Assembly: GCF_000446015.1 (NCBI RefSeq)
Contig: NC_022093.1
Coordinates: forward strand, 1,718,260-1,750,259
Direction of reading: 5' to 3'
DNA: 32,000 nucleotides
Source of the DNA: Thermofilum adornatum
GTDB taxonomy: Archaea > Thermoproteota > Thermoprotei > Thermofilales > Thermofilaceae
Shown here: positions 1-32,000 of the stretch, piece after piece
Layout of the letters: every line of letters begins with the position of its first letter
Position numbering within the stretch: position 1 is the first letter of the stretch
Notes under the pieces: generated by a model
Told to the model about the DNA's origin: nothing
What the model saw: the letters and a program-made list of their open reading frames with translations, nothing else
Databases searched by the model: none
Made by a program: the position numbers and the translations under genes

Positions 1-763
1 GCAACCACCATTCGAGATAGAGGGTCTCTTGATGCCCGTAAGCGAGAACGATGTCGAAGACGTGGAAGCACTCTTGCATGTCTACCATCGAGAATACGAA
101 TCTAAGACACGTGAAGTTGCAAGCAAAAAAGCCGAGAAAAACAGGCTTGAACAATATATTAGACAAGCAGAGGAACAGCTGAAAGAGCTTCCAAAAATAA
201 AGGAAGACCTAGACAGGCTCGAAAAAGATGTCAAAAACCTTAAGATAGAGGTCGAGGCCCGTGAAAAAGCCATACAAGTTTTGAGGGACATATCCTCGAA
301 GAGGAGGAGCATGTTTGCGCCAAGCGTAGAGCAAAACATGAACTGGATCGTTTCATACGTGACTGGAGGAAGATACAAGGCAGTAAAGATAAACCCAGAC
401 AACTACGACATAGAGGTCTACGACGCGGAGGCAGGCAGGTGGATGCGCCGCGACATATACAGCGGCGGCACCAATGACCAGATGCTTCTCGCAATGAGAA
501 TCGCATTTACGCTGGCTCTTCTACCCTCAGCGAAGGGAACCTACCCCCGGTTCTTGTTCCTAGACGAGCCGCTCGGCTCCTCTGACCAGGAGAGACGCCA
601 ACAAATAGTTAAACTCCTCGCCAACGAGCTGACCCGTGTATTCGACCAAGTCTTCCTAATTACACACGTCGAGATAGAGGAGCCTCCAAACTCCACTTTG
701 ATCGAGCTTGTAGACGGCAAAGTGGCAGAAACAAGAAGGATAACCTCACAAGAAGAAGGCTAG
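1..763 (+). CDS. SMC/Rad50/SbcC-family ABC-type ATPase, C-terminal part (5' end outside the window)
   Basis: The frame is open from nt 2 to the stop at 761-763. A K/E-rich coiled-coil-like stretch (KKAEKNRLEQYIRQAEEQLKELPKIKEDLDRLEKDVKNLKIEVEAREKA) is followed by a signature-like YSGGTNDQMLLAMRIAF, a Walker B/D-loop FLFLDEPLGSSD and an H-loop-like LITHV. Confidence 0.7.
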   Translation, partial: QPPFEIEGLLMPVSENDVEDVEALLHVYHREYESKTREVASKKAEKNRLEQYIRQAEEQLKELPKIKEDLDRLEKDVKNLKIEVEAREKAIQVLRDISSKRRSMFAPSVEQNMNWIVSYVTGGRYKAVKINPDNYDIEVYDAEAGRWMRRDIYSGGTNDQMLLAMRIAFTLALLPSAKGTYPRFLFLDEPLGSSDQERRQQIVKLLANELTRVFDQVFLITHVEIEEPPNSTLIELVDGKVAETRRITSQEEG

Positions 764-769
764 CCCTTT

Positions 770-1141
770 CTAGGCTGTCTCTAGTTTTTTCTTTATGTCT
801 CTTAGTGTGTATAGTAGTACTCCTAGACGTGTGTCTTTGTTGAATAGGACTGCTAGGTATCCTATTTGGCCTAGCTTGGTGTATATTATTCCCGAGCCGT
901 CTGGGGCGTTGACCGTGATCCATTCTGCCTCACCCTTTCCCAGCTCCGTGCTAGCCCTGTTGCCCACCTCGCTCAACACAGCTGTCAGCGCTACAACCTT
1001 CTCCTCCAGCTCCTTGTCAGCCAGACTACTAAACAAAGGCAAACCATCACTACTCGAAACAACAAAACCCTCAACACCACCAACCCTAGCCACGCCTTCA
1101 ACAACACGCCTAACCTCCTCAACACTCACATAAACCACCAT
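770..1141 (-). CDS. Roadblock/LC7 (MglB-like) domain protein
   Basis: 123 aa. It shows the typical Roadblock pattern VEGFVVSSSDGLPLFSSL ... ALTAVLSEVGNRASTELGKGE ... ITVNAPDGSGIIYTKLGQIGYLAVLF. The ATG at 1141 overlaps the 3' end of the upstream gene by 16 nt. Confidence 0.8.
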   Translation of the reverse strand: MVVYVSVEEVRRVVEGVARVGGVEGFVVSSSDGLPLFSSLADKELEEKVVALTAVLSEVGNRASTELGKGEAEWITVNAPDGSGIIYTKLGQIGYLAVLFNKDTRLGVLLYTLRDIKKKLETA

Positions 1142-1680
1142 ACTTTTAGCTCCTTGGCCAATTCGTTTAAGAATGTCCTGGTGTATATGTCGACTAGCCT
1201 GTTATAGACCTCTTCACTGATCCCTGTGGCTTTCTTGAAAACTCTCTGCCTTATTATTTCGTAGCTGAGAATCATGACGGCGAGATTCCACCCAAAGACC
1301 TTTGCAAGCATAACTATATGGCTCGGTTCACCGTCGCTTGTCTTCAGAGTCTCAGATAGAAAAACAGAGACCAAGGGAGATAGAGAGTGCAAGGGGAAAC
1401 CTCCCCTAACAAGCAATAGGCCAATCCTAGCGACATCTAGGCAGTGACGCTCGCCGTAATCACTCTGGAAAATAGTTGTGAACCAATATTCAAAAAGCCT
1501 CTTGGATCTTGTCTCGTCTAGCCCGGCCTTTTTCAAGGCTTCTGACAAATCATTGTTTTTTGATATCGAGTCTAGTGCTGTCCTCACTATTTCTTCTTTC
1601 CTTGCAGAAATTGCTTTGTATATTTCCTTTAAGTTTTTCTTAACGTCTTCTGTTATACCCAAGAGAAGAGAACTCTTCAC
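1126..1680 (-). CDS. Hypothetical protein, globin-coupled-sensor-like (protoglobin-fold) domain, paralogue A
   Basis: 184 aa, all-helical composition. By eye the layout matches sensor-globin domains: LLLGITEDVKKNLKE, then IFQSDYGERHCLDVARIGLLLVRGGFP, then FGWNLAVMILSY. It is a clear paralogue of 1877..2458. Coding status is confident; the fold assignment is tentative. Confidence 0.45.
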   Translation of the reverse strand: MKSSLLLGITEDVKKNLKEIYKAISARKEEIVRTALDSISKNNDLSEALKKAGLDETRSKRLFEYWFTTIFQSDYGERHCLDVARIGLLLVRGGFPLHSLSPLVSVFLSETLKTSDGEPSHIVMLAKVFGWNLAVMILSYEIIRQRVFKKATGISEEVYNRLVDIYTRTFLNELAKELKVWWFM

Positions 1681-1876
1681 AGCCAGAAACTAGAATGGTT
1701 CTTAGAGATTCCTCATGCGCCACAACATCCAACCGTAATGATTGAATATAACTCTAGAGGTAAACTATGTTTTACTATTAACTAATCCAGCTACTTCACA
1801 AACTTTCCTACGATTTGAAACAGTGCTTGGAAAGGGGAAGCTAACCTATTAGCTATTTAGCCTGTCAAGGCCACGT

Positions 1877-2458
1877 CTAAGCCAGTTCTTTGTCTATATT
1901 CCTGTAAATTTTCTCAGCTGTAAGCTTCAATAGACGATCATAACTTCCACTAGTGATACCTAGGCTGTTCGCGAAAACCTCTTCATCTATCGTAAAGTAA
2001 CTCTCCATCATGTTTGACAGCAACCATCCACATGCTTGTATGATTGCCTTTACCTGATTGGAATTTGAATGGCTATGCCTTACAATTTCTTGAGAAAGAA
2101 TGAACATAAGCATGATAAGCATCCTAGGCGGGATGCCTATCTTTATTAGATCAAAAGTCAACCTGGCGATTCTAACTGTATGTTCTTCGCTGAAGTCTCC
2201 TTTAAACATCTCATCTAATATGTTTTCCAAAATACCTCTAACGTATCCAGGTTCAAGCCCCCTCTCGCGAAATATTCGGGCTAACTCAGAGTTCTGCAGA
2301 AGGGAATACATACAGGCATGAACAATTTCATCCTTACTTAAATTGACCATATGAGACATATCGTGGAGAGTTGTCTTAGTCTGATTATTTATCCCGAGTA
2401 GAAGACTCGAGTATAACCCATTTTTTAGTATTTTCTCTCGCAAACTCATGAATCTCAC
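1877..2458 (-). CDS. Hypothetical protein, globin-coupled-sensor-like (protoglobin-fold) domain, paralogue B
   Basis: 193 aa. It is collinear with paralogue A: SSLLLGI, EIV, MFKGDFSEEHTVRIARLTFDLIKIGIPP, CGWLLSNMMESY, GITSGSYDRL. The ORF begins with GTG at 2458. An ATG at 2449, about 20-25 nt downstream of the TATA-like AAAAATAATTTATAG, is an equally likely start. Confidence 0.45.
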   Translation of the reverse strand: MRFMSLREKILKNGLYSSLLLGINNQTKTTLHDMSHMVNLSKDEIVHACMYSLLQNSELARIFRERGLEPGYVRGILENILDEMFKGDFSEEHTVRIARLTFDLIKIGIPPRMLIMLMFILSQEIVRHSHSNSNQVKAIIQACGWLLSNMMESYFTIDEEVFANSLGITSGSYDRLLKLTAEKIYRNIDKELA

Positions 2459-2545
2459 TATAAATTATTTTTACAATCATATAAACTTTTTAGATATTAA
2501 ACCTTTAGAAAAAATCCATTTTCTTGTGCAAATTTGCCTATATCC

Positions 2546-2575
2546 AAAAAAATAAGAACTACCAAGTAGGTTCTT
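2546..2575 (-). terminator. Hairpin plus T7 tract downstream of the AbrB-like gene
   Basis: The minus strand reads AAGAACCTAC-TTG-GTAGTTCTT (9-bp stem with one bulge) followed by ATTTTTTT. It lies about 80 nt after the stop at 2656. Confidence 0.3.
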
Positions 2576-2655
2576 TAGTACCTATACCTTGAAACAATAC
2601 GAATGTGTTGCCAGCGTGATATTCCACGTTAAAATAGCTCATATAGCAAATGTTT

Positions 2656-2910
2656 CTATAACCAAGCATTTTCAGTGCGTCTTTCCAGCCATTTCTCTTC
2701 ATTCTCATCTAGCTCCCTCTCAAACATGTCAACATCAAACTTTGGGCCCTCACCCCTCGCCCTAAGCTCAGCCCATAAGTCTCTCGCCCTCAAAACAAGT
2801 TCATCACCTTTAACCTCTAGCTCGAGAACCATGCCCTCCTTGAGCCCAAGTCTCTCTCTAACAGCCTTGGGGACAACTATGACGCCCCTCTTGCCCATCC
2901 TAACCTTCAT
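2656..2910 (-). CDS. AbrB/SpoVT-family (MazE/VapB-like) DNA-binding protein
   Basis: MKVRMGKRGVIVVPKAVRERLGLKEGMVLELEVKGDELVLR is a canonical swapped-hairpin AbrB motif. I chose the ATG at 2910 because the longer ORF (to 3036) adds a non-conserved-looking N-terminus that overlaps the 3' end of the TauE gene. Confidence 0.75.
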   Translation of the reverse strand: MKVRMGKRGVIVVPKAVRERLGLKEGMVLELEVKGDELVLRARDLWAELRARGEGPKFDVDMFERELDENEEKWLERRTENAWL

Positions 2911-3016
2911 ACTATTTGATTCTATTTTCTTCTGAGGAAATAAAAAGCTTCTGCAAAAACATCGATGGTTATAGTAAAGGAAACGAGCATTTACGAAAAT
3001 GGCAGCCCGACTCTTT

Positions 3017-3835
3017 TTATAGTAGTTGTTCTGCAATCATTATTATCCCTAGGGCTATGAATACTATTCCTATTATCTTTGAGAGGGAGGCTTCGGGAAC
3101 CTTGTTTGCATATACTGCGCCTATCCTCCCACCCACAATACTTCCTGCACCTACCAAGATGAAGGCTAATGGCGACACATATCCGTTGAGGGCATAGCCA
3201 ATAGCTCCTGATAGAGCAGTCAGAGTCATCATCAATGTGGAGGTTCCGACTGCCTTGTGTAGCGGATACTTAAGGAGAACTATGAGCGTTAGAAGAAACA
3301 TTATACCGCCTCCTGCGCCGAAGATGCCGCTGATTATCCCTAAGAGGAAACCCAAAACAAGTGAGACCGCGACCTGTATAGGCCCGACCTTTATGCTATT
3401 ATTTTGGCCCGAAACATTCTTGGTGTCCATGCTTTGAGGGGAGTGCTGGGAGCTTAGTAGCCCGATTAGTCCTTTTCCGCTTAGTCTTCCTGCACCAATG
3501 ATGACTAAAAAGATGCCAAAGCCCCTGCCTAAATTTGCGCTTGGTATGTATTTAGCAATCCTGCTTCCCACCTGTGCCCCAACCACTGCGCCAAGTGCAA
3601 GCCCCAGGCCTGATCTTAGCTCTACATTTCCCATCCTATAGTAAACAATTGACACGATTATAGAGGCTATCACGTCTACTGCGAGGCTCGTCCCAATAGC
3701 TGTGTGAATTGGAAGACCAAACAAGAGCGTTAGCGCTGGAACGACGATTAGGACGCCGCTTGATCCTATCAGCCCTGTAACGCCTCCCGAGCAAAGCCCC
3801 AAAGCTATAAGACCTAGAAGTGACAGCGAGTCCAT
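3017..3835 (-). CDS. TauE/SafE (TSUP, DUF81) family anion exporter/permease
   Basis: 272 aa polytopic membrane protein with a two-fold internal repeat. Motifs: GGVTGLIGSSGVLIVVPALTLLFGLPIHTAIGTSL and GIFGAGGGIMFLLTLIVLLKYPLHKAVGTS. Confidence 0.85.
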   Translation of the reverse strand: MDSLSLLGLIALGLCSGGVTGLIGSSGVLIVVPALTLLFGLPIHTAIGTSLAVDVIASIIVSIVYYRMGNVELRSGLGLALGAVVGAQVGSRIAKYIPSANLGRGFGIFLVIIGAGRLSGKGLIGLLSSQHSPQSMDTKNVSGQNNSIKVGPIQVAVSLVLGFLLGIISGIFGAGGGIMFLLTLIVLLKYPLHKAVGTSTLMMTLTALSGAIGYALNGYVSPLAFILVGAGSIVGGRIGAVYANKVPEASLSKIIGIVFIALGIIMIAEQLL

Positions 3836-3905
3836 CTGTCTCGCCAGACTTACCTATAACAAAACGCATAAATGACTTGCTATTATAAAGTTAGGAAGAT
3901 TAAGG

Positions 3906-3911
3906 AAAAAA
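3906..3911 (-). terminator. Oligo-T tract directly after the LivF stop
   Basis: The minus strand reads TAA-TTTTTT. Archaeal termination commonly occurs at oligo-T. Confidence 0.35.
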
Positions 3912-4625
3912 TTATTTTCCAAAGAAGAGCTTCTCTATCTCTATGTGCCTAAATTCTTCGGCTGAGCCTTCTCTGAGTATTCTCCCGCCCACAAGGACAG
4001 AGGCTTTGTCTGCTACCTCGAGGGCTCTCGCAACGTTTTGCTCCACGACTAGAACGGCTATGTTCATTGTTTCCTTTATTTCTCTGACCTTTCGCATAAG
4101 AGTTATCCCGGCTTTTGGCGAAAGACCGGCTGTAGGCTCGTCTAGTAGTAAGACCTTGGGGTTCGTCATGAGTGCGCGGGCCACTGCAAGCATCTGCCTC
4201 TCTCCGCCGCTCAGTGTCTTTGCTTTTTGGTGTCTTCTCCTCTTTATCTCGGGGAAGAGCTCGAAGATGTTCTCGATGTCTTCCTTGATTTTTGGGTCTC
4301 TGCCCCTTATAAAGGCGCCGACGTAGAGGTTTTCCTCTACGGTGAGGTTTGGGAAAACGTTGTCTAGCTGTGGAGAGTAGCTTACCCCTAGCTTGACTAT
4401 TTCTGATGGCTTTTTGCCAGTTATCTTTGTGCCGTCGAGATAGATATCTCCACTATGTATGGTCGCTATCCCAAAAACCGAGTTTAGGAGCGTGGTTTTC
4501 CCTGCACCGTTTGGGCCAAGGATAGCCAGTATTTCTCCCTTTGAAAGCTCGAGGCTTACCCCCTGGATAACCCTCATTTTGCCGTATCCAGAGTATAGTT
4601 CGCTTATTTTAAGCATTGGCATCAC
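3912..4625 (-). CDS. livF: Branched-chain amino acid (HAAT family) ABC transporter ATP-binding protein, LivF-type
   Basis: Walker A GPNGAGKTT, the LivF-typical GVSYSPQLDNVFPNLTVEENL, signature LSGGERQMLAVARAL and Walker B LLLDEPTAGL. It overlaps the upstream gene by 17 nt. Confidence 0.9.
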   Translation of the reverse strand: MMPMLKISELYSGYGKMRVIQGVSLELSKGEILAILGPNGAGKTTLLNSVFGIATIHSGDIYLDGTKITGKKPSEIVKLGVSYSPQLDNVFPNLTVEENLYVGAFIRGRDPKIKEDIENIFELFPEIKRRRHQKAKTLSGGERQMLAVARALMTNPKVLLLDEPTAGLSPKAGITLMRKVREIKETMNIAVLVVEQNVARALEVADKASVLVGGRILREGSAEEFRHIEIEKLFFGK

Positions 4626-5394
4626 CTAAATACGCCTCGATAACCCTCTTATCTGACACAACTTCGTCCGGCTTCCCCTCTGCCAATAGCTGGCCGTTGT
4701 GGAGGACATAGACGTAGTCCACGTACTGCATCATCACCTCTATTCTATGCTCCACTATTAGGAATGTGTAGCCGTTAGCATTAAGCTCCCTCACAAGCCT
4801 AAACAGGTTGTGTGCCGCTGTGGCCTCTACGCCGGCTGCCGGCTCGTCTAGCAAGAATACTCTTGCAGGCGTCATAAGGCCCCTAATGGTTTCTATGAGC
4901 TTCATGTGTGCCCCGCTCAGCTCTGAAACCCTTACGTTTGCATATTCTAGGAGGCCAAACCTATTTAGTAGTTCGATGGCCTTTTTTGCAAGCGCTTTCT
5001 CTTCTTCCTGCCAAGTCTCAGGGTTGATAGCTTTCAATGGATGCTCGCCTTTCTGGCCGAAGGGGGTCAACAGGAGGTTTTCGAGGACTGTTAGGGACTT
5101 GAACAAGCGTGGTATCTGGAAGGTCCTCACTATGCCCTTTGCAAACACCTCGTTGGGGTTTAGGCCGTCTATCCTCTCGCTGTTGCCTCCATTGTGGTAC
5201 CAGACCTCCCCCTTGTCAGGCACATAGAAGCCAGAGACCACGTTGAAGAGTGTCGTCTTTCCACTGCCGTTGGGGCCTATAAGGCCGACAACGCCTCTCT
5301 CTGGCACGCTTATACTTACATCTTGCAAAGCTACGATCCCTCCAAAAGTCTTAGTTACATTGTCTACCTCTAGGATGTTAGCCACTTTTCTCAC
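4609..5394 (-). CDS. livG: HAAT-family ABC transporter ATP-binding protein, LivG-type
   Basis: Walker A GPNGSGKTT, the LivG-typical IVRTFQIPRLFKSLTVLENL and Walker B VFLLDEPAAGV. It overlaps the permease gene by 17 nt. Confidence 0.9.
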   Translation of the reverse strand: MRKVANILEVDNVTKTFGGIVALQDVSISVPERGVVGLIGPNGSGKTTLFNVVSGFYVPDKGEVWYHNGGNSERIDGLNPNEVFAKGIVRTFQIPRLFKSLTVLENLLLTPFGQKGEHPLKAINPETWQEEEKALAKKAIELLNRFGLLEYANVRVSELSGAHMKLIETIRGLMTPARVFLLDEPAAGVEATAAHNLFRLVRELNANGYTFLIVEHRIEVMMQYVDYVYVLHNGQLLAEGKPDEVVSDKRVIEAYLGDANA

Positions 5395-6424
5395 CCTTTA
5401 CCTCTTCTTCATATACCTTCCATGCAGGTGTCTCTATCTTTCCCTCCTTCAGGATTCCCTGAGGACGGAAAAGGAGGACAACAACGATCAAGAAGCCTAC
5501 CAGGAATCCTCTGATATAGTCGGGTGAGATAATTGTTATGCCGAGCTGTGGCGTCACAAAGGCGAGGAGCCTGTCAAAGAGAGTAAAGATAGCGGCACCT
5601 AGAAGCGAACCTTCAAGGTTGCCCATACCTCCAAGAATTATCATTGCCCAAACATTGAATGTAACTGCAGGAACAAATATGTCTGGATTAATTGAGCTAT
5701 AGTAAAAGGCTAAGAGTACACCGGCCATACCAGCGAAACCCGACCCAATAAAGAGAACCATTGCCTTAAGCCTTGGTACGTGTTTGCCTAGGCACAGTGC
5801 AGCTATCTCGTCATCTCTTACTGCCCTTAGTGTTCGCCCGAGTGGCGAATTGTAGAGACGGCGAAATACAAAGTAAGTAAGTGCTAGAAGAGCCAATACG
5901 ATAAATAGGTAGAGCAATGCCCTCAGCGTTGGATTAGGTACCCAGGCAAATGGGTGCGGAATAGACATTATGCCCTTGCTTCCTCCTAGTGGCTCATAGT
6001 GTTGGACAAAGATCCTGAAAAGCTCGCCTGTACTAAGTAATGTGAAGCCTACAAATGCCGGTCCAACCCTTATAATTGGATAGCTAAGGAGATACCCTAC
6101 TATGCCGGCTACCAGAAAAGCTAAAACCAATGATGCTACCAGTAGTCCTATATCGAGAATAGGATTCTTCGTAGCTAGTTCGCCTAGAAGCACAATTCCC
6201 TCGATATCAAAGGGTGAAACTTTAGATGTATCTACACCGCTAAGCAAAAGGAAAAGGTAAACCGTCAAAGCTGCACCGATATAGGCTCCGAGGCCATAGA
6301 AAAACACCTTTCCAAAGTTTGTCACACCGCTAGTGCCAGACTCGAAGTTCAGGCTTACAGCGAGTATACCATATATCCCTAAGAACGTAAGCCAGCTTAT
6401 CAGGAAACCAACCACATCTATCAT
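5378..6424 (-). CDS. livM: HAAT-family ABC transporter permease, LivM-type
   Basis: 348 aa polytopic protein. Motifs: FGKVFFYGLGAYIGA and SPLGRTLRAVRDDEIAALCLG (the LivM-type ...AIReNe.aA..lG motif). Confidence 0.85.
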   Translation of the reverse strand: MIDVVGFLISWLTFLGIYGILAVSLNFESGTSGVTNFGKVFFYGLGAYIGAALTVYLFLLLSGVDTSKVSPFDIEGIVLLGELATKNPILDIGLLVASLVLAFLVAGIVGYLLSYPIIRVGPAFVGFTLLSTGELFRIFVQHYEPLGGSKGIMSIPHPFAWVPNPTLRALLYLFIVLALLALTYFVFRRLYNSPLGRTLRAVRDDEIAALCLGKHVPRLKAMVLFIGSGFAGMAGVLLAFYYSSINPDIFVPAVTFNVWAMIILGGMGNLEGSLLGAAIFTLFDRLLAFVTPQLGITIISPDYIRGFLVGFLIVVVLLFRPQGILKEGKIETPAWKVYEEEVKGEKSG

Positions 6425-6430
6425 CTGGCT

Positions 6431-7396
6431 TCACCCCCTTTTTCTCCTATACCTGAATGGTAAACCACCAGCTGCGCCAAGAGGTGGAAAAGCAATCAAG
6501 ATAACAATCAATGTTACAAATGTCAAGAAGGTTCTAAAGCTAGTTGGGACACCGAACCAAGCATTCAGGAAACTAATGCCGACATTCTCTATGAGGGCAA
6601 TCACGAATGCTCCAATGCCTGTCTTAACCAATGAGACCAGCCCCCCGATAAATGCAACGGTGAAGACTTGTAGAATCATAGCGTCGCCGGTTGTAGGCGT
6701 GACTGTTCCCGAGAAACTTGTCCAAATTGCTCCACCTATCCCGACTATGCCGCCCGTTATCAGCCATGTAACAGTTATTACCTTGTTCCTGGGTATCCCA
6801 GAAATCTCGGCCAAGACCGGGTTGTCTGCAACGGCGCGCATCGCTTTTCCCAGCGAGGTTTTATTCAGGAAAAAGTAGAGAAATACAACCATGCCGACAG
6901 CTGCCACAAGAACCGCAATGAAGCCGCCAGACAACCTTAGGCCCCCTATCGTGATTTCTGGTACGTCATTATAGAGTATTCTCCCATACGAGACAAAGTT
7001 GACCCCGCTAAGTGCGTGTGCTATGTCAGCCAACATGTAGAGGACATAGTTGTACATTATCCAGAGACCCATCGACGCTATCATTATGAGAGACATTGAA
7101 GCTCCTCTATCACTAAGGGGTTTAAAGACAAAAATGTGACTAGCAACAGCAAGCGTCCCAGAAACGAGGAACGCCAGTAGGCACGATAAGAGAAGGCTCT
7201 GGTTGCCAAGCAAGCCATTAAGAAATACGGCTACATAGGCTCCGTAGGTTATAAAATTGGCGTGGGCAAAGTTCATGACCCGCGTCGTTCGATAGCTAAG
7301 GGTAAGGGGTACGGCAAAGAGTAGATAGAAGAAAGAGTAAAAAAGAAAATTTATTATTGTGTTTTGGTCAAGTGGTAGCATATATTGTTGCTTCAC
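6431..7396 (-). CDS. livH: HAAT-family ABC transporter permease, LivH-type
   Basis: 321 aa polytopic protein. Motifs: VMNFAHANFITYGAYVAVFL and SLGKAMRAVADNPVLAEISGI. It starts 2 nt after the binding-protein stop. Confidence 0.85.
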   Translation of the reverse strand: MKQQYMLPLDQNTIINFLFYSFFYLLFAVPLTLSYRTTRVMNFAHANFITYGAYVAVFLNGLLGNQSLLLSCLLAFLVSGTLAVASHIFVFKPLSDRGASMSLIMIASMGLWIMYNYVLYMLADIAHALSGVNFVSYGRILYNDVPEITIGGLRLSGGFIAVLVAAVGMVVFLYFFLNKTSLGKAMRAVADNPVLAEISGIPRNKVITVTWLITGGIVGIGGAIWTSFSGTVTPTTGDAMILQVFTVAFIGGLVSLVKTGIGAFVIALIENVGISFLNAWFGVPTSFRTFLTFVTLIVILIAFPPLGAAGGLPFRYRRKRG

Positions 7397-7397
7397 C

Positions 7398-8690
7398 CTA
7401 TGGGTATGGTTTCTCGGTGAATATTATTTGTCCATTCTGGTAGAAGCCGACGTCTTTGAAGTCGTAGCCAGCGCCAGTCTTTACTATGGCCCATACGCCG
7501 TAGTCCTGGTTTGCCTTGTCACCAGCGCTGTCAAAGATCGTCCAGCCACTTACACCGTAGTAGTGCTTTGCAACTTCCACCAGGGCGTTCCTAATTGCAT
7601 TGCCGTCGTTGCTTCCAGCCCTAAGGATTGCCCAGCCCGCAACCTGGACTGCGTCGTACAAGTTGTCACAGAAGACTGTGGCATCTACCCCATACTTCTC
7701 CTTAAGTTTCTGTTTGAACTCTTCATAGAGAGGATTCGCTACAAAAAGCGGACGTGTTCCCAGAAGCTTAACCTTTGCAGCAAAAGCTCCAACGGCAGGT
7801 GTCTTAAGCTCTGCTGCTCCATGCGGGCCCTCCGATAGGAACCATCTAACACTAGAGAGAATAGACGACTCTGCAGCGTGGGAAAGTATGTTTCCGCCGT
7901 CCGTGTCGAATGAGATTAATACAACAGCATCGGCTTGCTCAGTCTGAACCTTGCTCGCAAGGCTGTTAACGTCCGCCGCATAGTCAGAAAGGTCTGGCTG
8001 ATAAGGCATGTCGACAACTTTCCCGCCAAATTGCGTAAATGCCTTTGAAAAGAAGTCGGCAAACGCGTTTCCATACTCGTCGTTCCTGTGGAAGACTATT
8101 ACTTTTCTTGCACCCTCCTGGAAAGCAAGGGTTGCGAGGACTTTTGCTTGGCCAGCGTCAGAACCGACGGTCCTGAATATAAAATCGTTGGGTATCGCGA
8201 GTGTTGGCGCGGTCGAGGATGGAGAAATTATTACTATCTGGTTGCTGTCTGCAAAGCTTTTTACTGCTTTGACCTGAGAGCTTGCAGCTGGCCCGATGAC
8301 CACCTTTATTCCTTGCTGTGCAAGCGTCTGGACATTTGATACGGCCTTGTCAACAGATGTGCCATCATCCAATATAACAGCCTTAAACTCGACATTGAAG
8401 CCGTAGGCCTGCACCTCCTTGTTCAAGTCCTCTATAGCCATCTGTGCAACTTTTTCCCAGATTTTACCTATAGATGAAAGAGAGCCAGTGAGTGGGAGAG
8501 TGAAGCCTATCTGTATAACTTTTTTAGATGCCGAGGGTTGTCCTCCAGCGGGTTGCTGGGGCTGTCCTTGCTGGGGACCAGCGAAGAATCCCGAGGCGGC
8601 GAAGCCAATGGCCATTCCAACTATAAGTGTAACAATAACTGCGGCGATGAACTGTACGCTAAACTTAGATTTTCCTGCTTGTTGTGTCAT
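7398..8690 (-). CDS. Type-I periplasmic-binding-protein fold substrate-binding protein (Leu/Ile/Val-binding family), N-terminally membrane anchored
   Basis: IQIGFTLPLTGSLSSIGKIWEKVAQMAIEDLN is typical of LivJ/K-family binding proteins. An N-terminal TM helix (FIAAVIVTLIVGMAIGFAASGFF) is followed by a P/Q-rich linker (GPQQGQPQQPAGGQP). I chose the ATG at 8690, which is preceded by GGGGGAG and a TATA-like CATATATAG. The ORF extension to 8810 looks non-coding. Confidence 0.85.
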   Translation of the reverse strand: MTQQAGKSKFSVQFIAAVIVTLIVGMAIGFAASGFFAGPQQGQPQQPAGGQPSASKKVIQIGFTLPLTGSLSSIGKIWEKVAQMAIEDLNKEVQAYGFNVEFKAVILDDGTSVDKAVSNVQTLAQQGIKVVIGPAASSQVKAVKSFADSNQIVIISPSSTAPTLAIPNDFIFRTVGSDAGQAKVLATLAFQEGARKVIVFHRNDEYGNAFADFFSKAFTQFGGKVVDMPYQPDLSDYAADVNSLASKVQTEQADAVVLISFDTDGGNILSHAAESSILSSVRWFLSEGPHGAAELKTPAVGAFAAKVKLLGTRPLFVANPLYEEFKQKLKEKYGVDATVFCDNLYDAVQVAGWAILRAGSNDGNAIRNALVEVAKHYYGVSGWTIFDSAGDKANQDYGVWAIVKTGAGYDFKDVGFYQNGQIIFTEKPYP

Positions 8691-8910
8691 GTGTTCTCCC
8701 CCTTGGGGGATGTAGTACAGCGATATGTAGGCTATATATGTCTTTGCCAAATATCTTCGCAGAAAATTGCAAAACAAAGGTAAGAATTTTGAAAAAAGTG
8801 TCAAGAACATCTTTGAATATGTGTAAAACTTACCATTAGAATATGCATATCAGTAATGCTTATAAAAGAGCCCCTAAAATTGCCGATAAATATATTTAGC
8901 GAAACTTTAT

Positions 8911-9873
8911 TTAATACTCTCTTGATTTGGTCAATACGTTTAGAGGTTTTTCTCCTCTAAGGTATCTTGCTATGTTTTCTGCAGCGAACCTGAGGCATTT
9001 CTCCCTGGATTTCTTTGTCCATCCTGCCTTGTGGGGCGTAGCTATAACATTTGGGAGCCTGTGGACACCTATACTTGAGGGGTAGCCTTGGCTTGGCGGA
9101 TAGGTCCACCATACGTCTATGCCTGCCCCGGCTATCCAGCCTTGTGTCAGGGCTTTGTATAATGCGTGTTCGTCTATAACGGGGCCCCGGCCTATGTTTA
9201 TGATATAGGCTGTTTTCTTCATTGACTTTAGTTCTTCTTCTCCTATGAGGCCTCTCGTCTCTCGTGTCAGCGGGAGAGCTATTACTGCATAGTCTGCCTG
9301 GGAGAGAGCCTCTTTGAGCTTGTCTTGTCCGTAGCATTCGTCGCAGTACTCGTCTCTTTCTGGGTTCTTCTTGACAGCTACTACTTTCATGTTGAATGCC
9401 TTTGCTATCCTCGCTATCTCTCTGCCGATATTGCCGTATCCAACGATGGTTAGTGTTGAGCCTTCAAGGTCTAGTAAGAAGTTTTCCTCTGTGTAGCTTC
9501 TCCACTTGCCGTTCTTTACCTCGTAATCCTGCTCTACAATTTTCTTGGCAAGTGAAAGCATGAGTGCGAAGGCGTGCTCTGCTACTGCCCTGGCGTTACA
9601 GCCCTTGGCCGTGGCAACCATGACGTTTCTATCGAACAGGGCCTCTAGGTCTAAGTTGTCTGCGCCAGCCGCGGGAACCTGGACAAACTTAAGTTTTCCC
9701 GCTCTCTTGATTGCCTCCCTTGGCAAGGTAACAGCCATAGCTATGGACGAGTCTTCTAGGCCAGAAAAGTCGGCACCGCTCCAGTAGAGAATCTCGATTT
9801 TTCCGCCTAGAACGTCCTCAATTATCCTCTTTTCCCACTCGGCAAGCCTCAAATAAACAAACAACCTCTCCAC
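8911..9873 (-). CDS. D-isomer-specific 2-hydroxyacid dehydrogenase (glyoxylate/hydroxypyruvate reductase or PGDH-like), NAD(P)-binding
   Basis: Rossmann motif VGYGNIGREIARIAKAFNMKV, then INIGRGPVIDEHAL, and a catalytic His region VIATPHKAG. GTG start. Confidence 0.9.
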   Translation of the reverse strand: MERLFVYLRLAEWEKRIIEDVLGGKIEILYWSGADFSGLEDSSIAMAVTLPREAIKRAGKLKFVQVPAAGADNLDLEALFDRNVMVATAKGCNARAVAEHAFALMLSLAKKIVEQDYEVKNGKWRSYTEENFLLDLEGSTLTIVGYGNIGREIARIAKAFNMKVVAVKKNPERDEYCDECYGQDKLKEALSQADYAVIALPLTRETRGLIGEEELKSMKKTAYIINIGRGPVIDEHALYKALTQGWIAGAGIDVWWTYPPSQGYPSSIGVHRLPNVIATPHKAGWTKKSREKCLRFAAENIARYLRGEKPLNVLTKSREY

Positions 9874-9936
9874 AAAAAAGGAATGTGTGATGCAGGGATA
9901 ATAAAGTTACGCAAATCTATGGGAGAAAGGGGCGGC

Positions 9937-10074
9937 ATGAAATTTATATGTCTGTCTGCACATTTATATATTGATCCGGTAGGATCGCGCCTCGACTGCC
10001 CCGTATGTGGGCTGGATGAAAAGGCGCCCGGGAAAACACAAAAAAAGAAATTTATTTTTTGGGCTTTCTCCTAA
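9937..10074 (+). CDS. Possible small Cys/His-containing protein (45 aa)
   Basis: The ATG is preceded by GAAAGGGG and by an AT-rich box about 30 nt upstream. The protein MKFICLSAHLYIDPVGSRLDCPVCG has C-x3-H-x11-C-x2-C spacing. It converges on the 3' end of 10052..11581 and overlaps it by 23 nt. There is no further support. Confidence 0.25.
   Translation: MKFICLSAHLYIDPVGSRLDCPVCGLDEKAPGKTQKKKFIFWAFS
10040..10046 (-). terminator. T7 tract 6 nt after the stop of the second binding-protein gene (end of the long operon)
   Basis: The minus strand reads TAA-ATTTC-TTTTTTT-GTGTTTTCC. Confidence 0.4.
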
Positions 10075-11581
10075 GCAGTAAAACTGTAGCTAACACTATC
10101 ACTAATACAATTATAGCCAGGACAATGTACAGAGTAAAGTCTTGTGCAGGCTGTTGTGGCTGAGCGGGTTTCGTGGGCTGTGTTGGCTGTTGTTGTGCTG
10201 GTTGTTGTGGCGGATACAGGTTGACCTCTACTGGGGGTGTAACGCTTTTAACTGTGTCTATGTATTGTGGAGCAAACATTCCAATTTTGAGGAGGGGCTT
10301 GTAGAGGTCTGGTAGATCCTGCTCGGTATAGTATTTGGCAAGAGAGGTTGTATCCCACACTATTTGTGCAATATACATGTCCTGTACTGTTCTGTGGTCT
10401 TCTTTTCTTATCTTTATGTCTCCCTTCACAGATGTAAATGTGAGGCCTTCAAGCGCGTTGATTAGTTTTTCAGAGTCTGTTGAGCCGCCGGTCTTCTTTA
10501 ATGCTAGTCCAAGCGCATGGCCAGCCACGAATCCCTCGCCGACAAAAAGGTCTGGCAAGGGGAAGGCTATGAGGACTGAGCCCATCGTTGGAAGTGCTTT
10601 TTTCTTGTAGAGTTCAACATACTTTGAGACAAGCCAGTCGTTGACTGGGTTATTCTGTGGTAGGTTCCAAGCATACTTCATCATTCCCTTGTAGTTGGGC
10701 AGGTATAGGCCCATTTTTAATAGGTTCAGGGTTGCTAGGTCTGGTATGCCTGAGGTGACTTTCATCTTTTGGTAAACTCCTGAAGCGTTTATCTGTTGGT
10801 AGAGTGTTAGAGCTGTTGCTCCACTCCATACGGGAATGAATACCTCTGCCTTTGAGGCCAGGAGAGACTGGATGTAGGGCGTAAAGTCAGTGGTTGTTAC
10901 GGGGGCATATATTGCGGCGACAACGCTTCCTCCTTTCTGTTGAATGATTGTTGACCAGGCATCGACAGTAGAGCGTCCCCAGGAGTTGCTCGGTGCTAGG
11001 AATGCAACTGTTTTGCCGAGGGTGGTGGCAAATGTTCCACCTGCAATTGCGTCGTGCCAAGTTGTACTTGAAATCTGGAAAACGTACCTGTTTAGGTAGG
11101 TCTTGGTTATCTCGTGGTCAGCGGCAGGGACAACCAAGAATACGACCTTGTATTTTTGGGCTATCTGTGTGAGGGCGATAGCTGACGGGCTGTCTGAACA
11201 GCCTACGAGTATCTCGGCTCCCTTGTTTTGTATCAAGTCCTCTGCTGCTTTTGTAGCTGTGGCTGGGTCTGGGATTTGCTGGCCGGCTGGAACATTGGTT
11301 GCCGCTATGATGTGTATTGTTTTGCCTTGCCAGTTAAGTTTCCATTCTAGGTTTGGCGTAACTGTCTCGAAGCTCGGTATCTCTAGCGCGTACATGAGTC
11401 CAAGAATGAAGCCGTTAATTGACATGTCGCCATAGTAGCTTAGTGCACCTGTCCTGTCGGTAACGATGCCTATAACGATTTCATTGGGGTTCTGGGCCTT
11501 GACGTTTATTGGTACAAAGGCTAGTGCTATTAGTGCTATCAAGAGGAGGGAGAGACTTTTAGCTCGTTCTTTTGTTGTCAT
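10052..11581 (-). CDS. Type-I PBP-fold substrate-binding protein of the second HAAT-type ABC system, C-terminally membrane anchored
   Basis: It has an N-terminal signal peptide (SLSLLLIALIALAFVPINVKAQNP) and a PBP core (IVIGIVTDRTGALSYYGDMSINGF). The C-terminus carries a P/Q-rich linker (PPQQPAQQQPTQPTKPAQPQQPAQ), a TM helix and a basic tail (RRKPKK). Confidence 0.8.
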   Translation of the reverse strand: MTTKERAKSLSLLLIALIALAFVPINVKAQNPNEIVIGIVTDRTGALSYYGDMSINGFILGLMYALEIPSFETVTPNLEWKLNWQGKTIHIIAATNVPAGQQIPDPATATKAAEDLIQNKGAEILVGCSDSPSAIALTQIAQKYKVVFLVVPAADHEITKTYLNRYVFQISSTTWHDAIAGGTFATTLGKTVAFLAPSNSWGRSTVDAWSTIIQQKGGSVVAAIYAPVTTTDFTPYIQSLLASKAEVFIPVWSGATALTLYQQINASGVYQKMKVTSGIPDLATLNLLKMGLYLPNYKGMMKYAWNLPQNNPVNDWLVSKYVELYKKKALPTMGSVLIAFPLPDLFVGEGFVAGHALGLALKKTGGSTDSEKLINALEGLTFTSVKGDIKIRKEDHRTVQDMYIAQIVWDTTSLAKYYTEQDLPDLYKPLLKIGMFAPQYIDTVKSVTPPVEVNLYPPQQPAQQQPTQPTKPAQPQQPAQDFTLYIVLAIIVLVIVLATVLLLRRKPKK

Positions 11582-11600
11582 ACGGTTGTAATAATAATTT

Positions 11601-11625
11601 CTTATTCAATAAAAAAAGGGTTAAC
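11601..11625 (-). promoter_or_regulatory. GGTTAAC half-site plus TATA-like box upstream of the second binding-protein gene
   Basis: The minus strand reads GAAATAGTAGTTAACC-c-TTTTTTTATTGAATAAG and ends about 20 nt before the ATG at 11581. Confidence 0.4.
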
Positions 11626-11651
11626 TACTATTTCTGGGCTCTATCTGCCTT

Positions 11652-12668
11652 TTATATCCAGCGGAAGATTGCGCTTGCCATGACGAAGCCTACTCCAGAA
11701 GTGATGAACTGTATGTAGTCTCCCTTCTTAATCTTGCCCTGTGTTAGAGTATCGTGTAGAGCCATGAATACGCAGGCAGATCCAGTGTATCCATATTTCT
11801 CCATGATGGTTGGGGCCTTCTCGATTGGCTGTCCAAGTAGCCTCATCAGCTGGTGGATCATCTCTCTGTTTACCTGTGTGACGAAGTAGTAGCTTATGTC
11901 GTTGGCTGTTAAATTTGCCTTTTTCTGTACCTCTTGTGCGAGTCCTGGCCAGTGGCGAAGGTTTATGTCGGGTGGATACCTTTTAAGGTACCTCAGCTTG
12001 TGCCATCCCTCCTTTACGACGTTCTCGTTTACTGGTCTTGCACCCCCTATGTATATGCCCCAGTAGTCTGTATAACTACCATCCGCAATTATTTTTCCAG
12101 TAATGTAGCCAGGTTCACTTGATGGGCCAAGAATGACGGCTCCAGCTCCGTCAGAGAAAATGGAGGCAGTCACGTCTTGTGGGTCAATAAATTTGGTCAT
12201 CGTGTAAGGTGAAACTACCAAGACATAGTTGACGTCTTCGTTGAGCATGATGTTCTGTGCCGCAAGCATGAGGGCTATTGTGTTGTCTGCACAGGCCGCG
12301 TTTATGTCGAAGCCTCCCGTTTTTAGTTTTGCGCCTAGCTTCTGGTGAACTGCACAAACTGTTGGTGGGGTCTGGAAGTCTGGGGTATCTGTTGCGAATA
12401 TGATAAGGTCGATATCGTCTATAGTGAGGTTGGCGTTTTGAAGAGCCATTCTAGCGGCTTCTGCGGCTAGATCCGAGGGGGCCTGGTCTGGCGCAGAGAC
12501 GTATCGGTGTTTGATGCCTATGCGGTTTTCTAGTGCATTTCTCCATGCATCGGGGAGCTTGAGACCAAAGAACTTTTCATAGTCATCGTTAGTTACTAGT
12601 GTTTTTCCAAGGGCTATGCCCGTGCTCACTATCCTGGCATATTTTTTTATTTCAGGCTTCGTAGCCAT
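11652..12668 (-). CDS. Beta-ketoacyl synthase III (FabH)-like thiolase-fold protein with a non-canonical active site
   Basis: It is collinear with FabH throughout. The nucleophile motif FDINAACADN is conserved. The positions matching the FabH HQAN and GNTSAAS motifs read TQVN and GYTGSAC. The ATG at 12668 is the second codon of the ORF-track model. Confidence 0.85.
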   Translation of the reverse strand: MATKPEIKKYARIVSTGIALGKTLVTNDDYEKFFGLKLPDAWRNALENRIGIKHRYVSAPDQAPSDLAAEAARMALQNANLTIDDIDLIIFATDTPDFQTPPTVCAVHQKLGAKLKTGGFDINAACADNTIALMLAAQNIMLNEDVNYVLVVSPYTMTKFIDPQDVTASIFSDGAGAVILGPSSEPGYITGKIIADGSYTDYWGIYIGGARPVNENVVKEGWHKLRYLKRYPPDINLRHWPGLAQEVQKKANLTANDISYYFVTQVNREMIHQLMRLLGQPIEKAPTIMEKYGYTGSACVFMALHDTLTQGKIKKGDYIQFITSGVGFVMASAIFRWI

Positions 12669-12688
12669 CAAAATACTCTGGGAAAAAT

Positions 12689-12711
12689 CCTATAAAATAA
12701 AAACGGTTAAC
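12689..12711 (-). promoter_or_regulatory. GGTTAAC half-site plus TATA-like box upstream of the KAS III-like gene
   Basis: The minus strand reads GAAATAGTTAACC-g-TTTTTATTTTATAGG, about 20 nt upstream of the ATG at 12668. Confidence 0.4.
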
Positions 12712-12724
12712 TATTTCCCGAAAC

Positions 12725-13954
12725 CTAAAAGATGCTTTCGATCTTTCTCTTGAGCTTCCAGCCTTTAAGCAACCATGTACCGTATATACCGTAAGGTAAT
12801 GCCAGGACAACTATTATGTAGAGGAGTCCGAGAATAAAGCTGGGGAAGAGTTGCAGTTGTTGGAGTGACAGGAAGCCTAGTGATATGAGTGCTGGAGTTA
12901 TCGTTGAAAGGTAGTCTCTAAGGAAGCCAGCAAGGATACCGCCAATAGCTGGTCCAACGAATGTGCCGAGACCACCCAGTATAGCACCAGTCATGGCAAT
13001 GAAGGTCTTATCGGTTGCGAAGACGTCTGGCTGGATTGTAGGTATGCAGGCGACGTACACGCTTCCGGCTACCCCTGCAAAGACGCCTGAAATAAAGAAA
13101 GCTATTAACTGGTGGAGAAAAACGTTGTAGCCTATAACAGATGCCCTTACCGGATTCTCCCTTATTGCTATAAATGTGCTTCCCAGAGGGGATGTGATGA
13201 TTCTCTTAATCAACAGATATGATATGTAGAGGCTAAGGAGAGAGACTAGGTACACGTTAAGAGGATATACAAATCGCAGGATTCTTACATAAGGAAGACC
13301 TGAACCTACTTCATGGAGGAATGTTGCCGAGGAGCTAAAGATTACGTACCCACTATAACCTAAGAAGATAAAGAGCAATAAGACAATCAGTGTTTTGAGA
13401 ACTTTCTGGCGTTTCCGCTTTGTGCTAATGATGTCTATCATCCCGGTCACAAGTGATAGAGCAAGAAATATTGTGAAGAGGGCGAGGTAGAGGTACAGCC
13501 CTTCAAGTGAAGCCATCTCAGGTATCGTACCTACCGTCACAGCAACAGTGGTTTGGGCAGAGTACTCAATAGTAGCTCTAATGGCTTCCGAAATAGCAAG
13601 CGTTAAGATACCATAGTACAGTCCCCTAACACGGTAGCCGGGAAGACCCATGCCGACATAAACAGCTCCCGAAATAAGTGCGGCGGGAATAAGAGATAGA
13701 AGGAACGGGACACCCTGCTTGAGAAGCACCGCCGTAATAAAGGCAGCAACACCGAATGGAACTGCGTGCCCGAAGCTTGGGATTCCCGCGAAACCCAAAA
13801 CTATGTTGTAGCTTAGTGCAAGTAGAGCCCATACAAATGTCAGGGGAATGCCTGTAGCCAGTGACCTGTCTAGCCATGGAATGGCAAGGAGTATTGTTAA
13901 GGACAAGTATCCAAGAAACCTATTAGGCAACAAGTAGTTCCTTAGTTTCTCCAT
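12725..13954 (-). CDS. livM: HAAT-family ABC transporter permease, LivM-type (enlarged, 409 aa)
   Basis: Polytopic protein. Motifs: YNIVLGFAGIPSFGHAVPFGVAAF and SPLGSTFIAIRENPVRASVIGYN. Confidence 0.85.
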   Translation of the reverse strand: MEKLRNYLLPNRFLGYLSLTILLAIPWLDRSLATGIPLTFVWALLALSYNIVLGFAGIPSFGHAVPFGVAAFITAVLLKQGVPFLLSLIPAALISGAVYVGMGLPGYRVRGLYYGILTLAISEAIRATIEYSAQTTVAVTVGTIPEMASLEGLYLYLALFTIFLALSLVTGMIDIISTKRKRQKVLKTLIVLLLFIFLGYSGYVIFSSSATFLHEVGSGLPYVRILRFVYPLNVYLVSLLSLYISYLLIKRIITSPLGSTFIAIRENPVRASVIGYNVFLHQLIAFFISGVFAGVAGSVYVACIPTIQPDVFATDKTFIAMTGAILGGLGTFVGPAIGGILAGFLRDYLSTITPALISLGFLSLQQLQLFPSFILGLLYIIVVLALPYGIYGTWLLKGWKLKRKIESIF

Positions 13955-13958
13955 TTTC

Positions 13959-14831
13959 TCACCTCTTGAATAATCCTTCTGGTTTAACCACTAGGACAAC
14001 TATCATGACTATGAGATCTATCGCAAAGCCCAGTTGGGGTATAAAGTAGGCTACAAGCCTGTCGACAAATCCTATCAGTAGACTCGCATAGAAGGCTCCC
14101 GAATAACTTTTCATGCCTCCTACCACGGGGATAGCGAATGCTAGAAGTGAAAAGTGGACAGGGAGCTCTATGGTTGCATGCGTCAGTGGAGCAACTAGTG
14201 CGCCACCCAGTAGTGCCAGGGCGACGCCAAATGTAAATGCAGACGTGAAGAGCATCGAGATATCTACACCGAAGACTGTAGCGAGCTCTCGGTTCTCTGT
14301 CCCCGCCCTAAGCTTTATACCAATCATGGTTTTTGAAAGAAGTGTACTCATGGTGCCGAATAGGACAAATCCAATCGCTATAAGAACAAACTTATAGATC
14401 CTTATCCTGACATCTGCTAGCTGTATATATCCTGACAACAAGAAGTTTTGAGTCTCCGGAAATACGAGCCCTGTTGGCCATATTAGTTGCATAAAGGTAT
14501 ACAATAGAGTCATTAGTCCCATGGTAAGTAGTAATTGTGCTAATGGATTCCCGTATACCGGCCGTATTATTGCTCTCTCGGTTAGAAGACCAAGGACTAT
14601 CCCTATAAGAAAAGTTAACAATAGGCTCAACAGGAAGTTATTCGTCATGTAATAAAACGTCACAAAGAGATATGCTCCTAGTCCAAAAAAGGCGCCCTGT
14701 GCTAGGTTAAAGACATCCATTAAGCCAAAAATAATCACAAGTCCTATGGCTGCAAGGTAGATCATTGATGAATAAGTCAACCCGTCTATAACTGCGCTTA
14801 GAATCAATTCAGGTGAAACCATATCCACCAC
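13959..14831 (-). CDS. livH: HAAT-family ABC transporter permease, LivH-type
   Basis: Motifs: AAIGLVIIFGLMDVFNLAQGAFFGLGAYL and MIGIKLRAGTENRELATVFGVD. Confidence 0.85.
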   Translation of the reverse strand: MVDMVSPELILSAVIDGLTYSSMIYLAAIGLVIIFGLMDVFNLAQGAFFGLGAYLFVTFYYMTNNFLLSLLLTFLIGIVLGLLTERAIIRPVYGNPLAQLLLTMGLMTLLYTFMQLIWPTGLVFPETQNFLLSGYIQLADVRIRIYKFVLIAIGFVLFGTMSTLLSKTMIGIKLRAGTENRELATVFGVDISMLFTSAFTFGVALALLGGALVAPLTHATIELPVHFSLLAFAIPVVGGMKSYSGAFYASLLIGFVDRLVAYFIPQLGFAIDLIVMIVVLVVKPEGLFKR

Positions 14832-15551
14832 CTATAAGCTTACACCCAGGATTCTCCTTATTACATGATTGTTTTCTTCTATTTTTTCCGAGGGAAAACC
14901 TGTCACCACAACACCTTTATCCATCAGGTAAATGTAATCTGTTATTTCGCGGGCGTAAGCAAAGTTCTGTTCAATCAATAGTATTGTCTTCTTATTTTCA
15001 AGCATGTAGTGCCTCAGCTGCCTGTAGAAGTTTTTAACATAAGCTGGGCTTAGACCCTCAGATGGCTCATCTAGTATGAGAAGATCATGCTCCCTTACCA
15101 GTCCACATGCAAGTGCAAGCATTCTTTGCTGACCGCCGCTAAGTTCTCCTGCTAGGAGGCCAGAGAACCGTTTAAGCTCTGGGAAAAGATTCATTACCAT
15201 TTCAAGCTTGTCGTCGAATTTTTCCTTTGGGCCATTATAGGCTAGCTTAAGGTTCTCAATGACGGTAAGGTTTGCAAATACATTTTTCTCTGCTGGGACA
15301 AAACTTATTCCCCTCTTGACTATGCTATGCGTTGGGAAATTAGTGATGTTCTCTCCTTTGAAAAACACTTCTCCCCTAGCTGCCTTATATATTCCCATTA
15401 TTGTTTTTAGAGTTGTTGTTTTTCCCACGCCATTTCTACCTAGAATGGCCGTGAGCTTGTATTCTTCCGCTTCGAAGTTTACTCCTTGAAGTATATGGAA
15501 GCCGCCTATATATGCATGAAGATCCTTTACTTTCAGAATTGGAGACGCCAC
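14832..15551 (-). CDS. livF: HAAT-family ABC transporter ATP-binding protein, LivF-type
   Basis: Walker A GRNGVGKTT, GISFVPAEKNVFANLTVIENL, signature LSGGQQRMLALACGL and Walker B LLILDEPSEGL. The ORF extends to 15593. A GTG at 15551, one nt after the upstream stop, is the more economical start. Confidence 0.85.
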   Translation of the reverse strand: MASPILKVKDLHAYIGGFHILQGVNFEAEEYKLTAILGRNGVGKTTTLKTIMGIYKAARGEVFFKGENITNFPTHSIVKRGISFVPAEKNVFANLTVIENLKLAYNGPKEKFDDKLEMVMNLFPELKRFSGLLAGELSGGQQRMLALACGLVREHDLLILDEPSEGLSPAYVKNFYRQLRHYMLENKKTILLIEQNFAYAREITDYIYLMDKGVVVTGFPSEKIEENNHVIRRILGVSL

Positions 15552-15552
15552 A

Positions 15553-16305
15553 TCATTCACCCAGGTAGATTTTCTGAACCTCCCTATTCTCAACTATCTC
15601 TTTGGGAGACCCTTCCGCGAGAATACTTCCCTGATTCATTACGCTGACTTTGTCTGCTACTTCGAGAACAACATCTATTTTGTGCTCGATCACTACAACT
15701 GTTTTCTTCATTTCGTCTCTCAGCTTTTTAATGAGACGTACAATTGGTGCTACCTCCTCTAGAGATACGCCGGCCGTGGGCTCATCTAATGCTATGAGCT
15801 TTGGGTTTCCAGCAAGGGCAATAGCGATTTCTAGTTTCCGTTTGTCGCCTGGGGTGAGGCTACTTGCCAAAATGTTTGTCTTGCCGTAGAGGCCAGTTAT
15901 GGAGGCAATCCGCATGGCTTCCCAGACAACATCTTTGTAATGGCTTGTTGGATGAATGAAGTCCCATCTCACGTTTTTCCATTTTGCTTGGACAGCAAGC
16001 CTTATGTTTTCGAGAACAGTAAGGTTTGGGAAAATCGAATATATTTGGAAAGACCTTGTTAGACCCAGGGAGCTAATGTAGTGAGGGGGTTTACCAGTTA
16101 TATCTCTGTCCTCAAAATACACTTTACCACTTGTAGGTTTGAGGACTCCAGTAATCAAGTTAAATAGCGTTGTTTTCCCAGCACCGTTGGGACCTATTAT
16201 AGCATGAACCGTGCCCTGCGCCACCTTCAGGTTAACATTGCTGACAGCTACGAGTCCACCGAAGCTCTTTGTGAGATTTTCTGTGCGTAGAATTATGCCT
16301 GACAT
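15553..16305 (-). CDS. livG: HAAT-family ABC transporter ATP-binding protein, LivG-type
   Basis: Walker A GPNGAGKTT, LTRSFQIYSIFPNLTVLENI and Walker B LIALDEPTAGV. Confidence 0.9.
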   Translation of the reverse strand: MSGIILRTENLTKSFGGLVAVSNVNLKVAQGTVHAIIGPNGAGKTTLFNLITGVLKPTSGKVYFEDRDITGKPPHYISSLGLTRSFQIYSIFPNLTVLENIRLAVQAKWKNVRWDFIHPTSHYKDVVWEAMRIASITGLYGKTNILASSLTPGDKRKLEIAIALAGNPKLIALDEPTAGVSLEEVAPIVRLIKKLRDEMKKTVVVIEHKIDVVLEVADKVSVMNQGSILAEGSPKEIVENREVQKIYLGE

Positions 16306-16306
16306 G

Positions 16307-17086
16307 TTAGATGCCCCTGAAAAATTCTAGCAATAATTGGTTGTATTCTTCGGGTCTTTCCCTGTGGGGCATGTGTCCTACGCCTTTCATTATGTGCGCC
16401 TTTGAGGTAGGCACCATGGCGTGCATTTCTTCGACGACCTCTGGTGGGGATATGTAGTCTAGCTCTCCAGAAATGAAGAGAACAGGGTTCCTAAGTGATC
16501 TGATTATGTCTCTGTAGCTTTTTTCTGTCGCAGCTTCAGCGCTCTGTATGTAGACACGTTTATCAGTTCGTGAGATTATCTCATAGATTTCTCGTTTTAA
16601 TTCGGTAGATGCGTATGGCGACACAGCGAACTCAGCTACTTGGCTGGCTATTTCATGCATAGACATGTTTTCAAGAACTTCTGTCATTGCTGGTGGGTAT
16701 TCAGGTGCAATGGCTTCGAGGACAATCTTCTCAAATCTTTGTAGATACAAGCGGTAAAGCTCTAGCAGGACTAGGCCGCCCATTGAGTAGCCTACCATGA
16801 GCGCTTTCTCTATCTTTTCGGCTTCGAGGACGCTTTCTACGTCTCTAGCAAAATCCTCCATTGATATCCTTTTTGGGGGAATCTGGCTTTCGCCGTGCCC
16901 GCGAAGGTCTAGTGCTAATACCCTGTACCCCCTAGCTGGGAAGAACTCTAACTGGGGTTTCCATGTAAGATGGCTTTCGCCCAAGCCGTGTACGAAGATT
17001 ATTGGTGTTCCATTTCCTTCAGCAACATAGTGTATCTTTATACCGTCTTTTGATTTTGCATACCTGTGCTCTAATCCCTGCGACAT
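16307..17086 (-). CDS. Alpha/beta-fold hydrolase (esterase / C-C hydrolase-like)
   Basis: HG oxyanion motif IFVHGLGES, nucleophile elbow GYSMGG and a C-terminal His region GVGHMPHRERPEE. Confidence 0.85.
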   Translation of the reverse strand: MSQGLEHRYAKSKDGIKIHYVAEGNGTPIIFVHGLGESHLTWKPQLEFFPARGYRVLALDLRGHGESQIPPKRISMEDFARDVESVLEAEKIEKALMVGYSMGGLVLLELYRLYLQRFEKIVLEAIAPEYPPAMTEVLENMSMHEIASQVAEFAVSPYASTELKREIYEIISRTDKRVYIQSAEAATEKSYRDIIRSLRNPVLFISGELDYISPPEVVEEMHAMVPTSKAHIMKGVGHMPHRERPEEYNQLLLEFFRGI

Positions 17087-17088
17087 TT

Positions 17089-17886
17089 TTATTTCACCTC
17101 TCCCTTAAGAAAATTCGACACCAGTACATTAATTTCGCCCGGTTTTTCCCAAATAGAGACATGCCCACTTTCAACTTCAGCATATTTTCCATTGGGAAGC
17201 TCCTCAACTATCAACTTGGAGTATCTAGGCGGGAAGAATCTGTCATGAGTGCTGGCAACAACAAGAGTTGGCATTGTTAGTTTGGAGAGCTTTCCCCTCA
17301 GATCGAGCCTAAGAAAAGCTTTAATCATCTCTTCGAATGCTACCATGTCTACAAGCTCGAAGTTAGGTGCCAAAGAAGAAATAAAGGAGAAACTGTTATT
17401 GATGAACTCGTCTGAGAATATGTCCGGAATCATTACTTGCCACAGGAATCTACCTGACTTAAGCCGTGCCGCCAAAATCCACCTGTCGGCACGCAGTCTC
17501 AAGGCCTTGTCTACGGTGTGCGACGAATTTAGAATTACGAGTTTTTCGACTTGCTCGGAGAAGGCTAGCGCAGTAGCCAATGCTACTTTTCCGCCATAAG
17601 AGATGCCTGCAAGCGTAAAAGTGTTAATGCCCAAGTAATCTAACAGTTCCTTCAAGTCAGAAACATGTCTATCAATACTATAACCTGTCCTCGGCTTATC
17701 ACTTTGTCCCTGACCACGCATATCATGTAGAACTACCTTATAGCCTAGGTTCCTCAGATATTCTGCTTGAAGCCTCCATCCTACAGTATTCATCGTTATG
17801 CCATTGAGTAGCACTACCGTCTTTTCCCCTTCACCTTCGACCTCGTAATAGATCTTTATACCGTCCGTTGTAGTGAAATACGCCAT
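17089..17886 (-). CDS. Alpha/beta-fold hydrolase, second paralogous-type copy
   Basis: VVLLNGITMN, nucleophile elbow GISYGG and a C-terminal His region ESGHVSIWEKP. It sits 2 nt from the downstream hydrolase gene. Confidence 0.85.
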   Translation of the reverse strand: MAYFTTTDGIKIYYEVEGEGEKTVVLLNGITMNTVGWRLQAEYLRNLGYKVVLHDMRGQGQSDKPRTGYSIDRHVSDLKELLDYLGINTFTLAGISYGGKVALATALAFSEQVEKLVILNSSHTVDKALRLRADRWILAARLKSGRFLWQVMIPDIFSDEFINNSFSFISSLAPNFELVDMVAFEEMIKAFLRLDLRGKLSKLTMPTLVVASTHDRFFPPRYSKLIVEELPNGKYAEVESGHVSIWEKPGEINVLVSNFLKGEVK

Positions 17887-17891
17887 GGATC

Positions 17892-19463
17892 CTACACCTC
17901 TAACTTGTCTTCAGGTTTTCCATAAAGGATTTTAAGAGGCTGGCGAGCCACCTTCCCAGTCTCCGTGTAGACAAGTTGGGGAACAACTTCTACATACTTT
18001 GGTATTTTGTATTTCGCGAGCTTGTCTTTCAAGAAATCTATGACTTCTTCTTTCGTTATCTTTTCTCCCTCCTTAAGTACAATCAATGCCTTTGGAACCT
18101 CCCCCCACTTGGGGTCAGGGACTCCTATAACCACTGCATCCTTAATCTTTGGATGCATAATCAAAAGCCTCTCAATTTCTTCTGGATACACGCTCTCTTC
18201 ACCACTCCTAATGATGTTCTTAATTCTCCCAGCTATCCAGAAATAGCCTTCCTCATCTACCCTAGCAACGTCTCCCGTAGCCAGCCATCCATCCTTTATA
18301 ATAGACTTCATCTCTTCCTCGTTTTTCAGGTATCCTGAAAACACGCTTGGACCCCTTAGGTACAGCTCGCCCTCAACACCTCTGGGAGCCTCACTTCCAT
18401 CTGGAAGAACAACCCTGGCCTCTATCAATAGGTTCGGTTTCCCAATCGACCCCATTTTCCTCTTAGCGTCCCATGGATCGAGAGCAAAAATACCTGGACC
18501 CATCTCGGTCATCCCAAAACCTTGTTTCTGGACAACACCCTTCTCAAATATTTTCTCGATGATGTCTGGCGTTAACGCTCCCCCGCCGCTTGTAAACCAC
18601 CTAACGGATGAAAAGTCTGCGTCCTTGAAACGGGGCGAAGCAAGCAACATCCTAAGTTGCGTCGGAACCAGGAAGAGAAATGTTGGTCTCTCCTCTTCTA
18701 CGAGGTCAATAAACCTATCAACATTCCATCTTCGCATTAGAATACTTGTCCCTCCAAACATTAATAGAGGGATTAGATATGTGAAGGCACCAATGTGGAA
18801 GAGAGGTAACGTGTTGATTGTGACGTCGCCAGGTATAACCAAGTCCCTAACAGTGTTCAAGGCGTTCCAGAGAATCATCCTGTGACTTACTATTGTAAAT
18901 TTTGGCTTTCCAGTTGTTCCACCAGTTTGTAGTATTAGGGCGGGGTCTTCGAGGCAACACGCCGTCGAGACATCATTGGAAGAGTATTTCTCATAATTAA
19001 ACTCGTTTGGACAGTCATAGCACACTTTCTTCGTCTCTATGTTAGAGACGGTTTCTGAAAATTCTTTTTCATATAGGAGAACTTTTGGATTGACTTTATC
19101 AACAAACTCTTGAATTTCACGTGAAGTGTACCTCGTGTTTATAGGAGCTAGGACACAGCCAATCTTGAAACATGCAAGAAGCGTGGCAACAAACTCTATG
19201 CGGCTCCACGAAAGAATAGCTACATAATCTCCCTTGCTTATTCCGAAATTTTCCCGAAGAAAATTAGCAATCTTGTTGGACATCTCGTTTAGCTGTGCAA
19301 AGGACACCGTACGTAAGGGTATCGTTAGGTCGTCCTTGAGTGCTATCCAATTACCACTTATATCTGCTCTACGAGCTATCCAGTTGTTGACCCATTTTCC
19401 ACACGTATAGATTCTCTCCAGAGACATATAATGCATGTTAATAGGTGAAATCGTGTTATACAT
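17892..19463 (-). CDS. AMP-dependent acyl-CoA synthetase/ligase (ANL superfamily)
   Basis: Core motifs: LQTGGTTGKPK, GFGMTE, GWLATGDVARVDEEGYFWIAGRIKNIIRSGEESVYPEEIE and a C-terminal TETGKV. Alternative ATG starts at 19436 and 19427 would leave the palindrome at 19467..19485 further upstream. Confidence 0.9.
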   Translation of the reverse strand: MYNTISPINMHYMSLERIYTCGKWVNNWIARRADISGNWIALKDDLTIPLRTVSFAQLNEMSNKIANFLRENFGISKGDYVAILSWSRIEFVATLLACFKIGCVLAPINTRYTSREIQEFVDKVNPKVLLYEKEFSETVSNIETKKVCYDCPNEFNYEKYSSNDVSTACCLEDPALILQTGGTTGKPKFTIVSHRMILWNALNTVRDLVIPGDVTINTLPLFHIGAFTYLIPLLMFGGTSILMRRWNVDRFIDLVEEERPTFLFLVPTQLRMLLASPRFKDADFSSVRWFTSGGGALTPDIIEKIFEKGVVQKQGFGMTEMGPGIFALDPWDAKRKMGSIGKPNLLIEARVVLPDGSEAPRGVEGELYLRGPSVFSGYLKNEEEMKSIIKDGWLATGDVARVDEEGYFWIAGRIKNIIRSGEESVYPEEIERLLIMHPKIKDAVVIGVPDPKWGEVPKALIVLKEGEKITKEEVIDFLKDKLAKYKIPKYVEVVPQLVYTETGKVARQPLKILYGKPEDKLEV

Positions 19464-19466
19464 TTT

Positions 19467-19485
19467 AGGTTAACATTGTTAACCT
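19467..19485. promoter_or_regulatory. Inverted repeat AGGTTAAC-ATT-GTTAACCT (candidate operator)
   Basis: The 8-bp arms are perfect. It lies 4 nt upstream of the longest-ORF ATG of the acyl-CoA synthetase, inside the 194-nt divergent region shared with the HTH regulator gene. Confidence 0.5.
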
Positions 19486-19657
19486 TTGACATAATATTAA
19501 TGACCGGGGTGCCATTCTTATCGTTGCTACAAGGATATTTCCTTCTCAACGATTAAAAGGTATCTCTTTTTCTATAGTTTTTACGACAGTAGGCTACATT
19601 ATAAAAACACACTACAGAAAATTTAAATAGTTGTTTTCGTAATATTTTGCATGGATA

Positions 19658-20392
19658 ATGATGTACATTGGAGTGTTCGACATTGAGCAATATGATTGCC
19701 CCGTTGTTAAATTGACCGAGAAAAGAGAAGGCGTTACAACAACAGTTCTATCAGTAAATGTATCTGAACTTTCAAGGGGAGTAGAGCAGATCTTTTTAAC
19801 AATTAAGAGTTCCGAGCAGGACAAGCTTAAGGACATTCTAGAAGTCGCGCAAACAATTCCCGAAGTAAAGAACTGTAAAGTACTTGGGAAGTCTGACGAT
19901 GCATGGAGAATACTCATGAACATTAAAAAGACACATACAATGGAGGCTAGTGTAAATCTTGGTGCAATGTTTGTTTCTCCGTGGATTGCGAGAAGCGGCG
20001 TTGAGAGGTGGACCCTAGGCTTCATAAGTAAGAAACAGTTCTACGATTTTCTGTCTTTGATCAGGGAAAGAGACCATGTAAAGAAATACTACTTGACAGA
20101 GGTAAAGGAGGAGGACTTTGTAACTGTTTCTGCAAACTATCTATCTATACTTAAATTGGTTTCGCAACTGAACAAGCTGACCCCCAATCAGCTGAACATG
20201 TTAAAGCTGGCTTTGTCTAAGGGATATTATTCGTGGCCGAAGGGGGTTGATAGCGTTGAACTATCAAGAATGCTAGGCGTTTCTCGTGTGAGTATAATTA
20301 AGTCGCTTAGGAAAGCTGAATACAAGGTGCTAGGTCCCGTTGTAGAATTTGTGTCAATGGTTAAGAAAGATTGGGAGAAAAACTACACTTAA
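19658..20392 (+). CDS. HTH_10 (Bat-type) helix-turn-helix transcriptional regulator
   Basis: The C-terminus LTPNQLNMLKLALSKGYYSWPKGVDSVELSRMLGVSRVSIIKSLRKAEYKVL matches the HTH_10 pattern (LT..Q...L..A...GY...PR......LA..LG.S......LRRAE.K). The TATA-like AAATTTAAATAG lies about 27 nt upstream of the ATG. Confidence 0.75.
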   Translation: MMYIGVFDIEQYDCPVVKLTEKREGVTTTVLSVNVSELSRGVEQIFLTIKSSEQDKLKDILEVAQTIPEVKNCKVLGKSDDAWRILMNIKKTHTMEASVNLGAMFVSPWIARSGVERWTLGFISKKQFYDFLSLIRERDHVKKYYLTEVKEEDFVTVSANYLSILKLVSQLNKLTPNQLNMLKLALSKGYYSWPKGVDSVELSRMLGVSRVSIIKSLRKAEYKVLGPVVEFVSMVKKDWEKNYT

Positions 20393-20396
20393 ATAA

Positions 20397-20410
20397 TTTT
20401 TTTATTTTTT
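20397..20410 (+). terminator. T7-A-T6 tract 4 nt after the regulator stop codon
   Basis: The plus strand reads TAA-ATAA-TTTTTTT-A-TTTTTT. Confidence 0.5.
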
Positions 20411-20412
20411 CT

Positions 20413-21387
20413 CTAAGCCAGTGGAGATGCAATAGTGGTTCCTAGGTCTATGGGTATCACTATTCCTGTGAGTGCCTCGTTTTCCACCACGTGGTATGCC
20501 AATTTAGCAATTTCTTCCGGCTCGACGAGTCTCGCTATTGGAATCCTCCTTAAGTATTCTTGGAGGATCGGTGAAGGCACTGCGAGAGCCATCCTAGTCT
20601 TGGCGAATCCTGGAGCTATAGCTACGACTCTGATACCGTAGGGGGCAAGCTCCTTTGCAAGCGTCTTAGTGAGACCTATGAGTCCCGCCTTAGAAGCCGC
20701 ATAATTTGCCTGGGCAATGTTTCCAAGCAATCCTACAATTGACGAAATATTGATGATTACTCCCCCGCCGTTCCTTTTCATTATTGGGAAAACAGCTTTT
20801 GAGCATAGGAAAGCTCCCTTTAGATTCACATTTAATACGCTGTCCCAGTCTTCGTCCTTCATTCTCTCTAGATAAGTGTCACGTGTTATGCCAGCATTGT
20901 TTACCAATACATCGATCCGGCCGGCCAGCCGTAAAGCCTCTGATATGCCCTTAGAAACACTCTCACTCTTGCTGACGTCCATCTCTACGAAGTATGCCTC
21001 TACACCTAGGTTCTTTATAGCTTCGAGAGTTTTTTCTGCTTCCTGATCTCTCACTATATCCGCAATGACGACGTTGTAACCGTGCCGAGCAAACTCTAGT
21101 GATATTGCCGCTCCTATGCCTCTGCTTCCCCCGGTAACAAGGACGACTTTTCTTGGCTGATCGACACGCGGGATAAATACTGGGATTTTGCCGAAGACTG
21201 TCAATTCTTCTGTGAGTTCTCCTTCAGCTCCCTCCTTTACAAGCCCCATGTATTTTTGAGGTATTCTCGCGATTCTTTTTTCTCCATTTCCATTCTCAAC
21301 TATGGCGACGATGTACGTAGACTTGTAGGGCTCTACAGGGGTCAGCAATTCGGTAAATATTCTTACTTTCCACGCCATTCCCTTCAC
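20413..21387 (-). CDS. Fusion protein: N-terminal DUF35-type OB-fold domain plus short-chain dehydrogenase/reductase (FabG-like 3-oxoacyl reductase)
   Basis: SDR part: VVLVTGGSRGIGAAI (TGxxxGxG), LVNNAGI, ISSIVG and the catalytic YAASKAG (YxxxK). The N-terminal ~75 aa (AWKVRIFTELLTPVEPYKSTYIVAIVENGNGEKRIARIP...VKEGAEGEL) match the DUF35 OB-fold pattern by eye, and no zinc ribbon is present. The GTG start overlaps the thiolase TGA (GTGA). The SDR call is confident; the DUF35 call is moderate. Confidence 0.8.
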   Translation of the reverse strand: MKGMAWKVRIFTELLTPVEPYKSTYIVAIVENGNGEKRIARIPQKYMGLVKEGAEGELTEELTVFGKIPVFIPRVDQPRKVVLVTGGSRGIGAAISLEFARHGYNVVIADIVRDQEAEKTLEAIKNLGVEAYFVEMDVSKSESVSKGISEALRLAGRIDVLVNNAGITRDTYLERMKDEDWDSVLNVNLKGAFLCSKAVFPIMKRNGGGVIINISSIVGLLGNIAQANYAASKAGLIGLTKTLAKELAPYGIRVVAIAPGFAKTRMALAVPSPILQEYLRRIPIARLVEPEEIAKLAYHVVENEALTGIVIPIDLGTTIASPLA

Positions 21388-22559
21388 CTCTCAAAAACGA
21401 TAACTACTGAAGTTGCCCCAGTCCCACCATGATTCTCAACTAAGCCTCTTTCTGCATCTTTCACTTGCCTGGCCCCGGCCTCACCCCTTAGCTGCCAGTA
21501 TACCTCTGCGACCATGCCTACACCCGTTGCACCAATGGGGTGTCCCTTAGCCTTCAACCCACCACTTGGGTTTACTGGCTTAGATCCTGTGAATGCTGTT
21601 ACCCCGTCCCTAATCAGCTTGTAGCCTTCGCCTCTCTGTGCAAGCCCAAGCATCTCGTAGAGAATTATCTCAGCGATTGTAAAGGCGTCGTGGACTTCGA
21701 AAAGGTCTATCTTTTCTGGGCCATATCCACTCATCTTGTAAGCTTCTTGGGCGGCTTGCCTGGCCGCCTCGATAGCTGACATGTCTTTTCTTTGGTAGAC
21801 CCCTGAATAATCATGCTTCATAGCTATGCCGCTGATGTAGACGGGTGTATCAGTATACTTTTTAGGCTCCGAGCTCATGAGAAGGGCTACGGCCCCATCG
21901 GAGAGTGGCGAGGCATCAAATAGTTTTAGGGGCGGTGATATGTATGGAGACTTCAAGACGTCTTCAACTGTGATCTTCTTCTGAAACTGGGCGAGCGGGT
22001 TTCTTGTAGCGTTTTCATGGTTCTTTACGGCGACCAAGGCTAGGTCCTCTTCCTTTGCCCCGTAGCGGTTCATGTATTCTCTAGCTATTAAAGCATAGAG
22101 GCTTAGAAATGGAGCCCCCACTTTGTACTCTTCTGGCGCACTTGTACGCATCAAGATCTCATTCGACTTTGCAGACGTCCCCACAGTGCTCATTTTTTCA
22201 AAGCCAACAATCAGGGCGTTTTTAAAGAAGCCAGCACTGAGAAGCTTGTGTGCAAGATAAACAGCTGTTGTACCAGCTGCACAGGCATTTTCAACCCTGA
22301 AGCCCGTAGCGTTTAGGTTCCCAATGTAGCTTGCTACAAGGGGGGCTGTATGCAGTAAGCCCCCGAAGGAGTCACTGTAGTTGGAGACTATGATTAGGTC
22401 TATTTCCTGCGGAGAAATCCCCTTCTCAACGCTTTTCAGGGCTCCCTCGACAGCTTCACGTATCATTTCGTGTGTCTCCTTTTGACTCCTGGCCTCATAC
22501 TTTGTGCTATAGGCTCCTACAACGCCTATTCTACCGTTTTGGGGCGTTAGTGTCACCAA
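21384..22559 (-). CDS. Thiolase-fold acetyl-CoA C-acyltransferase (archaeal / SCP-x-type thiolase)
   Basis: Nucleophile region FRVENACAAGTTAV and C-terminal NPSGGLKAKGHPIGATGVGM and ENHGGTGATSVV. 391 aa. Starts with TTG or GTG. Confidence 0.9.
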   Translation of the reverse strand: MVTLTPQNGRIGVVGAYSTKYEARSQKETHEMIREAVEGALKSVEKGISPQEIDLIIVSNYSDSFGGLLHTAPLVASYIGNLNATGFRVENACAAGTTAVYLAHKLLSAGFFKNALIVGFEKMSTVGTSAKSNEILMRTSAPEEYKVGAPFLSLYALIAREYMNRYGAKEEDLALVAVKNHENATRNPLAQFQKKITVEDVLKSPYISPPLKLFDASPLSDGAVALLMSSEPKKYTDTPVYISGIAMKHDYSGVYQRKDMSAIEAARQAAQEAYKMSGYGPEKIDLFEVHDAFTIAEIILYEMLGLAQRGEGYKLIRDGVTAFTGSKPVNPSGGLKAKGHPIGATGVGMVAEVYWQLRGEAGARQVKDAERGLVENHGGTGATSVVIVFER

Positions 22560-22592
22560 ATAGGAAATTTCAACACTTGCCTAAAAGCGGAG

Positions 22593-22610
22593 AGGTTAAC
22601 ATTGTTACCT
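22593..22610. promoter_or_regulatory. Near-copy of the 19467 palindrome: AGGTTAACATTGTTACCT
   Basis: It is identical to the 19467..19485 element except for one missing A in the right arm. It lies 34-51 nt upstream of the thiolase start in a 69-nt intergenic region. Confidence 0.5.
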
Positions 22611-22628
22611 AGATAGAAATAGAAAAAA

Positions 22629-23243
22629 TTAGAAGCCCAGGTCGCTTAGCCAGAGGGTGTATACATCTGAATCAGCCACTATTTCTCCTGGAAGAACGCC
22701 GTACCAGTTTTGCGGCAACCAGTAGTACGCGTCGATATCGACGCCTGTCGTAGCCTTGTATGCCGCCCAGACAAGCTCAGAGCAGTAATAGGATGGGCCA
22801 TATACTTGTTTGTAGTATCCGTTATAGTCGTATGTATAGCCAAGCTTGGAGTACGCCCAGTTGGCGGCACTTAGGGCTTGTGAGTCTGTCACGCCTTTGA
22901 CCCTCAGAATTATGACAGCACTATAACGGGACATGAATTCGCTTAGAGTGTTTATTCTTACACCCTCGAATAGTGCCTCTACAACCAGCCAGTCGCCAAT
23001 TGTTGGATCATATTTGTATAAAATGCCCGCATGGGACCAGTAGCCCACTATGGTATATTCCTGTCCAGGGTAATGACCAATTACGATGTCGCCTGGTCTA
23101 AGCGAGACGTTTGGATAGGGGTGCACGAAGTAGCCGTATGGGTGATAACTGTCGCTCGAGGAAGCCTGGAGCACAGGCATAGTAAAAGCCAGGAAAAACA
23201 GTAGCATGAAAAATGGTGCTGTGAATTGTTTCTTTTTTATCAT
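22629..23243 (-). CDS. Secreted permuted-papain-fold (NlpC/P60 superfamily, YiiX/YaeF-like) amidase/peptidase
   Basis: It has an N-terminal signal peptide (FFMLLFFLAFTMPVLQASS). It also shows the YiiX-like motif order PGDIVIG ... WSHAGILY ... VVEALFEGVRINTLSEF ... ILRV ... LGYTYDY ... YYCSELVWAAY. Confidence 0.6.
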   Translation of the reverse strand: MIKKKQFTAPFFMLLFFLAFTMPVLQASSSDSYHPYGYFVHPYPNVSLRPGDIVIGHYPGQEYTIVGYWSHAGILYKYDPTIGDWLVVEALFEGVRINTLSEFMSRYSAVIILRVKGVTDSQALSAANWAYSKLGYTYDYNGYYKQVYGPSYYCSELVWAAYKATTGVDIDAYYWLPQNWYGVLPGEIVADSDVYTLWLSDLGF

Positions 23244-23287
23244 TTGTCGATCAATATCTAGCCTTTTAAGATAAATAAAAGCATGTT

Positions 23288-23295
23288 GGTTAACC
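23288..23295. promoter_or_regulatory. GGTTAACC palindrome between divergent promoters
   Basis: It lies in the 98-nt divergent intergenic region. On the plus strand it is followed directly by TATATTAC. On the minus strand it is followed after 7 nt by TTTTATTTATC. Confidence 0.4.
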
Positions 23296-23341
23296 TATAT
23301 TACAAAGCAAATAAAAATGTTATCCCAAATAACTTAAACTG

Positions 23342-25111
23342 ATGAGCAAAGAAAAACCTAAACTAGACAAAAAGCTGTTAGCCGCAGTAATACTTCTCGT
23401 CCTCTCAGCCCTGCTAGCCTTATCGGGCTCTTTCACCGCTAAGACACTACTCTACCAAGGCGTCCAGACAGAAGAAGTCTGGATAACGGGTCTCGACGGA
23501 GCCAAACTTAGGGCAGTGATCTATAAGCCTTCTAATGCTCAAGGGAAGCTACCAGCAGTCATTGTTGTCCACGGGCTAGGTGCCTCATCAGATACAATGA
23601 ATGCTATTTCCACGGAGCTTGCAAGAAACGGCATCCTAGTTTTATCACTGAACTATAGGGGACACGACGGTAGCGAGGGCGGGGTAAACTATATCGGCGA
23701 CCCAATAGCGGCGCCAAACATCTCAAACGACCTCTACGCTTCCCTAACTTACCTGCAGAGCAGGGCAGACGTTGACAAACAACATATAGGTGTCATAGGG
23801 TACTCGATGGGCTCTAGGGCGGCGTTAAGACTTGGAATCCTTGCTCCAAACATAAACCCCGTAGTGATGATTGGACCGTATTATGCATGGGAAATTAGCA
23901 CTGTAAACACAACGAGACCAAACAACCTCCTTATAATCGTGGGTGAAAATGACATTATTACTCCGCCGTCCTTTGCCGAGTTGCTCTTTAACTATGCAAC
24001 GAGTTCCTCTGGAAAGCCCTCTGAAGTCTTTGGTTCTCCAAGTGCAGGTACCGGCAGGAAACTTGTGATTGTTCCCGGAGCCGACCACTACACCATCGTT
24101 TTTACCAAAAAGGCTATAGAGGAGACAGTTGAATGGGTCCTACTCTGTTTTGGAAAGGGGAAAGCGACCTATTACTTGGATCCCTCTGTACTGGGCTCGC
24201 TCTCTGGCTCTGCTAGTTTCCTTTCGATAATAGCGGTTCTATGTGTTGCTTACCTAGTCACAAGGTACTATAGATCCAAAGGGAAAATTGTCCAGGTTGA
24301 ATCAAAATCGAGCATCCGCAGAACATTTGCTATAGTTCTCATCATTGTCTTGTCAATTCTGTACATTCTTGCCTCGTTCTATACTTTCCCATTGATAGTT
24401 GACTGGGGCTGGCGAGTATACCAGTTTGCAAGGTTCTCAGGAGCGCAGTATACCATCTTCTACTTCCTATTCCTTGCACTAGCCCTTTTACCCATAATCA
24501 TAGTCCTCGTGGCCATCAAGAGAGAGATTCTTGGTGATGCAGTTCAAAAACTAAAGAAGAACTGGATACCTGGTCTAGTAACGGTGCTCATTGCTTGGCT
24601 GACAGTATATATCATGTATAATATTTCGCTGACAGGTGTCGTAGCCAATTATGCTATGACACCCACTAGGTTCGCATTTATGTTCTACTTGTTTGCTCTT
24701 TGCCTGCTACCCATATTTGTCGACGAGTTCTACCTTAGAGAACTCATCCAAGACAAGATCCCAGTTAAAAAATGGTGGCTACAGCTCGGCATAACAATTA
24801 TACTCGAGTACATGTTGAGAGTCCTCCCATTTGCATGGTGGGTTGGACTAGTAGCCCAGCCACTTGTAGCCGAAGGTATATTGAAGCAATATGTCGCGGC
24901 AGGGCTAATTTCTCTAGAGAACCTTGACACAGTTAAGTCCTTCCTCGGCATGAACGCATACGGTCTATACTATGCCTTCATGAGTGTTGAAATGCTACAC
25001 GCGTTTGTCGCGAGCTATCTCTACAAGGAATATAGAAACATCGGCATCACGTCGATCTTTAGGGCCCTCACTGTTGCCTTCACGATGGCGGCCGTAATGG
25101 CTTTACTTTAA
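23342..25111 (+). CDS. Membrane-anchored alpha/beta hydrolase fused to a C-terminal polytopic membrane domain
   Basis: The N-terminus has a TM/signal segment and then a hydrolase core: VIVVHGLGASS, nucleophile elbow GYSMGS, GENDIITPP and GADHYT. From about residue 290 there are roughly 8 predicted hydrophobic helices. Confidence 0.75.
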   Translation: MSKEKPKLDKKLLAAVILLVLSALLALSGSFTAKTLLYQGVQTEEVWITGLDGAKLRAVIYKPSNAQGKLPAVIVVHGLGASSDTMNAISTELARNGILVLSLNYRGHDGSEGGVNYIGDPIAAPNISNDLYASLTYLQSRADVDKQHIGVIGYSMGSRAALRLGILAPNINPVVMIGPYYAWEISTVNTTRPNNLLIIVGENDIITPPSFAELLFNYATSSSGKPSEVFGSPSAGTGRKLVIVPGADHYTIVFTKKAIEETVEWVLLCFGKGKATYYLDPSVLGSLSGSASFLSIIAVLCVAYLVTRYYRSKGKIVQVESKSSIRRTFAIVLIIVLSILYILASFYTFPLIVDWGWRVYQFARFSGAQYTIFYFLFLALALLPIIIVLVAIKREILGDAVQKLKKNWIPGLVTVLIAWLTVYIMYNISLTGVVANYAMTPTRFAFMFYLFALCLLPIFVDEFYLRELIQDKIPVKKWWLQLGITIILEYMLRVLPFAWWVGLVAQPLVAEGILKQYVAAGLISLENLDTVKSFLGMNAYGLYYAFMSVEMLHAFVASYLYKEYRNIGITSIFRALTVAFTMAAVMALL

Positions 25112-25126
25112 AAAAATTTTATTTTT
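25110..25126. terminator. Bidirectional A7/T4-A-T5 tract between convergent genes
   Basis: The plus strand reads TAAAAAAATTTTATTTTT. This gives T-tracts after the plus-strand stop (25109-25111) and a T7 after the minus-strand ACD alpha stop (25119-25121). Confidence 0.45.
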
Positions 25127-26579
25127 CTCCTATTATCCTTGTCTCGACAAGTCTTTGAGACTTCCCATATAGCGTCTTTAGATAGGCTAGGCGCGCTTCT
25201 ACCACGCTTCTCCTCTTGCTGTAGAGATAGATTGCTGAAAGAGCTTCAGCTGCGCGTTCAGGCGTTGGGTATGCAGGTATACCTGCTCTATATAGATAGC
25301 TTATGGCTTCCTTTGACTCGGGTCCACCTACAAAGCCGGCTACAACAGGCTTCTTTATGTCTGTCTCTTGAACAGCTTTGATTATTGCCTCAGCCGTCTT
25401 CATCGGGTTTGTGGTCATAGTTTGACAGTATAATACAAGGATTGAGTGTATCTCTTCATGCTCCAGAGCCTTACGGAGTGCAAGGTAGTAGTATTCATCG
25501 CTCGCACCTCCAGTTATATCTACTGGGTTCCTCGTCGACGCAAAGGGCGGCAGGAATGTTCTTAGGTAGTCTACGTAATCCTTGGGGGGTTCGTTCAAGC
25601 GAATGCCCCTTTCAGCCAAGGTATCTGTGGCTTGTACACCTGCTCCCCCACCGTTCGTAATGACTAATACATTTGGACCAGGCAGCTTAATGTTTCGCTC
25701 AAAAATCCTAGCATAATCAAAAGCGGTCTGTACATCTTTGACTTGTAGTGCACCTACCTGTCTTAGGACTCCTTCCCACAATATTGGCCCGCTTGAAAGT
25801 GACCCTGTATGGCTAGCCGCTGCTTTTGCTCCAAACTCTGTTCTGCCTGCCTTGATAGTTATTATGGGCTTCCTGGCTGAGAATTCGCTTGCAATGTCTA
25901 GGAATTTTCTGCCGTCGCTGATTCCCTCTATATACATTATGACGGCCTGAGTGTTTGGGTCATTTAAAAAGAAAGACAAGAGATCAGCGTCGTCTATATC
26001 CGCCTTGTTACCTACACTTACGACGCTTGAGACTCCTATCTCCTCGACAATTGAGTAGCCCATCAAGGCTATGCCTAGGGCTCCGCTCTGAGTTATAAAG
26101 GCAATATTGCCCGGCAGAAGGTTTGGCGGACCAAAGGACGCGTTGAGTTTTGCCGGCGTGTAGACGTATCCAAAGATGTTTGGACCAAGAACCCTCATAC
26201 CATTTTTCCTAGCCACTTGGACGAGTCTCTCCTCTAGCTCTTTGTTGCCCACCTCCTTGAAGCCAGAACTTAGGACCACCAGGAACTGCGCACCGGCTCG
26301 GCCAGCGTCCTCGGCTACCTCTATTGTCTTGTCGGCGGGAACCGAGACTATAACAACGTCTACCTCTCCATTAATGCTTGAAACGCTAGGATAGCATGGC
26401 AAGCCCAGTACGCTTTCAGCCGTCGGATTCACCGGGTAAACCCTTCCCTTATAGCCGCCATCCAAGATGTTCTTAAGAACAATGTGTCCAATCTTTGATG
26501 GATTCTTGGATGCGCCTACTATCGCTATTCCCCTAGGATAAAATAACCTGTAAAGCTCACTCTCCACGTGTATCACCAA
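25119..26579 (-). CDS. acdA: ADP-forming acetyl/acyl-CoA synthetase (ACD), alpha subunit
   Basis: CoA-binding N-terminus PRGIAIVGASKNPSKIGHIVLKNIL..GYKGRVYPVNP, SCS-like ITQSGALG and a phospho-His region AAASHTGSL. 486 aa. Confidence 0.9.
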   Translation of the reverse strand: MVIHVESELYRLFYPRGIAIVGASKNPSKIGHIVLKNILDGGYKGRVYPVNPTAESVLGLPCYPSVSSINGEVDVVIVSVPADKTIEVAEDAGRAGAQFLVVLSSGFKEVGNKELEERLVQVARKNGMRVLGPNIFGYVYTPAKLNASFGPPNLLPGNIAFITQSGALGIALMGYSIVEEIGVSSVVSVGNKADIDDADLLSFFLNDPNTQAVIMYIEGISDGRKFLDIASEFSARKPIITIKAGRTEFGAKAAASHTGSLSSGPILWEGVLRQVGALQVKDVQTAFDYARIFERNIKLPGPNVLVITNGGGAGVQATDTLAERGIRLNEPPKDYVDYLRTFLPPFASTRNPVDITGGASDEYYYLALRKALEHEEIHSILVLYCQTMTTNPMKTAEAIIKAVQETDIKKPVVAGFVGGPESKEAISYLYRAGIPAYPTPERAAEALSAIYLYSKRRSVVEARLAYLKTLYGKSQRLVETRIIGEK

Positions 26580-27276
26580 GAATAAACCTTACATCTGCAA
26601 CTTTTGCTCCTCTCCCCCTCTCATATACTAATAGAGGATTGATGTCTATCTCTGCAACTTCATCAAGTTGAGTAATCATCTCCGAGACCTTCATTAAAAC
26701 GTCGACAACTGCCTCCTCATCTAGGGGACCCATCCCCCTAAAGCCCCCAAAGAGGACATATCCCTTAAGGTCTCTGAGCATATCGTAGGCATCGGGAGGA
26801 GTGAGCGGCGCCACCCGGAAACTAACGTCTTTTAAGACTTCTACGAAAATGCCTCCTACACCAATCATCACTATTGGGCCAAAAAACGGGTCTCTCGAGG
26901 CGCCCACAATCATTTCGAGACCTCTCGGGAGCATTTCTTCTACAAGGATGCCGGTGACTCTTGCATTAGGAGCCCTCAGCATGACGCTACGTGTAATAGT
27001 AATGTATTTTTCACGTGCCTCATCAGGAGTTTTCACGTCTAAAGCGACGCCCCCGACATCAGACTTGTGGACAATATCTGGGCTAATGACCTTCATTACT
27101 ACGGGGAAACCTATCTTCGTTGCCACCTCTACAGCCTCTTTACTATTTGTTGCTACACCGTACCTTGGCACCGGCAACCCATAGTGTTCACAGAGCATTA
27201 GCGCCTCGTGTTCCAGTAGCTTTTTCCTGCCTTCTCTCCTCGCCTCTTCAAAAAGCAATTGAGGCGTAGTTGCCAA
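26557..27276 (-). CDS. acdB: ADP-forming acetyl/acyl-CoA synthetase (ACD), beta subunit (ATP-grasp)
   Basis: LLEHEALMLCEHYGLPVPRYGVA...EAVEVATKIGFPVVMKVISPDIVHKSDVGGVALDV is the typical ACD beta ATP-grasp. TTG start. It overlaps the alpha subunit gene by 23 nt. Confidence 0.9.
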   Translation of the reverse strand: MATTPQLLFEEARREGRKKLLEHEALMLCEHYGLPVPRYGVATNSKEAVEVATKIGFPVVMKVISPDIVHKSDVGGVALDVKTPDEAREKYITITRSVMLRAPNARVTGILVEEMLPRGLEMIVGASRDPFFGPIVMIGVGGIFVEVLKDVSFRVAPLTPPDAYDMLRDLKGYVLFGGFRGMGPLDEEAVVDVLMKVSEMITQLDEVAEIDINPLLVYERGRGAKVADVRFILGDTRGE

Positions 27277-27321
27277 AGCAGATCCTTGAACATTCTCTTT
27301 GAAACATGTCTAAAAAAACAG

Positions 27322-27340
27322 TGGTTAACAATTATAACAA
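27322..27340. promoter_or_regulatory. Degenerate copy of the palindrome: TGGTTAACAATTATAACAA
   Basis: 14 of 19 positions match AGGTTAACAATGTTAACCT. It lies 46-64 nt upstream of the ACD beta start and, in the gene's sense, directly upstream of TTTTTTTAGAC. Confidence 0.4.
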
Positions 27341-27373
27341 GTAGGCACGCGTTGCACAGCAGTACAAGTTGAA

Positions 27374-27736
27374 TTAGACCTTGAAAAAGAGCCACCCATC
27401 CTTAAATCTAAGCATCACATATTTTCCCTTAAGCTTTGACCCATGGAACATTAGAACCATCTTGTCAGGTGTTCGTTCAAGAACCTCGTACTCGCCCTTA
27501 TCCCATATCTTCATTGTTCCAGCCCCGTAGCCCTCTTCTATCTCGCCCTCAAAGTCCAGCCAGTAAAGGTCATGGTCCTCCTGCTGGACACCATACCGCT
27601 TGACCCCTGGCTCGAGCGGCAGGGGCTTCCTAAAGGCCCAGTCCTTCAGCACGCCGTCCATTTCGAGGCGGAGGTCGTAGTGTAGCCCGGCCCGACGTGC
27701 ATTGTGTTCATGTACAACGAACCTGTACTTGTCCAC
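27374..27736 (-). CDS. Stand-alone DNA ligase D 3'-phosphoesterase (LigD-PE) domain protein
   Basis: FVVHEHNARRAGLHYDLRLE, WAFRKPLP, GVQQEDHDLYWLDFEGEIEEGYGAGTMKIWDKGEY. These match the PE-domain metal and phosphate-binding motifs (H.H...HYD.R.E; EDH..Y..FEG.I..G.YGAG). 120 aa. Confidence 0.85.
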   Translation of the reverse strand: MDKYRFVVHEHNARRAGLHYDLRLEMDGVLKDWAFRKPLPLEPGVKRYGVQQEDHDLYWLDFEGEIEEGYGAGTMKIWDKGEYEVLERTPDKMVLMFHGSKLKGKYVMLRFKDGWLFFKV

Positions 27737-27803
27737 ATGGATTTTCTTTTTAAAAAGGTTGATAAAAAGCTTGGTTCATTGGGAGGGAGTATAAACACAT
27801 ATA

Positions 27804-29183
27804 TTGATGCTAAAACATGTTTCTTTTATGACAGATATCGAGGTTGTAAATGCCCAGGAGCCGCTACCAGGCGATGAGCTGGCACGCTCAGCCGACGAAC
27901 ACGACGGAGTAATTGTCGTGGGTAGGTGGGCTTCTGAGTGGCCTAGGCTTCTCGAGTATCTACGTAAGGCTGGGGCTAGGTGGCACCGTGTCGTCTATAT
28001 TGATGAACGTGACCCAGACAAGGCTGGTATAGGAGCCGACAGTCTTGTTGAGGCATATAGAGCCTACCTCGAGGCGTTGGGCACATATGTTCCAGTGGTG
28101 GTATCAGACGCTGGAAAGATTGTTTCTAGACGGGACCTGCTAAGGGGTGGGCTGGGAGTCTTCTTCGTGTATACCTCTATCCCGGATGTTCTGGATGAAA
28201 AGTGTTCCTCTCTGGGGTCCTGCGACCTTTGTCTGGCTAGTTGCCCGTACTCCGCGTTGGAGGGAAAGCCGCCTAAAGCCTCAGAAAGGAAGTGTACCGA
28301 GTGTGGTCTATGCACGTCTTACTGCCCCACAGGACTCCTCTATACTCCCACGCATTCACCTGAAGCTGTAAAGCGCCTCCTCTACGAGCTCAAGAAAAGC
28401 GGCGTTGAAAAGCTCATAGTCACCTGTCCATTGAACAGGGCAGGGGTATATGAGAAAGAGGAACTTAGGGGTGCTATTCTCGAGTTGCCCTGCATAGCTA
28501 CGCTTAGAATACATGAATACCTTTTTGCCCGACAACTGGGCTTCGATGTGACCTTCTTCTGCCCCAGCGAGAAAAGGGATAAGTGTCCAAAAAGGAGGGC
28601 TGTCGAAGACTACCTCGCACTTATCAGTGAGGCAGAGGAAATAATAAGGCCGAAGCCGCTGGGAAGACCCGTATACAGCAACAAGATAACCGAACTAGCC
28701 GCCCCGCTAGCCGTTGACAGGGACGAGTGGACCCCTCTTGCACGCTTAGAGCTTTTCCGCGTAAAAGCAGACGAGAATCTCTGCACCCTTTGCGGTGCAT
28801 GCGTAAAGGCTTGTCCAAGCAATTCCCTGACACTCACACGTGACGGCAACTATAGGCTACTCTTCAATCATTCCAGCTGTATAGGATGCAACGCCTGTGT
28901 AAAGATTTGCCCCGAAAAAGCCCTCACCATCGAAAAAGCTACAAATCCCTCACTACTCTATTCCGGGAAGACAATTGAGATCGCCACAAGCAACGTTGCT
29001 AGATGCAGGAAGTGTGGAAAAGAGATAGGTCCAGAAAAGATGATTATAAGACTGGAGAGGAAGCTTGCAGAGAAGGGTGTAAGCAAGGAGCAACGGGAAA
29101 GCCTGTGGCTATGCGAGGAATGCAAAAGAGAGGCGACAATGGAAGAATTTAAAAAGGAAATAGAAAAATCTCTCGGCCTCTAG
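27804..29183 (+). CDS. Multi-cluster iron-sulfur protein (two 2x[4Fe-4S] ferredoxin modules plus a C-terminal CxxC...CxxC ribbon)
   Basis: CSSLGSCDLCLASCP, CTECGLCTSYCP, CTLCGACVKACP and CIGCNACVKICP, with C-terminal CRKCGKE...CEECK. The start is TTG at 27804 or ATG at 27807. Confidence 0.8.
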   Translation: MMLKHVSFMTDIEVVNAQEPLPGDELARSADEHDGVIVVGRWASEWPRLLEYLRKAGARWHRVVYIDERDPDKAGIGADSLVEAYRAYLEALGTYVPVVVSDAGKIVSRRDLLRGGLGVFFVYTSIPDVLDEKCSSLGSCDLCLASCPYSALEGKPPKASERKCTECGLCTSYCPTGLLYTPTHSPEAVKRLLYELKKSGVEKLIVTCPLNRAGVYEKEELRGAILELPCIATLRIHEYLFARQLGFDVTFFCPSEKRDKCPKRRAVEDYLALISEAEEIIRPKPLGRPVYSNKITELAAPLAVDRDEWTPLARLELFRVKADENLCTLCGACVKACPSNSLTLTRDGNYRLLFNHSSCIGCNACVKICPEKALTIEKATNPSLLYSGKTIEIATSNVARCRKCGKEIGPEKMIIRLERKLAEKGVSKEQRESLWLCEECKREATMEEFKKEIEKSLGL

Positions 29184-29402
29184 CCCCCATAGCTCTGAAC
29201 ATGCTTGGTAAGCCCAGGTCATGCTAAAAACTAATTTAGCGCGCGCTTATCATATTAAGCTTGTTAAAAAATTTTGAGGTTTTGAACCCCTTCGTTATGG
29301 ATGTTTTAAGGGAAAACTGTGGAAGAAAACAATATTTCAAGAAATATATTTAAAGTCTCATTTGTTTTTCCTTTTAGACTGACAGGATGCTAAGGAATCT
29401 GT

Positions 29403-30736
29403 ATGCAGGAAGAAGAGAATGTTCCCCAGGGCGACCTCAGAAGAGAAGTGAGCCTATTTGGAGCATTCAGTATAGGCTATGCTGACGTGGGAGCGGACAT
29501 ATATATTACGCTTGGACTTGTAGCTCTTTATGCTGGAGGAGCCACACCTCTGGCCCTCATCATTGCTGGTATAGTCTACGTCCTTGTTGGAAGTGTCTAT
29601 GCAAAGCTTTCTGGACGTTATCCCTATGCCGGTGGTGCACAGTTCTACGCTCAGAGGGCGCTTGGACCCATGCATGGTTTTATTGCTGGGTGGGGGCTGA
29701 TGCTCGACTATACAATTGATATTGCCCTCTTTGTGTTGGCCTCAGTTGGCTACCTTGGATACCTCCTCAAAGCCACTCTTGCTTTGGCTTGCTACTCGTC
29801 AACCCATACTATGCATTTGTCAGCGCTCTTTTTGTTGGGTTTTTAGGTTTCCTAAATATATTGGGGATACGGGAATCTGTAAGGCTGAACAAGCTGTTCG
29901 TGGCGCTCGACTTGGCAACGCTGTTTTTGGTTCTAGGCGTCGGCGGAAGCATATACTTCTTTTTCAATGGCTTTTCATGGAAACCTCCCAGCATTGGTCA
30001 AGATGTGCCTGTGGGGAACTTCCTCTACGCAGTCACGATTGCCATGGCTTCATACGTTGGTGTCGAGGCAATATCCCAGGCTGCAGAGGAAACAAGTAAC
30101 GCTAGTAAAACTGTTCCAAAAGCGACATACCTCACGGTCTCCTTGACACTACTAGTGGCTCTTGCAGGAGCATTCTTCATTGCATCAAGCCCAGTCAACA
30201 ATGATGAAGCGCTTCACCCATTTGCTGGGCTAGCCCTAAAGGTTCCCATCATAGGGACGTGGCTTGCCCTCTGGGTAGGTTTAATGGGGTTCCTGATTAA
30301 CCTTGCCTCAGCGAACTCTGGGGTAATAGGTGTAAGTAGAGTGGCATACTCGATGGCCCGGACGGGACTTCTACCAGAAGGTTTTAGGAGAATTAGTCGA
30401 AGAGGGGTTCCATATATCTCGATAGCTGTTTTCACCATTATAGCTACAGGACTAATAATCGTGAATGGTTTCTCTACTAGCTTGCACCTCCTAGAGCTTA
30501 TTGCCTCACTTTATAATTTCGGCGCCATAGTTGCATATATCTACGCCTCGATTAGCCTAGTGAAGCTGTCAGCAAATAAGCAAGAGAAGCTTCTCGGCAT
30601 CCTCGCTACAGTCGCCTGCATATTTATGCTGACACTCCTCGTGTTTTTACACCCGGAGGGAAGAATCTTGGCCTTGCTATGGTTCTTGGTAGGTCTTACC
30701 CTATACTTTCTTAAAGATCAACCTGTCCACAAATAA
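29403..30736 (+). pseudogene. APC-superfamily amino acid permease interrupted by a -1 frame change (ORFs 29403..29846 and 29789..30736)
   Basis: The N-terminal ORF (FGAFSIGYADVGADIYITLG...YPYAGGAQFYAQRALGP..GFIAGWGLMLDYTIDIAL) and the C-terminal ORF (NILGIRES...AMASYVGVEAISQAAEETSNASKTVPKA...) together make one APC transporter of about 445 aa. The second frame is open from 29720. Confidence 0.8.
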
Positions 30737-30923
30737 TGTCTTCCTGCAAGTAATTTCTAAAAGTACATGAATAAGGAAACATTCAAGACAATTATGGCCT
30801 TTTTCCGTCTCTTAACTATTTCGAAAGCAAAGTTATTGGTAAGGTTCTCTTTTTAAATAAGAATTCTTCAAAAACAACACTTATAAGTTTGAGTTGACAT
30901 TGTTCTAATGTTGGTGAAAAAAC

Positions 30924-31172
30924 TTGGTTAAATACCGTGTTATTGTTGATAGAAATGCTTGCATAGCTTGTGGTGCCGCTCCTGCCGCGTGCCCAGAAGT
31001 ATTCGAGCTTGGCTCCGACAACGGGAAGAATAGAGTTATAGAGAAATACAGTGTAAAGACAGACAGCAGTGTATCTATTGGAGAGATCCCCGAAGAGCTC
31101 TACGAGTGTGCTAGAAACGGTGCAGATGTTTGCCCCGTAGGGGCTATAAAGATCGAGAAAATAGAAGGATGA
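30924..31172 (+). CDS. Single-[4Fe-4S] ferredoxin (Pyrococcus/Thermococcus type)
   Basis: VIVDRNACIACGAAPAACPEVFEL ... ELYECARNGADVCPVGAIKIE parallels the CxxxxxCxxxCP...C...CP pattern of P. furiosus ferredoxin. The TTG start is preceded by GGTGA. Confidence 0.9.
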   Translation: MVKYRVIVDRNACIACGAAPAACPEVFELGSDNGKNRVIEKYSVKTDSSVSIGEIPEELYECARNGADVCPVGAIKIEKIEG

Positions 31173-31176
31173 AAAG

Positions 31177-31479
31177 ATGCAGAGGCTAGGATGTACAGGC
31201 TGTGTGTACTTCAAGCCGCACGTCTATGTTCCCTACATAGGTTTCTGCAATGTTTATCGTACAGATGTTATCGATAGAGCCGCGCCATGTGAAAGCTTCA
31301 AGCCTGTATCCCTCGAGGACCTAGCCAAACACCTCGAAGAGAATGGGTGGCTCTACTGTATAAACTGTAGGAAAATCATCACTACAAGGGAAGAGCTCGA
31401 GAAACACTTTCAGGAACATGTTATAGCAAAAGAAGTTGTGATCGACACCTCTGTAGGCGAGGAGGCAGGTGGAGACTAG
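31177..31479 (+). CDS. Small Cys-rich protein with a C-terminal C2H2-type zinc-finger motif
   Basis: 100 aa. N-terminal C6-x2-C9-x14-C24-x13-C38. C-terminal YCINCRKIITTREELEKHFQEH equals C-x2-C-x12-H-x3-H with hydrophobic residues at the canonical F and L positions. It sits 4 nt after the ferredoxin stop, and its own stop abuts the next gene's GTG. Confidence 0.6.
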   Translation: MQRLGCTGCVYFKPHVYVPYIGFCNVYRTDVIDRAAPCESFKPVSLEDLAKHLEENGWLYCINCRKIITTREELEKHFQEHVIAKEVVIDTSVGEEAGGD

Positions 31480-32000
31480 TGCCCCTCACCGAATTAAACG
31501 CGATTTTGGGTGGACCTCAGGGTTCAGGAATAGAGACATCAATGATGATAATTGGCAGGGCACTGGCACGAAGGGGATACGGTTTTCTTGCAAACAGGGA
31601 GTATTTCTCTAACATTGTTGGGAGACACAGCTATATCCACCTACGCGTAAAGAGTGACGAATATCCTAGATCATTAACTTACCCAGTAGACCTGCTTGTT
31701 GCAATGGATGCTGAAACTATTTTTATGCATTTTGAAGACGTTTCGAACCGAGGCTTCATTGTATGTGATAATGCCTCTTTGCATAAAACTCTTGAAGAAG
31801 CACCTAGTATTGAGGACATAACGAGGGAAAGAATAAAGAAGAGATGCAATGAACTAGGACTAGACTGCAGTGTCGAATCTATTCTGAAATATCTAGCCGA
31901 AAAGAAGAAGGCTAGTCTCATATCGCTCCAATACGAGAAAATTATACGGGAGCTCTTTGATAAATACAAGATTGACCCTAGACAGCTTTCAAGATACTTG
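31480..32000 (+). CDS. 2-oxoacid:ferredoxin oxidoreductase, alpha (gamma-alpha fused) subunit, N-terminal part (3' end outside the window)
   Basis: The frame is open from the GTG at 31480 to the window end. LGGPQGSGIETSMMIIGRALARRGYGFLANREYFSNIVGRHSYIHLRV resembles the gamma-domain N-terminus of Sulfolobus/Aeropyrum-type OFOR a-subunits (GG.QG.G..T......A..G.......EY.SNI.GRHSY). Confidence 0.75.

Follow-up and report, generated by a model that had tools for sequence, protein, structure and literature searches.

A putative carboxylic acid uptake and CoA-activation locus in Thermofilum adornatum, and a widespread KAS III-like family that appears to lack the residues of the classical reaction

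What is a Liv-type ABC importer doing in the company of an acyl-CoA ligase, alpha/beta-hydrolases, and a KAS III-like protein, and what would it carry? We analysed a window of 32,000 nt from the hot-spring archaeon Thermofilum adornatum (Thermofilaceae; NC_022093.1, 1,718,260-1,750,259; GCF_000446015.1), and all coordinates below count from its first letter. ORF and Pfam readings of the window bear out the gene content and order of the original prediction: nine ORFs lie on the minus strand between 10052 and 19463, in the order AMP-ligase, two alpha/beta-hydrolases, LivG, LivF, LivH, LivM, KAS III-like protein (KAS3L), and Peripla_BP_6 substrate-binding protein (SBP). The predicted layout is likewise found in the sequence: i) the first seven genes are tightly packed, with measured gaps of 0-9 nt (5, 2, 1, 1, 0-9, and 4 nt); ii) spacers of 56 nt before KAS3L (ATG 12668) and 70 nt before the SBP both contain T-rich TATA-like boxes; iii) a T7 tract (10040..10046, minus strand) stands directly 3′ of the SBP stop, a candidate archaeal terminator and cluster end; and iv) a divergent HTH_10 regulator (19658-20392) and a thiolase/SDR pair (20413-22559) lie upstream. 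The predicted extent holds for the gene set but not for the outer boundary, since the ligase probably starts at ATG 19427 rather than 19463: orthologues begin M[SGA]LE[RK], which matches 19427 here, and ATG 19463 falls within a TATA-like element. Nor do the nine genes by themselves appear to make up the functional unit, which is probably larger; thiolase, SDR, and HTH_10 regulator relocate together yet stay linked, and a shared promoter box reaches 27329.

The ligase (17892..19427, minus strand) is an AMP-forming acyl-CoA ligase of the FadD type. It has intact adenylation motifs, the A10 Lys, and a C-terminal domain of the CoA-ligase type, and it best resembles long-chain, feruloyl, and MenE-type ligases. 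The hydrolases abH1 (17089..17886, minus strand; GISYG, Asp, and GH motifs) and abH2 (16307..17086, minus strand; a divergent subtype with a GYSMG nucleophile elbow, Asp, and GH motifs) are predicted to be cytoplasmic and have intact Ser/Asp/His motifs. No hydrolase reaches a specific NCBIfam cutoff, and sub-threshold matches to PHA depolymerases, for abH2 also to a PHB depolymerase structure, are no stronger than those to enol-lactonases, macrolide esterases, and BioH. We infer de-esterification by abH1 and abH2 from these motifs, and the two could be thioesterases or C-C hydrolases instead; small alpha/beta-hydrolases of a related kind also serve as acyl-CoA thioesterases (PMC6138646).

The importer comprises, all on the minus strand, a LivG-type ATPase with a BCA_ABC_TP_C tail (15553..16305; Pfam), a LivF-type ATPase of 239 aa from ATG 15551 (14832..15551; PF00005), a LivH-type permease (13959..14831; PF02653), and an unusually long LivM-type permease of 409 aa (12725..13954; PF02653, with NCBIfam LivM/UrtC-like matches below cutoff). 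Its 509-aa SBP (10052..11581, minus strand; Pfam Peripla_BP_6) has a predicted topology of N-terminal signal/anchor, Peripla_BP_6 domain, Pro/Gln-rich linker, and C-terminal transmembrane helix. PDB matches of the SBP are led by two unassigned binding proteins (3n0x/3nnd), then 4ey3, 4f06, and 4evs, which we take to be R. palustris binding proteins for aromatic acids. LivJ and LivK are not among the matches in this PDB search, whereas the SBP of an adjacent second Liv operon (SBP2) matches both as well as other LIV binders, which makes Leu/Ile/Val specificity of the importer unlikely.

KAS3L (11652..12668, minus strand; 338 aa; ACP_syn_III and ACP_syn_III_C) has the KAS III fold and belongs to a distinct clade; the earlier reading gave the gene no role. 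Its AF2 model (pLDDT 92.8) superimposes in Foldseek on FabH, BioZ, and PqsD with TM scores of 0.88-0.93 at no more than 32% identity. Asp94, Cys126, Thr264, and Tyr294 of KAS3L stand at FabH Thr81, Cys112, His244, and Asn274. Among the 120 family members examined, all keep the acyl-accepting Cys, all replace the FabH His/Asn with Thr(Asn)/Tyr, and all have gained an invariant Asp; the Gly-rich oxyanion-loop motif S324-G325-x-G327 is also retained in KAS3L, and the exact FabH Gly306 column holds Val, Ala, or Gly in the family. The pocket-gating FabH Phe87 is Thr in KAS3L and Ser/Thr in the family, a replacement that opens the pocket and so suggests longer acyl chains. The His/Asn pair of FabH drives malonyl decarboxylation. 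Judged by its residues, KAS3L cannot be a canonical decarboxylating ketosynthase because both are absent, and the KAS III-like assignment thus stands for the fold but not for the classical activity. Altered-triad KAS III homologues that are acyltransferases provide a precedent (PMC12308425). The KAS3L clade occupies at least 595 loci in many phyla, nearly always adjoining a CoA-activating enzyme and alpha/beta-hydrolases, and no characterised member of it was found. What is new here is that KAS3L, by this residue pattern, is a widespread enzyme family without the residues for the classical reaction.

The nine-gene order, when checked in relatives, was found in other Thermofilaceae (KAS3L 75-85% identical; one contig at 59% GC), where the thiolase-SDR-HTH_10 block relocates with its linkage retained. 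In Thorarchaeota, nine loci bring all nine families together in changed order, and Chloroflexi have a comparable clustered gene set; abH1 matches the hydrolase 3′ of the ligase in the Thorarchaeota clusters (36% identity, 157 bits). The recurrence of the order in Thermofilaceae and the co-clustering in Thorarchaeota argue that the arrangement is not due to chance. Across 80 KAS3L loci from many phyla, a same-strand ligase lies within 6 kb in 65 and is adjacent in 55, an alpha/beta-hydrolase lies within the same distance and on the same strand in 58, and an importer is present in about 15. The conserved core is KAS3L with a CoA-activating enzyme and hydrolases, the importer is accessory, and the system is not restricted to archaea. 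In one Chloroflexota cluster a CoA-transferase, closest in NCBIfam to butyryl-CoA:acetate transferase, takes the place of the ligase, and elsewhere the ABC importer gives way to a Na:solute symporter (SSS) with a TonB receptor, or to an MFS transporter and TonB receptor accompanied by TetR and MaoC. Because ligase and importer each undergo non-orthologous displacement by equivalents, transport appears to be functionally tied to CoA activation. SDR and MaoC genes often adjoin KAS3L, with MaoC (R)-hydratase genes in 21 loci.

GTTAACC occurs 9 times in the window against 3.2 expected, a count reached in none of 100 shuffles, and 7 of the 8 distinct sites are intergenic (P about 2e-7; 15 intergenic regions surveyed). 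In six promoters in a row the box occupies the BRE position, 35-47 nt from the start, and orthologous promoters keep it at GC contents of 43% and 59%; the intergenic region downstream of the cluster (9874-10051) has none. Boxes stand 38 nt 5′ of the SBP ATG (11619..11625, minus strand; followed by a T-rich TATA-like element, kept in loci L089 and L092, a candidate internal promoter/operator) and 37 nt 5′ of the KAS3L ATG (12705..12711, minus strand; followed by TATA-like TTTTTATTTTATA, kept in L092, degenerate in L089). An inverted pair, GGTTAAC-AAT-GTTAACC (19468..19484), immediately precedes a TATA-like element, lies about 41 nt upstream of the ligase start, and is kept in both loci, a candidate operator; the thiolase promoter carries a near-identical element, its box (GGTAACAATGTTAACCT; 22594..22600, minus strand) lying about 35 nt 5′ of the thiolase start and again kept in both. 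Palindromic GGTTAACC (23288..23295) occupies the divergent promoter region between two genes for predicted secreted hydrolases, C92 and a 589-aa protein, and a further box, with a T-rich element behind it, stands 47 nt 5′ of the beta start of an ADP-forming acyl-CoA synthetase (27323..27329, minus strand). GTTAACC probably serves as operator for the neighbouring HTH_10 regulator (HVO_2525_N plus HTH_10; 19658..20392, plus strand; linked to thiolase-SDR even after block relocation), which would bind the candidate sequence GGTTAACAATGTTAACC, but it could be a promoter-class element and not an HTH_10 operator.

The shared box suggests a larger regulon, and on its account we count the thiolase-SDR pair, the two secreted hydrolases, and the ATP-yielding acyl-CoA synthetase in the system, a composition that favours catabolism. 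The SDR (20413..21387, minus strand) is closest to the MFE-2 (3R)-hydroxyacyl-CoA dehydrogenase, with a 78-aa N-terminal extension without assigned fold and an invariant Asp ending beta2, a NAD-type signature by what is a sequence heuristic. The thiolase is of the SCP2/archaeal type (21384..22559, minus strand; Thiolase_C_1). The 589-aa hydrolase (23342..25111, plus strand) joins a signal-anchored, predicted extracellular alpha/beta-hydrolase (DLH/PETase/PAF-AH-like Pfam matches) to a C-terminal polytopic membrane domain. Domain matches identify the ADP-forming acyl-CoA synthetase (25119..27276, minus strand; beta 26557-27276, alpha 25119-26579), an enzyme type that converts acyl-CoA to acid and ATP. 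The YiiX/C92 permuted papain-like hydrolase (22629..23243, minus strand) has a predicted signal peptide and a close homologue adjoining KAS3L in locus L090, and its family has a hydrophobic pocket that binds fatty acid (PMC3142127). Neither an acyl-CoA dehydrogenase nor an enoyl-CoA hydratase is in the cluster, and plain fatty acid beta-oxidation is therefore not fully encoded locally.

We lean, with modest confidence, towards a co-regulated system, centred on the nine genes, that takes up a hydrophobic carboxylic acid from outside the cell and activates it. This acid would most likely be a fatty or hydroxy-fatty acid derived from lipids or esters, and not an amino acid. Specifically, i) the secreted YiiX/C92 protein and membrane-fused esterase would free substrate extracellularly; ii) the surface-tethered, non-LivJ-type SBP would capture the ligand and LivGFHM import it; iii) the two cytoplasmic serine hydrolases would hydrolyse an ester or lactone to give the free acid, or else have a thioester-editing role; iv) the FadD-type ligase would make the acyl-CoA, and the CoA-transferase that replaces the ligase in a Chloroflexota cluster supports the need for a CoA thioester; v) KAS3L, whose role we deduce from its missing residues, would most likely accept on Cys126 a CoA-borne acyl group of medium or long chain length, then pass it on by transacylation or carry out non-decarboxylative C-C or ester chemistry; and vi) the NAD-type (3R)-hydroxyacyl-CoA dehydrogenase and SCP2-type thiolase would process the CoA ester further, with ATP recovered by the ADP-forming synthetase. 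The original prediction of non-amino-acid carboxylate import gains support from the SBP matches, from the linkage of transport to CoA activation, and from documented cases in which SBPs of the Liv type have fatty, dicarboxylic, or aromatic acids as ligands and adjoin CoA ligases (PMC3223731).

The substrate could also be an (R)-3-hydroxyalkanoate or oligo-ester (PHA breakdown products, lipid-A or rhamnolipid-type 3-hydroxy acids), a minority possibility in which esterases would split oligomers, the ligase would form (R)-3-hydroxyacyl-CoA, the (3R)-dehydrogenase would oxidise it, and the thiolase or KAS3L would cleave the 3-ketoacyl-CoA. The nearest relative of the SDR, the MaoC genes in 21 loci, the depolymerase matches, and the butyryl-CoA:acetate transferase likeness of the replacing enzyme all agree with it, and a substrate already 3-hydroxylated would not need the locally missing dehydrogenase and hydratase; but the depolymerase matches are no better than their competitors, the ligase is nearest long-chain, feruloyl, and MenE-type enzymes, and the Phe87 replacement points to longer chains. 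Far less probable, and already disfavoured, is an Ole-like beta-lactone pathway with KAS3L as OleA (head-to-head condensation), the SDR as OleD, the ligase as OleC (beta-lactone synthetase), and a hydrolase as OleB: the same four superfamilies co-occur and structures that are presumably OleA (3row/3s21/4ku5) appear among distant KAS3L matches, but OleA retains the His/Asn that KAS3L lacks, KAS3L is far nearer FabH (1e-41) than OleA (1e-12), the ligase resembles FadD and has the C-terminal domain of a CoA ligase, the CoA-transferase that replaces it in one cluster cannot make a beta-lactone, and dedicated uptake systems favour catabolism.

That an ordinary branched-chain amino-acid importer sits beside unrelated acyl-CoA genes by chance is likewise already disfavoured and seems to us very improbable; Pfam and NCBIfam do assign the transporter to the Liv/Urt (HAAT) family, but only the adjacent operon's SBP has LivJ/LivK similarity, the transporter-ligase-hydrolase-KAS3L linkage is kept in Thermofilaceae, Thorarchaeota, Chloroflexi, Caldisericota, and Thermotogae, and LIV is not a ligand of most COG0683 SBPs in R. 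palustris (PMC3223731). Alternatively, the imported acid would serve, once activated, as a primer for elongation by an archaeal fatty-acid synthesis that depends on CoA and not on ACP, with KAS3L (alone or with the thiolase) condensing and the SDR as (R)-specific ketoacyl-CoA reductase. In S. acidocaldarius, fatty acids are built on CoA by a thiolase/DUF35 pair together with an (R)-specific FabG-like SDR and a MaoC dehydratase; no decarboxylating ketosynthase is identifiable for this synthesis, and in Sulfolobus the (R)-specific SDR and the thiolase serve biosynthesis (bioRxiv 10.1101/2024.07.05.601840); the frequent SDR and MaoC neighbours of KAS3L would fit as well. We nevertheless consider elongation unlikely, because malonyl decarboxylation cannot drive condensation by a KAS3L without His/Asn, a dehydratase and enoyl reductase are absent from the Thermofilum cluster, the SDR has a NAD-type Asp whereas Saci_1104 of Sulfolobus is NADPH-specific, the promoter box is common to secreted hydrolases and the ATP-yielding synthetase, and the bacterial core is accompanied by uptake systems and TetR regulators typical of catabolic operons. 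Uptake and activation of a hydrophobic acid remains our preferred reading, with an SBP that resembles R. palustris binding proteins, some of which bind aromatic acids, and not LivJ/LivK.

Nine consecutive minus-strand ORFs are present at 10052-19463, as the original prediction had it, and Pfam bears out its gene list: an AMP-binding ligase, two alpha/beta-hydrolases (abH1 and abH2), LivG with a BCA_ABC_TP_C tail, LivF, two BPD_transp_2 permeases (LivH and LivM), a KAS III-like protein (KAS3L, 11652-12668) with both ACP_syn_III domains in one protein, and a Peripla_BP_6 binding protein (SBP, 10052-11581). The first seven genes, which are presumably co-transcribed, are tightly packed, with gaps of 0-9 nt; the predicted spacers are also in place, KAS3L beginning at ATG 12668, 56 nt past livM, and the SBP gene starting 70 nt past KAS3L, as are the T7 tract after the last stop (10040-10046) and the neighboring divergent HTH_10 regulator, SDR, and thiolase. 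The ligase start proposed at 19463 has to be corrected: orthologous ligases begin with M[SGA]LE[RK], corresponding to ATG 19427, and ATG 19463 sits within a TATA-like element. The window shares 95% identity with CP007493.1 and about 99% with contigs from hot-spring metagenomes, the closest named relatives being Thermofilaceae. Cluster order, which was to be sought in related genomes, is kept in two more distant Thermofilaceae contigs, L092/L093 (KAS3L 85% identical; GC 59% versus about 45% in the window) and L089 (KAS3L 75% identical). The thiolase-SDR-HTH_10 block has moved to the opposite end of the cluster in L089 yet is still attached, which argues that it belongs to the same functional unit.

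Beyond the Thermofilaceae, the conserved core is KAS3L with a CoA-activating enzyme and hydrolases, and not the transporter. We searched the six-frame ORFs of 80 loci, retrieved from other genomes via KAS3L-specific peptide patterns, with the window proteins as phmmer queries; because single-linkage clustering of neighbor ORFs fused the ligase and hydrolase families via shadow ORFs in GC-rich genomes, neighbors were labeled from these phmmer matches and Pfam checks of representatives. An AMP-ligase lies on the KAS3L strand within 6 kb in 65 of the 80 loci (directly adjacent in 55), an alpha/beta-hydrolase is present in 58 (adjacent in 41), and a Liv system is found in only about 15. Among other neighbors, TetR regulators recur in 38 loci, TonB-dependent receptors in 22, MaoC (R)-hydratases in 21, MFS transporters in 16, and SDRs in 15, and the typical acidobacterial operon reads TetR-TonB receptor-hydrolase-KAS3L-ligase-hydrolase-MaoC-MFS. 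Nine Thorarchaeota loci, some on truncated contigs, carry the nine families of the cluster in another order (LivG-LivF-LivH-LivM-hydrolase-KAS3L-ligase-hydrolase-SBP), and loci from Chloroflexi, Caldisericota, Thermotogae, and Desulfurococcaceae hold subsets, transporter included. Two hydrolase subtypes have fixed places, one directly upstream of KAS3L (36% identical between Thorarchaeota and Acidobacteria, and accounting for 34 of 37 upstream-adjacent hydrolases) and the other after the ligase; abH1 matches the downstream type of Thorarchaeota (36% identity, 157 bits), and abH2 represents a third. At least 595 loci of the KAS3L clade were confirmed in a collection that takes a single genome for each species, and they are distributed over Chloroflexota, Acidobacteriota, Myxococcota, Gemmatimonadota, Caldisericota, Thermotogae, Thorarchaeota, and Desulfurococcaceae, to which protein matches add Njord- and Odinarchaeota, Sulfolobales, and Nitrospiraceae.

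The functional logic of the cluster is revealed by non-orthologous DISPLACEMENT of ligase and importer. On a Chloroflexota plasmid (L087, with the order SDR-KAS3L-transferase-thiolase-DUF35-hydrolase-SBP-Liv ABC), the ligase slot holds an acetyl-CoA hydrolase/transferase-family enzyme closest to butyryl-CoA:acetate CoA-transferase, and on a Bacteroidota plasmid the importer slot is filled by a Na:solute symporter and a TonB receptor. These replacements support the central idea of the original prediction, that uptake is joined to CoA activation.

In some clusters from Chloroflexi and Thorarchaeota (L023, L024, L044, L057) there is another KAS3L-like gene, more divergent (58-80 bits) and paired with a second ligase, upstream or on the opposite strand, which suggests duplicated ligase-KAS3L modules of differing specificity. 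A contig labeled Njordarchaeia (L090, GCA_052585085.1, 1123-18714) encodes a KAS3L 65% identical to that of Thermofilum and a C92 protein very similar to the Thermofilum one (308 bits), along with a ligase-hydrolase pair, LivHM, an SDR, an MFS gene, and a further hydrolase spread across 18 kb; a recent lateral transfer or mis-binning of the contig may account for this.

KAS3L itself consists of Pfam PF08545 and PF08541 (the N- and C-terminal ACP_syn_III domains) in a thiolase-type alpha-beta-alpha-beta-alpha fold (AF2 model pLDDT 92.8; Foldseek TM 0.88-0.93 to FabH, BioZ, and PqsD), and Foldseek returned no solved structure more than 32% identical. It scores below the NCBIfam FabH cutoffs, with 200 bits for PRK09352 (cutoff 249) and 186 bits for TIGR00747 (cutoff 292). 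The residue comparison took E. coli FabH as reference, with numbering that reproduces its known catalytic positions. Among 120 family members, i) the FabH Cys112 column is Cys in all 120; ii) the His244 column is Thr in 98 and Asn in 22; iii) the Asn274 column is Tyr in all 120, inside an invariant KYGYTGSAC-type motif; iv) the Thr81 column is Asp in all 120; and v) the Phe87 column, which closes the FabH acyl pocket, is Ser, Thr, or Ala in all 120. The His and Asn of the Cys-His-Asn triad (E. coli C112/H244/N274) are absent from every one of the 120. The column of Arg249, the ACP-docking residue of E. coli FabH, is Glu in the window KAS3L and variable across the family, with no conserved Arg. 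In FabH, His and Asn are required for malonyl decarboxylation and not for acyl transfer from CoA to Cys, and the small residue at 87 has a parallel in the long-chain-specific FabH of mycobacteria. Archaea have no known ACPs, according to a paper that mentions KAS III solely in the context of BioZ (PMC6138646). Because His and Asn are absent, residue 87 is small, and the altered-triad KAS III homologs DpsC/OxaC and CerJ are acyltransferases (PMC12308425), we infer that KAS3L is an acyl-S-Cys enzyme that transfers or otherwise processes medium- or long-chain acyl-CoA, rather than a FabH-type ketosynthase. Literature searches found nothing on the KAS3L clade, and nothing relevant on KAS III-like enzymes in archaea, FabH in Thorarchaeota, or Thermofilum acyl-CoA/ABC clusters.

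The partner enzymes are of more familiar kinds. No hydrophobic segments were found in the ligase, abH1, abH2, or KAS3L. The ligase is an ANL-superfamily acyl-CoA synthetase with AMP-binding and AMP-binding_C domains (Pfam), all adenylation motifs (QTGGTTGKPK, FGMTE, TGD, TETGKV), and the C-terminal Lys; its best PDB matches are fatty-acyl- and feruloyl-CoA synthetases (5e-91), and the nearest subfamily is long-chain-fatty-acid-CoA ligase. Nucleophile elbows (GISYG in abH1, GYSMG in abH2), an aligned Asp, and GH motifs identify both hydrolases as serine hydrolases; they resemble metagenomic carboxylesterases, enol-lactonases, macrolide esterases, and PHA depolymerases, and reach no specific NCBIfam equivalog cutoff. 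An archaeal hydrolase of comparable kind has esterase as well as propionyl-CoA thioesterase activity (PMC6138646). The SDR is nearer yeast MFE-2 (3R)-hydroxyacyl-CoA dehydrogenase (248 bits) than any FabG, and the thiolase is of the SCP2/archaeal type. Asp at the end of beta2, which in classical SDRs indicates NAD(H), is invariant in seven KAS3L-cluster SDRs. An N-terminal extension of the SDR (21154-21387, minus strand), 78 aa long and confined to Thermofilaceae, is beta-rich in a low-confidence model; its identification as a fused DUF35 OB-fold was supported neither by Pfam (E<=10), nor by BLASTP against genuine DUF35, nor by Foldseek (pLDDT-69 model). DUF35 (Zn-ribbon and OB fold), which in thiolase/DUF35 scaffolded complexes of the archaeal HMGCS or FAS type is encoded with the thiolase, was not detected among the window's annotated ORFs (80-100 aa or longer); the fetched loci include one genuine DUF35, in L087.

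The importer is of the HAAT/Liv type (TC 3.A.1.4), with two ATPases (one bearing the BCA_ABC_TP_C tail), two BPD_transp_2 permeases, and a Peripla_BP_6 protein (Pfam). The best solved relatives of SBP are 3n0x and 3nnd, both unassigned binding proteins (1e-36), followed by 4ey3, 4f06, and 4evs, which we take to be R. palustris aromatic-acid binders; no LivJ/LivK or other LIV-binding structure is found among its PDB matches at E<=1e-5, and a literature search for 3N0X and 3NND found nothing relevant. SBP2, the binding protein of a second complete Liv-type ABC operon nearby, is LivJ/LivK-like and matches the LIV binders 3td9, 4n0q, 2lbp, 1usg, 1z15, and 2liv; SBP and SBP2 share just 24% identity over 155 residues. 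SBP thus appears not to be of the Leu/Ile/Val-specific LivJ/LivK type. Very few R. palustris COG0683 proteins respond to Leu/Ile/Val, and most bind aromatic, fatty, or dicarboxylic acids, some being encoded beside CoA ligases (PMC3223731). The signal/anchor, Pro/Gln linker, and C-terminal TM helix of SBP indicate a surface-tethered protein. Cluster LivM (12725-13954, minus strand) is 409 aa long, about 100 aa above typical, with a Pfam match stretched over residues 34-380, and the extra length is kept in Thermofilaceae (409-414 aa).

The second Liv operon occupies 3912-8810 on the minus strand (SBP2 7398-8810, permeases 6431-7396 and 5378-6424, ATPases 4609-5394 and 3912-4625) and is followed by a TauE/SafE exporter at 3017-3835. 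Elsewhere in the window, tandem minus-strand ORFs at 1126-1680 and 1877-2458 have weak protoglobin-domain matches (E about 1e-5) and adjoin a Roadblock/LC7 gene (770-1141) and a MazE-like gene (2656-3036); a LigD_N 3'-phosphoesterase domain is encoded on its own at 27374-27736 on the minus strand, neither a ligase nor a polymerase domain adjoining it in the window; and an AA_permease_2 amino-acid permease is split into two overlapping plus-strand ORFs (29403-29846 and 29789-30736), which could reflect a frameshift, a pseudogene, or a sequencing error.

A shared promoter box ties the cluster to its neighbors. The window contains GTTAACC 9 times, where 3.2 occurrences are expected and 0 of 100 shuffles reached 9, and 7 of the 8 distinct sites are intergenic, intergenic sequence making up 8.1% of the window (binomial P about 2e-7). 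The intergenic sites lie directly 5' of a T-rich TATA-like element, 35-47 nt ahead of the start codon, which is the position of a BRE. The box forms an inverted pair before the ligase, GGTTAACAATGTTAACC, and reads GGTAACAATGTTAACC before the thiolase; the other promoters bearing it are those of KAS3L, SBP, a divergent pair encoding a C92 protein and a 589-aa hydrolase, and an ADP-forming acyl-CoA synthetase. These make up exactly six consecutive intergenic regions, from 11582 to 27373, and GTTAACC is absent from the window's other nine, including those of the second Liv operon and a 2-hydroxyacid dehydrogenase. In L089 and in GC-rich L092 the box is kept before the orthologs of the ligase, thiolase, and SBP genes, and in part before that of KAS3L. 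A box and TATA-like element at each of KAS3L and SBP favor the separate promoters that had been proposed for these two genes. An extended spacer motif, AATAGTNNTTAACCNTTTTT, failed to generalize, unlike the shorter GTTAACC core, and a scan for sigma-70 promoters and hairpin terminators, uninformative for an archaeon, gave counts below shuffle expectation. The sole coding-region GTTAACC (16230-16236, minus strand), 70 nt inside livG, is probably a chance occurrence, and may be an internal regulatory site. The distribution of the box suggests that the units bearing it form a regulon, presumably controlled by the adjacent HTH_10 protein.

The members thereby added are consistent with catabolism. 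A signal peptide is present on the C92 protein, whose family has a hydrophobic pocket, occupied by a fatty acid in the YiiX crystal (PMC3142127). The 589-aa protein (23342-25111, plus strand) combines a signal anchor, an extracellular alpha/beta-hydrolase domain resembling cutinase, PETase, and PAF-acetylhydrolase, and a C-terminal polytopic membrane domain; this last, of about 300 aa, has no Pfam match, and the fusion is unusual. The ADP-forming synthetase converts acyl-CoA to acid and ATP. We propose that secreted hydrolases free a hydrophobic acid or small ester; that tethered SBP and LivGFHM bring it into the cell; that the cytoplasmic hydrolases finish de-esterification or edit thioesters; that the ligase forms the CoA ester; that KAS3L makes an acyl-Cys intermediate and then transfers or transforms the acyl group; that the NAD-type (3R)-dehydrogenase and thiolase shorten the acyl chain; and that the ADP-forming synthetase harvests ATP. 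The proposal has two weak points: acyl-CoA dehydrogenase and hydratase are absent locally, and a similar enzyme pair is biosynthetic in Sulfolobus. An (R)-3-hydroxy-acid or oligo-ester substrate, which only sub-threshold similarities suggest, would remove the first.

Other pathways can be built from similar parts. The cluster shares with OleABCD the association of a thiolase-superfamily condensing-enzyme homolog, an alpha/beta-hydrolase, an ANL-superfamily enzyme, and an SDR, but an Ole-like or beta-lactone pathway was rejected on the catalytic residues of KAS3L, which lack the His and Asn that OleA retains with its Cys, and on the exchange of the ligase for a CoA-transferase in L087. Since a CoA-transferase could not stand in for the beta-lactone synthetase OleC, this exchange speaks against such a role for the ligase; the dedicated importers are a further difference. 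A BioZ/BioH/BioW-like pimelate route was also rejected: the BioZ and BioH matches are generic, KAS3L is without decarboxylation residues, and no bio genes are nearby, and the matches to MenE and MenH are likewise generic and both below cutoff. PcaD, the top NCBIfam match of the hydrolases, would point to a beta-ketoadipate route; this is unlikely because the match, at about half of the cutoff, weighs no more than those to other sub-threshold families. We favor uptake and CoA activation of a hydrophobic carboxylate or ester, with KAS3L acting on the acyl group.

A Liv-type importer beside a CoA ligase is a known bacterial theme, and archaeal fatty-acid gene clustering is known from Sulfolobus. 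What is new is i) a distinct, very widespread, uncharacterized KAS III-fold clade with an Asp/Cys/Thr/Tyr constellation; ii) its partnership with a CoA-activating enzyme and two hydrolase subtypes in both prokaryotic domains, with interchangeable uptake systems; and iii) a candidate regulon and operator in Thermofilaceae, the GTTAACC box being a candidate operator for an archaeal HTH_10 regulator. Archaeal fatty-acid metabolism is a live question for the "lipid divide" and the origin of eukaryotic membranes, and no decarboxylating ketosynthase could be identified in S. acidocaldarius (bioRxiv 10.1101/2024.07.05.601840). Here a KAS III homolog is conserved in Thermofilaceae, Thorarchaeota, and other archaea, yet in a form incapable of the classical reaction, and in an uptake-and-CoA-activation operon common to many bacterial phyla. 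The result is a large uncharacterized enzyme family whose genomic partners are clear, whose residue signature can be tested, and for which tractable bacterial hosts exist, and it corrects the automatic public-record annotations "ketoacyl-ACP synthase III" and "branched-chain amino acid ABC transporter". The KAS3L family may represent new chemistry. We would go further only tentatively, and with more doubt than confidence: the Asp/Cys/Thr(Asn)/Tyr KAS III-fold proteins might constitute a new catalytic class of the thiolase superfamily which, with a CoA-activating enzyme and two conserved alpha/beta-hydrolase subtypes, forms the core of an undescribed pan-prokaryotic pathway (at least 595 loci, from Asgard and TACK archaea to Acidobacteria and Myxococcota) that handles an imported carboxylate by neither FabH-type condensation nor classical thiolysis, for example by cleaving or transferring an ester-linked acyl group in a CoA- or Cys-dependent way. 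If true, this would be the first defined role of a KAS III homolog in archaea, where no ACP is known.

Among known systems, R. palustris CouP/CouB (p-coumarate) and RPA3723-3725 beside pimFABCDE (fatty and dicarboxylic acids) likewise place Liv-type importers beside CoA ligases, linking a COG0683/Peripla_BP_6 SBP, a LivGFHM-type transporter, and an AMP-forming CoA ligase, and their ligands are hydrophobic carboxylates rather than Leu/Ile/Val (PMC3223731). These gene sets are bacterial and, as described there, include neither a KAS III-like gene nor paired alpha/beta-hydrolases (PMC3223731); downstream, unlike the cluster, they employ a hydratase/lyase or a complete set of beta-oxidation enzymes, and the Thermofilum SBP differs in being C-terminally membrane-tethered.

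Saci_1103-1126 of S. acidocaldarius, which we believe also holds acyl-CoA ligases and esterases, is presumably regulated by the TetR-type FadR, as the original prediction also stated, versus HTH_10 in Thermofilum. It too is an archaeal CoA-dependent fatty-acid cluster with a thiolase and an (R)-specific FabG-like SDR, this reductase being NADPH-specific and biosynthetic in contrast to the Thermofilum SDR with its NAD-type Asp, and the description mentions no ABC transporter and no FabH/KAS, in keeping with the earlier statement that the Sulfolobus cluster is without such an importer (bioRxiv 10.1101/2024.07.05.601840). Peroxisomal (R)-specific beta-oxidation by MFE-2/SCPx resembles the Thermofilum pairing of an MFE-2-closest SDR with an SCP2-type thiolase, and bacterial clusters have MaoC hydratase-2-type genes, but the Thermofilum enzymes are separate small proteins, and the cluster has neither acyl-CoA oxidase/dehydrogenase nor hydratase.

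KAS3L shares with FabH/KAS III, BioZ, and PqsD its fold, the position of the nucleophilic Cys, the Gly-rich oxyanion loop region, and about 30% identity, but it is encoded with a ligase, hydrolases, and transporters instead of fab genes. The best mechanistic analogy is with the acyltransferases DpsC/OxaC (Ser-His-Asp) and CerJ, in which, as we propose for KAS3L, a KAS III fold has been turned to acyl transfer after triad changes (PMC12308425). Those acyltransferases retain a His and act in PKS/NRPS natural-product pathways, loading carrier proteins or sugars, whereas KAS3L combines Cys with Thr, Tyr, and Asp and is encoded in uptake-linked operons of a primary-metabolism type.

Follow-up and report, generated by a model that had tools for sequence, protein, structure and literature searches.

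A conserved GTTAAC box in an acyl-CoA/lipid gene cluster of Thermofilum adornatum is probably the operator of a cluster-encoded HTH_10 regulator

In Thermofilum adornatum, a member of the Thermoproteota, promoters of a cluster of acyl-CoA and lipid-related genes share a GTTAAC box at a fixed distance upstream of a TATA-like element. The box is very likely, judging from sequence, the docking site of a dedicated regulator encoded within the cluster. We consider it probable that the boxes form the operator of a cluster-dedicated HTH_10 one-component regulator, activation being the favoured mode. The regulator would bind the boxes in dimeric form, and its ACT/BAT-like N-terminal domain may respond to a ligand derived from lipids, for example an acyl-CoA or a fatty acid; the bound protein would help TFB/TBP bind, resulting in ligand-dependent activation.

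Results

We scanned the window, that is, the whole 32,000-nucleotide stretch of DNA analysed. GGTTAAC was found on the + strand at 11619, 12705, 16230, 19468, 22594, 23288, and 27323 and on the − strand at 19478 and 23289. This confirmed the seven loci listed in a first-pass annotation of the sequence, except that a second coordinate given there, 19479, was off by one. Over the whole window, the count was weakly enriched (9 versus 3.8 ± 2.2 expected, ~2.4-fold). Eight of the nine matches lie in non-coding DNA, which makes up 7.5% of the window, and GGTTAAC/GTTAACC came out as the top 7-mer in an unbiased k-mer count of the window's intergenic DNA, being present in 6 of 19 segments. When this DNA was dinucleotide-shuffled 5000 times, the expectation was 0.28 segments and the maximum 3 (Poisson P ~5e-7). 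The pattern is real and far beyond chance. The match at 16230, which had been counted with the others, is coding and is not kept in relatives; it is best taken as a chance occurrence outside the box system.

The cluster spans 17 kb (window 10052-27276), with seven promoters and 15 genes, and includes a Liv-type ABC importer, an acyl-CoA ligase, esterases/hydrolases, an amidase, a thiolase-SDR pair, a KASIII-like enzyme, and an ADP-forming acyl-CoA synthetase (Table 1). Pfam searches bore out the gene labels proposed earlier (KASIII-like, binding protein, AMP-ligase, thiolase, C92/YiiX amidase, alpha/beta hydrolase, ADP-forming acyl-CoA synthetase, and HTH_10). The box was present at 7 of 8 cluster promoters and at none of 17 others from ~47 kb of the same genome (Fisher P = 1.7e-5), in agreement with the proposed regulon as opposed to a motif common at unrelated genes. 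The 17 promoters instead had A-rich or "TAAC" sequences directly abutting the TATA. Among the window promoters checked, the box was missing, as first reported, at those of the first Liv operon, the dehydrogenase, TauE, the regulator itself, and ferredoxin. The absence reported for the 2-oxoacid oxidoreductase (OFOR) genes also held, no intergenic GTTAAC being found in the flanking sequence that carries them; these genes lie mostly past the window's right end. The window holds two paralogous Liv operons, and the box is on the second only.

Table 1. Predicted sites, promoter elements, candidate regulator, and predicted targets, in window coordinates
Feature	Position	Strand	Remarks
Predicted dyad operator, promoter of the 7-gene AMP-ligase/esterase/Liv-ABC operon	19467..19485		Perfect 9-1-9 palindrome AGGTTAACATTGTTAACCT
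Predicted dyad operator, thiolase-SDR operon promoter	22593..22610		Imperfect palindrome AGGTTAACATTGTTACCT; sense strand AGGTAACAATGTTAACC
Predicted operator, ADP-forming acyl-CoA synthetase beta/alpha promoter	27322..27340		TGGTTAACAATTATAACAA; proximal GTTAACC strong, distal GTTATA weak
8-bp palindrome	23288..23295		GGTTAACC; divergent intergenic region, C92/YiiX-like amidase (−)/589-aa alpha/beta hydrolase (+)
Strong proximal unit, promoter of the second Liv-type substrate-binding protein	11619..11629	−	Sense AGTAGTTAACC; conserved 5' extension
Strong proximal unit, KASIII-like gene promoter	12705..12713	−	Sense TAGTTAACC
Phased TATA-like box, thiolase promoter	22579..22586	−	TTTTAGGC; C + 7 nt (TCTCCGC) from the GTTAAC core
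Equivalent TATA-like boxes	about 11604-11617, 12690-12703, 19453-19466, 23273-23280, 27308-27318		
Candidate binder, one-component regulator, 243/244 aa	19658..20392	+	N-terminal ferredoxin-like (ACT/BAT-like) repeats, C-terminal HTH_10
Predicted target operon: AMP-dependent acyl-CoA ligase, two alpha/beta hydrolases, LivG/F ATPases, LivH/M permeases	12725..19427	−	Small intergenic gaps
Predicted target with own box: KASIII-like gene	11652-12668	−	
Predicted target with own box: Liv-type binding protein	10052-11581	−	
Predicted target operon: thiolase and SDR ketoacyl reductase-like gene	20413..22556	−	Thiolase 21384-22556; SDR 20413-21378, with an 80-aa N-terminal extension
Predicted divergent target: C92/YiiX-like amidase	22629-23243	−	
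Predicted divergent target: 589-aa alpha/beta hydrolase	23342-25111	+	
Predicted target operon: ADP-forming acyl-CoA synthetase beta and alpha	25119..27276	−	Beta 26557-27276; alpha 25119-26567

The full site is a dyad, GGTTAAC-A-N-T-GTTAACC, of which the TATA-proximal unit is near-invariant and always oriented toward the TATA-like box, and the distal unit variable. Across eight Thermofilaceae lineages, the layout reads (distal GTTAAC-like unit)-N3-GTTAAC-C-N7-TTTTA, and the core is followed by the start codon after 35-48 nt; TATA, BRE, and transcription start positions are predicted ones throughout. Three sites had been described as palindromes of 18-19 bp. The description holds fully for 19467-19485, whose proximal core precedes the ATG (19427) by 41 nt; the palindrome at 22593-22610, with its proximal core preceding the GTG (22556) by 38 nt, is imperfect, and the site at 27322-27340 has a weak distal arm. 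At the AMP-ligase operon promoter, GTTAAC-N3-GTTAAC was found in 7/7 lineages, one base being altered in L024 and L028. The thiolase-SDR dyad was kept in 8/8 lineages, and the 27322-27340 site showed the proximal GTTAAC in 6/6, with a distal GTTAT/GTTAC-like unit in most. The 23288-23295 palindrome, located 45-47 nt from the start codons on both sides, has an exact GTTAAC in 5/7 lineages and one-base variants in L024 and L030; on the hydrolase side of this divergent region, a TATA-like TATAT lies immediately next to the box. At the two remaining promoters, the distal unit is degenerate: G..AA at 11619-11629, where 6/6 lineages share "gtaGTTAACC", with the ATG 38-41 nt away, and GAAAC/GAAAT at 12705-12713, where 6/6 share "taGTTAACC", with the start codon 37-44 nt away. 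Since such single-looking sites carry a degenerate distal unit, all sites are probably dyads.

Phylogenetic footprinting was carried out on 39 aligned promoter instances from the eight Thermofilaceae lineages, in which the regulator is 65-83% identical. The GTTAAC core was kept in six promoter regions with few one-base variants, while the flanks diverged, and this conservation in orthologous promoters supported the regulon idea. In the alignment, the core columns carried 1.7-2.0 bits and the next C 1.3 bits; seven spacer columns of low information (purine fraction 0.2-0.4) followed, and then an all-A/T TTTTA block at +9..+13 past the core. A reading of the boxes as functionless, either chance occurrences or leftovers of promoter duplication, could draw on the modest whole-window count and on the similarity of the binding-protein and KASIII-like promoters around the box. 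However, the intergenic enrichment, the invariant core amid diverging flanks in six promoter regions of eight lineages, and the occurrence, in distant orders, of a related dyad at the orthologous site (see below) all speak against it. We give it next to no weight and judge it refuted by the conservation data.

The first-pass annotation had placed the box at the BRE position. The box is in fact located farther upstream, a BRE-length (C + 7 nt) away from the TATA. Its nearness to the TATA box and its fixed orientation would suit a general promoter element, either a variant BRE or a site recognised by an alternative TFB paralogue, and GTTAAC loosely resembles the crenarchaeal BRE consensus, which is RNWAAW. 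Yet a BRE has to adjoin the TATA box directly on its upstream side, whereas C + 7 nt separated core and TTTTA in the 39 aligned promoters, a spacer that is G+C-rich in the thiolase promoter. A BRE should also occur in promoters generally, whereas the box was seen in 0/17 non-cluster promoters (~47 kb), and the frequent dyad extends ~25 nt upstream of the TATA box. Because of the BRE-length spacer, the box is no generic BRE, and a general element appears highly improbable.

The spacer at the BRE position is pyrimidine-rich in 5/6 promoter regions. That of the AMP-ligase promoter is A-rich and BRE-like, and spacers are purine-rich in the promoters of distant lineages, so that an argument from a weak BRE covers only part of the promoter set. 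The constrained distance upstream of BRE/TATA expected of an upstream activating site was found, with fixed phasing in six promoter regions and eight lineages. Activation is favoured because the site lies just upstream of BRE/TATA with this phasing and most Thermofilaceae cluster promoters lack a purine-rich BRE.

The main rival keeps operator and regulator unchanged but makes the latter a repressor that would sit beside the BRE and exclude TFB/TBP, with an acyl-CoA or fatty acid causing its release in a FadR-like manner. We consider this possible, if rather doubtful. There is a precedent in FadR_Sa, which keeps a 30-kb lipase/beta-oxidation cluster repressed and comes off in response to acyl-CoA (PMC6449355); moreover, 8 nt separate the end of the proximal unit from the TATA, which would allow the footprints of a bound dimer and of TFB to overlap, and a TATA-like element abuts the box at the hydrolase promoter. 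Nevertheless, all sites lie upstream of the TATA in one phasing, in six promoter regions and eight lineages, which a repressor would not need and which is typical of activators (PMC6737238). The pyrimidine-rich spacers also argue against repression, as does the regulator's own promoter, in which the GTTAAC box was not found in any of the eight lineages, in contrast to the autoregulated FadR_Sa. As counterpoints to activation, a factor bound beside the BRE could equally block TFB, and the abutting TATAT would suit repression at the hydrolase side.

As for the binder, the regulator matched HTH_10 (PF04967) over residues 174-225 (E = 5.3e-14, 52.2 bits versus a cut-off of 23.1), and the fold of its C-terminus matched the sigma-70 region-4-like, −35-binding domain 3hug. 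The AlphaFold model (pLDDT 87) showed N-terminal ferredoxin-like repeats, with Ta1207 (5m86) as best structural match. Scores for HVO_2525_N (17.5 bits, E = 0.005, cut-off 27) and BAT (14.2 bits, E = 0.04) were below threshold, although PF24279 is listed in precomputed Pfam tables. A TetR-type regulator was rejected, a TetR family match being absent even at E ≤ 1, and no TetR gene was found among the Pfam-scanned window genes. The orthologous group is narrow (41 clusters at 90% identity; 8 representatives at E ≤ 1e-30) and consists of unnamed, uncharacterised members from Thermofilaceae and Desulfurococcales-type MAGs, with one relative labelled "HTH bat-type domain-containing protein" in UniRef. 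Sulfolobus proteins were not among the matches of a profile search with the regulator.

The HTH_10 protein had been suggested as the candidate binder, and comparative data are consistent with this. Its gene is the sole regulator gene conserved within the cluster at all Thermofilaceae loci. In Desulfurococcales/"Sulfolobales" MAGs, a regulator 36-43% identical lies directly upstream of thiolase-SDR (14 genome loci and further metagenome loci), and a related dyad (e.g., GGTAATCACAGGTAACC, AATAAACATTGTTTACC) was found 26-50 nt before the thiolase start at all distant loci with that promoter present. Further boxes precede CoA-transferase, KASIII-like, and hydrolase genes at the distant loci. The gene order of regulator and thiolase differs, being convergent in one group, with the regulator directly upstream in the other. 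Box variant and recognition-helix sequence co-vary between lineages; phylogeny alone could yield such lineage-correlated variation. The link between regulator and motif is drawn from this variation and from synteny.

Alternatively, the box might be a true cluster operator bound by a transcription factor encoded elsewhere, the HTH_10 protein having another role. The lack of a box at the regulator's own promoter would be compatible with this, and so would a link of HTH_10 to the box by synteny only. We nonetheless find it unlikely: the regulator gene stays inside or beside the box-bearing cluster from Thermofilaceae to Desulfurococcales/"Sulfolobales" MAGs despite rearranged gene order, other conserved DNA-binding genes were not found in the cluster, and the box variant tracks the recognition-helix variant.

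Discussion

The GTTAAC box with its putative HTH_10 regulator would be a new case of a known kind of archaeal regulatory system. FadR of Sulfolobus acidocaldarius (FadR_Sa), the only archaeal fatty-acid regulator characterised, is a repressor of the TetR family that responds to acyl-CoA and controls the saci_1103-1126 lipase/beta-oxidation/fatty-acid-synthesis cluster (PMC6449355; bioRxiv 10.1101/2024.07.05.601840). In both organisms, a local regulator gene sits inside a 17-30 kb cluster with esterases/lipases, acyl-CoA synthetases, a thiolase, and an SDR reductase, and dyad-symmetric sites occur at several cluster promoters. Control of esterase/lipase and acyl-CoA genes through several dyads would make the resemblance to a FadR_Sa-type regulon a functional one only; a lipid-derived effector is plausible in Thermofilum as well. 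In contrast, the Thermofilum regulator is of the HTH_10/bat type, with an ACT/BAT-like N-domain and without a TetR domain, and its presumed operator has another sequence. The sites of FadR_Sa include its own promoter and one inside coding sequence, whereas those of Thermofilum all occupy one fixed position just upstream of BRE/TATA and give no sign of autoregulation. The sign of regulation is probably opposite.

With the HTH_10/"HTH bat-type" regulators (PF04967), whose namesake is the haloarchaeal Bat, the protein shares the C-terminal HTH_10 and an N-terminal domain weakly similar to BAT/HVO_2525_N, domains that precede HTH_10. Unlike these regulators, it has neither GAF nor PAS and is much shorter (244 aa). 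The archaeal activators Ptr2, TFB-RF1, and TK0271/Tar bind upstream of BRE/TATA and are proposed to act by TBP or TFB recruitment (PMC6737238). They likewise use a palindromic site immediately upstream of BRE/TATA, but belong to unrelated protein families, and in Thermofilum activation is a putative mode.

The Ara-box of Sulfolobales (AACATGTT), used with XylR, is a short palindromic box required for promoter activation (PMC7264815). There too, the box is common to promoters of uptake (ABC transporter binding protein) and catabolism, the regulator gene lies near transporter genes, and transcriptional autoregulation of the regulator is not detectable. The Ara-box/XylR regulon serves pentoses, as against lipids/acyl-CoA in Thermofilum, and the Thermofilum box is built on GTTAAC, usually in two copies. 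At its centre (AACAATGTT), the Thermofilum dyad is similar to the Ara-box.

The GTTAAC box is concentrated in promoters of the fatty-acyl cluster

Counting both strands, GGTTAAC occurred nine times in the 32-kb window, about 2.4 times the expectation. The location of these matches, rather than their whole-window count, was decisive: non-coding DNA makes up 7.5% of the window, yet holds eight of the nine. In an unbiased k-mer count, GGTTAAC/GTTAACC was the most widespread intergenic 7-mer, found in 6 of 19 segments and ranking above T- and A-runs. Shuffling the intergenic DNA 5000 times with dinucleotides preserved gave an expectation of 0.28 segments and a maximum of 3 (Poisson P ~5e-7). The match at 16230 lay within coding sequence and showed no conservation in relatives. 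The motif positions listed in the first-pass annotation stood, except that the unit placed at 19479 lies at 19478, and its gene calls were all confirmed by Pfam.

Three sites extend beyond the core (table of features), and such palindromes might be read as hairpins or terminators. This reading was rejected, as the binding-protein and KASIII-like sites have no palindromic second arm, their distal unit being degenerate, and every site lies upstream of a TATA box. Avoidance of HpaI sites (GTTAAC) or restriction-modification was likewise discarded: the 32 kb held 11 GTTAAC, near a rough composition-based estimate, made by hand, of ~9.

The core is retained at a fixed position in orthologous promoters

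The regulator matches a Thermofilum adornatum protein at 100% identity. Loci L001-L003 and L031-L033 come from the same species (99.7-100% identical), which makes them useless for footprinting, and they were left out. Through regulator homologues we found seven further Thermofilaceae lineages sharing the same gene order (L018, L021 (Infirmifilum), L024, L027, L028, L029 and L030), with regulators 65-83% identical. Phylogenetic footprinting, a check proposed in the first-pass annotation, found the GTTAAC core kept in all six promoter regions, while neighbouring intergenic sequence had diverged.

Conservation of the box in Thermofilaceae promoters
Promoter	Conserved sequence	Lineages
Binding protein	gtaGTTAACC	6/6
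KASIII-like	taGTTAACC	6/6
AMP-ligase	GTTAAC-N3-GTTAAC	7/7 (two with single-base variants)
Thiolase	GG(T/C)(T/A)AC-A-N-(T/G)-GTTAAC	8/8 (two with single-base variants)
Amidase/hydrolase, divergent	GTTAAC	5/7 (remaining two are one-base variants)
ACD (ADP-forming acyl-CoA synthetase)	GTTAAC	6/6

We aligned 39 promoter instances on the proximal core, that is, the GTTAAC nearer the TATA-like box. The six core columns carried 1.7-2.0 bits and the following C 1.3 bits. Next came seven low-information columns with a purine fraction of 0.2-0.4, and a TTTTA block, entirely A/T, at +9..+13 past the core; the start codon lay 35-48 nt downstream of the core. In the full dyad, two GTTAAC cores, each a 6-bp palindrome, are spaced 9 bp centre to centre. 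The putative operator is 17 bp long, with one near-invariant half-site (position-matrix consensus GGTTAACANTGTTAACC, in the context C-N7-TATA). Because columns -9 (G) and -6/-5 (AA) still held ~1 bit even in promoters that seem to carry a single unit, every site is probably a dyad whose TATA-proximal half is strong and whose distal half varies.

Downstream of the thiolase TATA-like box and ahead of the GTG start lies a separate 17-nt block, TTTAGGCAAGTGTTGAA. It occurs once in the window and hardly varies among the eight Thermofilaceae lineages or in additional metagenome loci; the corresponding stretch of the other promoters is divergent. A second operator covering the transcription start is one possible role for the block, a leader element another.

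Coordinates of features (in the window unless a homologous locus is named)
Feature	Position	Strand	Remark
Extended site AGGTTAACATTGTTAACCT	19467-19485		perfect 9-1-9 palindrome
Extended site AGGTTAACATTGTTACCT	22593-22610		
Extended site TGGTTAACAATTATAACAA	27322-27340		
Block TTTAGGCAAGTGTTGAA	22569-22585	-	
TATAT abutting box GGTTAACC	23296-23303	+	
Variant dyad GTAAAACATAGTTTACC	1759-1775	-	
Protoglobin-like and Roadblock/LC7 genes	1141-1662 region		
First Liv-type ABC operon	3912-8810		
Second Liv-type ABC operon	10052-16305		
SDR with extension	20413-21378	-	
SDR with extension, L017	11961-12944		
SDR with extension, L005	11964-12944		
RHH/PIN pair, L018/L019	15437-16736		
Split esterase gene, L018	7401-8233		
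Extra hydrolase, L021	8810-9865		
Extra hydrolase, L027	8824-9897		
Extra hydrolase, L028	8814-9845		
Permease, N-terminal ORF	29403-29846	+	147 aa
Permease, C-terminal ORF	29789/29861-30736	+	291-315 aa, another frame

The box is distinct from general promoter elements

Flanking T. adornatum sequence (14.8 kb) was added via the same-species loci L031 and L032, bringing the total covered to ~47 kb. The possibility that the motif is equally common at unrelated genes was not borne out: it was carried by 7 of 8 cluster promoters, and no intergenic GTTAAC was found at any of the 17 non-cluster promoters in these ~47 kb (Fisher P = 1.7e-5). The extra-cluster flanks of related loci contained no intergenic GTTAAC either. 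The sole exception within the cluster was the regulator's own promoter, which lacked the box in 8 of 8 lineages.

A BRE must directly adjoin the TATA box. In non-cluster promoters the TATA box was directly abutted by A-rich or TAAC sequence (e.g. agaaaATTTAAAT, gtaacTTTATTAT). In cluster promoters, C plus 7 nt separate the box from the TATA box, and in the thiolase promoter this spacer is G+C-rich (TCTCCGC). Since the box is thus held off from TATA, it is not a BRE, and this spacing, together with the 17 boxless promoters, led us to reject a general promoter element. The dyad is conserved, restricted to the cluster and fixed in phase just upstream of the BRE position, and the regulon interpretation of the first-pass annotation stands with minor corrections.

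One variant dyad, GTAAAACATAGTTTACC, followed by N7 and TTATATTC, was noticed upstream of the protoglobin-like and Roadblock/LC7 genes. Its distance to the called start, ~96 nt, falls far outside the 35-48 nt rule; the site may be weak or have nothing to do with the system.

Related dyads accompany homologous regulators in other orders

The regulator gene is the only conserved DNA-binding gene of the cluster. Its product matched HTH_10 in Pfam (E = 5e-14); for the N-terminal part, the matches fell below threshold (HVO_2525_N, E = 0.005; BAT, E = 0.04). The AlphaFold model, made with 18 homologues, was confident (pLDDT 87) and placed a helical DNA-binding domain after a set of beta-alpha-beta repeats. 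Foldseek matched the C-terminus to the sigma-factor -35-binding domain 3hug and the N-terminus best to Thermoplasma Ta1207 (5m86), with ACT/RAM-type domains ranked lower; none of the solved structures was related to the regulator in sequence. The orthologous group is small and has no named member (41 clusters, 8 representatives at E <= 1e-30). It sits within 244 archaeal proteins of the same length (E <= 1e-10), the nearest being from Archaeoglobales, Thermococcus and Thermoprotei MAGs and labelled 'HTH bat-type'. Literature searches found no paper on HVO_2525 and only surveys for HTH_10, and the XylR literature found did not state the protein family of XylR. To our knowledge, bat-type HTH_10 regulators are many in Archaea and hardly studied beyond haloarchaea.

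A scan of species genomes returned 14 Desulfurococcales/'Sulfolobales' MAG loci with regulators 36-43% identical, and a metagenome scan for regulator loci yielded 22 additional loci of both kinds. The species-genome scan returned no Thermofilaceae locus, although the search peptides occur in the window's own regulator; the family seems absent from, or masked in, that collection. In the distant MAGs the cluster has been rearranged, and its genes lie on one strand in the order Liv ABC, KASIII-like, family III CoA-transferase, alpha/beta hydrolase, regulator, thiolase, SDR. Even so, in every distant locus containing the thiolase promoter a related dyad preceded the thiolase start by 26-50 nt (e.g. 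AATAAACATTGTTTACC, TGTAAACATAGGTAACC, GGTAATCACAGGTAACC, GTTAAGCTCTGTTAACC). These dyads were first detected with the T. adornatum consensus alone at <=4 mismatches, a match expected by chance about once per 20 kb. By our own estimate, the chance of such a match falling within this same 60-nt promoter is ~0.005 per locus; it was seen in 10 of 14 loci, with at least six distinct sequences. More boxes preceded the CoA-transferase (e.g. AGTTATCAATGTTAACT in L004, GTTAACaaaaGCTAAA in L014/L017), KASIII-like and hydrolase genes of distant loci. The system is conserved across orders of Thermoproteota.

The recognition helix reads SRVS(I/V)(I/V)KSLR in Thermofilaceae, SRAAVTKLLR in the Zestosphaera-like group and SRVA(V/I)AK(T/I)LR in the rest; the respective boxes are GTTAAC, GTTTAC/ATAAAC and G(G/A)TAAC/GTAA(A/T)C. 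In the proposed correspondence, the Zestosphaera-type helix SRAAVTKLLRRAE would go with AATAAACATTGTTTACC, and the Thermofilum-type SRVSIIKSLRKAE with GGTTAACAATGTTAACC. This parallel change of helix and box is suggestive, if confounded by phylogeny, and the other orders supply natural operator/recognition-helix variants.

Predicted function of the regulon

Pfam content comprised two Liv-type ABC operons, a KASIII-like protein, an AMP-dependent ligase, two small alpha/beta hydrolases, HTH_10, thiolase and SDR, a C92/YiiX-type amidase, a 589-aa hydrolase and both ADP-forming acyl-CoA synthetase subunits. The regulon's importer is of Liv type with its own binding protein, and its acyl-CoA ligase is co-transcribed with two esterases. 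Together with the amidase, large hydrolase, thiolase-SDR, KASIII-like and ACD genes, this content suggests that fatty-acyl compounds are taken up, de-esterified, activated with CoA and converted. Of the two paralogous Liv operons, only the second, co-transcribed with the ligase and esterases, carries boxes, which argues against amino-acid import by that transporter. The box groups this transporter, the esterases and the KASIII-like, thiolase and SDR enzymes into one physiological unit, an aid to function assignment in proposed CoA-dependent archaeal fatty-acid pathways. Thiolase and SDR ketoacyl-CoA reductase are parts of such a synthesis in S. acidocaldarius (bioRxiv 10.1101/2024.07.05.601840). 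Growth of Thermofilum pendens is reported to require a polar-lipid fraction of Thermoproteus tenax (PMC3772148); a link to the regulon is speculative, but if true, a lipid-scavenging module (import, de-esterification, CoA activation) could underlie this dependence.

Several local features were also noted. The SDR, which is co-transcribed with the thiolase, bears a conserved N-terminal extension of ~80 aa that had no Pfam match, adh_short beginning at residue 80-83. In Sulfolobus the thiolase is tethered by a separate DUF35 protein, and by analogy the extension might play a comparable tethering role. L018/L019 represent the closest sister lineage, in which an RHH/PIN toxin-antitoxin pair stands where the missing ACD genes would be; in L018 an esterase gene is broken up into two ORFs. 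L021, L027 and L028 have an extra alpha/beta hydrolase between AMP-ligase and regulator whose promoter has no GTTAAC box, so that some lipid-type cluster genes fall outside the regulon. An amino-acid permease is split in the window, and gene calls for other strains (L001, L031) agree; this is probably due to a frameshift or a pseudogene, or may be programmed.

Activation versus repression at the box

We know of one case of archaeal fatty-acid/lipid regulation, the TetR repressor FadR of Sulfolobus. The present system is a new, uncharacterised example of a familiar design, in which a local one-component regulator is paired with a set of operators, and the footprint of its box is unusually clear. 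We propose that a dimer of the HTH_10 regulator binds the dyad, that its N-domain would sense a lipid-derived ligand and that the complex would act on TFB/TBP. Activation seems to us somewhat the better bet, on four grounds: binding upstream of BRE/TATA is characteristic of archaeal activators (PMC6737238), the box keeps a fixed phase, five of six Thermofilaceae promoter regions have pyrimidine-rich spacers at the BRE position, and an autoregulatory site is absent. A fuller scheme, in which a lipid/acyl-CoA-sensing activator docks one BRE-length upstream of TATA and recruits TFB/TBP to control an ancient module that spans orders and serves to scavenge exogenous lipids, is tentative and rather unlikely to hold in every part.

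If this fuller scheme is correct, Archaea would gain their first described activator of fatty-acyl metabolism, and HTH_10 regulators their first characterised member outside haloarchaea. The question, which is directly testable, concerns archaeal lipid regulation and activation at the BRE, both of them thinly studied. With a near-invariant half-site, seven promoters identically phased to TATA and a small soluble candidate regulator, the locus is an unusually clean test system that could reveal how a BRE-adjacent archaeal factor controls TFB/TBP.

Use of the same site for repression is a serious rival, though we give it less than an even chance. It is in keeping with the FadR precedent in S. 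acidocaldarius (PMC6449355), with the nearness of the box to the BRE and with the purine-rich spacers of the AMP-ligase promoter and of distant lineages. The hydrolase side of the divergent region also speaks for it: there, a TATAT element conserved in six of seven lineages directly abuts the box. This element could serve as TATA box of the hydrolase gene, which would imply a different, possibly repressive geometry at that promoter, or it could be the distal half-site of the amidase promoter.

Follow-up and report, generated by a model that had tools for sequence, protein, structure and literature searches.

What does a protein of the FabH family do when two of the three residues on which its catalysis depends have been replaced? 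FabH-type enzymes are textbook Cys-His-Asn catalysts, and the exceptions CerJ, ChlB3, DpsC and PqsBC have each revealed new chemistry. The question is raised by a FabH-like gene in a 32,000-nucleotide stretch of the Thermofilum adornatum genome (the window), which an earlier sequence-only reading had described as encoding a protein that keeps the nucleophilic Cys and carries Thr and Tyr in place of the catalytic His and Asn. The features that bear on the answer are collected in Table 1.

Table 1. Coordinates of the FabH-like gene, its active-site codons and the neighboring genes in the window
Feature	Position	Strand	Basis or remark
FabH-like (KAS III fold) gene, C-T/N-Y subfamily	11652..12668	-	Pfam, AlphaFold2, Foldseek
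Cys127 codon (TGT)	12291..12293	-	predicted acyl-accepting nucleophile; equivalent to E. coli FabH Cys112; invariant in 121/121 sequences
Asn237 codon	11961..11963	-	family-specific invariant; E. coli FabH has Ala216
Thr265 codon (ACA)	11877..11879	-	FabH His244 position; Thr 90%, Asn 10% in the family
Tyr295 codon (TAC)	11787..11789	-	FabH Asn274 position; Tyr invariant
Cys300 codon	11772..11774	-	5 residues past Tyr295; Cys in C-T-Y clade, Ser in C-N-Y clade
Substrate-binding protein (Peripla_BP_6)	10052..11581	-	signal peptide and C-terminal membrane anchor; 70 nt downstream of FabH-like gene
Two permeases, Liv/HAAT-type ABC importer	12725..13954, 13959..14831	-	Pfam BPD_transp_2
Two ABC ATPases	14832..15593, 15553..16305	-	Pfam ABC_tran, BCA_ABC_TP_C
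Alpha/beta hydrolase, Ser nucleophile motif GYSMG	16307..17086	-	Pfam Abhydrolase_1; PcaD-like, below cutoff
Alpha/beta hydrolase	17089..17886	-	orthologues in other phyla are encoded after the ligase
AMP-dependent acyl-CoA ligase, first gene of operon	17892..19463	-	Pfam AMP-binding; NCBIfam: fatty-acyl-CoA-ligase-like
HTH_10 regulator, divergent	19658..20392	+	Pfam HTH_10; holds the place of TetR in bacterial loci
FabG-type short-chain reductase	20413..21387	-	Pfam adh_short; NCBIfam PRK12826.1-2 passed (246 vs 222 bits)
SCP-x/archaeal-type thiolase	21384..22559	-	Pfam Thiolase_C_1, Thiolase_N; NCBIfam PRK06064 409 vs 420 bits

The open reading frame including its TTG codon spans 11652..12671 on the minus strand and encodes 339 residues. 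The start is likely the ATG at 12666-12668, giving 338 residues, because the closest homologue (P0001, 338 residues) aligns to residues 2-339; residue numbers (C127, T265, Y295) follow the 339-residue frame. Pfam, phmmer and Foldseek agree on the FabH homology that had been proposed from the sequence. ACP_syn_III (57.5 bits) and ACP_syn_III_C (88.2 bits) both exceed their Pfam cutoffs, the FabH structures 4dfe, 4ryb, 2ebd and 3il9 match by phmmer with E-values of ~1e-36 to 1e-41, and the top Foldseek matches of the AlphaFold2 model (pLDDT 95.7) are FabH, with TM-scores of 0.87-0.93 when normalized to the target and 0.82-0.88 when normalized to the query. On the strength of this model we confidently assign the FabH fold to the product. 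All NCBIfam FabH models score under their cutoffs, however, with PRK09352 at 200 versus 249 bits, TIGR00747 at 186 versus 292 and the remaining models falling further below. We accordingly rejected canonical FabH/KAS III (EC 2.3.1.180), whose fold and Cys the protein has but whose His244/Asn274 dyad and curated cutoffs it does not match. Thiolase (acetyl-CoA C-acyltransferase) membership was ruled out by a Pfam Thiolase_N score of 25.1 bits against a cutoff of 26.4, by the lack of a Thiolase_C match and by scores of less than 25 bits with the NCBIfam thiolase models. HMG-CoA synthase membership, with its Glu-Cys-His set, was ruled out by a best HMGCS model score of 66 bits against a 244-bit cutoff and by the absence of a conserved His in the family. 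A literature search and the curated models returned no description of this family or of its operon, and tRNA and Rfam scans of the window gave nothing useful for placing it.

In a MAFFT alignment with E. coli FabH, C127, T265 and Y295 fall on C112, H244 and N274. Alignments by phmmer to solved FabH structures give the same correspondence, setting 'yyfvTqvn' on 'wlvpHqan' and 'ekyGYtgsa' on 'drhGNtsaa' with the C-terminal ~90 residues free of gaps and the 30-residue His-to-Asn spacing preserved. The features that had been read from the sequence (the intact nucleophile, the Thr and Tyr substitutions, the spacing and the ungapped C-terminus) are thus borne out by the formal alignment that had been named as able to overturn them, and which places no His or Asn at the catalytic positions. 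We found no alternative conserved His/Asn and no shifted alignment that would restore the canonical triad, and no His is conserved at 90% or more across the family.

The replacements extend throughout the family. When the conservation of the C-T-Y set was checked among the best 120 database homologues (down to 41% identity), 108 carried C-T-Y, 12 carried C-N-Y and none carried C-H-N. Because these homologues are all C-T-Y or C-N-Y, the substitutions are, as judged from this comparison, not sequencing errors, and the gene is not to be read as a decayed copy. A search of 1.84 billion representative proteins returned top matches above ~165 bits that were nearly all C-T/N-Y, with canonical C-H-N FabH appearing from ~160 bits downward. 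Archaeal and bacterial members, at ~40% identity overall, share Cys127, Tyr295, Asn237 and the oxyanion loop without variation. We define the C-T/N-Y subfamily by invariant Cys127, Tyr295, Asn237, Pro233 and Trp241, by Thr or Asn at position 265, and by Gly297, Ser325 and the motif K-[YWF]-G-Y-[TAN]-G-S, all of which the window protein displays. A second defining trait is an importer-linked operon with an AMP-dependent acyl-CoA ligase and one or more alpha/beta hydrolases; this is the arrangement in the window, and the same gene set recurs across phyla.

The protein most closely resembles FabH/KAS III (E. coli 1HN9/1EBL; B. xenovorans 4DFE; best sequence match ~1e-41), with which it shares the two-domain thiolase fold, the nucleophilic Cys within an FD..AAC motif, a Gln and an Asn past the His position and a Gly-rich oxyanion loop. 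The Gly-Gly loop, reviewed as the oxyanion hole for acyl transfer in E. coli FabH, is retained as G326-x327. Unlike FabH, every C-T/N-Y member has Thr or Asn for His244 and Tyr for Asn274. The window protein further differs from the E. coli enzyme by Phe304 to Ser, Ser276 to Gly, Ala216 to Asn and Val212 to Pro changes and by a six-residue insertion that precedes residue 213. The roles that we suggest below for Tyr295, Thr265 and Asn237 are read from their positions only. FabH of M. tuberculosis keeps Cys-His-Asn and condenses with malonyl-ACP. It resembles the C-T/N-Y proteins in having a small residue in place of E. coli Phe87 (Ser or Thr in the family) and in using an acyl-CoA primer, here predicted; in the M. 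tuberculosis enzyme this same change (Thr87) accompanies long-chain substrates and has been linked to a preference for long-chain acyl-CoA.

These comparisons bear on the earlier view that the protein is not a canonical malonyl-ACP-decarboxylating enzyme, which from its sequence appears reasonable. It is strengthened because the curated FabH cutoffs are failed, because neither the His nor Arg249, which serves ACP docking in E. coli FabH, is conserved (Arg249 aligns with Glu270 in a column that varies across the family), and because ACP is reported to be absent from nearly all Archaea. Unlike FabH, the C-T/N-Y family occurs in ACP-less archaea and is encoded with importer, ligase and hydrolase genes rather than fab genes.

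In the window, nine genes on the minus strand form an operon that begins with the ligase gene and runs down to 10052 with intergenic gaps of -41 to 70 nt. As had been noted, the FabH-like gene does have the LivM-type permease gene on one side and the binding-protein gene on the other. This position was called unusual, which it is not; it is conserved as part of a module that is widespread, and the permease/FabH-like/binding-protein order recurs in two Thermofilaceae MAG contigs. The closest solved relatives of the binding protein are Rhodopseudomonas-type proteins of Peripla_BP_6. Solved structures did not point to a ligand, as the nearest entries are unannotated structural-genomics proteins, for whose entry codes a literature search returned nothing, and the next group matches only at ~1e-17. 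Among solved structures, the best matches to the ligase (~1e-91 to 1e-90) bear the names fatty-acyl-CoA synthase and feruloyl-CoA synthetase. The hydrolase encoded next to it clusters with hydrolases found downstream of the AMP ligase elsewhere. The divergent HTH_10 regulator is also kept in two Thermofilaceae loci (L006 and L007). Beyond it, the thiolase gene overlaps the start of the reductase gene, whose product bears a conserved N-terminal extension of ~78 residues; a DUF35-like OB domain was considered as the identity of this extension and rejected, there being no significant Pfam match.

We surveyed gene context at 84 non-redundant loci, with ten or more phyla represented. The ligase gene lies directly downstream of the FabH-like gene at 52 of these loci, a hydrolase gene lies directly upstream at 43, and a short-chain dehydrogenase/reductase (SDR) gene adjoins at 16. 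At the 47 loci whose flanks extend for at least 5 kb in each direction, the neighborhood contains a ligase in 40, a hydrolase in 35, an importer in 33, a TetR regulator in 24 and a MaoC or crotonase in 15. The importers are of unrelated types (Liv-type ABC, TonB-dependent receptor or MFS), and, besides TetR regulators, the neighbors often include FabG-type reductases, MaoC hydratases and thiolases. Adjoining SDRs from Caldisericum and Terriglobales, the two that were tested, pass the NCBI curated FabG cutoffs. As FabG-passing SDRs adjoin the FabH-like gene, this pairing of a KS next to a KR points to a 3-oxoacyl intermediate. Genes of the C-N-Y clade sit in thiolase-DUF35-KAS-SDRx3-crotonase clusters, PHA synthase, PhaR and MaoC genes adjoin the FabH-like gene in ~6 Acidobacteriota loci, and Thorarchaeota operons contain a second, paralogous KAS-ligase pair in which the KAS has the Cys-His-Asp triad of the CerJ/ChlB3/DpsC type. 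About two thirds of the loci have no SDR within reach and most have no thiolase partner; many, the window included, already encode an ordinary thiolase. An enoyl reductase is absent from the recurrent neighbor gene clusters.

What we observe is the fold, the replaced residues with their conservation, and the surrounding genes; from these we infer acyl-enzyme formation, CoA specificity, C-C chemistry, reaction direction and the class of substrate. Our preferred reading, to which we give a probability of roughly 0.4, is that the FabH-like protein is a catalytically active enzyme acting on CoA thioesters rather than ACP, which would perform a non-decarboxylative Claisen or retro-Claisen reaction with Tyr295, Thr/Asn265 and Asn237 replacing His and Asn. 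The importer would bring in an acid, which the alpha/beta hydrolases may release from an ester, and the ligase would convert it to an acyl-CoA. The acyl group would be loaded onto Cys127 using the retained backbone oxyanion hole, and a thiolase-like step would then make or cleave a 3-oxoacyl-CoA, a compound class also handled by the products of neighboring FabG-type reductase, MaoC hydratase and thiolase genes. The Tyr295 hydroxyl, Thr/Asn265 and the newly invariant Asn237 may provide an enolate-stabilizing polar site in place of His/Asn. The most likely role would be formation or cleavage of 3-oxoacyl-CoA as the cell assimilates a carboxylic acid or ester that it has imported, the acyl groups probably being medium- or long-chain, or hydroxy-acyl, groups; acyl transfer is the main rival.

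Several observations weigh against a thiolase-like step. It requires a general base or acid, for which we see no candidate beyond Tyr295 or Cys300. The ordinary thiolase at many loci makes a second thiolase-like enzyme look redundant, and the scarcity of SDRs noted above runs against it as well. The tightest partners, the two hydrolases and the ligase, fit acyl transfer about equally well, and the Thorarchaeota paralogue carries an acyltransferase triad.

In an acyltransferase with the KAS III fold, which we regard as unlikely, Cys127 would be loaded from the ligase-made acyl-CoA and would pass the acyl group to a hydroxyl, amine or thiol acceptor, or in reverse would convert an imported ester directly to a CoA thioester. 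Enzymes of the CerJ/ChlB3/DpsC type combine the KAS III fold with a non-canonical site in which a Cys forms the acyl-enzyme (Cys or Ser being the nucleophile) and a His at the Asn274 position is followed five residues on by an Asp. According to the published ChlB3 work and our alignment this Asp occupies the Cys300 position, such that Tyr295 backed by Cys300 would coincide with the His and Asp and could take over their role. The His244 position is likewise not His in the CerJ/ChlB3 relatives that we found, the Thorarchaeota operons place a Cys-His-Asp KAS beside a second ligase, and the most constant neighbors are a ligase and ester-handling hydrolases; the Acidobacteriota loci with PHA synthase also favor acyl transfer. 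However, a Tyr with no nearby cation is a poor general base, and no cation was identified. The ChlB3 match (2e-7) is far weaker than that to FabH (1e-41), and CerJ is absent among the matches listed. Acyl transfer would also leave the FabG-type reductases that adjoin at 16 loci unexplained, and an acceptor is not evident. We rejected membership of the window protein in the CerJ/ChlB3/DpsC type itself, as it has Tyr-Cys (Tyr-Ser in other members) instead of His-Asp at the triad positions. The genes of CerJ, ChlB3 and DpsC belong to antibiotic clusters of actinomycetes, and the enzymes transfer to ACP-bound or sugar acceptors.

It is improbable that the protein is a decarboxylating condensing enzyme that elongates exogenous acyl-CoA primers with a malonyl-CoA extender independently of ACP. 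FabH is the closest relative overall and the dyad positions keep two hydrogen-bond donors, so that the Tyr hydroxyl with a Thr hydroxyl or Asn amide could form a substitute, enolate-stabilizing oxyanion hole and hence support decarboxylative chemistry. The reductase and MaoC neighbors recall an elongation cycle. On the other hand, substitution of His244 or Asn274 by Ala in E. coli FabH abolishes decarboxylation and not transacylation, and neither residue is retained in any member of the family. Nor is malonyl-CoA synthesis known from anaerobic hosts such as Thermofilaceae. A CoA-based archaeal fatty acid synthase has been described, which would provide a precedent for elongation; against it, the recurrent clusters have no enoyl reductase and the linkage to importers and hydrolases suggests assimilation.

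OleABCD is composed of a thiolase-fold enzyme, an alpha/beta hydrolase, an AMP-binding enzyme and an SDR, all of which cluster here, and the window protein would resemble OleA in being a thiolase-fold enzyme that acts without decarboxylation. In an Ole or beta-lactone type pathway the protein would take the opening step, a head-to-head condensation of two acyl-CoAs, after which the SDR, then an AMP-dependent beta-lactone synthetase and a decarboxylase of the alpha/beta-hydrolase class would act. We consider this very improbable and rejected it as the main explanation on the grounds of subfamily identity and importer linkage. OleA structures match only at ~1e-12 versus 1e-41 for FabH, and OleA keeps Cys-His-Asn plus a Glu base, of which the FabH-like protein lacks the His and Asn. 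The partners also come from different subfamilies: OleB is a dehalogenase-like hydrolase whereas the hydrolases here are PcaD/esterase-like, and the SDRs are FabG-type rather than of the OleD type. About two thirds of the loci lack an SDR, and the association with importers and TetR regulators would be left unexplained.

Least probable of all is a non-catalytic acyl-binding or scaffolding subunit, as PqsB is thought to be and as one of the three options of the sequence-only reading had it, since the loss of the canonical dyad and the position of the C-N-Y clade gene after a thiolase-DUF35 pair (such pairs are known to form complexes) are outweighed by the invariance of Cys127, Tyr295, Asn237 and the oxyanion loop across archaea and bacteria and by the missing thiolase partner at most loci.

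With regard to the preferred Claisen or retro-Claisen reading, archaeal thiolase/DUF35 complexes offer a parallel in CoA-based, ACP-independent chemistry, as we propose it here, and in the thiolase, FabG-type reductase and MaoC neighbors. Such complexes have been described with HMG-CoA synthase, or with a FabG-type reductase and a MaoC dehydratase in the Sulfolobus fatty acid synthase. The window protein differs in being FabH-like and not HMG-CoA-synthase-like, and no DUF35 gene lies within the window.

A large and broad clade strictly keeps Thr/Asn and Tyr for His and Asn, with its gene locked into a ligase/two-hydrolase/uptake operon. More speculatively, and with considerable doubt, the C-T/N-Y proteins might form a new catalytic class of the KAS III fold that uses a His-free Cys/Tyr site (with Thr/Asn and Asn237) for CoA-dependent, non-decarboxylative chemistry on imported acyl compounds. 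Such a class could supply a FabH-shaped enzyme that condenses or cleaves the 'primer' in ACP-independent fatty-acid metabolism, both in many bacteria and in archaea of the TACK and Asgard groups, or could act in an ATP-saving conversion of imported (hydroxy)acyl esters to CoA thioesters. Solving the reaction would extend the thiolase superfamily by a new active-site solution and give a function to hundreds of genes annotated 'ketoacyl-ACP synthase III', probably incorrectly so, at least for archaea that lack ACP. It would also bear on how archaea, relatives of eukaryotes included, import and process compounds resembling fatty acids in the absence of ACP.

The C-T/N-Y proteins are a widespread and apparently unstudied branch of the FabH family. 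Archaeal carriers are found in Thermofilaceae, Bathyarchaeia, Thaumarchaeota and several Asgard lineages, and bacterial carriers in many phyla, including Acidobacteriota, Chloroflexota, Myxococcota, Caldisericota and Thermotogae. Pyrinomonas methylaliphatogenes, Caldisericum and myxobacteria are cultured carriers, which makes the question testable. Over-long homologues (P0135, P0138, P0206 and P0228) were considered as Rosetta-stone fusions and rejected, as they appear truncated or chimeric. One over-long homologue is half KAS and half hydrolase, which suggests an artefact of assembly or of a deletion.

The FabH-like protein of the window carries both FabH-specific Pfam domains, ACP_syn_III (57.5 bits) and ACP_syn_III_C (88.2 bits), and in a phmmer search of all PDB sequences its best matches were the FabH structures 4dfe and 4ryb (E about 7e-41). 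In these matches 'yyfvTqvn' lies over 'wlvpHqan' and 'ekyGYtgsa' over 'drhGNtsaa', with the C-terminal stretch ungapped. A MAFFT alignment pairs C112, H244 and N274 of E. coli FabH with C127, T265 and Y295 of the query, which are encoded by TGT, ACA and TAC. The proposal of the sequence-only reading that the nucleophilic Cys is kept, with Thr and Tyr at the His and Asn positions, is thus borne out by both alignments and by the codons. The codon following the TTG start is an ATG (12666-12668), and since P0001, the nearest homologue and itself 338 aa, pairs with residues 2-339, the true protein is probably 338 aa long, which matches the earlier coordinates of 11652-12668. Residue numbers here follow the 339-aa ORF.

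A large protein database yielded 120 homologue clusters (90% identity level), whose identities with the query range from 89% to 41%. At the three catalytic positions 108 of these have C-T-Y, 12 have C-N-Y and none has the canonical C-H-N. In an exhaustive search of 1.84 billion representatives, C-T/N-Y proteins made up nearly all top matches above about 165 bits and canonical C-H-N FabH dominated from about 160 bits down; the two are cleanly apart by score. C127, Y295, N237, P233, W241, Y156, M158, G297, S298, S325 and G326 are invariant in a 58-sequence family alignment, in which no conserved His was found even at 90% conservation. Relative to E. coli FabH, the family has T (90%) or N at H244, Y (100%) at N274, N237 (100%) at A216, P (99%) at V212, S (98%) at F304, G (100%) at S276 and S or T at F87, as well as a six-residue insertion and a variable residue in place of the ACP-docking R249. 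Every NCBIfam FabH model scored the query below its curated cutoff (best 200 versus 249 bits), and the HMG-CoA synthase, DarB, DpgA and thiolase models scored it far lower than the FabH models. AlphaFold2 supplied with the family alignment gave a pLDDT of 95.7 and a pTM of 0.93. The nearest PDB folds found by Foldseek are ordinary FabH, BioZ and PqsD, with nothing closer (TM-scores 0.82-0.88 query-normalised, mostly 0.86-0.93 target-normalised), and by Foldseek and phmmer the PDB apparently holds no structure of the subfamily. Searches of NCBIfam, the PDB and the literature likewise found no curated model, structure or paper on it. The sequence comparisons indicate that the window gene belongs to a conserved family and is not a decayed copy. 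Its members are named 'ketoacyl-ACP synthase III' in databases, which for ACP-less archaea at least is probably a misannotation.

By source name, the closest relatives come from Thermofilaceae (85% identity), Njordarchaeia (65%) and Thaumarchaeota (52%), followed at 42-48% by bacteria (Caldisericum, Nitrospiraceae, Chloroflexi, Thermotogaceae, Terriglobales) and archaea (Promethearchaeota, Hermodarchaeota, Thorarchaeota). Scanning GTDB at one genome per species gave at least 592 confirmed relatives, a rough figure since one pattern of the two used is not specific to the family. The best 80 of these come, among archaea, from Bathyarchaeia and Thorarchaeota and, among bacteria, from Caldisericota, Chloroflexota, Acidobacteriota, Thermotogae, Bipolaricaulota, Gemmatimonadota and Myxococcota; cultured strains among them include Pyrinomonas methylaliphatogenes K22, Chondromyces apiculatus DSM 436 and Pyxidicoccus.

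Features of the window and of related loci (L numbers)
Feature	Source	Coordinates	Strand	Remarks
FabH-like ORF	window	11652..12671	minus	339 aa from TTG
Nine-gene operon	window	19463 to 10052	minus	intergenic gaps -41 to 70 nt; AMP-dependent acyl-CoA ligase, two alpha/beta hydrolases, two ABC ATPases, two Liv-type permeases, FabH-like, surface-anchored binding protein
HTH_10 regulator	window			divergent from the operon
Thiolase and FabG-type reductase	window			beyond the regulator; reading frames overlap
FabG-type reductase	window	20413-21387	minus	downstream of thiolase gene
FabG-type reductase	L006	1284-2252
D-2-hydroxyacid dehydrogenase	window	8911-9873	minus	between second importer and FabH-like operon
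Second complete Liv-type ABC importer	window	3912-8810	minus
YiiX/Peptidase_C92 (permuted papain-like) protein	window	22629-23243	minus	secreted; adjoins cluster
YiiX/Peptidase_C92 protein	L002	2910-3596		near Njordarchaeia homologue, beside AMP-ligase gene
Membrane-anchored esterase	window	23342-25111	plus	589 aa
ADP-forming acyl-CoA synthetase, two subunit genes (ATP-grasp_5; CoA-binding/ligase-CoA), and multi-4Fe-4S protein	window	25119-27276 and 27804-29183	minus and plus
Second KAS III-like gene	L041	130-1152	minus
Second KAS III-like gene	L032	2129-3154	minus
Second KAS III-like gene	L071	281-1324	minus
Second KAS III-like gene	L039	4286-5293	plus

The whole window cluster is syntenic with two Thermofilaceae MAG contigs, and its source is most likely an archaeon related to Thermofilaceae. 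The 589-aa esterase is anchored in the membrane at its N terminus and carries an extracytoplasmic domain of the alpha/beta-hydrolase type, with matches resembling dienelactone hydrolase and PETase; its C-terminal half is long and polytopic. It may work at the surface as an esterase that supplies the importer. The ADP-forming synthetase and multi-4Fe-4S protein could convert acyl-CoA products of the cluster to ATP. The binding protein of the second importer looks closer to typical branched-chain-amino-acid binders. The FabG-type reductase has an N-terminal extension of ~78 residues, beta-rich in appearance, which is kept in Thermofilaceae and has no significant Pfam match. Because no DUF35 gene accompanies the thiolase of the window, this extension might be a docking domain.

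Gene context was compared in 89 related loci and the window by our own ORF calling, all-against-all BLASTP and removal of antisense shadow ORFs. Resting on these ORF calls and on single-linkage clustering, the counts show the FabH-like gene directly followed by a same-strand ligase gene in 52 of 84 non-redundant loci, directly preceded by a hydrolase gene in 43 and adjacent to an SDR gene in 16. For the 47 loci whose flanks measure 5 kb or more on each side, the neighbours within 8 kb of the gene are a ligase in 40, a hydrolase in 35, any importer in 33 (Liv-type ABC in 15, TonB-dependent receptor in 16, MFS in 12), TetR in 24, MaoC or crotonase in 15 and SDR in 16. The typical order is TetR, TonB receptor, hydrolase, KAS, ligase, hydrolase, MaoC, MFS in Acidobacteriota; ABC genes, hydrolase, KAS, ligase, hydrolase, binding protein in Asgard and Bathyarchaeia; and hydrolase, KAS, FabG, binding protein, ABC genes, TetR, CoA-transferase, thiolase in Caldisericota. 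In Myxococcota a predicted lipoprotein is among the recurrent neighbours, as is a large protein that matches no Pfam family and that we judge from its sequence to be an outer-membrane protein. The hydrolases fall into two groups of orthologues: those upstream of the KAS, and those downstream of the ligase, among them the window hydrolase at 17089-17886. Uptake systems that are not homologous to one another recur beside the same enzymes, an argument for a module that handles an exogenous compound. In one metagenomic homologue (P0138, 412 aa), 255 N-terminal residues of a C-T-Y KAS are followed by the C-terminal portion of an alpha/beta hydrolase. This probably reflects a deletion or an error of assembly and not a true fusion, and again shows the two genes adjacent.

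Sequence and context firmly support placing the window protein in a catalytically constrained, His-free subfamily of the FabH fold that is linked with an acyl-CoA ligase, two hydrolases and an importer. They make a malonyl-ACP-dependent FabH very unlikely. In E. coli FabH, acyl transfer relies on Cys112 together with the backbone amides of this residue and of Gly306, and condensation on His244 and Asn274 (as reviewed); the family keeps the former set but not the latter. It shares a small residue at the Phe87 position with M. tuberculosis FabH, which has been reported to accept long chains. The similarities of ligase and binding protein indicate only carboxylic acids, fatty or aromatic. SDRs adjoining the KAS in Caldisericum and Terriglobales pass NCBI curated FabG cutoffs (319 and 306-308 versus 296-298 bits), and the window SDR passes one FabG subfamily model. 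A ketosynthase-like gene adjoining a 3-oxoacyl reductase gene points to a 3-oxoacyl intermediate.

We tentatively favor (probability about 0.4) a mechanism in which the AMP-dependent ligase would convert the imported acid to acyl-CoA, the acyl group would be loaded onto Cys127, and the FabH-like enzyme would form or cleave a 3-oxoacyl-CoA without decarboxylation. The enolate would be stabilised by Tyr295, Thr/Asn265 and Asn237, as placed from aligned positions, and the step would feed or draw on the nearby FabG, MaoC and thiolase steps.

The main rival, which we consider rather unlikely, is acyl transfer of the CerJ/ChlB3 kind, possibly an ester-to-CoA exchange; the presence of two hydrolases and of PHA genes would agree with it. 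About six Acidobacteriota loci additionally carry a class-III-like PHA synthase, PhaR and MaoC, and some loci have a secreted class-2 lipase near these genes; such neighbours suggest a tie to hydroxyalkanoate or lipid turnover. PHA genes are interleaved with the KAS-ligase pair in several Acidobacteriota loci (L009, L016, L021, L035, L038, L074 and L088), which sometimes have two PHA synthases and also carry one or two MaoC hydratases and a small, possibly phasin-like ORF. CerJ and ChlB3 have a Cys-His-Asp arrangement for acyl transfer (ChlB3 paper), whose His and Asp positions are Tyr295 and Cys300 in C-T-Y proteins, with Ser for Cys300 in C-N-Y proteins. This Cys-His-Asp arrangement is shared by a second KAS III-like protein, encoded beside a second AMP-ligase in Thorarchaeota loci and one Anaerolineae locus, which is ~21% identical to the window protein and has His at the Asn274 position and Asp five residues later (GH[MV]GQ[NS]D). 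Two distinct non-canonical FabH-like types thus share one operon in these loci. That the enzyme decarboxylates by means of a substitute oxyanion hole is improbable. Still less probable is an Ole-like pathway, rejected mainly on subfamily identity and importer linkage, and least of all a non-catalytic subunit, given the invariant Cys, Tyr and Asn.

The C-N-Y clade, with Asn at the His position and Ser replacing Cys at +5, lies in clusters of a different type, which in Thermotogae, Bipolaricaulota and Chloroflexota comprise a double-TetR regulator, thiolase, DUF35, KAS, three SDRs, crotonase, hydrolase and ABC importer. These loci (L022, L033, L044, L064 and L013, with the KAS at about 10001-10990 in some) usually have no adjacent ligase. 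The clusters are reminiscent of the archaeal thiolase/DUF35 complexes reported with HMG-CoA synthase, or with a FabG-type reductase and MaoC dehydratase.

Follow-up and report, generated by a model that had tools for sequence, protein, structure and literature searches.

Among the described systems closest to the gene pair reported here, the 'archaeal fatty acid synthase complex' of S. acidocaldarius comprises the thiolase/DUF35 pair Saci_1121/1120, the ketoacyl-CoA reductase Saci_1104 and a MaoC dehydratase; without its DUF35 partner the thiolase is insoluble, and the pair binds the FabG-like reductase (bioRxiv 10.1101/2024.07.05.601840). In 6ESQ, a thiolase is coupled to HMG-CoA synthase, which is recruited by a free two-domain DUF35 protein, and a fused CoA-binding site has been demonstrated there. 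In the steroid side-chain complexes ChsH1-ChsH2(DUF35)-Ltp2 and Shy(DUF35)-Sal (6OK1, 9MYR; PMC12329534, PMC11321319), DUF35 is covalently joined to the enzyme of the adjacent step and docks on a thiolase-fold dimer; DUF35-hydratase fusions docking on thiolase-fold enzymes are in this way structurally characterised (PMC12329534). BbsAB/BbsCD (7PXP) sets a thiolase and a DUF35-like subunit beside an SDR-type hydroxyacyl-CoA dehydrogenase in a beta-oxidation-like catabolism, and dehydrogenase and thiolase steps are also functionally coupled in bacterial FadBA, the mitochondrial trifunctional enzyme and the peroxisomal MFE-2.

In the 32-kb stretch of Thermofilum adornatum DNA analysed here (the window), a thiolase gene is followed by a gene encoding a DUF35-type OB domain fused to a FabG-like SDR (OB-SDR; Table 1). 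As in S. acidocaldarius, a DUF35-family partner would bring a FabG-like SDR to an archaeal-type thiolase and so couple condensation or thiolysis to 3-keto/3-hydroxy redox chemistry, but the S. acidocaldarius DUF35 is separate and full-length and its reductase is non-covalently bound and strictly NADPH-dependent, whereas OB-SDR has only the OB remnant of a DUF35, covalently joined to an SDR with an NAD-type Asp. The 6ESQ thiolase is homologous to that of the window (6esq_A, E=2e-64), a diverse OB-family profile has its best PDB match in the DUF35 subunit of this complex (6esq_E, E=2.6e-7), and there too an unfavourable thiolase equilibrium is pulled by coupling to the next enzyme, although that enzyme is a different one. 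Shy shares the N-terminal position of its DUF35 with OB-SDR, and the window OB finds its best structural match in ChsH2-DUF35, but these systems are bacterial, fuse DUF35 to a MaoC hydratase rather than to a dehydrogenase, pair it with an aldolase whose active site has been remodelled rather than with a true thiolase, and have kept the N-terminal helix and zinc finger of DUF35. The components of the benzoylsuccinyl-CoA thiolase system are, unlike OB-SDR, all separate polypeptides, with the BbsA zinc site kept, and are bacterial and act on aromatic substrates only, while FadBA, the trifunctional enzyme and MFE-2 are assembled by other means, include the hydratase and have no DUF35/OB tether.

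The pair is most likely a covalently joined form of complexes that are already on record, and a useful variant rather than a new principle. The novelty of such a device was overstated in the preliminary description of this DNA, given the hydratase fusions (PMC12329534), the S. acidocaldarius complex (bioRxiv 10.1101/2024.07.05.601840) and the listing in 2010 of DUF35 fused to Rossmann/SDR-like domains (PMC2954200). That one-line listing was all that a literature search returned, and no dedicated paper on a DUF35-SDR fusion was found.

The thiolase and the OB-SDR protein

The thiolase product matches Pfam Thiolase_N and Thiolase_C_1, and besides 6esq_A its PDB matches were 7yvy, 4yzo, BbsB, PhlC and Ltp2; several solved relatives have DUF35 partners (6esq, 7pxp, 5m3k, 6ok1 and 9myr). 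The catalytic motifs are kept, with Cys93 in NACAAG, HDAF at 290-293 (HDxF) and His340 in GHPIG, and HDxF has been named as an ACAT catalytic motif (PMC12960953). The best NCBIfam model was NF004720, at a score of 409 (cutoff 420); the equivalog for the mevalonate-pathway acetoacetyl-CoA thiolase, NF053570, gave 338, well short of its cutoff of 600, and no HMG-CoA synthase gene adjoins the thiolase gene. The protein is a paralogue and not the mevalonate-pathway enzyme, and belongs to the archaeal/SCP2 type, a class in which the members so far characterised depend on a DUF35 partner.

Table 1. Coordinates of the features discussed, counted from the first nucleotide of the window.
Feature	Position	Strand	Remarks
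KAS III (FabH)-like protein	11652..12671	(-)	active-site Cys kept; His -> Thr, Asn -> Tyr
Acyl-CoA ligase (AMP-binding)	17892..19463	(-)	first gene of operon
HTH_10 (bat-type) transcription regulator	19658..20392	(+)	Pfam PF04967; convergent with fusion gene
OB-SDR fusion gene	20413..21378	(-)	321 aa counted from ATG at 21378
Mechanical ORF for fusion, from GTG at 21387	20413-21387	(-)	324 aa
FabG-like classical SDR	20416..21150	(-)	residues 80-324; Pfam
DUF35-type OB fold, five-stranded barrel, no Cys	21169..21375	(-)	residues 5-73 (324-aa numbering)
AGGTGA, Shine-Dalgarno-like, includes thiolase stop TGA	21384..21389	(-)	5 nt before next-gene ATG
Thiolase gene	21384..22559	(-)	391 aa
GGTAAC-AAT-GTTAACC, imperfect copy of GGTTAAC-AAT-GTTAACC	22594..22609	(-)	35 nt upstream of thiolase start

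The N-terminus of the fusion is an OB-only derivative of DUF35 (PF01796 OB_ChsH2_C, without the PF12172 zinc ribbon). The earlier reading of this segment of about 75 residues as the OB half of DUF35, lacking the zinc ribbon, was upheld by the family profile, by PF01796, by Foldseek and by the absence of Cys. Modelled separately with AlphaFold, the OB gave pLDDT values of 77-96 across its five strands, and its best 13 Foldseek matches in the PDB were all DUF35 proteins, headed by 6ok1_B (E=4.9e-4, TM 0.76). The E-values of these matches were modest, from 5e-4 to 2e-2, and generic ribosomal OB folds came close behind. The full-length fusion model (pTM 0.88) returned SDR/FabG matches only. In addition to 6esq_E, the diverse OB-family profile matched 6ok1_B, that is ChsH2-DUF35 (E=1.4e-3). 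The assignment that had been expected from Pfam held for the family, with PF01796 matching 17 of 31 members (best E=5.7e-5), and failed for the window copy alone, whose 80 N-terminal residues gave nothing significant (sole match DUF2500, sub-threshold, E=0.09), so that the DUF35 relationship is visible only at the level of the family or profile.

A two-domain architecture of zinc ribbon plus OB has been stated to be conserved in all DUF35 homologues (Krishna et al., PMC2954200). In the fusion the OB begins at about residue 5, no rubredoxin-like N-terminal Cys4 (or Cys3His) ribbon of the DUF35 kind, with the helices that lead into it, stands before it, and residues 1-78 contain no Cys. A ribbon hidden upstream was rejected, as the frame closes within the 3' end of the thiolase gene in 17 of 17 related loci, and one hidden in the thiolase C-terminus was also ruled out.

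The remainder of the fusion, described earlier as a complete FabG-like SDR, retains that description on the evidence of Pfam and of an invariant catalytic tetrad. Residues 80-318 match adh_short (E=3e-63) and adh_short_C2 (E=4e-57), and across 43 sequences TGGSRGIG (85-92), NNAG (163-166), Asn188, Ser216, Tyr229 and Lys233 show no variation; the domain is FabG-like and complete in its catalytic residues. Identity to bacterial FabG structures is 44-47% (Foldseek); the score with the subfamily model NF009466 was 246, above the cutoff of 222, and that with the bacterial FabG equivalog TIGR01830 was 267, below the cutoff of 297.75. The top PDB sequence match of the SDR domain is the (3R)-hydroxyacyl-CoA dehydrogenase 2ET6, an NAD+-dependent enzyme, MFE-2, from Candida tropicalis. 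The SDR domain and 2ET6 share an Asp at the end of strand beta2, the invariant Asp110 of OB-SDR aligning with VVVND of the 2et6 dehydrogenase domains, and three FabG structures (two solved with NADP(H)) show N-Y at this position. Cofactor signals are mixed, Asp110 being NAD-like and Arg89 in the glycine motif FabG/NADP-like; Asp110 suggests a preference of the NAD type. Some OB-SDR relatives (P0123 and P0124) are degenerate, in which they resemble BbsCD, one subunit of which is catalytically inactive.

The junction of the two genes reads GAG AGG TGA AGG GAA TGG. The GTGA in which the thiolase stop was said to overlap the GTG start of the next gene is physically there, but that GTG was dropped as the start in favour of the ATG at 21378-21376, the equivalent of which is the first codon in all homologues (MAWKV.../MVWKL...); P0001, a database protein 98% identical to the fusion, has 321 aa and begins MAWKV. 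This ATG is probably the true start. Both the window and most of 17 related loci have the thiolase TGA embedded in an AGGTGA-like motif shortly before the fusion start, and stop and start lie within about 10 nt of each other in the 17 loci checked. The pair is tightly coupled across a 5-nt spacer that holds a Shine-Dalgarno-like element, and a start/stop overlap is unlikely.

Conservation of the pair and its gene neighbourhood

In each of the 23 related loci examined, a thiolase gene was followed by the gene of an OB protein. For OB-SDR this order held in 18 of 18 loci, from Thermofilaceae, Sulfolobales/Desulfurococcaceae MAGs and one Nitrososphaeria MAG, a spread that the preliminary description had left to a survey and that is undercounted here, since the genome-contig survey relied on one peptide pattern and missed the Thermofilaceae altogether. 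The mini-OB was also found fused to a non-homologous 3-hydroxyacyl-CoA dehydrogenase of the HADH/Hbd type (P0129, P0132 and P0140) and as a stand-alone protein of 70-104 aa. Five such loci were looked up, among them two with an HADH fusion and two with the mini-OB alone, and in all five it lay directly 3' of a homologous thiolase gene. The occurrence of the mini-OB in three architectures (SDR-fused, HADH-fused and alone) is a new observation. The 23/23 adjacency, the HADH fusions and the stand-alone OB proteins 3' of a thiolase favour the idea, already put forward, that the fusion ties a redox step to the thiolase. One OB-HADH/thiolase pair sits in a glycosylation (glycosyltransferase/aminotransferase) gene cluster, which suggests a biosynthetic use there.

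The GGTTAAC reported in the promoter of the pair was located at 22594-22600, with an imperfect partner half. Seven of the eight distinct GGTTAAC sites in the window are intergenic, intergenic DNA making up 7.2% of the sequence (binomial 7e-8). The perfect palindrome GGTTAAC-AAT-GTTAACC stands at 19468-19484 in the promoter of the acyl-CoA ligase gene, and several related loci have a similar element, GGTAAnC-N3/4-GTAACC, upstream of their thiolase. The acyl-CoA ligase operon also holds a Liv-type ABC transporter and two alpha/beta hydrolases, which gave only sub-threshold matches to enol-lactonase or PHA-depolymerase models; motif-bearing promoters drive an ABC uptake system, the acyl-CoA ligase, esterase-type hydrolases and an ADP-forming acetyl-CoA synthetase. 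An HTH_10 gene stands beside the pair in 16 of the 18 OB-SDR loci, and its product is a candidate regulator of these promoters. Twelve of 17 related loci, and also the Thermofilum locus L018, carry the KAS III-like gene in synteny with the pair. The whole 32-kb window, the part of the genome covered, contains no MaoC dehydratase, enoyl reductase (the MDR enoyl-CoA reductase of the S. acidocaldarius-type gene set included), acyl-CoA dehydrogenase, crotonase or stand-alone DUF35, and no ACP gene was seen in it.

Docking, direction of reaction and alternative readings

We consider it fairly probable that the two genes form a translationally coupled operon in which the OB docks the SDR on the thiolase, with the catabolic direction the more likely. 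The OB would most likely dock the dehydrogenase as canonical DUF35 does, whether as a free scaffold or fused to a hydratase, and would so keep an oxidoreductase that interconverts 3-ketoacyl-CoA and (R)-3-hydroxyacyl-CoA attached to the thiolase dimer; 3-ketoacyl-CoA, an unstable intermediate and a thermodynamically unfavourable one, could then move between the two active sites without bulk equilibration. Docking by an OB alone is putative because the N-terminal helix and zinc ribbon, which have a share in the thiolase contacts of canonical DUF35 complexes, are absent. OB-thiolase binding, channelling, stereospecificity, cofactor preference and direction are all points that we infer.

In the catabolic direction, (R)-3-hydroxyacyl-CoA and NAD+ would give 3-ketoacyl-CoA, thiolysis of which would yield acetyl-CoA; this would supply the ADP-forming acetyl-CoA synthetase, whose gene is close by and shares the promoter motif. 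This reverse, beta-oxidation-like direction had been allowed for in the preliminary description; Asp110 and the gene neighbourhood appear to favour it. NAD(H) use leaves the direction unfixed because the clostridial Hbd reduces with NADH, and the device would be equally workable for condensation followed by reduction. A simple catabolic scheme leaves the KAS III-like gene of the cluster unexplained.

It is doubtful, all told, that the pair is instead an anabolic module, in which condensation then reduction would start an ACP-independent fatty-acid, reverse beta-oxidation or 3-hydroxyacyl-donor pathway, as a covalent counterpart of the S. acidocaldarius complex. The binding of a FabG-like reductase by the thiolase/DUF35 pair of that organism, with the pull on the endergonic Claisen condensation proposed there (bioRxiv 10.1101/2024.07.05.601840), is in keeping with such a module, as are the FabH-like and FabG-like genes sharing one cluster and the OB-HADH/thiolase pair among glycosyltransferase and aminotransferase genes, where a 3-hydroxybutyryl donor would fit. 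The window, however, lacks dehydratase and enoyl reductase, the NAD-type Asp110 is at odds with the strict NADPH use of Saci_1104, the FabH-like protein is without the His and Asn required for decarboxylative condensation, and the neighbours and their common promoter motif point to uptake, hydrolases, CoA activation and an ATP-yielding acetyl-CoA synthetase. The link drawn earlier to the archaeal ACP-independent fatty-acid pathway loses ground on these counts, and on the lack of a stand-alone DUF35 in the 32 kb.

A tripartite complex, which would be compatible with docking, is unlikely. The Cys-only KAS III-like protein would here take the place of HMG-CoA synthase, PhlA or MucA, giving three enzymes with a built-in reductase. 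Genome mining recognises such complexes by PF08541 together with thiolase and PF01796 (PMC12960953), all three domain types occur in the cluster, and the conserved synteny of the KAS III-like gene and the GTTAACC motif in its promoter agree with this arrangement; against it, the gene lies 9 kb off in the window in a separate transcription unit, the zinc ribbon that may mediate the second contact in canonical complexes is absent, and the OB-HADH and stand-alone OB loci have no KAS III-like neighbour. More speculative, and improbable as a whole, is a scheme in which the zinc-free mini-OB is a portable 'thiolase-docking tag', carried on at least two unrelated dehydrogenase folds and alone, and in which the thiolase, OB-SDR and Cys-only KAS III-like protein of Thermofilaceae and related Thermoproteota would form an ACP-independent condensing/redox complex not seen before, controlled by HTH_10 through the GGTTAAC palindrome and acting on (R)-3-hydroxyalkanoates, for example from polyhydroxyalkanoate or other polyesters.

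That the OB is no thiolase anchor at all, and serves the SDR as an acyl-CoA/ligand-binding or oligomerisation domain, is very unlikely: an acyl-CoA-binding role was proposed for DUF35 by Krishna et al. in 2010 (PMC2954200), and the pTM of the full-length model suggests that the OB packs against the SDR, but in all solved DUF35 complexes the domain serves as a scaffold for protein-protein contact with thiolase-fold enzymes, and the OB, alone or on an unrelated dehydrogenase fold, is still encoded directly after a thiolase wherever looked up. An annotation artefact, with 75 N-terminal codons untranslated and an ordinary 245-aa FabG as the real product, would fit the lack of a Pfam match for the segment in the window copy and the 245-248 aa of the nearest relatives without the fusion, but has next to no probability, as no start codon lies near the SDR boundary and the segment, preserved as protein sequence across more than 40 clusters with identities as low as about 25%, gives a confident predicted fold and is preceded by the conserved Shine-Dalgarno-like motif and ATG.

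Meaning of the finding

In organisms that lack ACP, over 50 database entries bear the name '3-oxoacyl-ACP reductase FabG' with their N-terminal domain unrecognised, and the finding corrects this naming. If the OB does dock the SDR on the thiolase, the OB half of DUF35, of about 70 residues, would be enough to bind archaeal-type thiolases, and the role of the zinc ribbon and helices would be to recruit a second free enzyme or to shape the site for it. The mini-OB might also offer a ready-made tag for engineered reverse beta-oxidation. As natural, compact and thermostable thiolase-plus-dehydrogenase assemblies, such pairs may lend themselves to structural studies of the way in which the unfavourable Claisen/thiolysis equilibrium is coupled to redox chemistry in archaea, a question central to the current debate over archaeal fatty-acid synthesis versus degradation.

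Coupling and domain structure of the thiolase/OB-SDR pair

The thiolase gene and the second gene (see table) meet at the sequence GAG AGG TGA AGG GAA TGG CG. The start/stop overlap reported for them in the preliminary description was found to be physically present as GTGA, but the GTG was not favoured as the start codon by comparison with 17 related loci. In these the second protein starts at the equivalent of ATG 21378 (MAWKV/MVWKL), and a database protein 98% identical to the window OB-SDR (a DUF35-type OB domain followed by a FabG-like SDR) is 321 aa long with MAWKV as its first residues; the GTG start was set aside for this ATG. As the thiolase TGA also lies within an AGGTGA-like motif shortly 5' of the ATG start, both in the window (5 nt spacing) and in most of the 17 related loci, these data indicated that the genes are tightly coupled via a Shine-Dalgarno-like element holding the upstream stop codon, and not by a true start/stop overlap.

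The thiolase matched Pfam Thiolase_N and Thiolase_C_1 and keeps Cys93, His340 and an HDxF motif (HDAF, residues 290-293), HDxF being the motif that PMC12960953 names as catalytic in archaeal ACAT. Among its solved relatives are several with a DUF35 partner, including 6ESQ_A of M. thermolithotrophicus (E=2e-64), BbsB, PhlC, Ltp2 and Sal, and it is a paralogue, not an equivalog, of the mevalonate-pathway enzyme.

The N-terminal segment of the second protein had been described as the OB half of DUF35, lacking the zinc ribbon and fused to a complete FabG-like SDR, and this was borne out at the family level. A Pfam scan of the window's own segment gave no match, but PF01796 (the DUF35 OB domain, now OB_ChsH2_C) was matched by 17 of 31 homologous N-termini (best E=5.7e-5). 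The sole PDB match of the family profile was the DUF35 subunit of 6ESQ (E=0.022), which a more diverse OB profile found at E=2.6e-7, together with ChsH2-DUF35 at 1.4e-3. For residues 6-73 AlphaFold predicted a five-stranded barrel with confidence (pLDDT 77-96), and the best 13 Foldseek matches of this model in the PDB were all DUF35 proteins, among them ChsH2-DUF35 (E=4.9e-4, TM 0.76), PhlB, BbsA, Trf and 6ESQ DUF35. The segment contains no cysteine, and no upstream frame able to supply a zinc ribbon was found in 17 related loci. The zinc ribbon is stated to be conserved in all DUF35 homologues (PMC2954200), and because this defining feature is missing the window family is best described as an OB-only derivative of DUF35.

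Residues 80-318 match adh_short (E=3e-63) and make up a classical SDR that shares 44-47% identity with bacterial FabG structures; TGGSRGIG, NNAG, Asn188, Ser216, Tyr229 and Lys233 are invariant in 43 family members. In two relatives that carry the zinc-free OB domain (P0123 and P0124) the SDR is degenerate, with the glycine motif, NNAG and the catalytic Tyr and Lys all missing. These recall the inactive BbsC subunit of BbsCD, which suggests a purely structural role in those lineages.

Coordinates of features in the window and in related loci
Feature	Position	Strand	Remarks
Thiolase	21384-22559	minus	391 aa
OB-SDR	20413-21387	minus	324 aa counted from GTG
KAS III-like FabH homologue	11652-12671	minus	nucleophilic Cys kept
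Acyl-CoA ligase	17892-19463	minus	
GTTAACC/GGTTAACC motif	11619, 12705, 19468-19484, 22594-22609, 23288-23295, 27323		one further, intragenic site at 16230
Protoglobin-like genes	770-2458	minus	two, in tandem
Amino-acid permease	29403-30736	plus	split
OB-HADH directly after thiolase, L019	2358-4585		
OB-HADH directly after thiolase, L020	127-2363		
Stand-alone mini-OB and neighbours, L021	2859-6061		mini-OB 74 aa

Gene neighbourhood, putative regulon and direction of the pathway

Around 50 clusters (90% identity) of proteins of about 322 aa with the OB-SDR architecture were found, their sources being Thermofilum, Infirmifilum and MAGs labelled Sulfolobales. Every one carries the annotation '3-oxoacyl-ACP reductase FabG', and in none is the N-terminal domain recognised. 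A homologue of the window thiolase lay immediately 5' of the OB-SDR in every SDR-fusion locus examined (18/18; 14 from species genomes, including Desulfurococcaceae MAGs and one Nitrososphaeria MAG, and 4 from assemblies), and an HTH_10 regulator lay beside the pair in 16 of these. The wider module common to Thermofilaceae and other lineages comprises a Liv-type ABC transporter, a KAS III-like protein, an acyl-CoA ligase or family III CoA-transferase, and at least one alpha/beta hydrolase. In Thermofilaceae the pair has the opposite orientation to the HTH_10 gene, with which it is convergent, and activation falls to an AMP-forming ligase. When the window was compared with related loci L001-L016, HTH_10, thiolase and OB-SDR of the Sulfolobales/Desulfurococcaceae MAGs proved co-directional in that order, and a family III CoA-transferase replaces the ligase in the loci for which precomputed gene tables were available. 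The pair moves as a unit.

The GGTTAAC palindrome that had been noted in the promoter of the pair is present before the thiolase operon (22594-22609), and the motif (GGTTAAC/GTTAACC) recurs in the promoters of the acyl-CoA-ligase/hydrolase/ABC operon, the substrate-binding protein, the KAS III-like gene, the divergent secreted C92-amidase/membrane-esterase pair and the ADP-forming acetyl-CoA synthetase. It mostly lies about 30-55 nt 5' of the start codon and just 5' of a T-rich TATA-like stretch. Seven of the eight distinct sites in the window were intergenic, with an intergenic fraction of 7.2% (p about 7e-8). The motif was also over-represented at the locus of a Thermofilum relative (L018; 8 sites versus 0.69 expected), where three of the eight copies fall inside the thiolase coding region. 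These promoters look like a regulon, with the adjacent HTH_10 protein perhaps its controller. Only 5 nt separate the annotated acyl-CoA ligase ATG from a perfect copy of the palindrome, GGTTAAC-AAT-GTTAACC, and the Thermofilum orthologue has 14 fewer residues. Translation probably begins at Met13 (about 19427); the palindrome would then lie about 40 nt 5' of the start.

Coupling of the two enzymes helps both ways: the endergonic condensation is drawn forward by reduction, the endergonic NAD+-linked oxidation by thiolysis. We favour the catabolic direction in T. adornatum because of the NAD-type alignment of Asp110, the absence of a dehydratase or enoyl reductase nearby and the motif-marked promoter set. 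Asp110 is invariant at the end of strand beta2 (VVIAD) and aligns with VVVND in the two dehydrogenase domains of 2ET6, a (3R)-hydroxyacyl-CoA dehydrogenase (the NAD+-dependent MFE-2 of Candida tropicalis); at the equivalent position N-Y stands in three FabG structures, two of which were solved with NADP(H). Reading the cofactor type from this residue follows the classical SDR cofactor rule. A scan of the 32-kb window found no stand-alone DUF35, MaoC dehydratase, enoyl reductase, acyl-CoA dehydrogenase or crotonase; the architecture and coupling logic first proposed for the module hold, but its link to archaeal fatty-acid synthesis is unlikely here.

Speculatively, a 3-hydroxy acid or ester would be taken up, hydrolysed and activated with CoA, the 3-hydroxyacyl-CoA would be oxidised by the (R)-type SDR and cleaved by the thiolase, and acetyl-CoA would yield ATP through the acetyl-CoA synthetase, a scheme that fits the genes present and would need no acyl-CoA dehydrogenase or hydratase. 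Biosynthetic use of the pair, with condensation followed by reduction, is less likely but has several points in its favour: Arg89 of the SDR is FabG/NADP-like, fermenters commonly carry out reduction with NADH, the catabolic scheme leaves the KAS III-like gene without an explanation, and for one OB-HADH pair within a glycosylation cluster a biosynthetic 3-hydroxybutyryl donor is plausible. The lack of dehydratase and enoyl reductase genes near the window pair speaks against an anabolic role. In the KAS III-like protein the catalytic His is replaced by Thr (FVTQVN) and the Asn by Tyr (GYTGSA), as in 8 syntenic loci; because of these replacements it is judged not to be a decarboxylating condensing enzyme; it may instead act as an acyltransferase or, in the manner of PhlA/MucA, as a structural partner.

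Elsewhere in the window, the amino-acid permease gene is broken into two ORFs that overlap and differ in frame (147 aa, Pfam profile positions 11-116; 315 aa, positions 111-408), either as a frameshifted pseudogene or through a sequencing error. Two weak protoglobin-like genes (184 and 193 aa) lie beside a Roadblock/LC7 gene and are unrelated to the pair.

The mini-OB and its probable thiolase partner

An exhaustive OB-domain profile search of 1.84 billion representative proteins gave 40 clusters, none of them a canonical two-domain DUF35. The zinc-free OB domain (mini-OB) was found fused to an SDR, fused to an HADH/Hbd-type 3-hydroxyacyl-CoA dehydrogenase that is unrelated to SDR (3HCDH_N + 3HCDH; P0129, P0132 and P0140), and as stand-alone proteins of 70-104 aa, of which the two that were checked, P0141 and P0138, are complete genes. 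At all five loci looked up, the OB-bearing gene was directly 3' of a window-thiolase homologue (44-59% identity), with a 4-nt overlap or a gap of 2 to 5 nt at the junction. The same OB on two unrelated enzymes of the same reaction, each after the same type of thiolase, is strong comparative evidence that the thiolase is the partner of the domain.

The OB-HADH/thiolase pair of L019 sits among glycosyltransferase, DegT-aminotransferase and methyltransferase genes, and may supply a 3-hydroxybutyryl group for sugar modification. In L021 the stand-alone mini-OB, which has a 4-nt overlap with the thiolase stop, adjoins a divergently encoded two-subunit family I CoA-transferase (AtoDA-like), suggesting an acetoacetate-utilisation unit.

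In the Shy-DUF35/Sal structure the primary interface with the thiolase-fold enzyme is formed by the helix at the N terminus together with the OB subdomain (PMC12329534), and in 6ET9 the thiolase is contacted by the cleft that separates the two DUF35 domains (PMC6996347). In S. acidocaldarius the thiolase Saci_1121 requires its DUF35 partner for solubility, and a FabG-like reductase and a dehydratase are bound by the two proteins together (bioRxiv 10.1101/2024.07.05.601840). From these precedents we infer that the OB domain would dock on the thiolase dimer. The covalent OB-SDR link would then replace non-covalent recruitment of the next enzyme, and 3-ketoacyl-CoA would be handed over inside one complex, with channelling, binding and stoichiometry all putative. 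The S. acidocaldarius thiolase/DUF35/reductase/dehydratase complex is the nearest functional analogue, non-covalent there whereas the window has a covalent OB-SDR; in architecture the closest analogues are ChsH2 and Shy, whose DUF35 is fused to a hydratase that it docks onto a thiolase-fold aldolase. Fusions of DUF35 to Rossmann/SDR-like domains were listed in 2010 (PMC2954200), and a literature search for a paper characterising them found none.

The zinc-free mini-OB clade, alone and on two dehydrogenase folds, and always 3' of a thiolase in the loci examined, appears to be new. The comparative evidence is likewise strong that the selected function of the domain is to bring the thiolase step next to the 3-keto/3-hydroxyacyl-CoA redox step.
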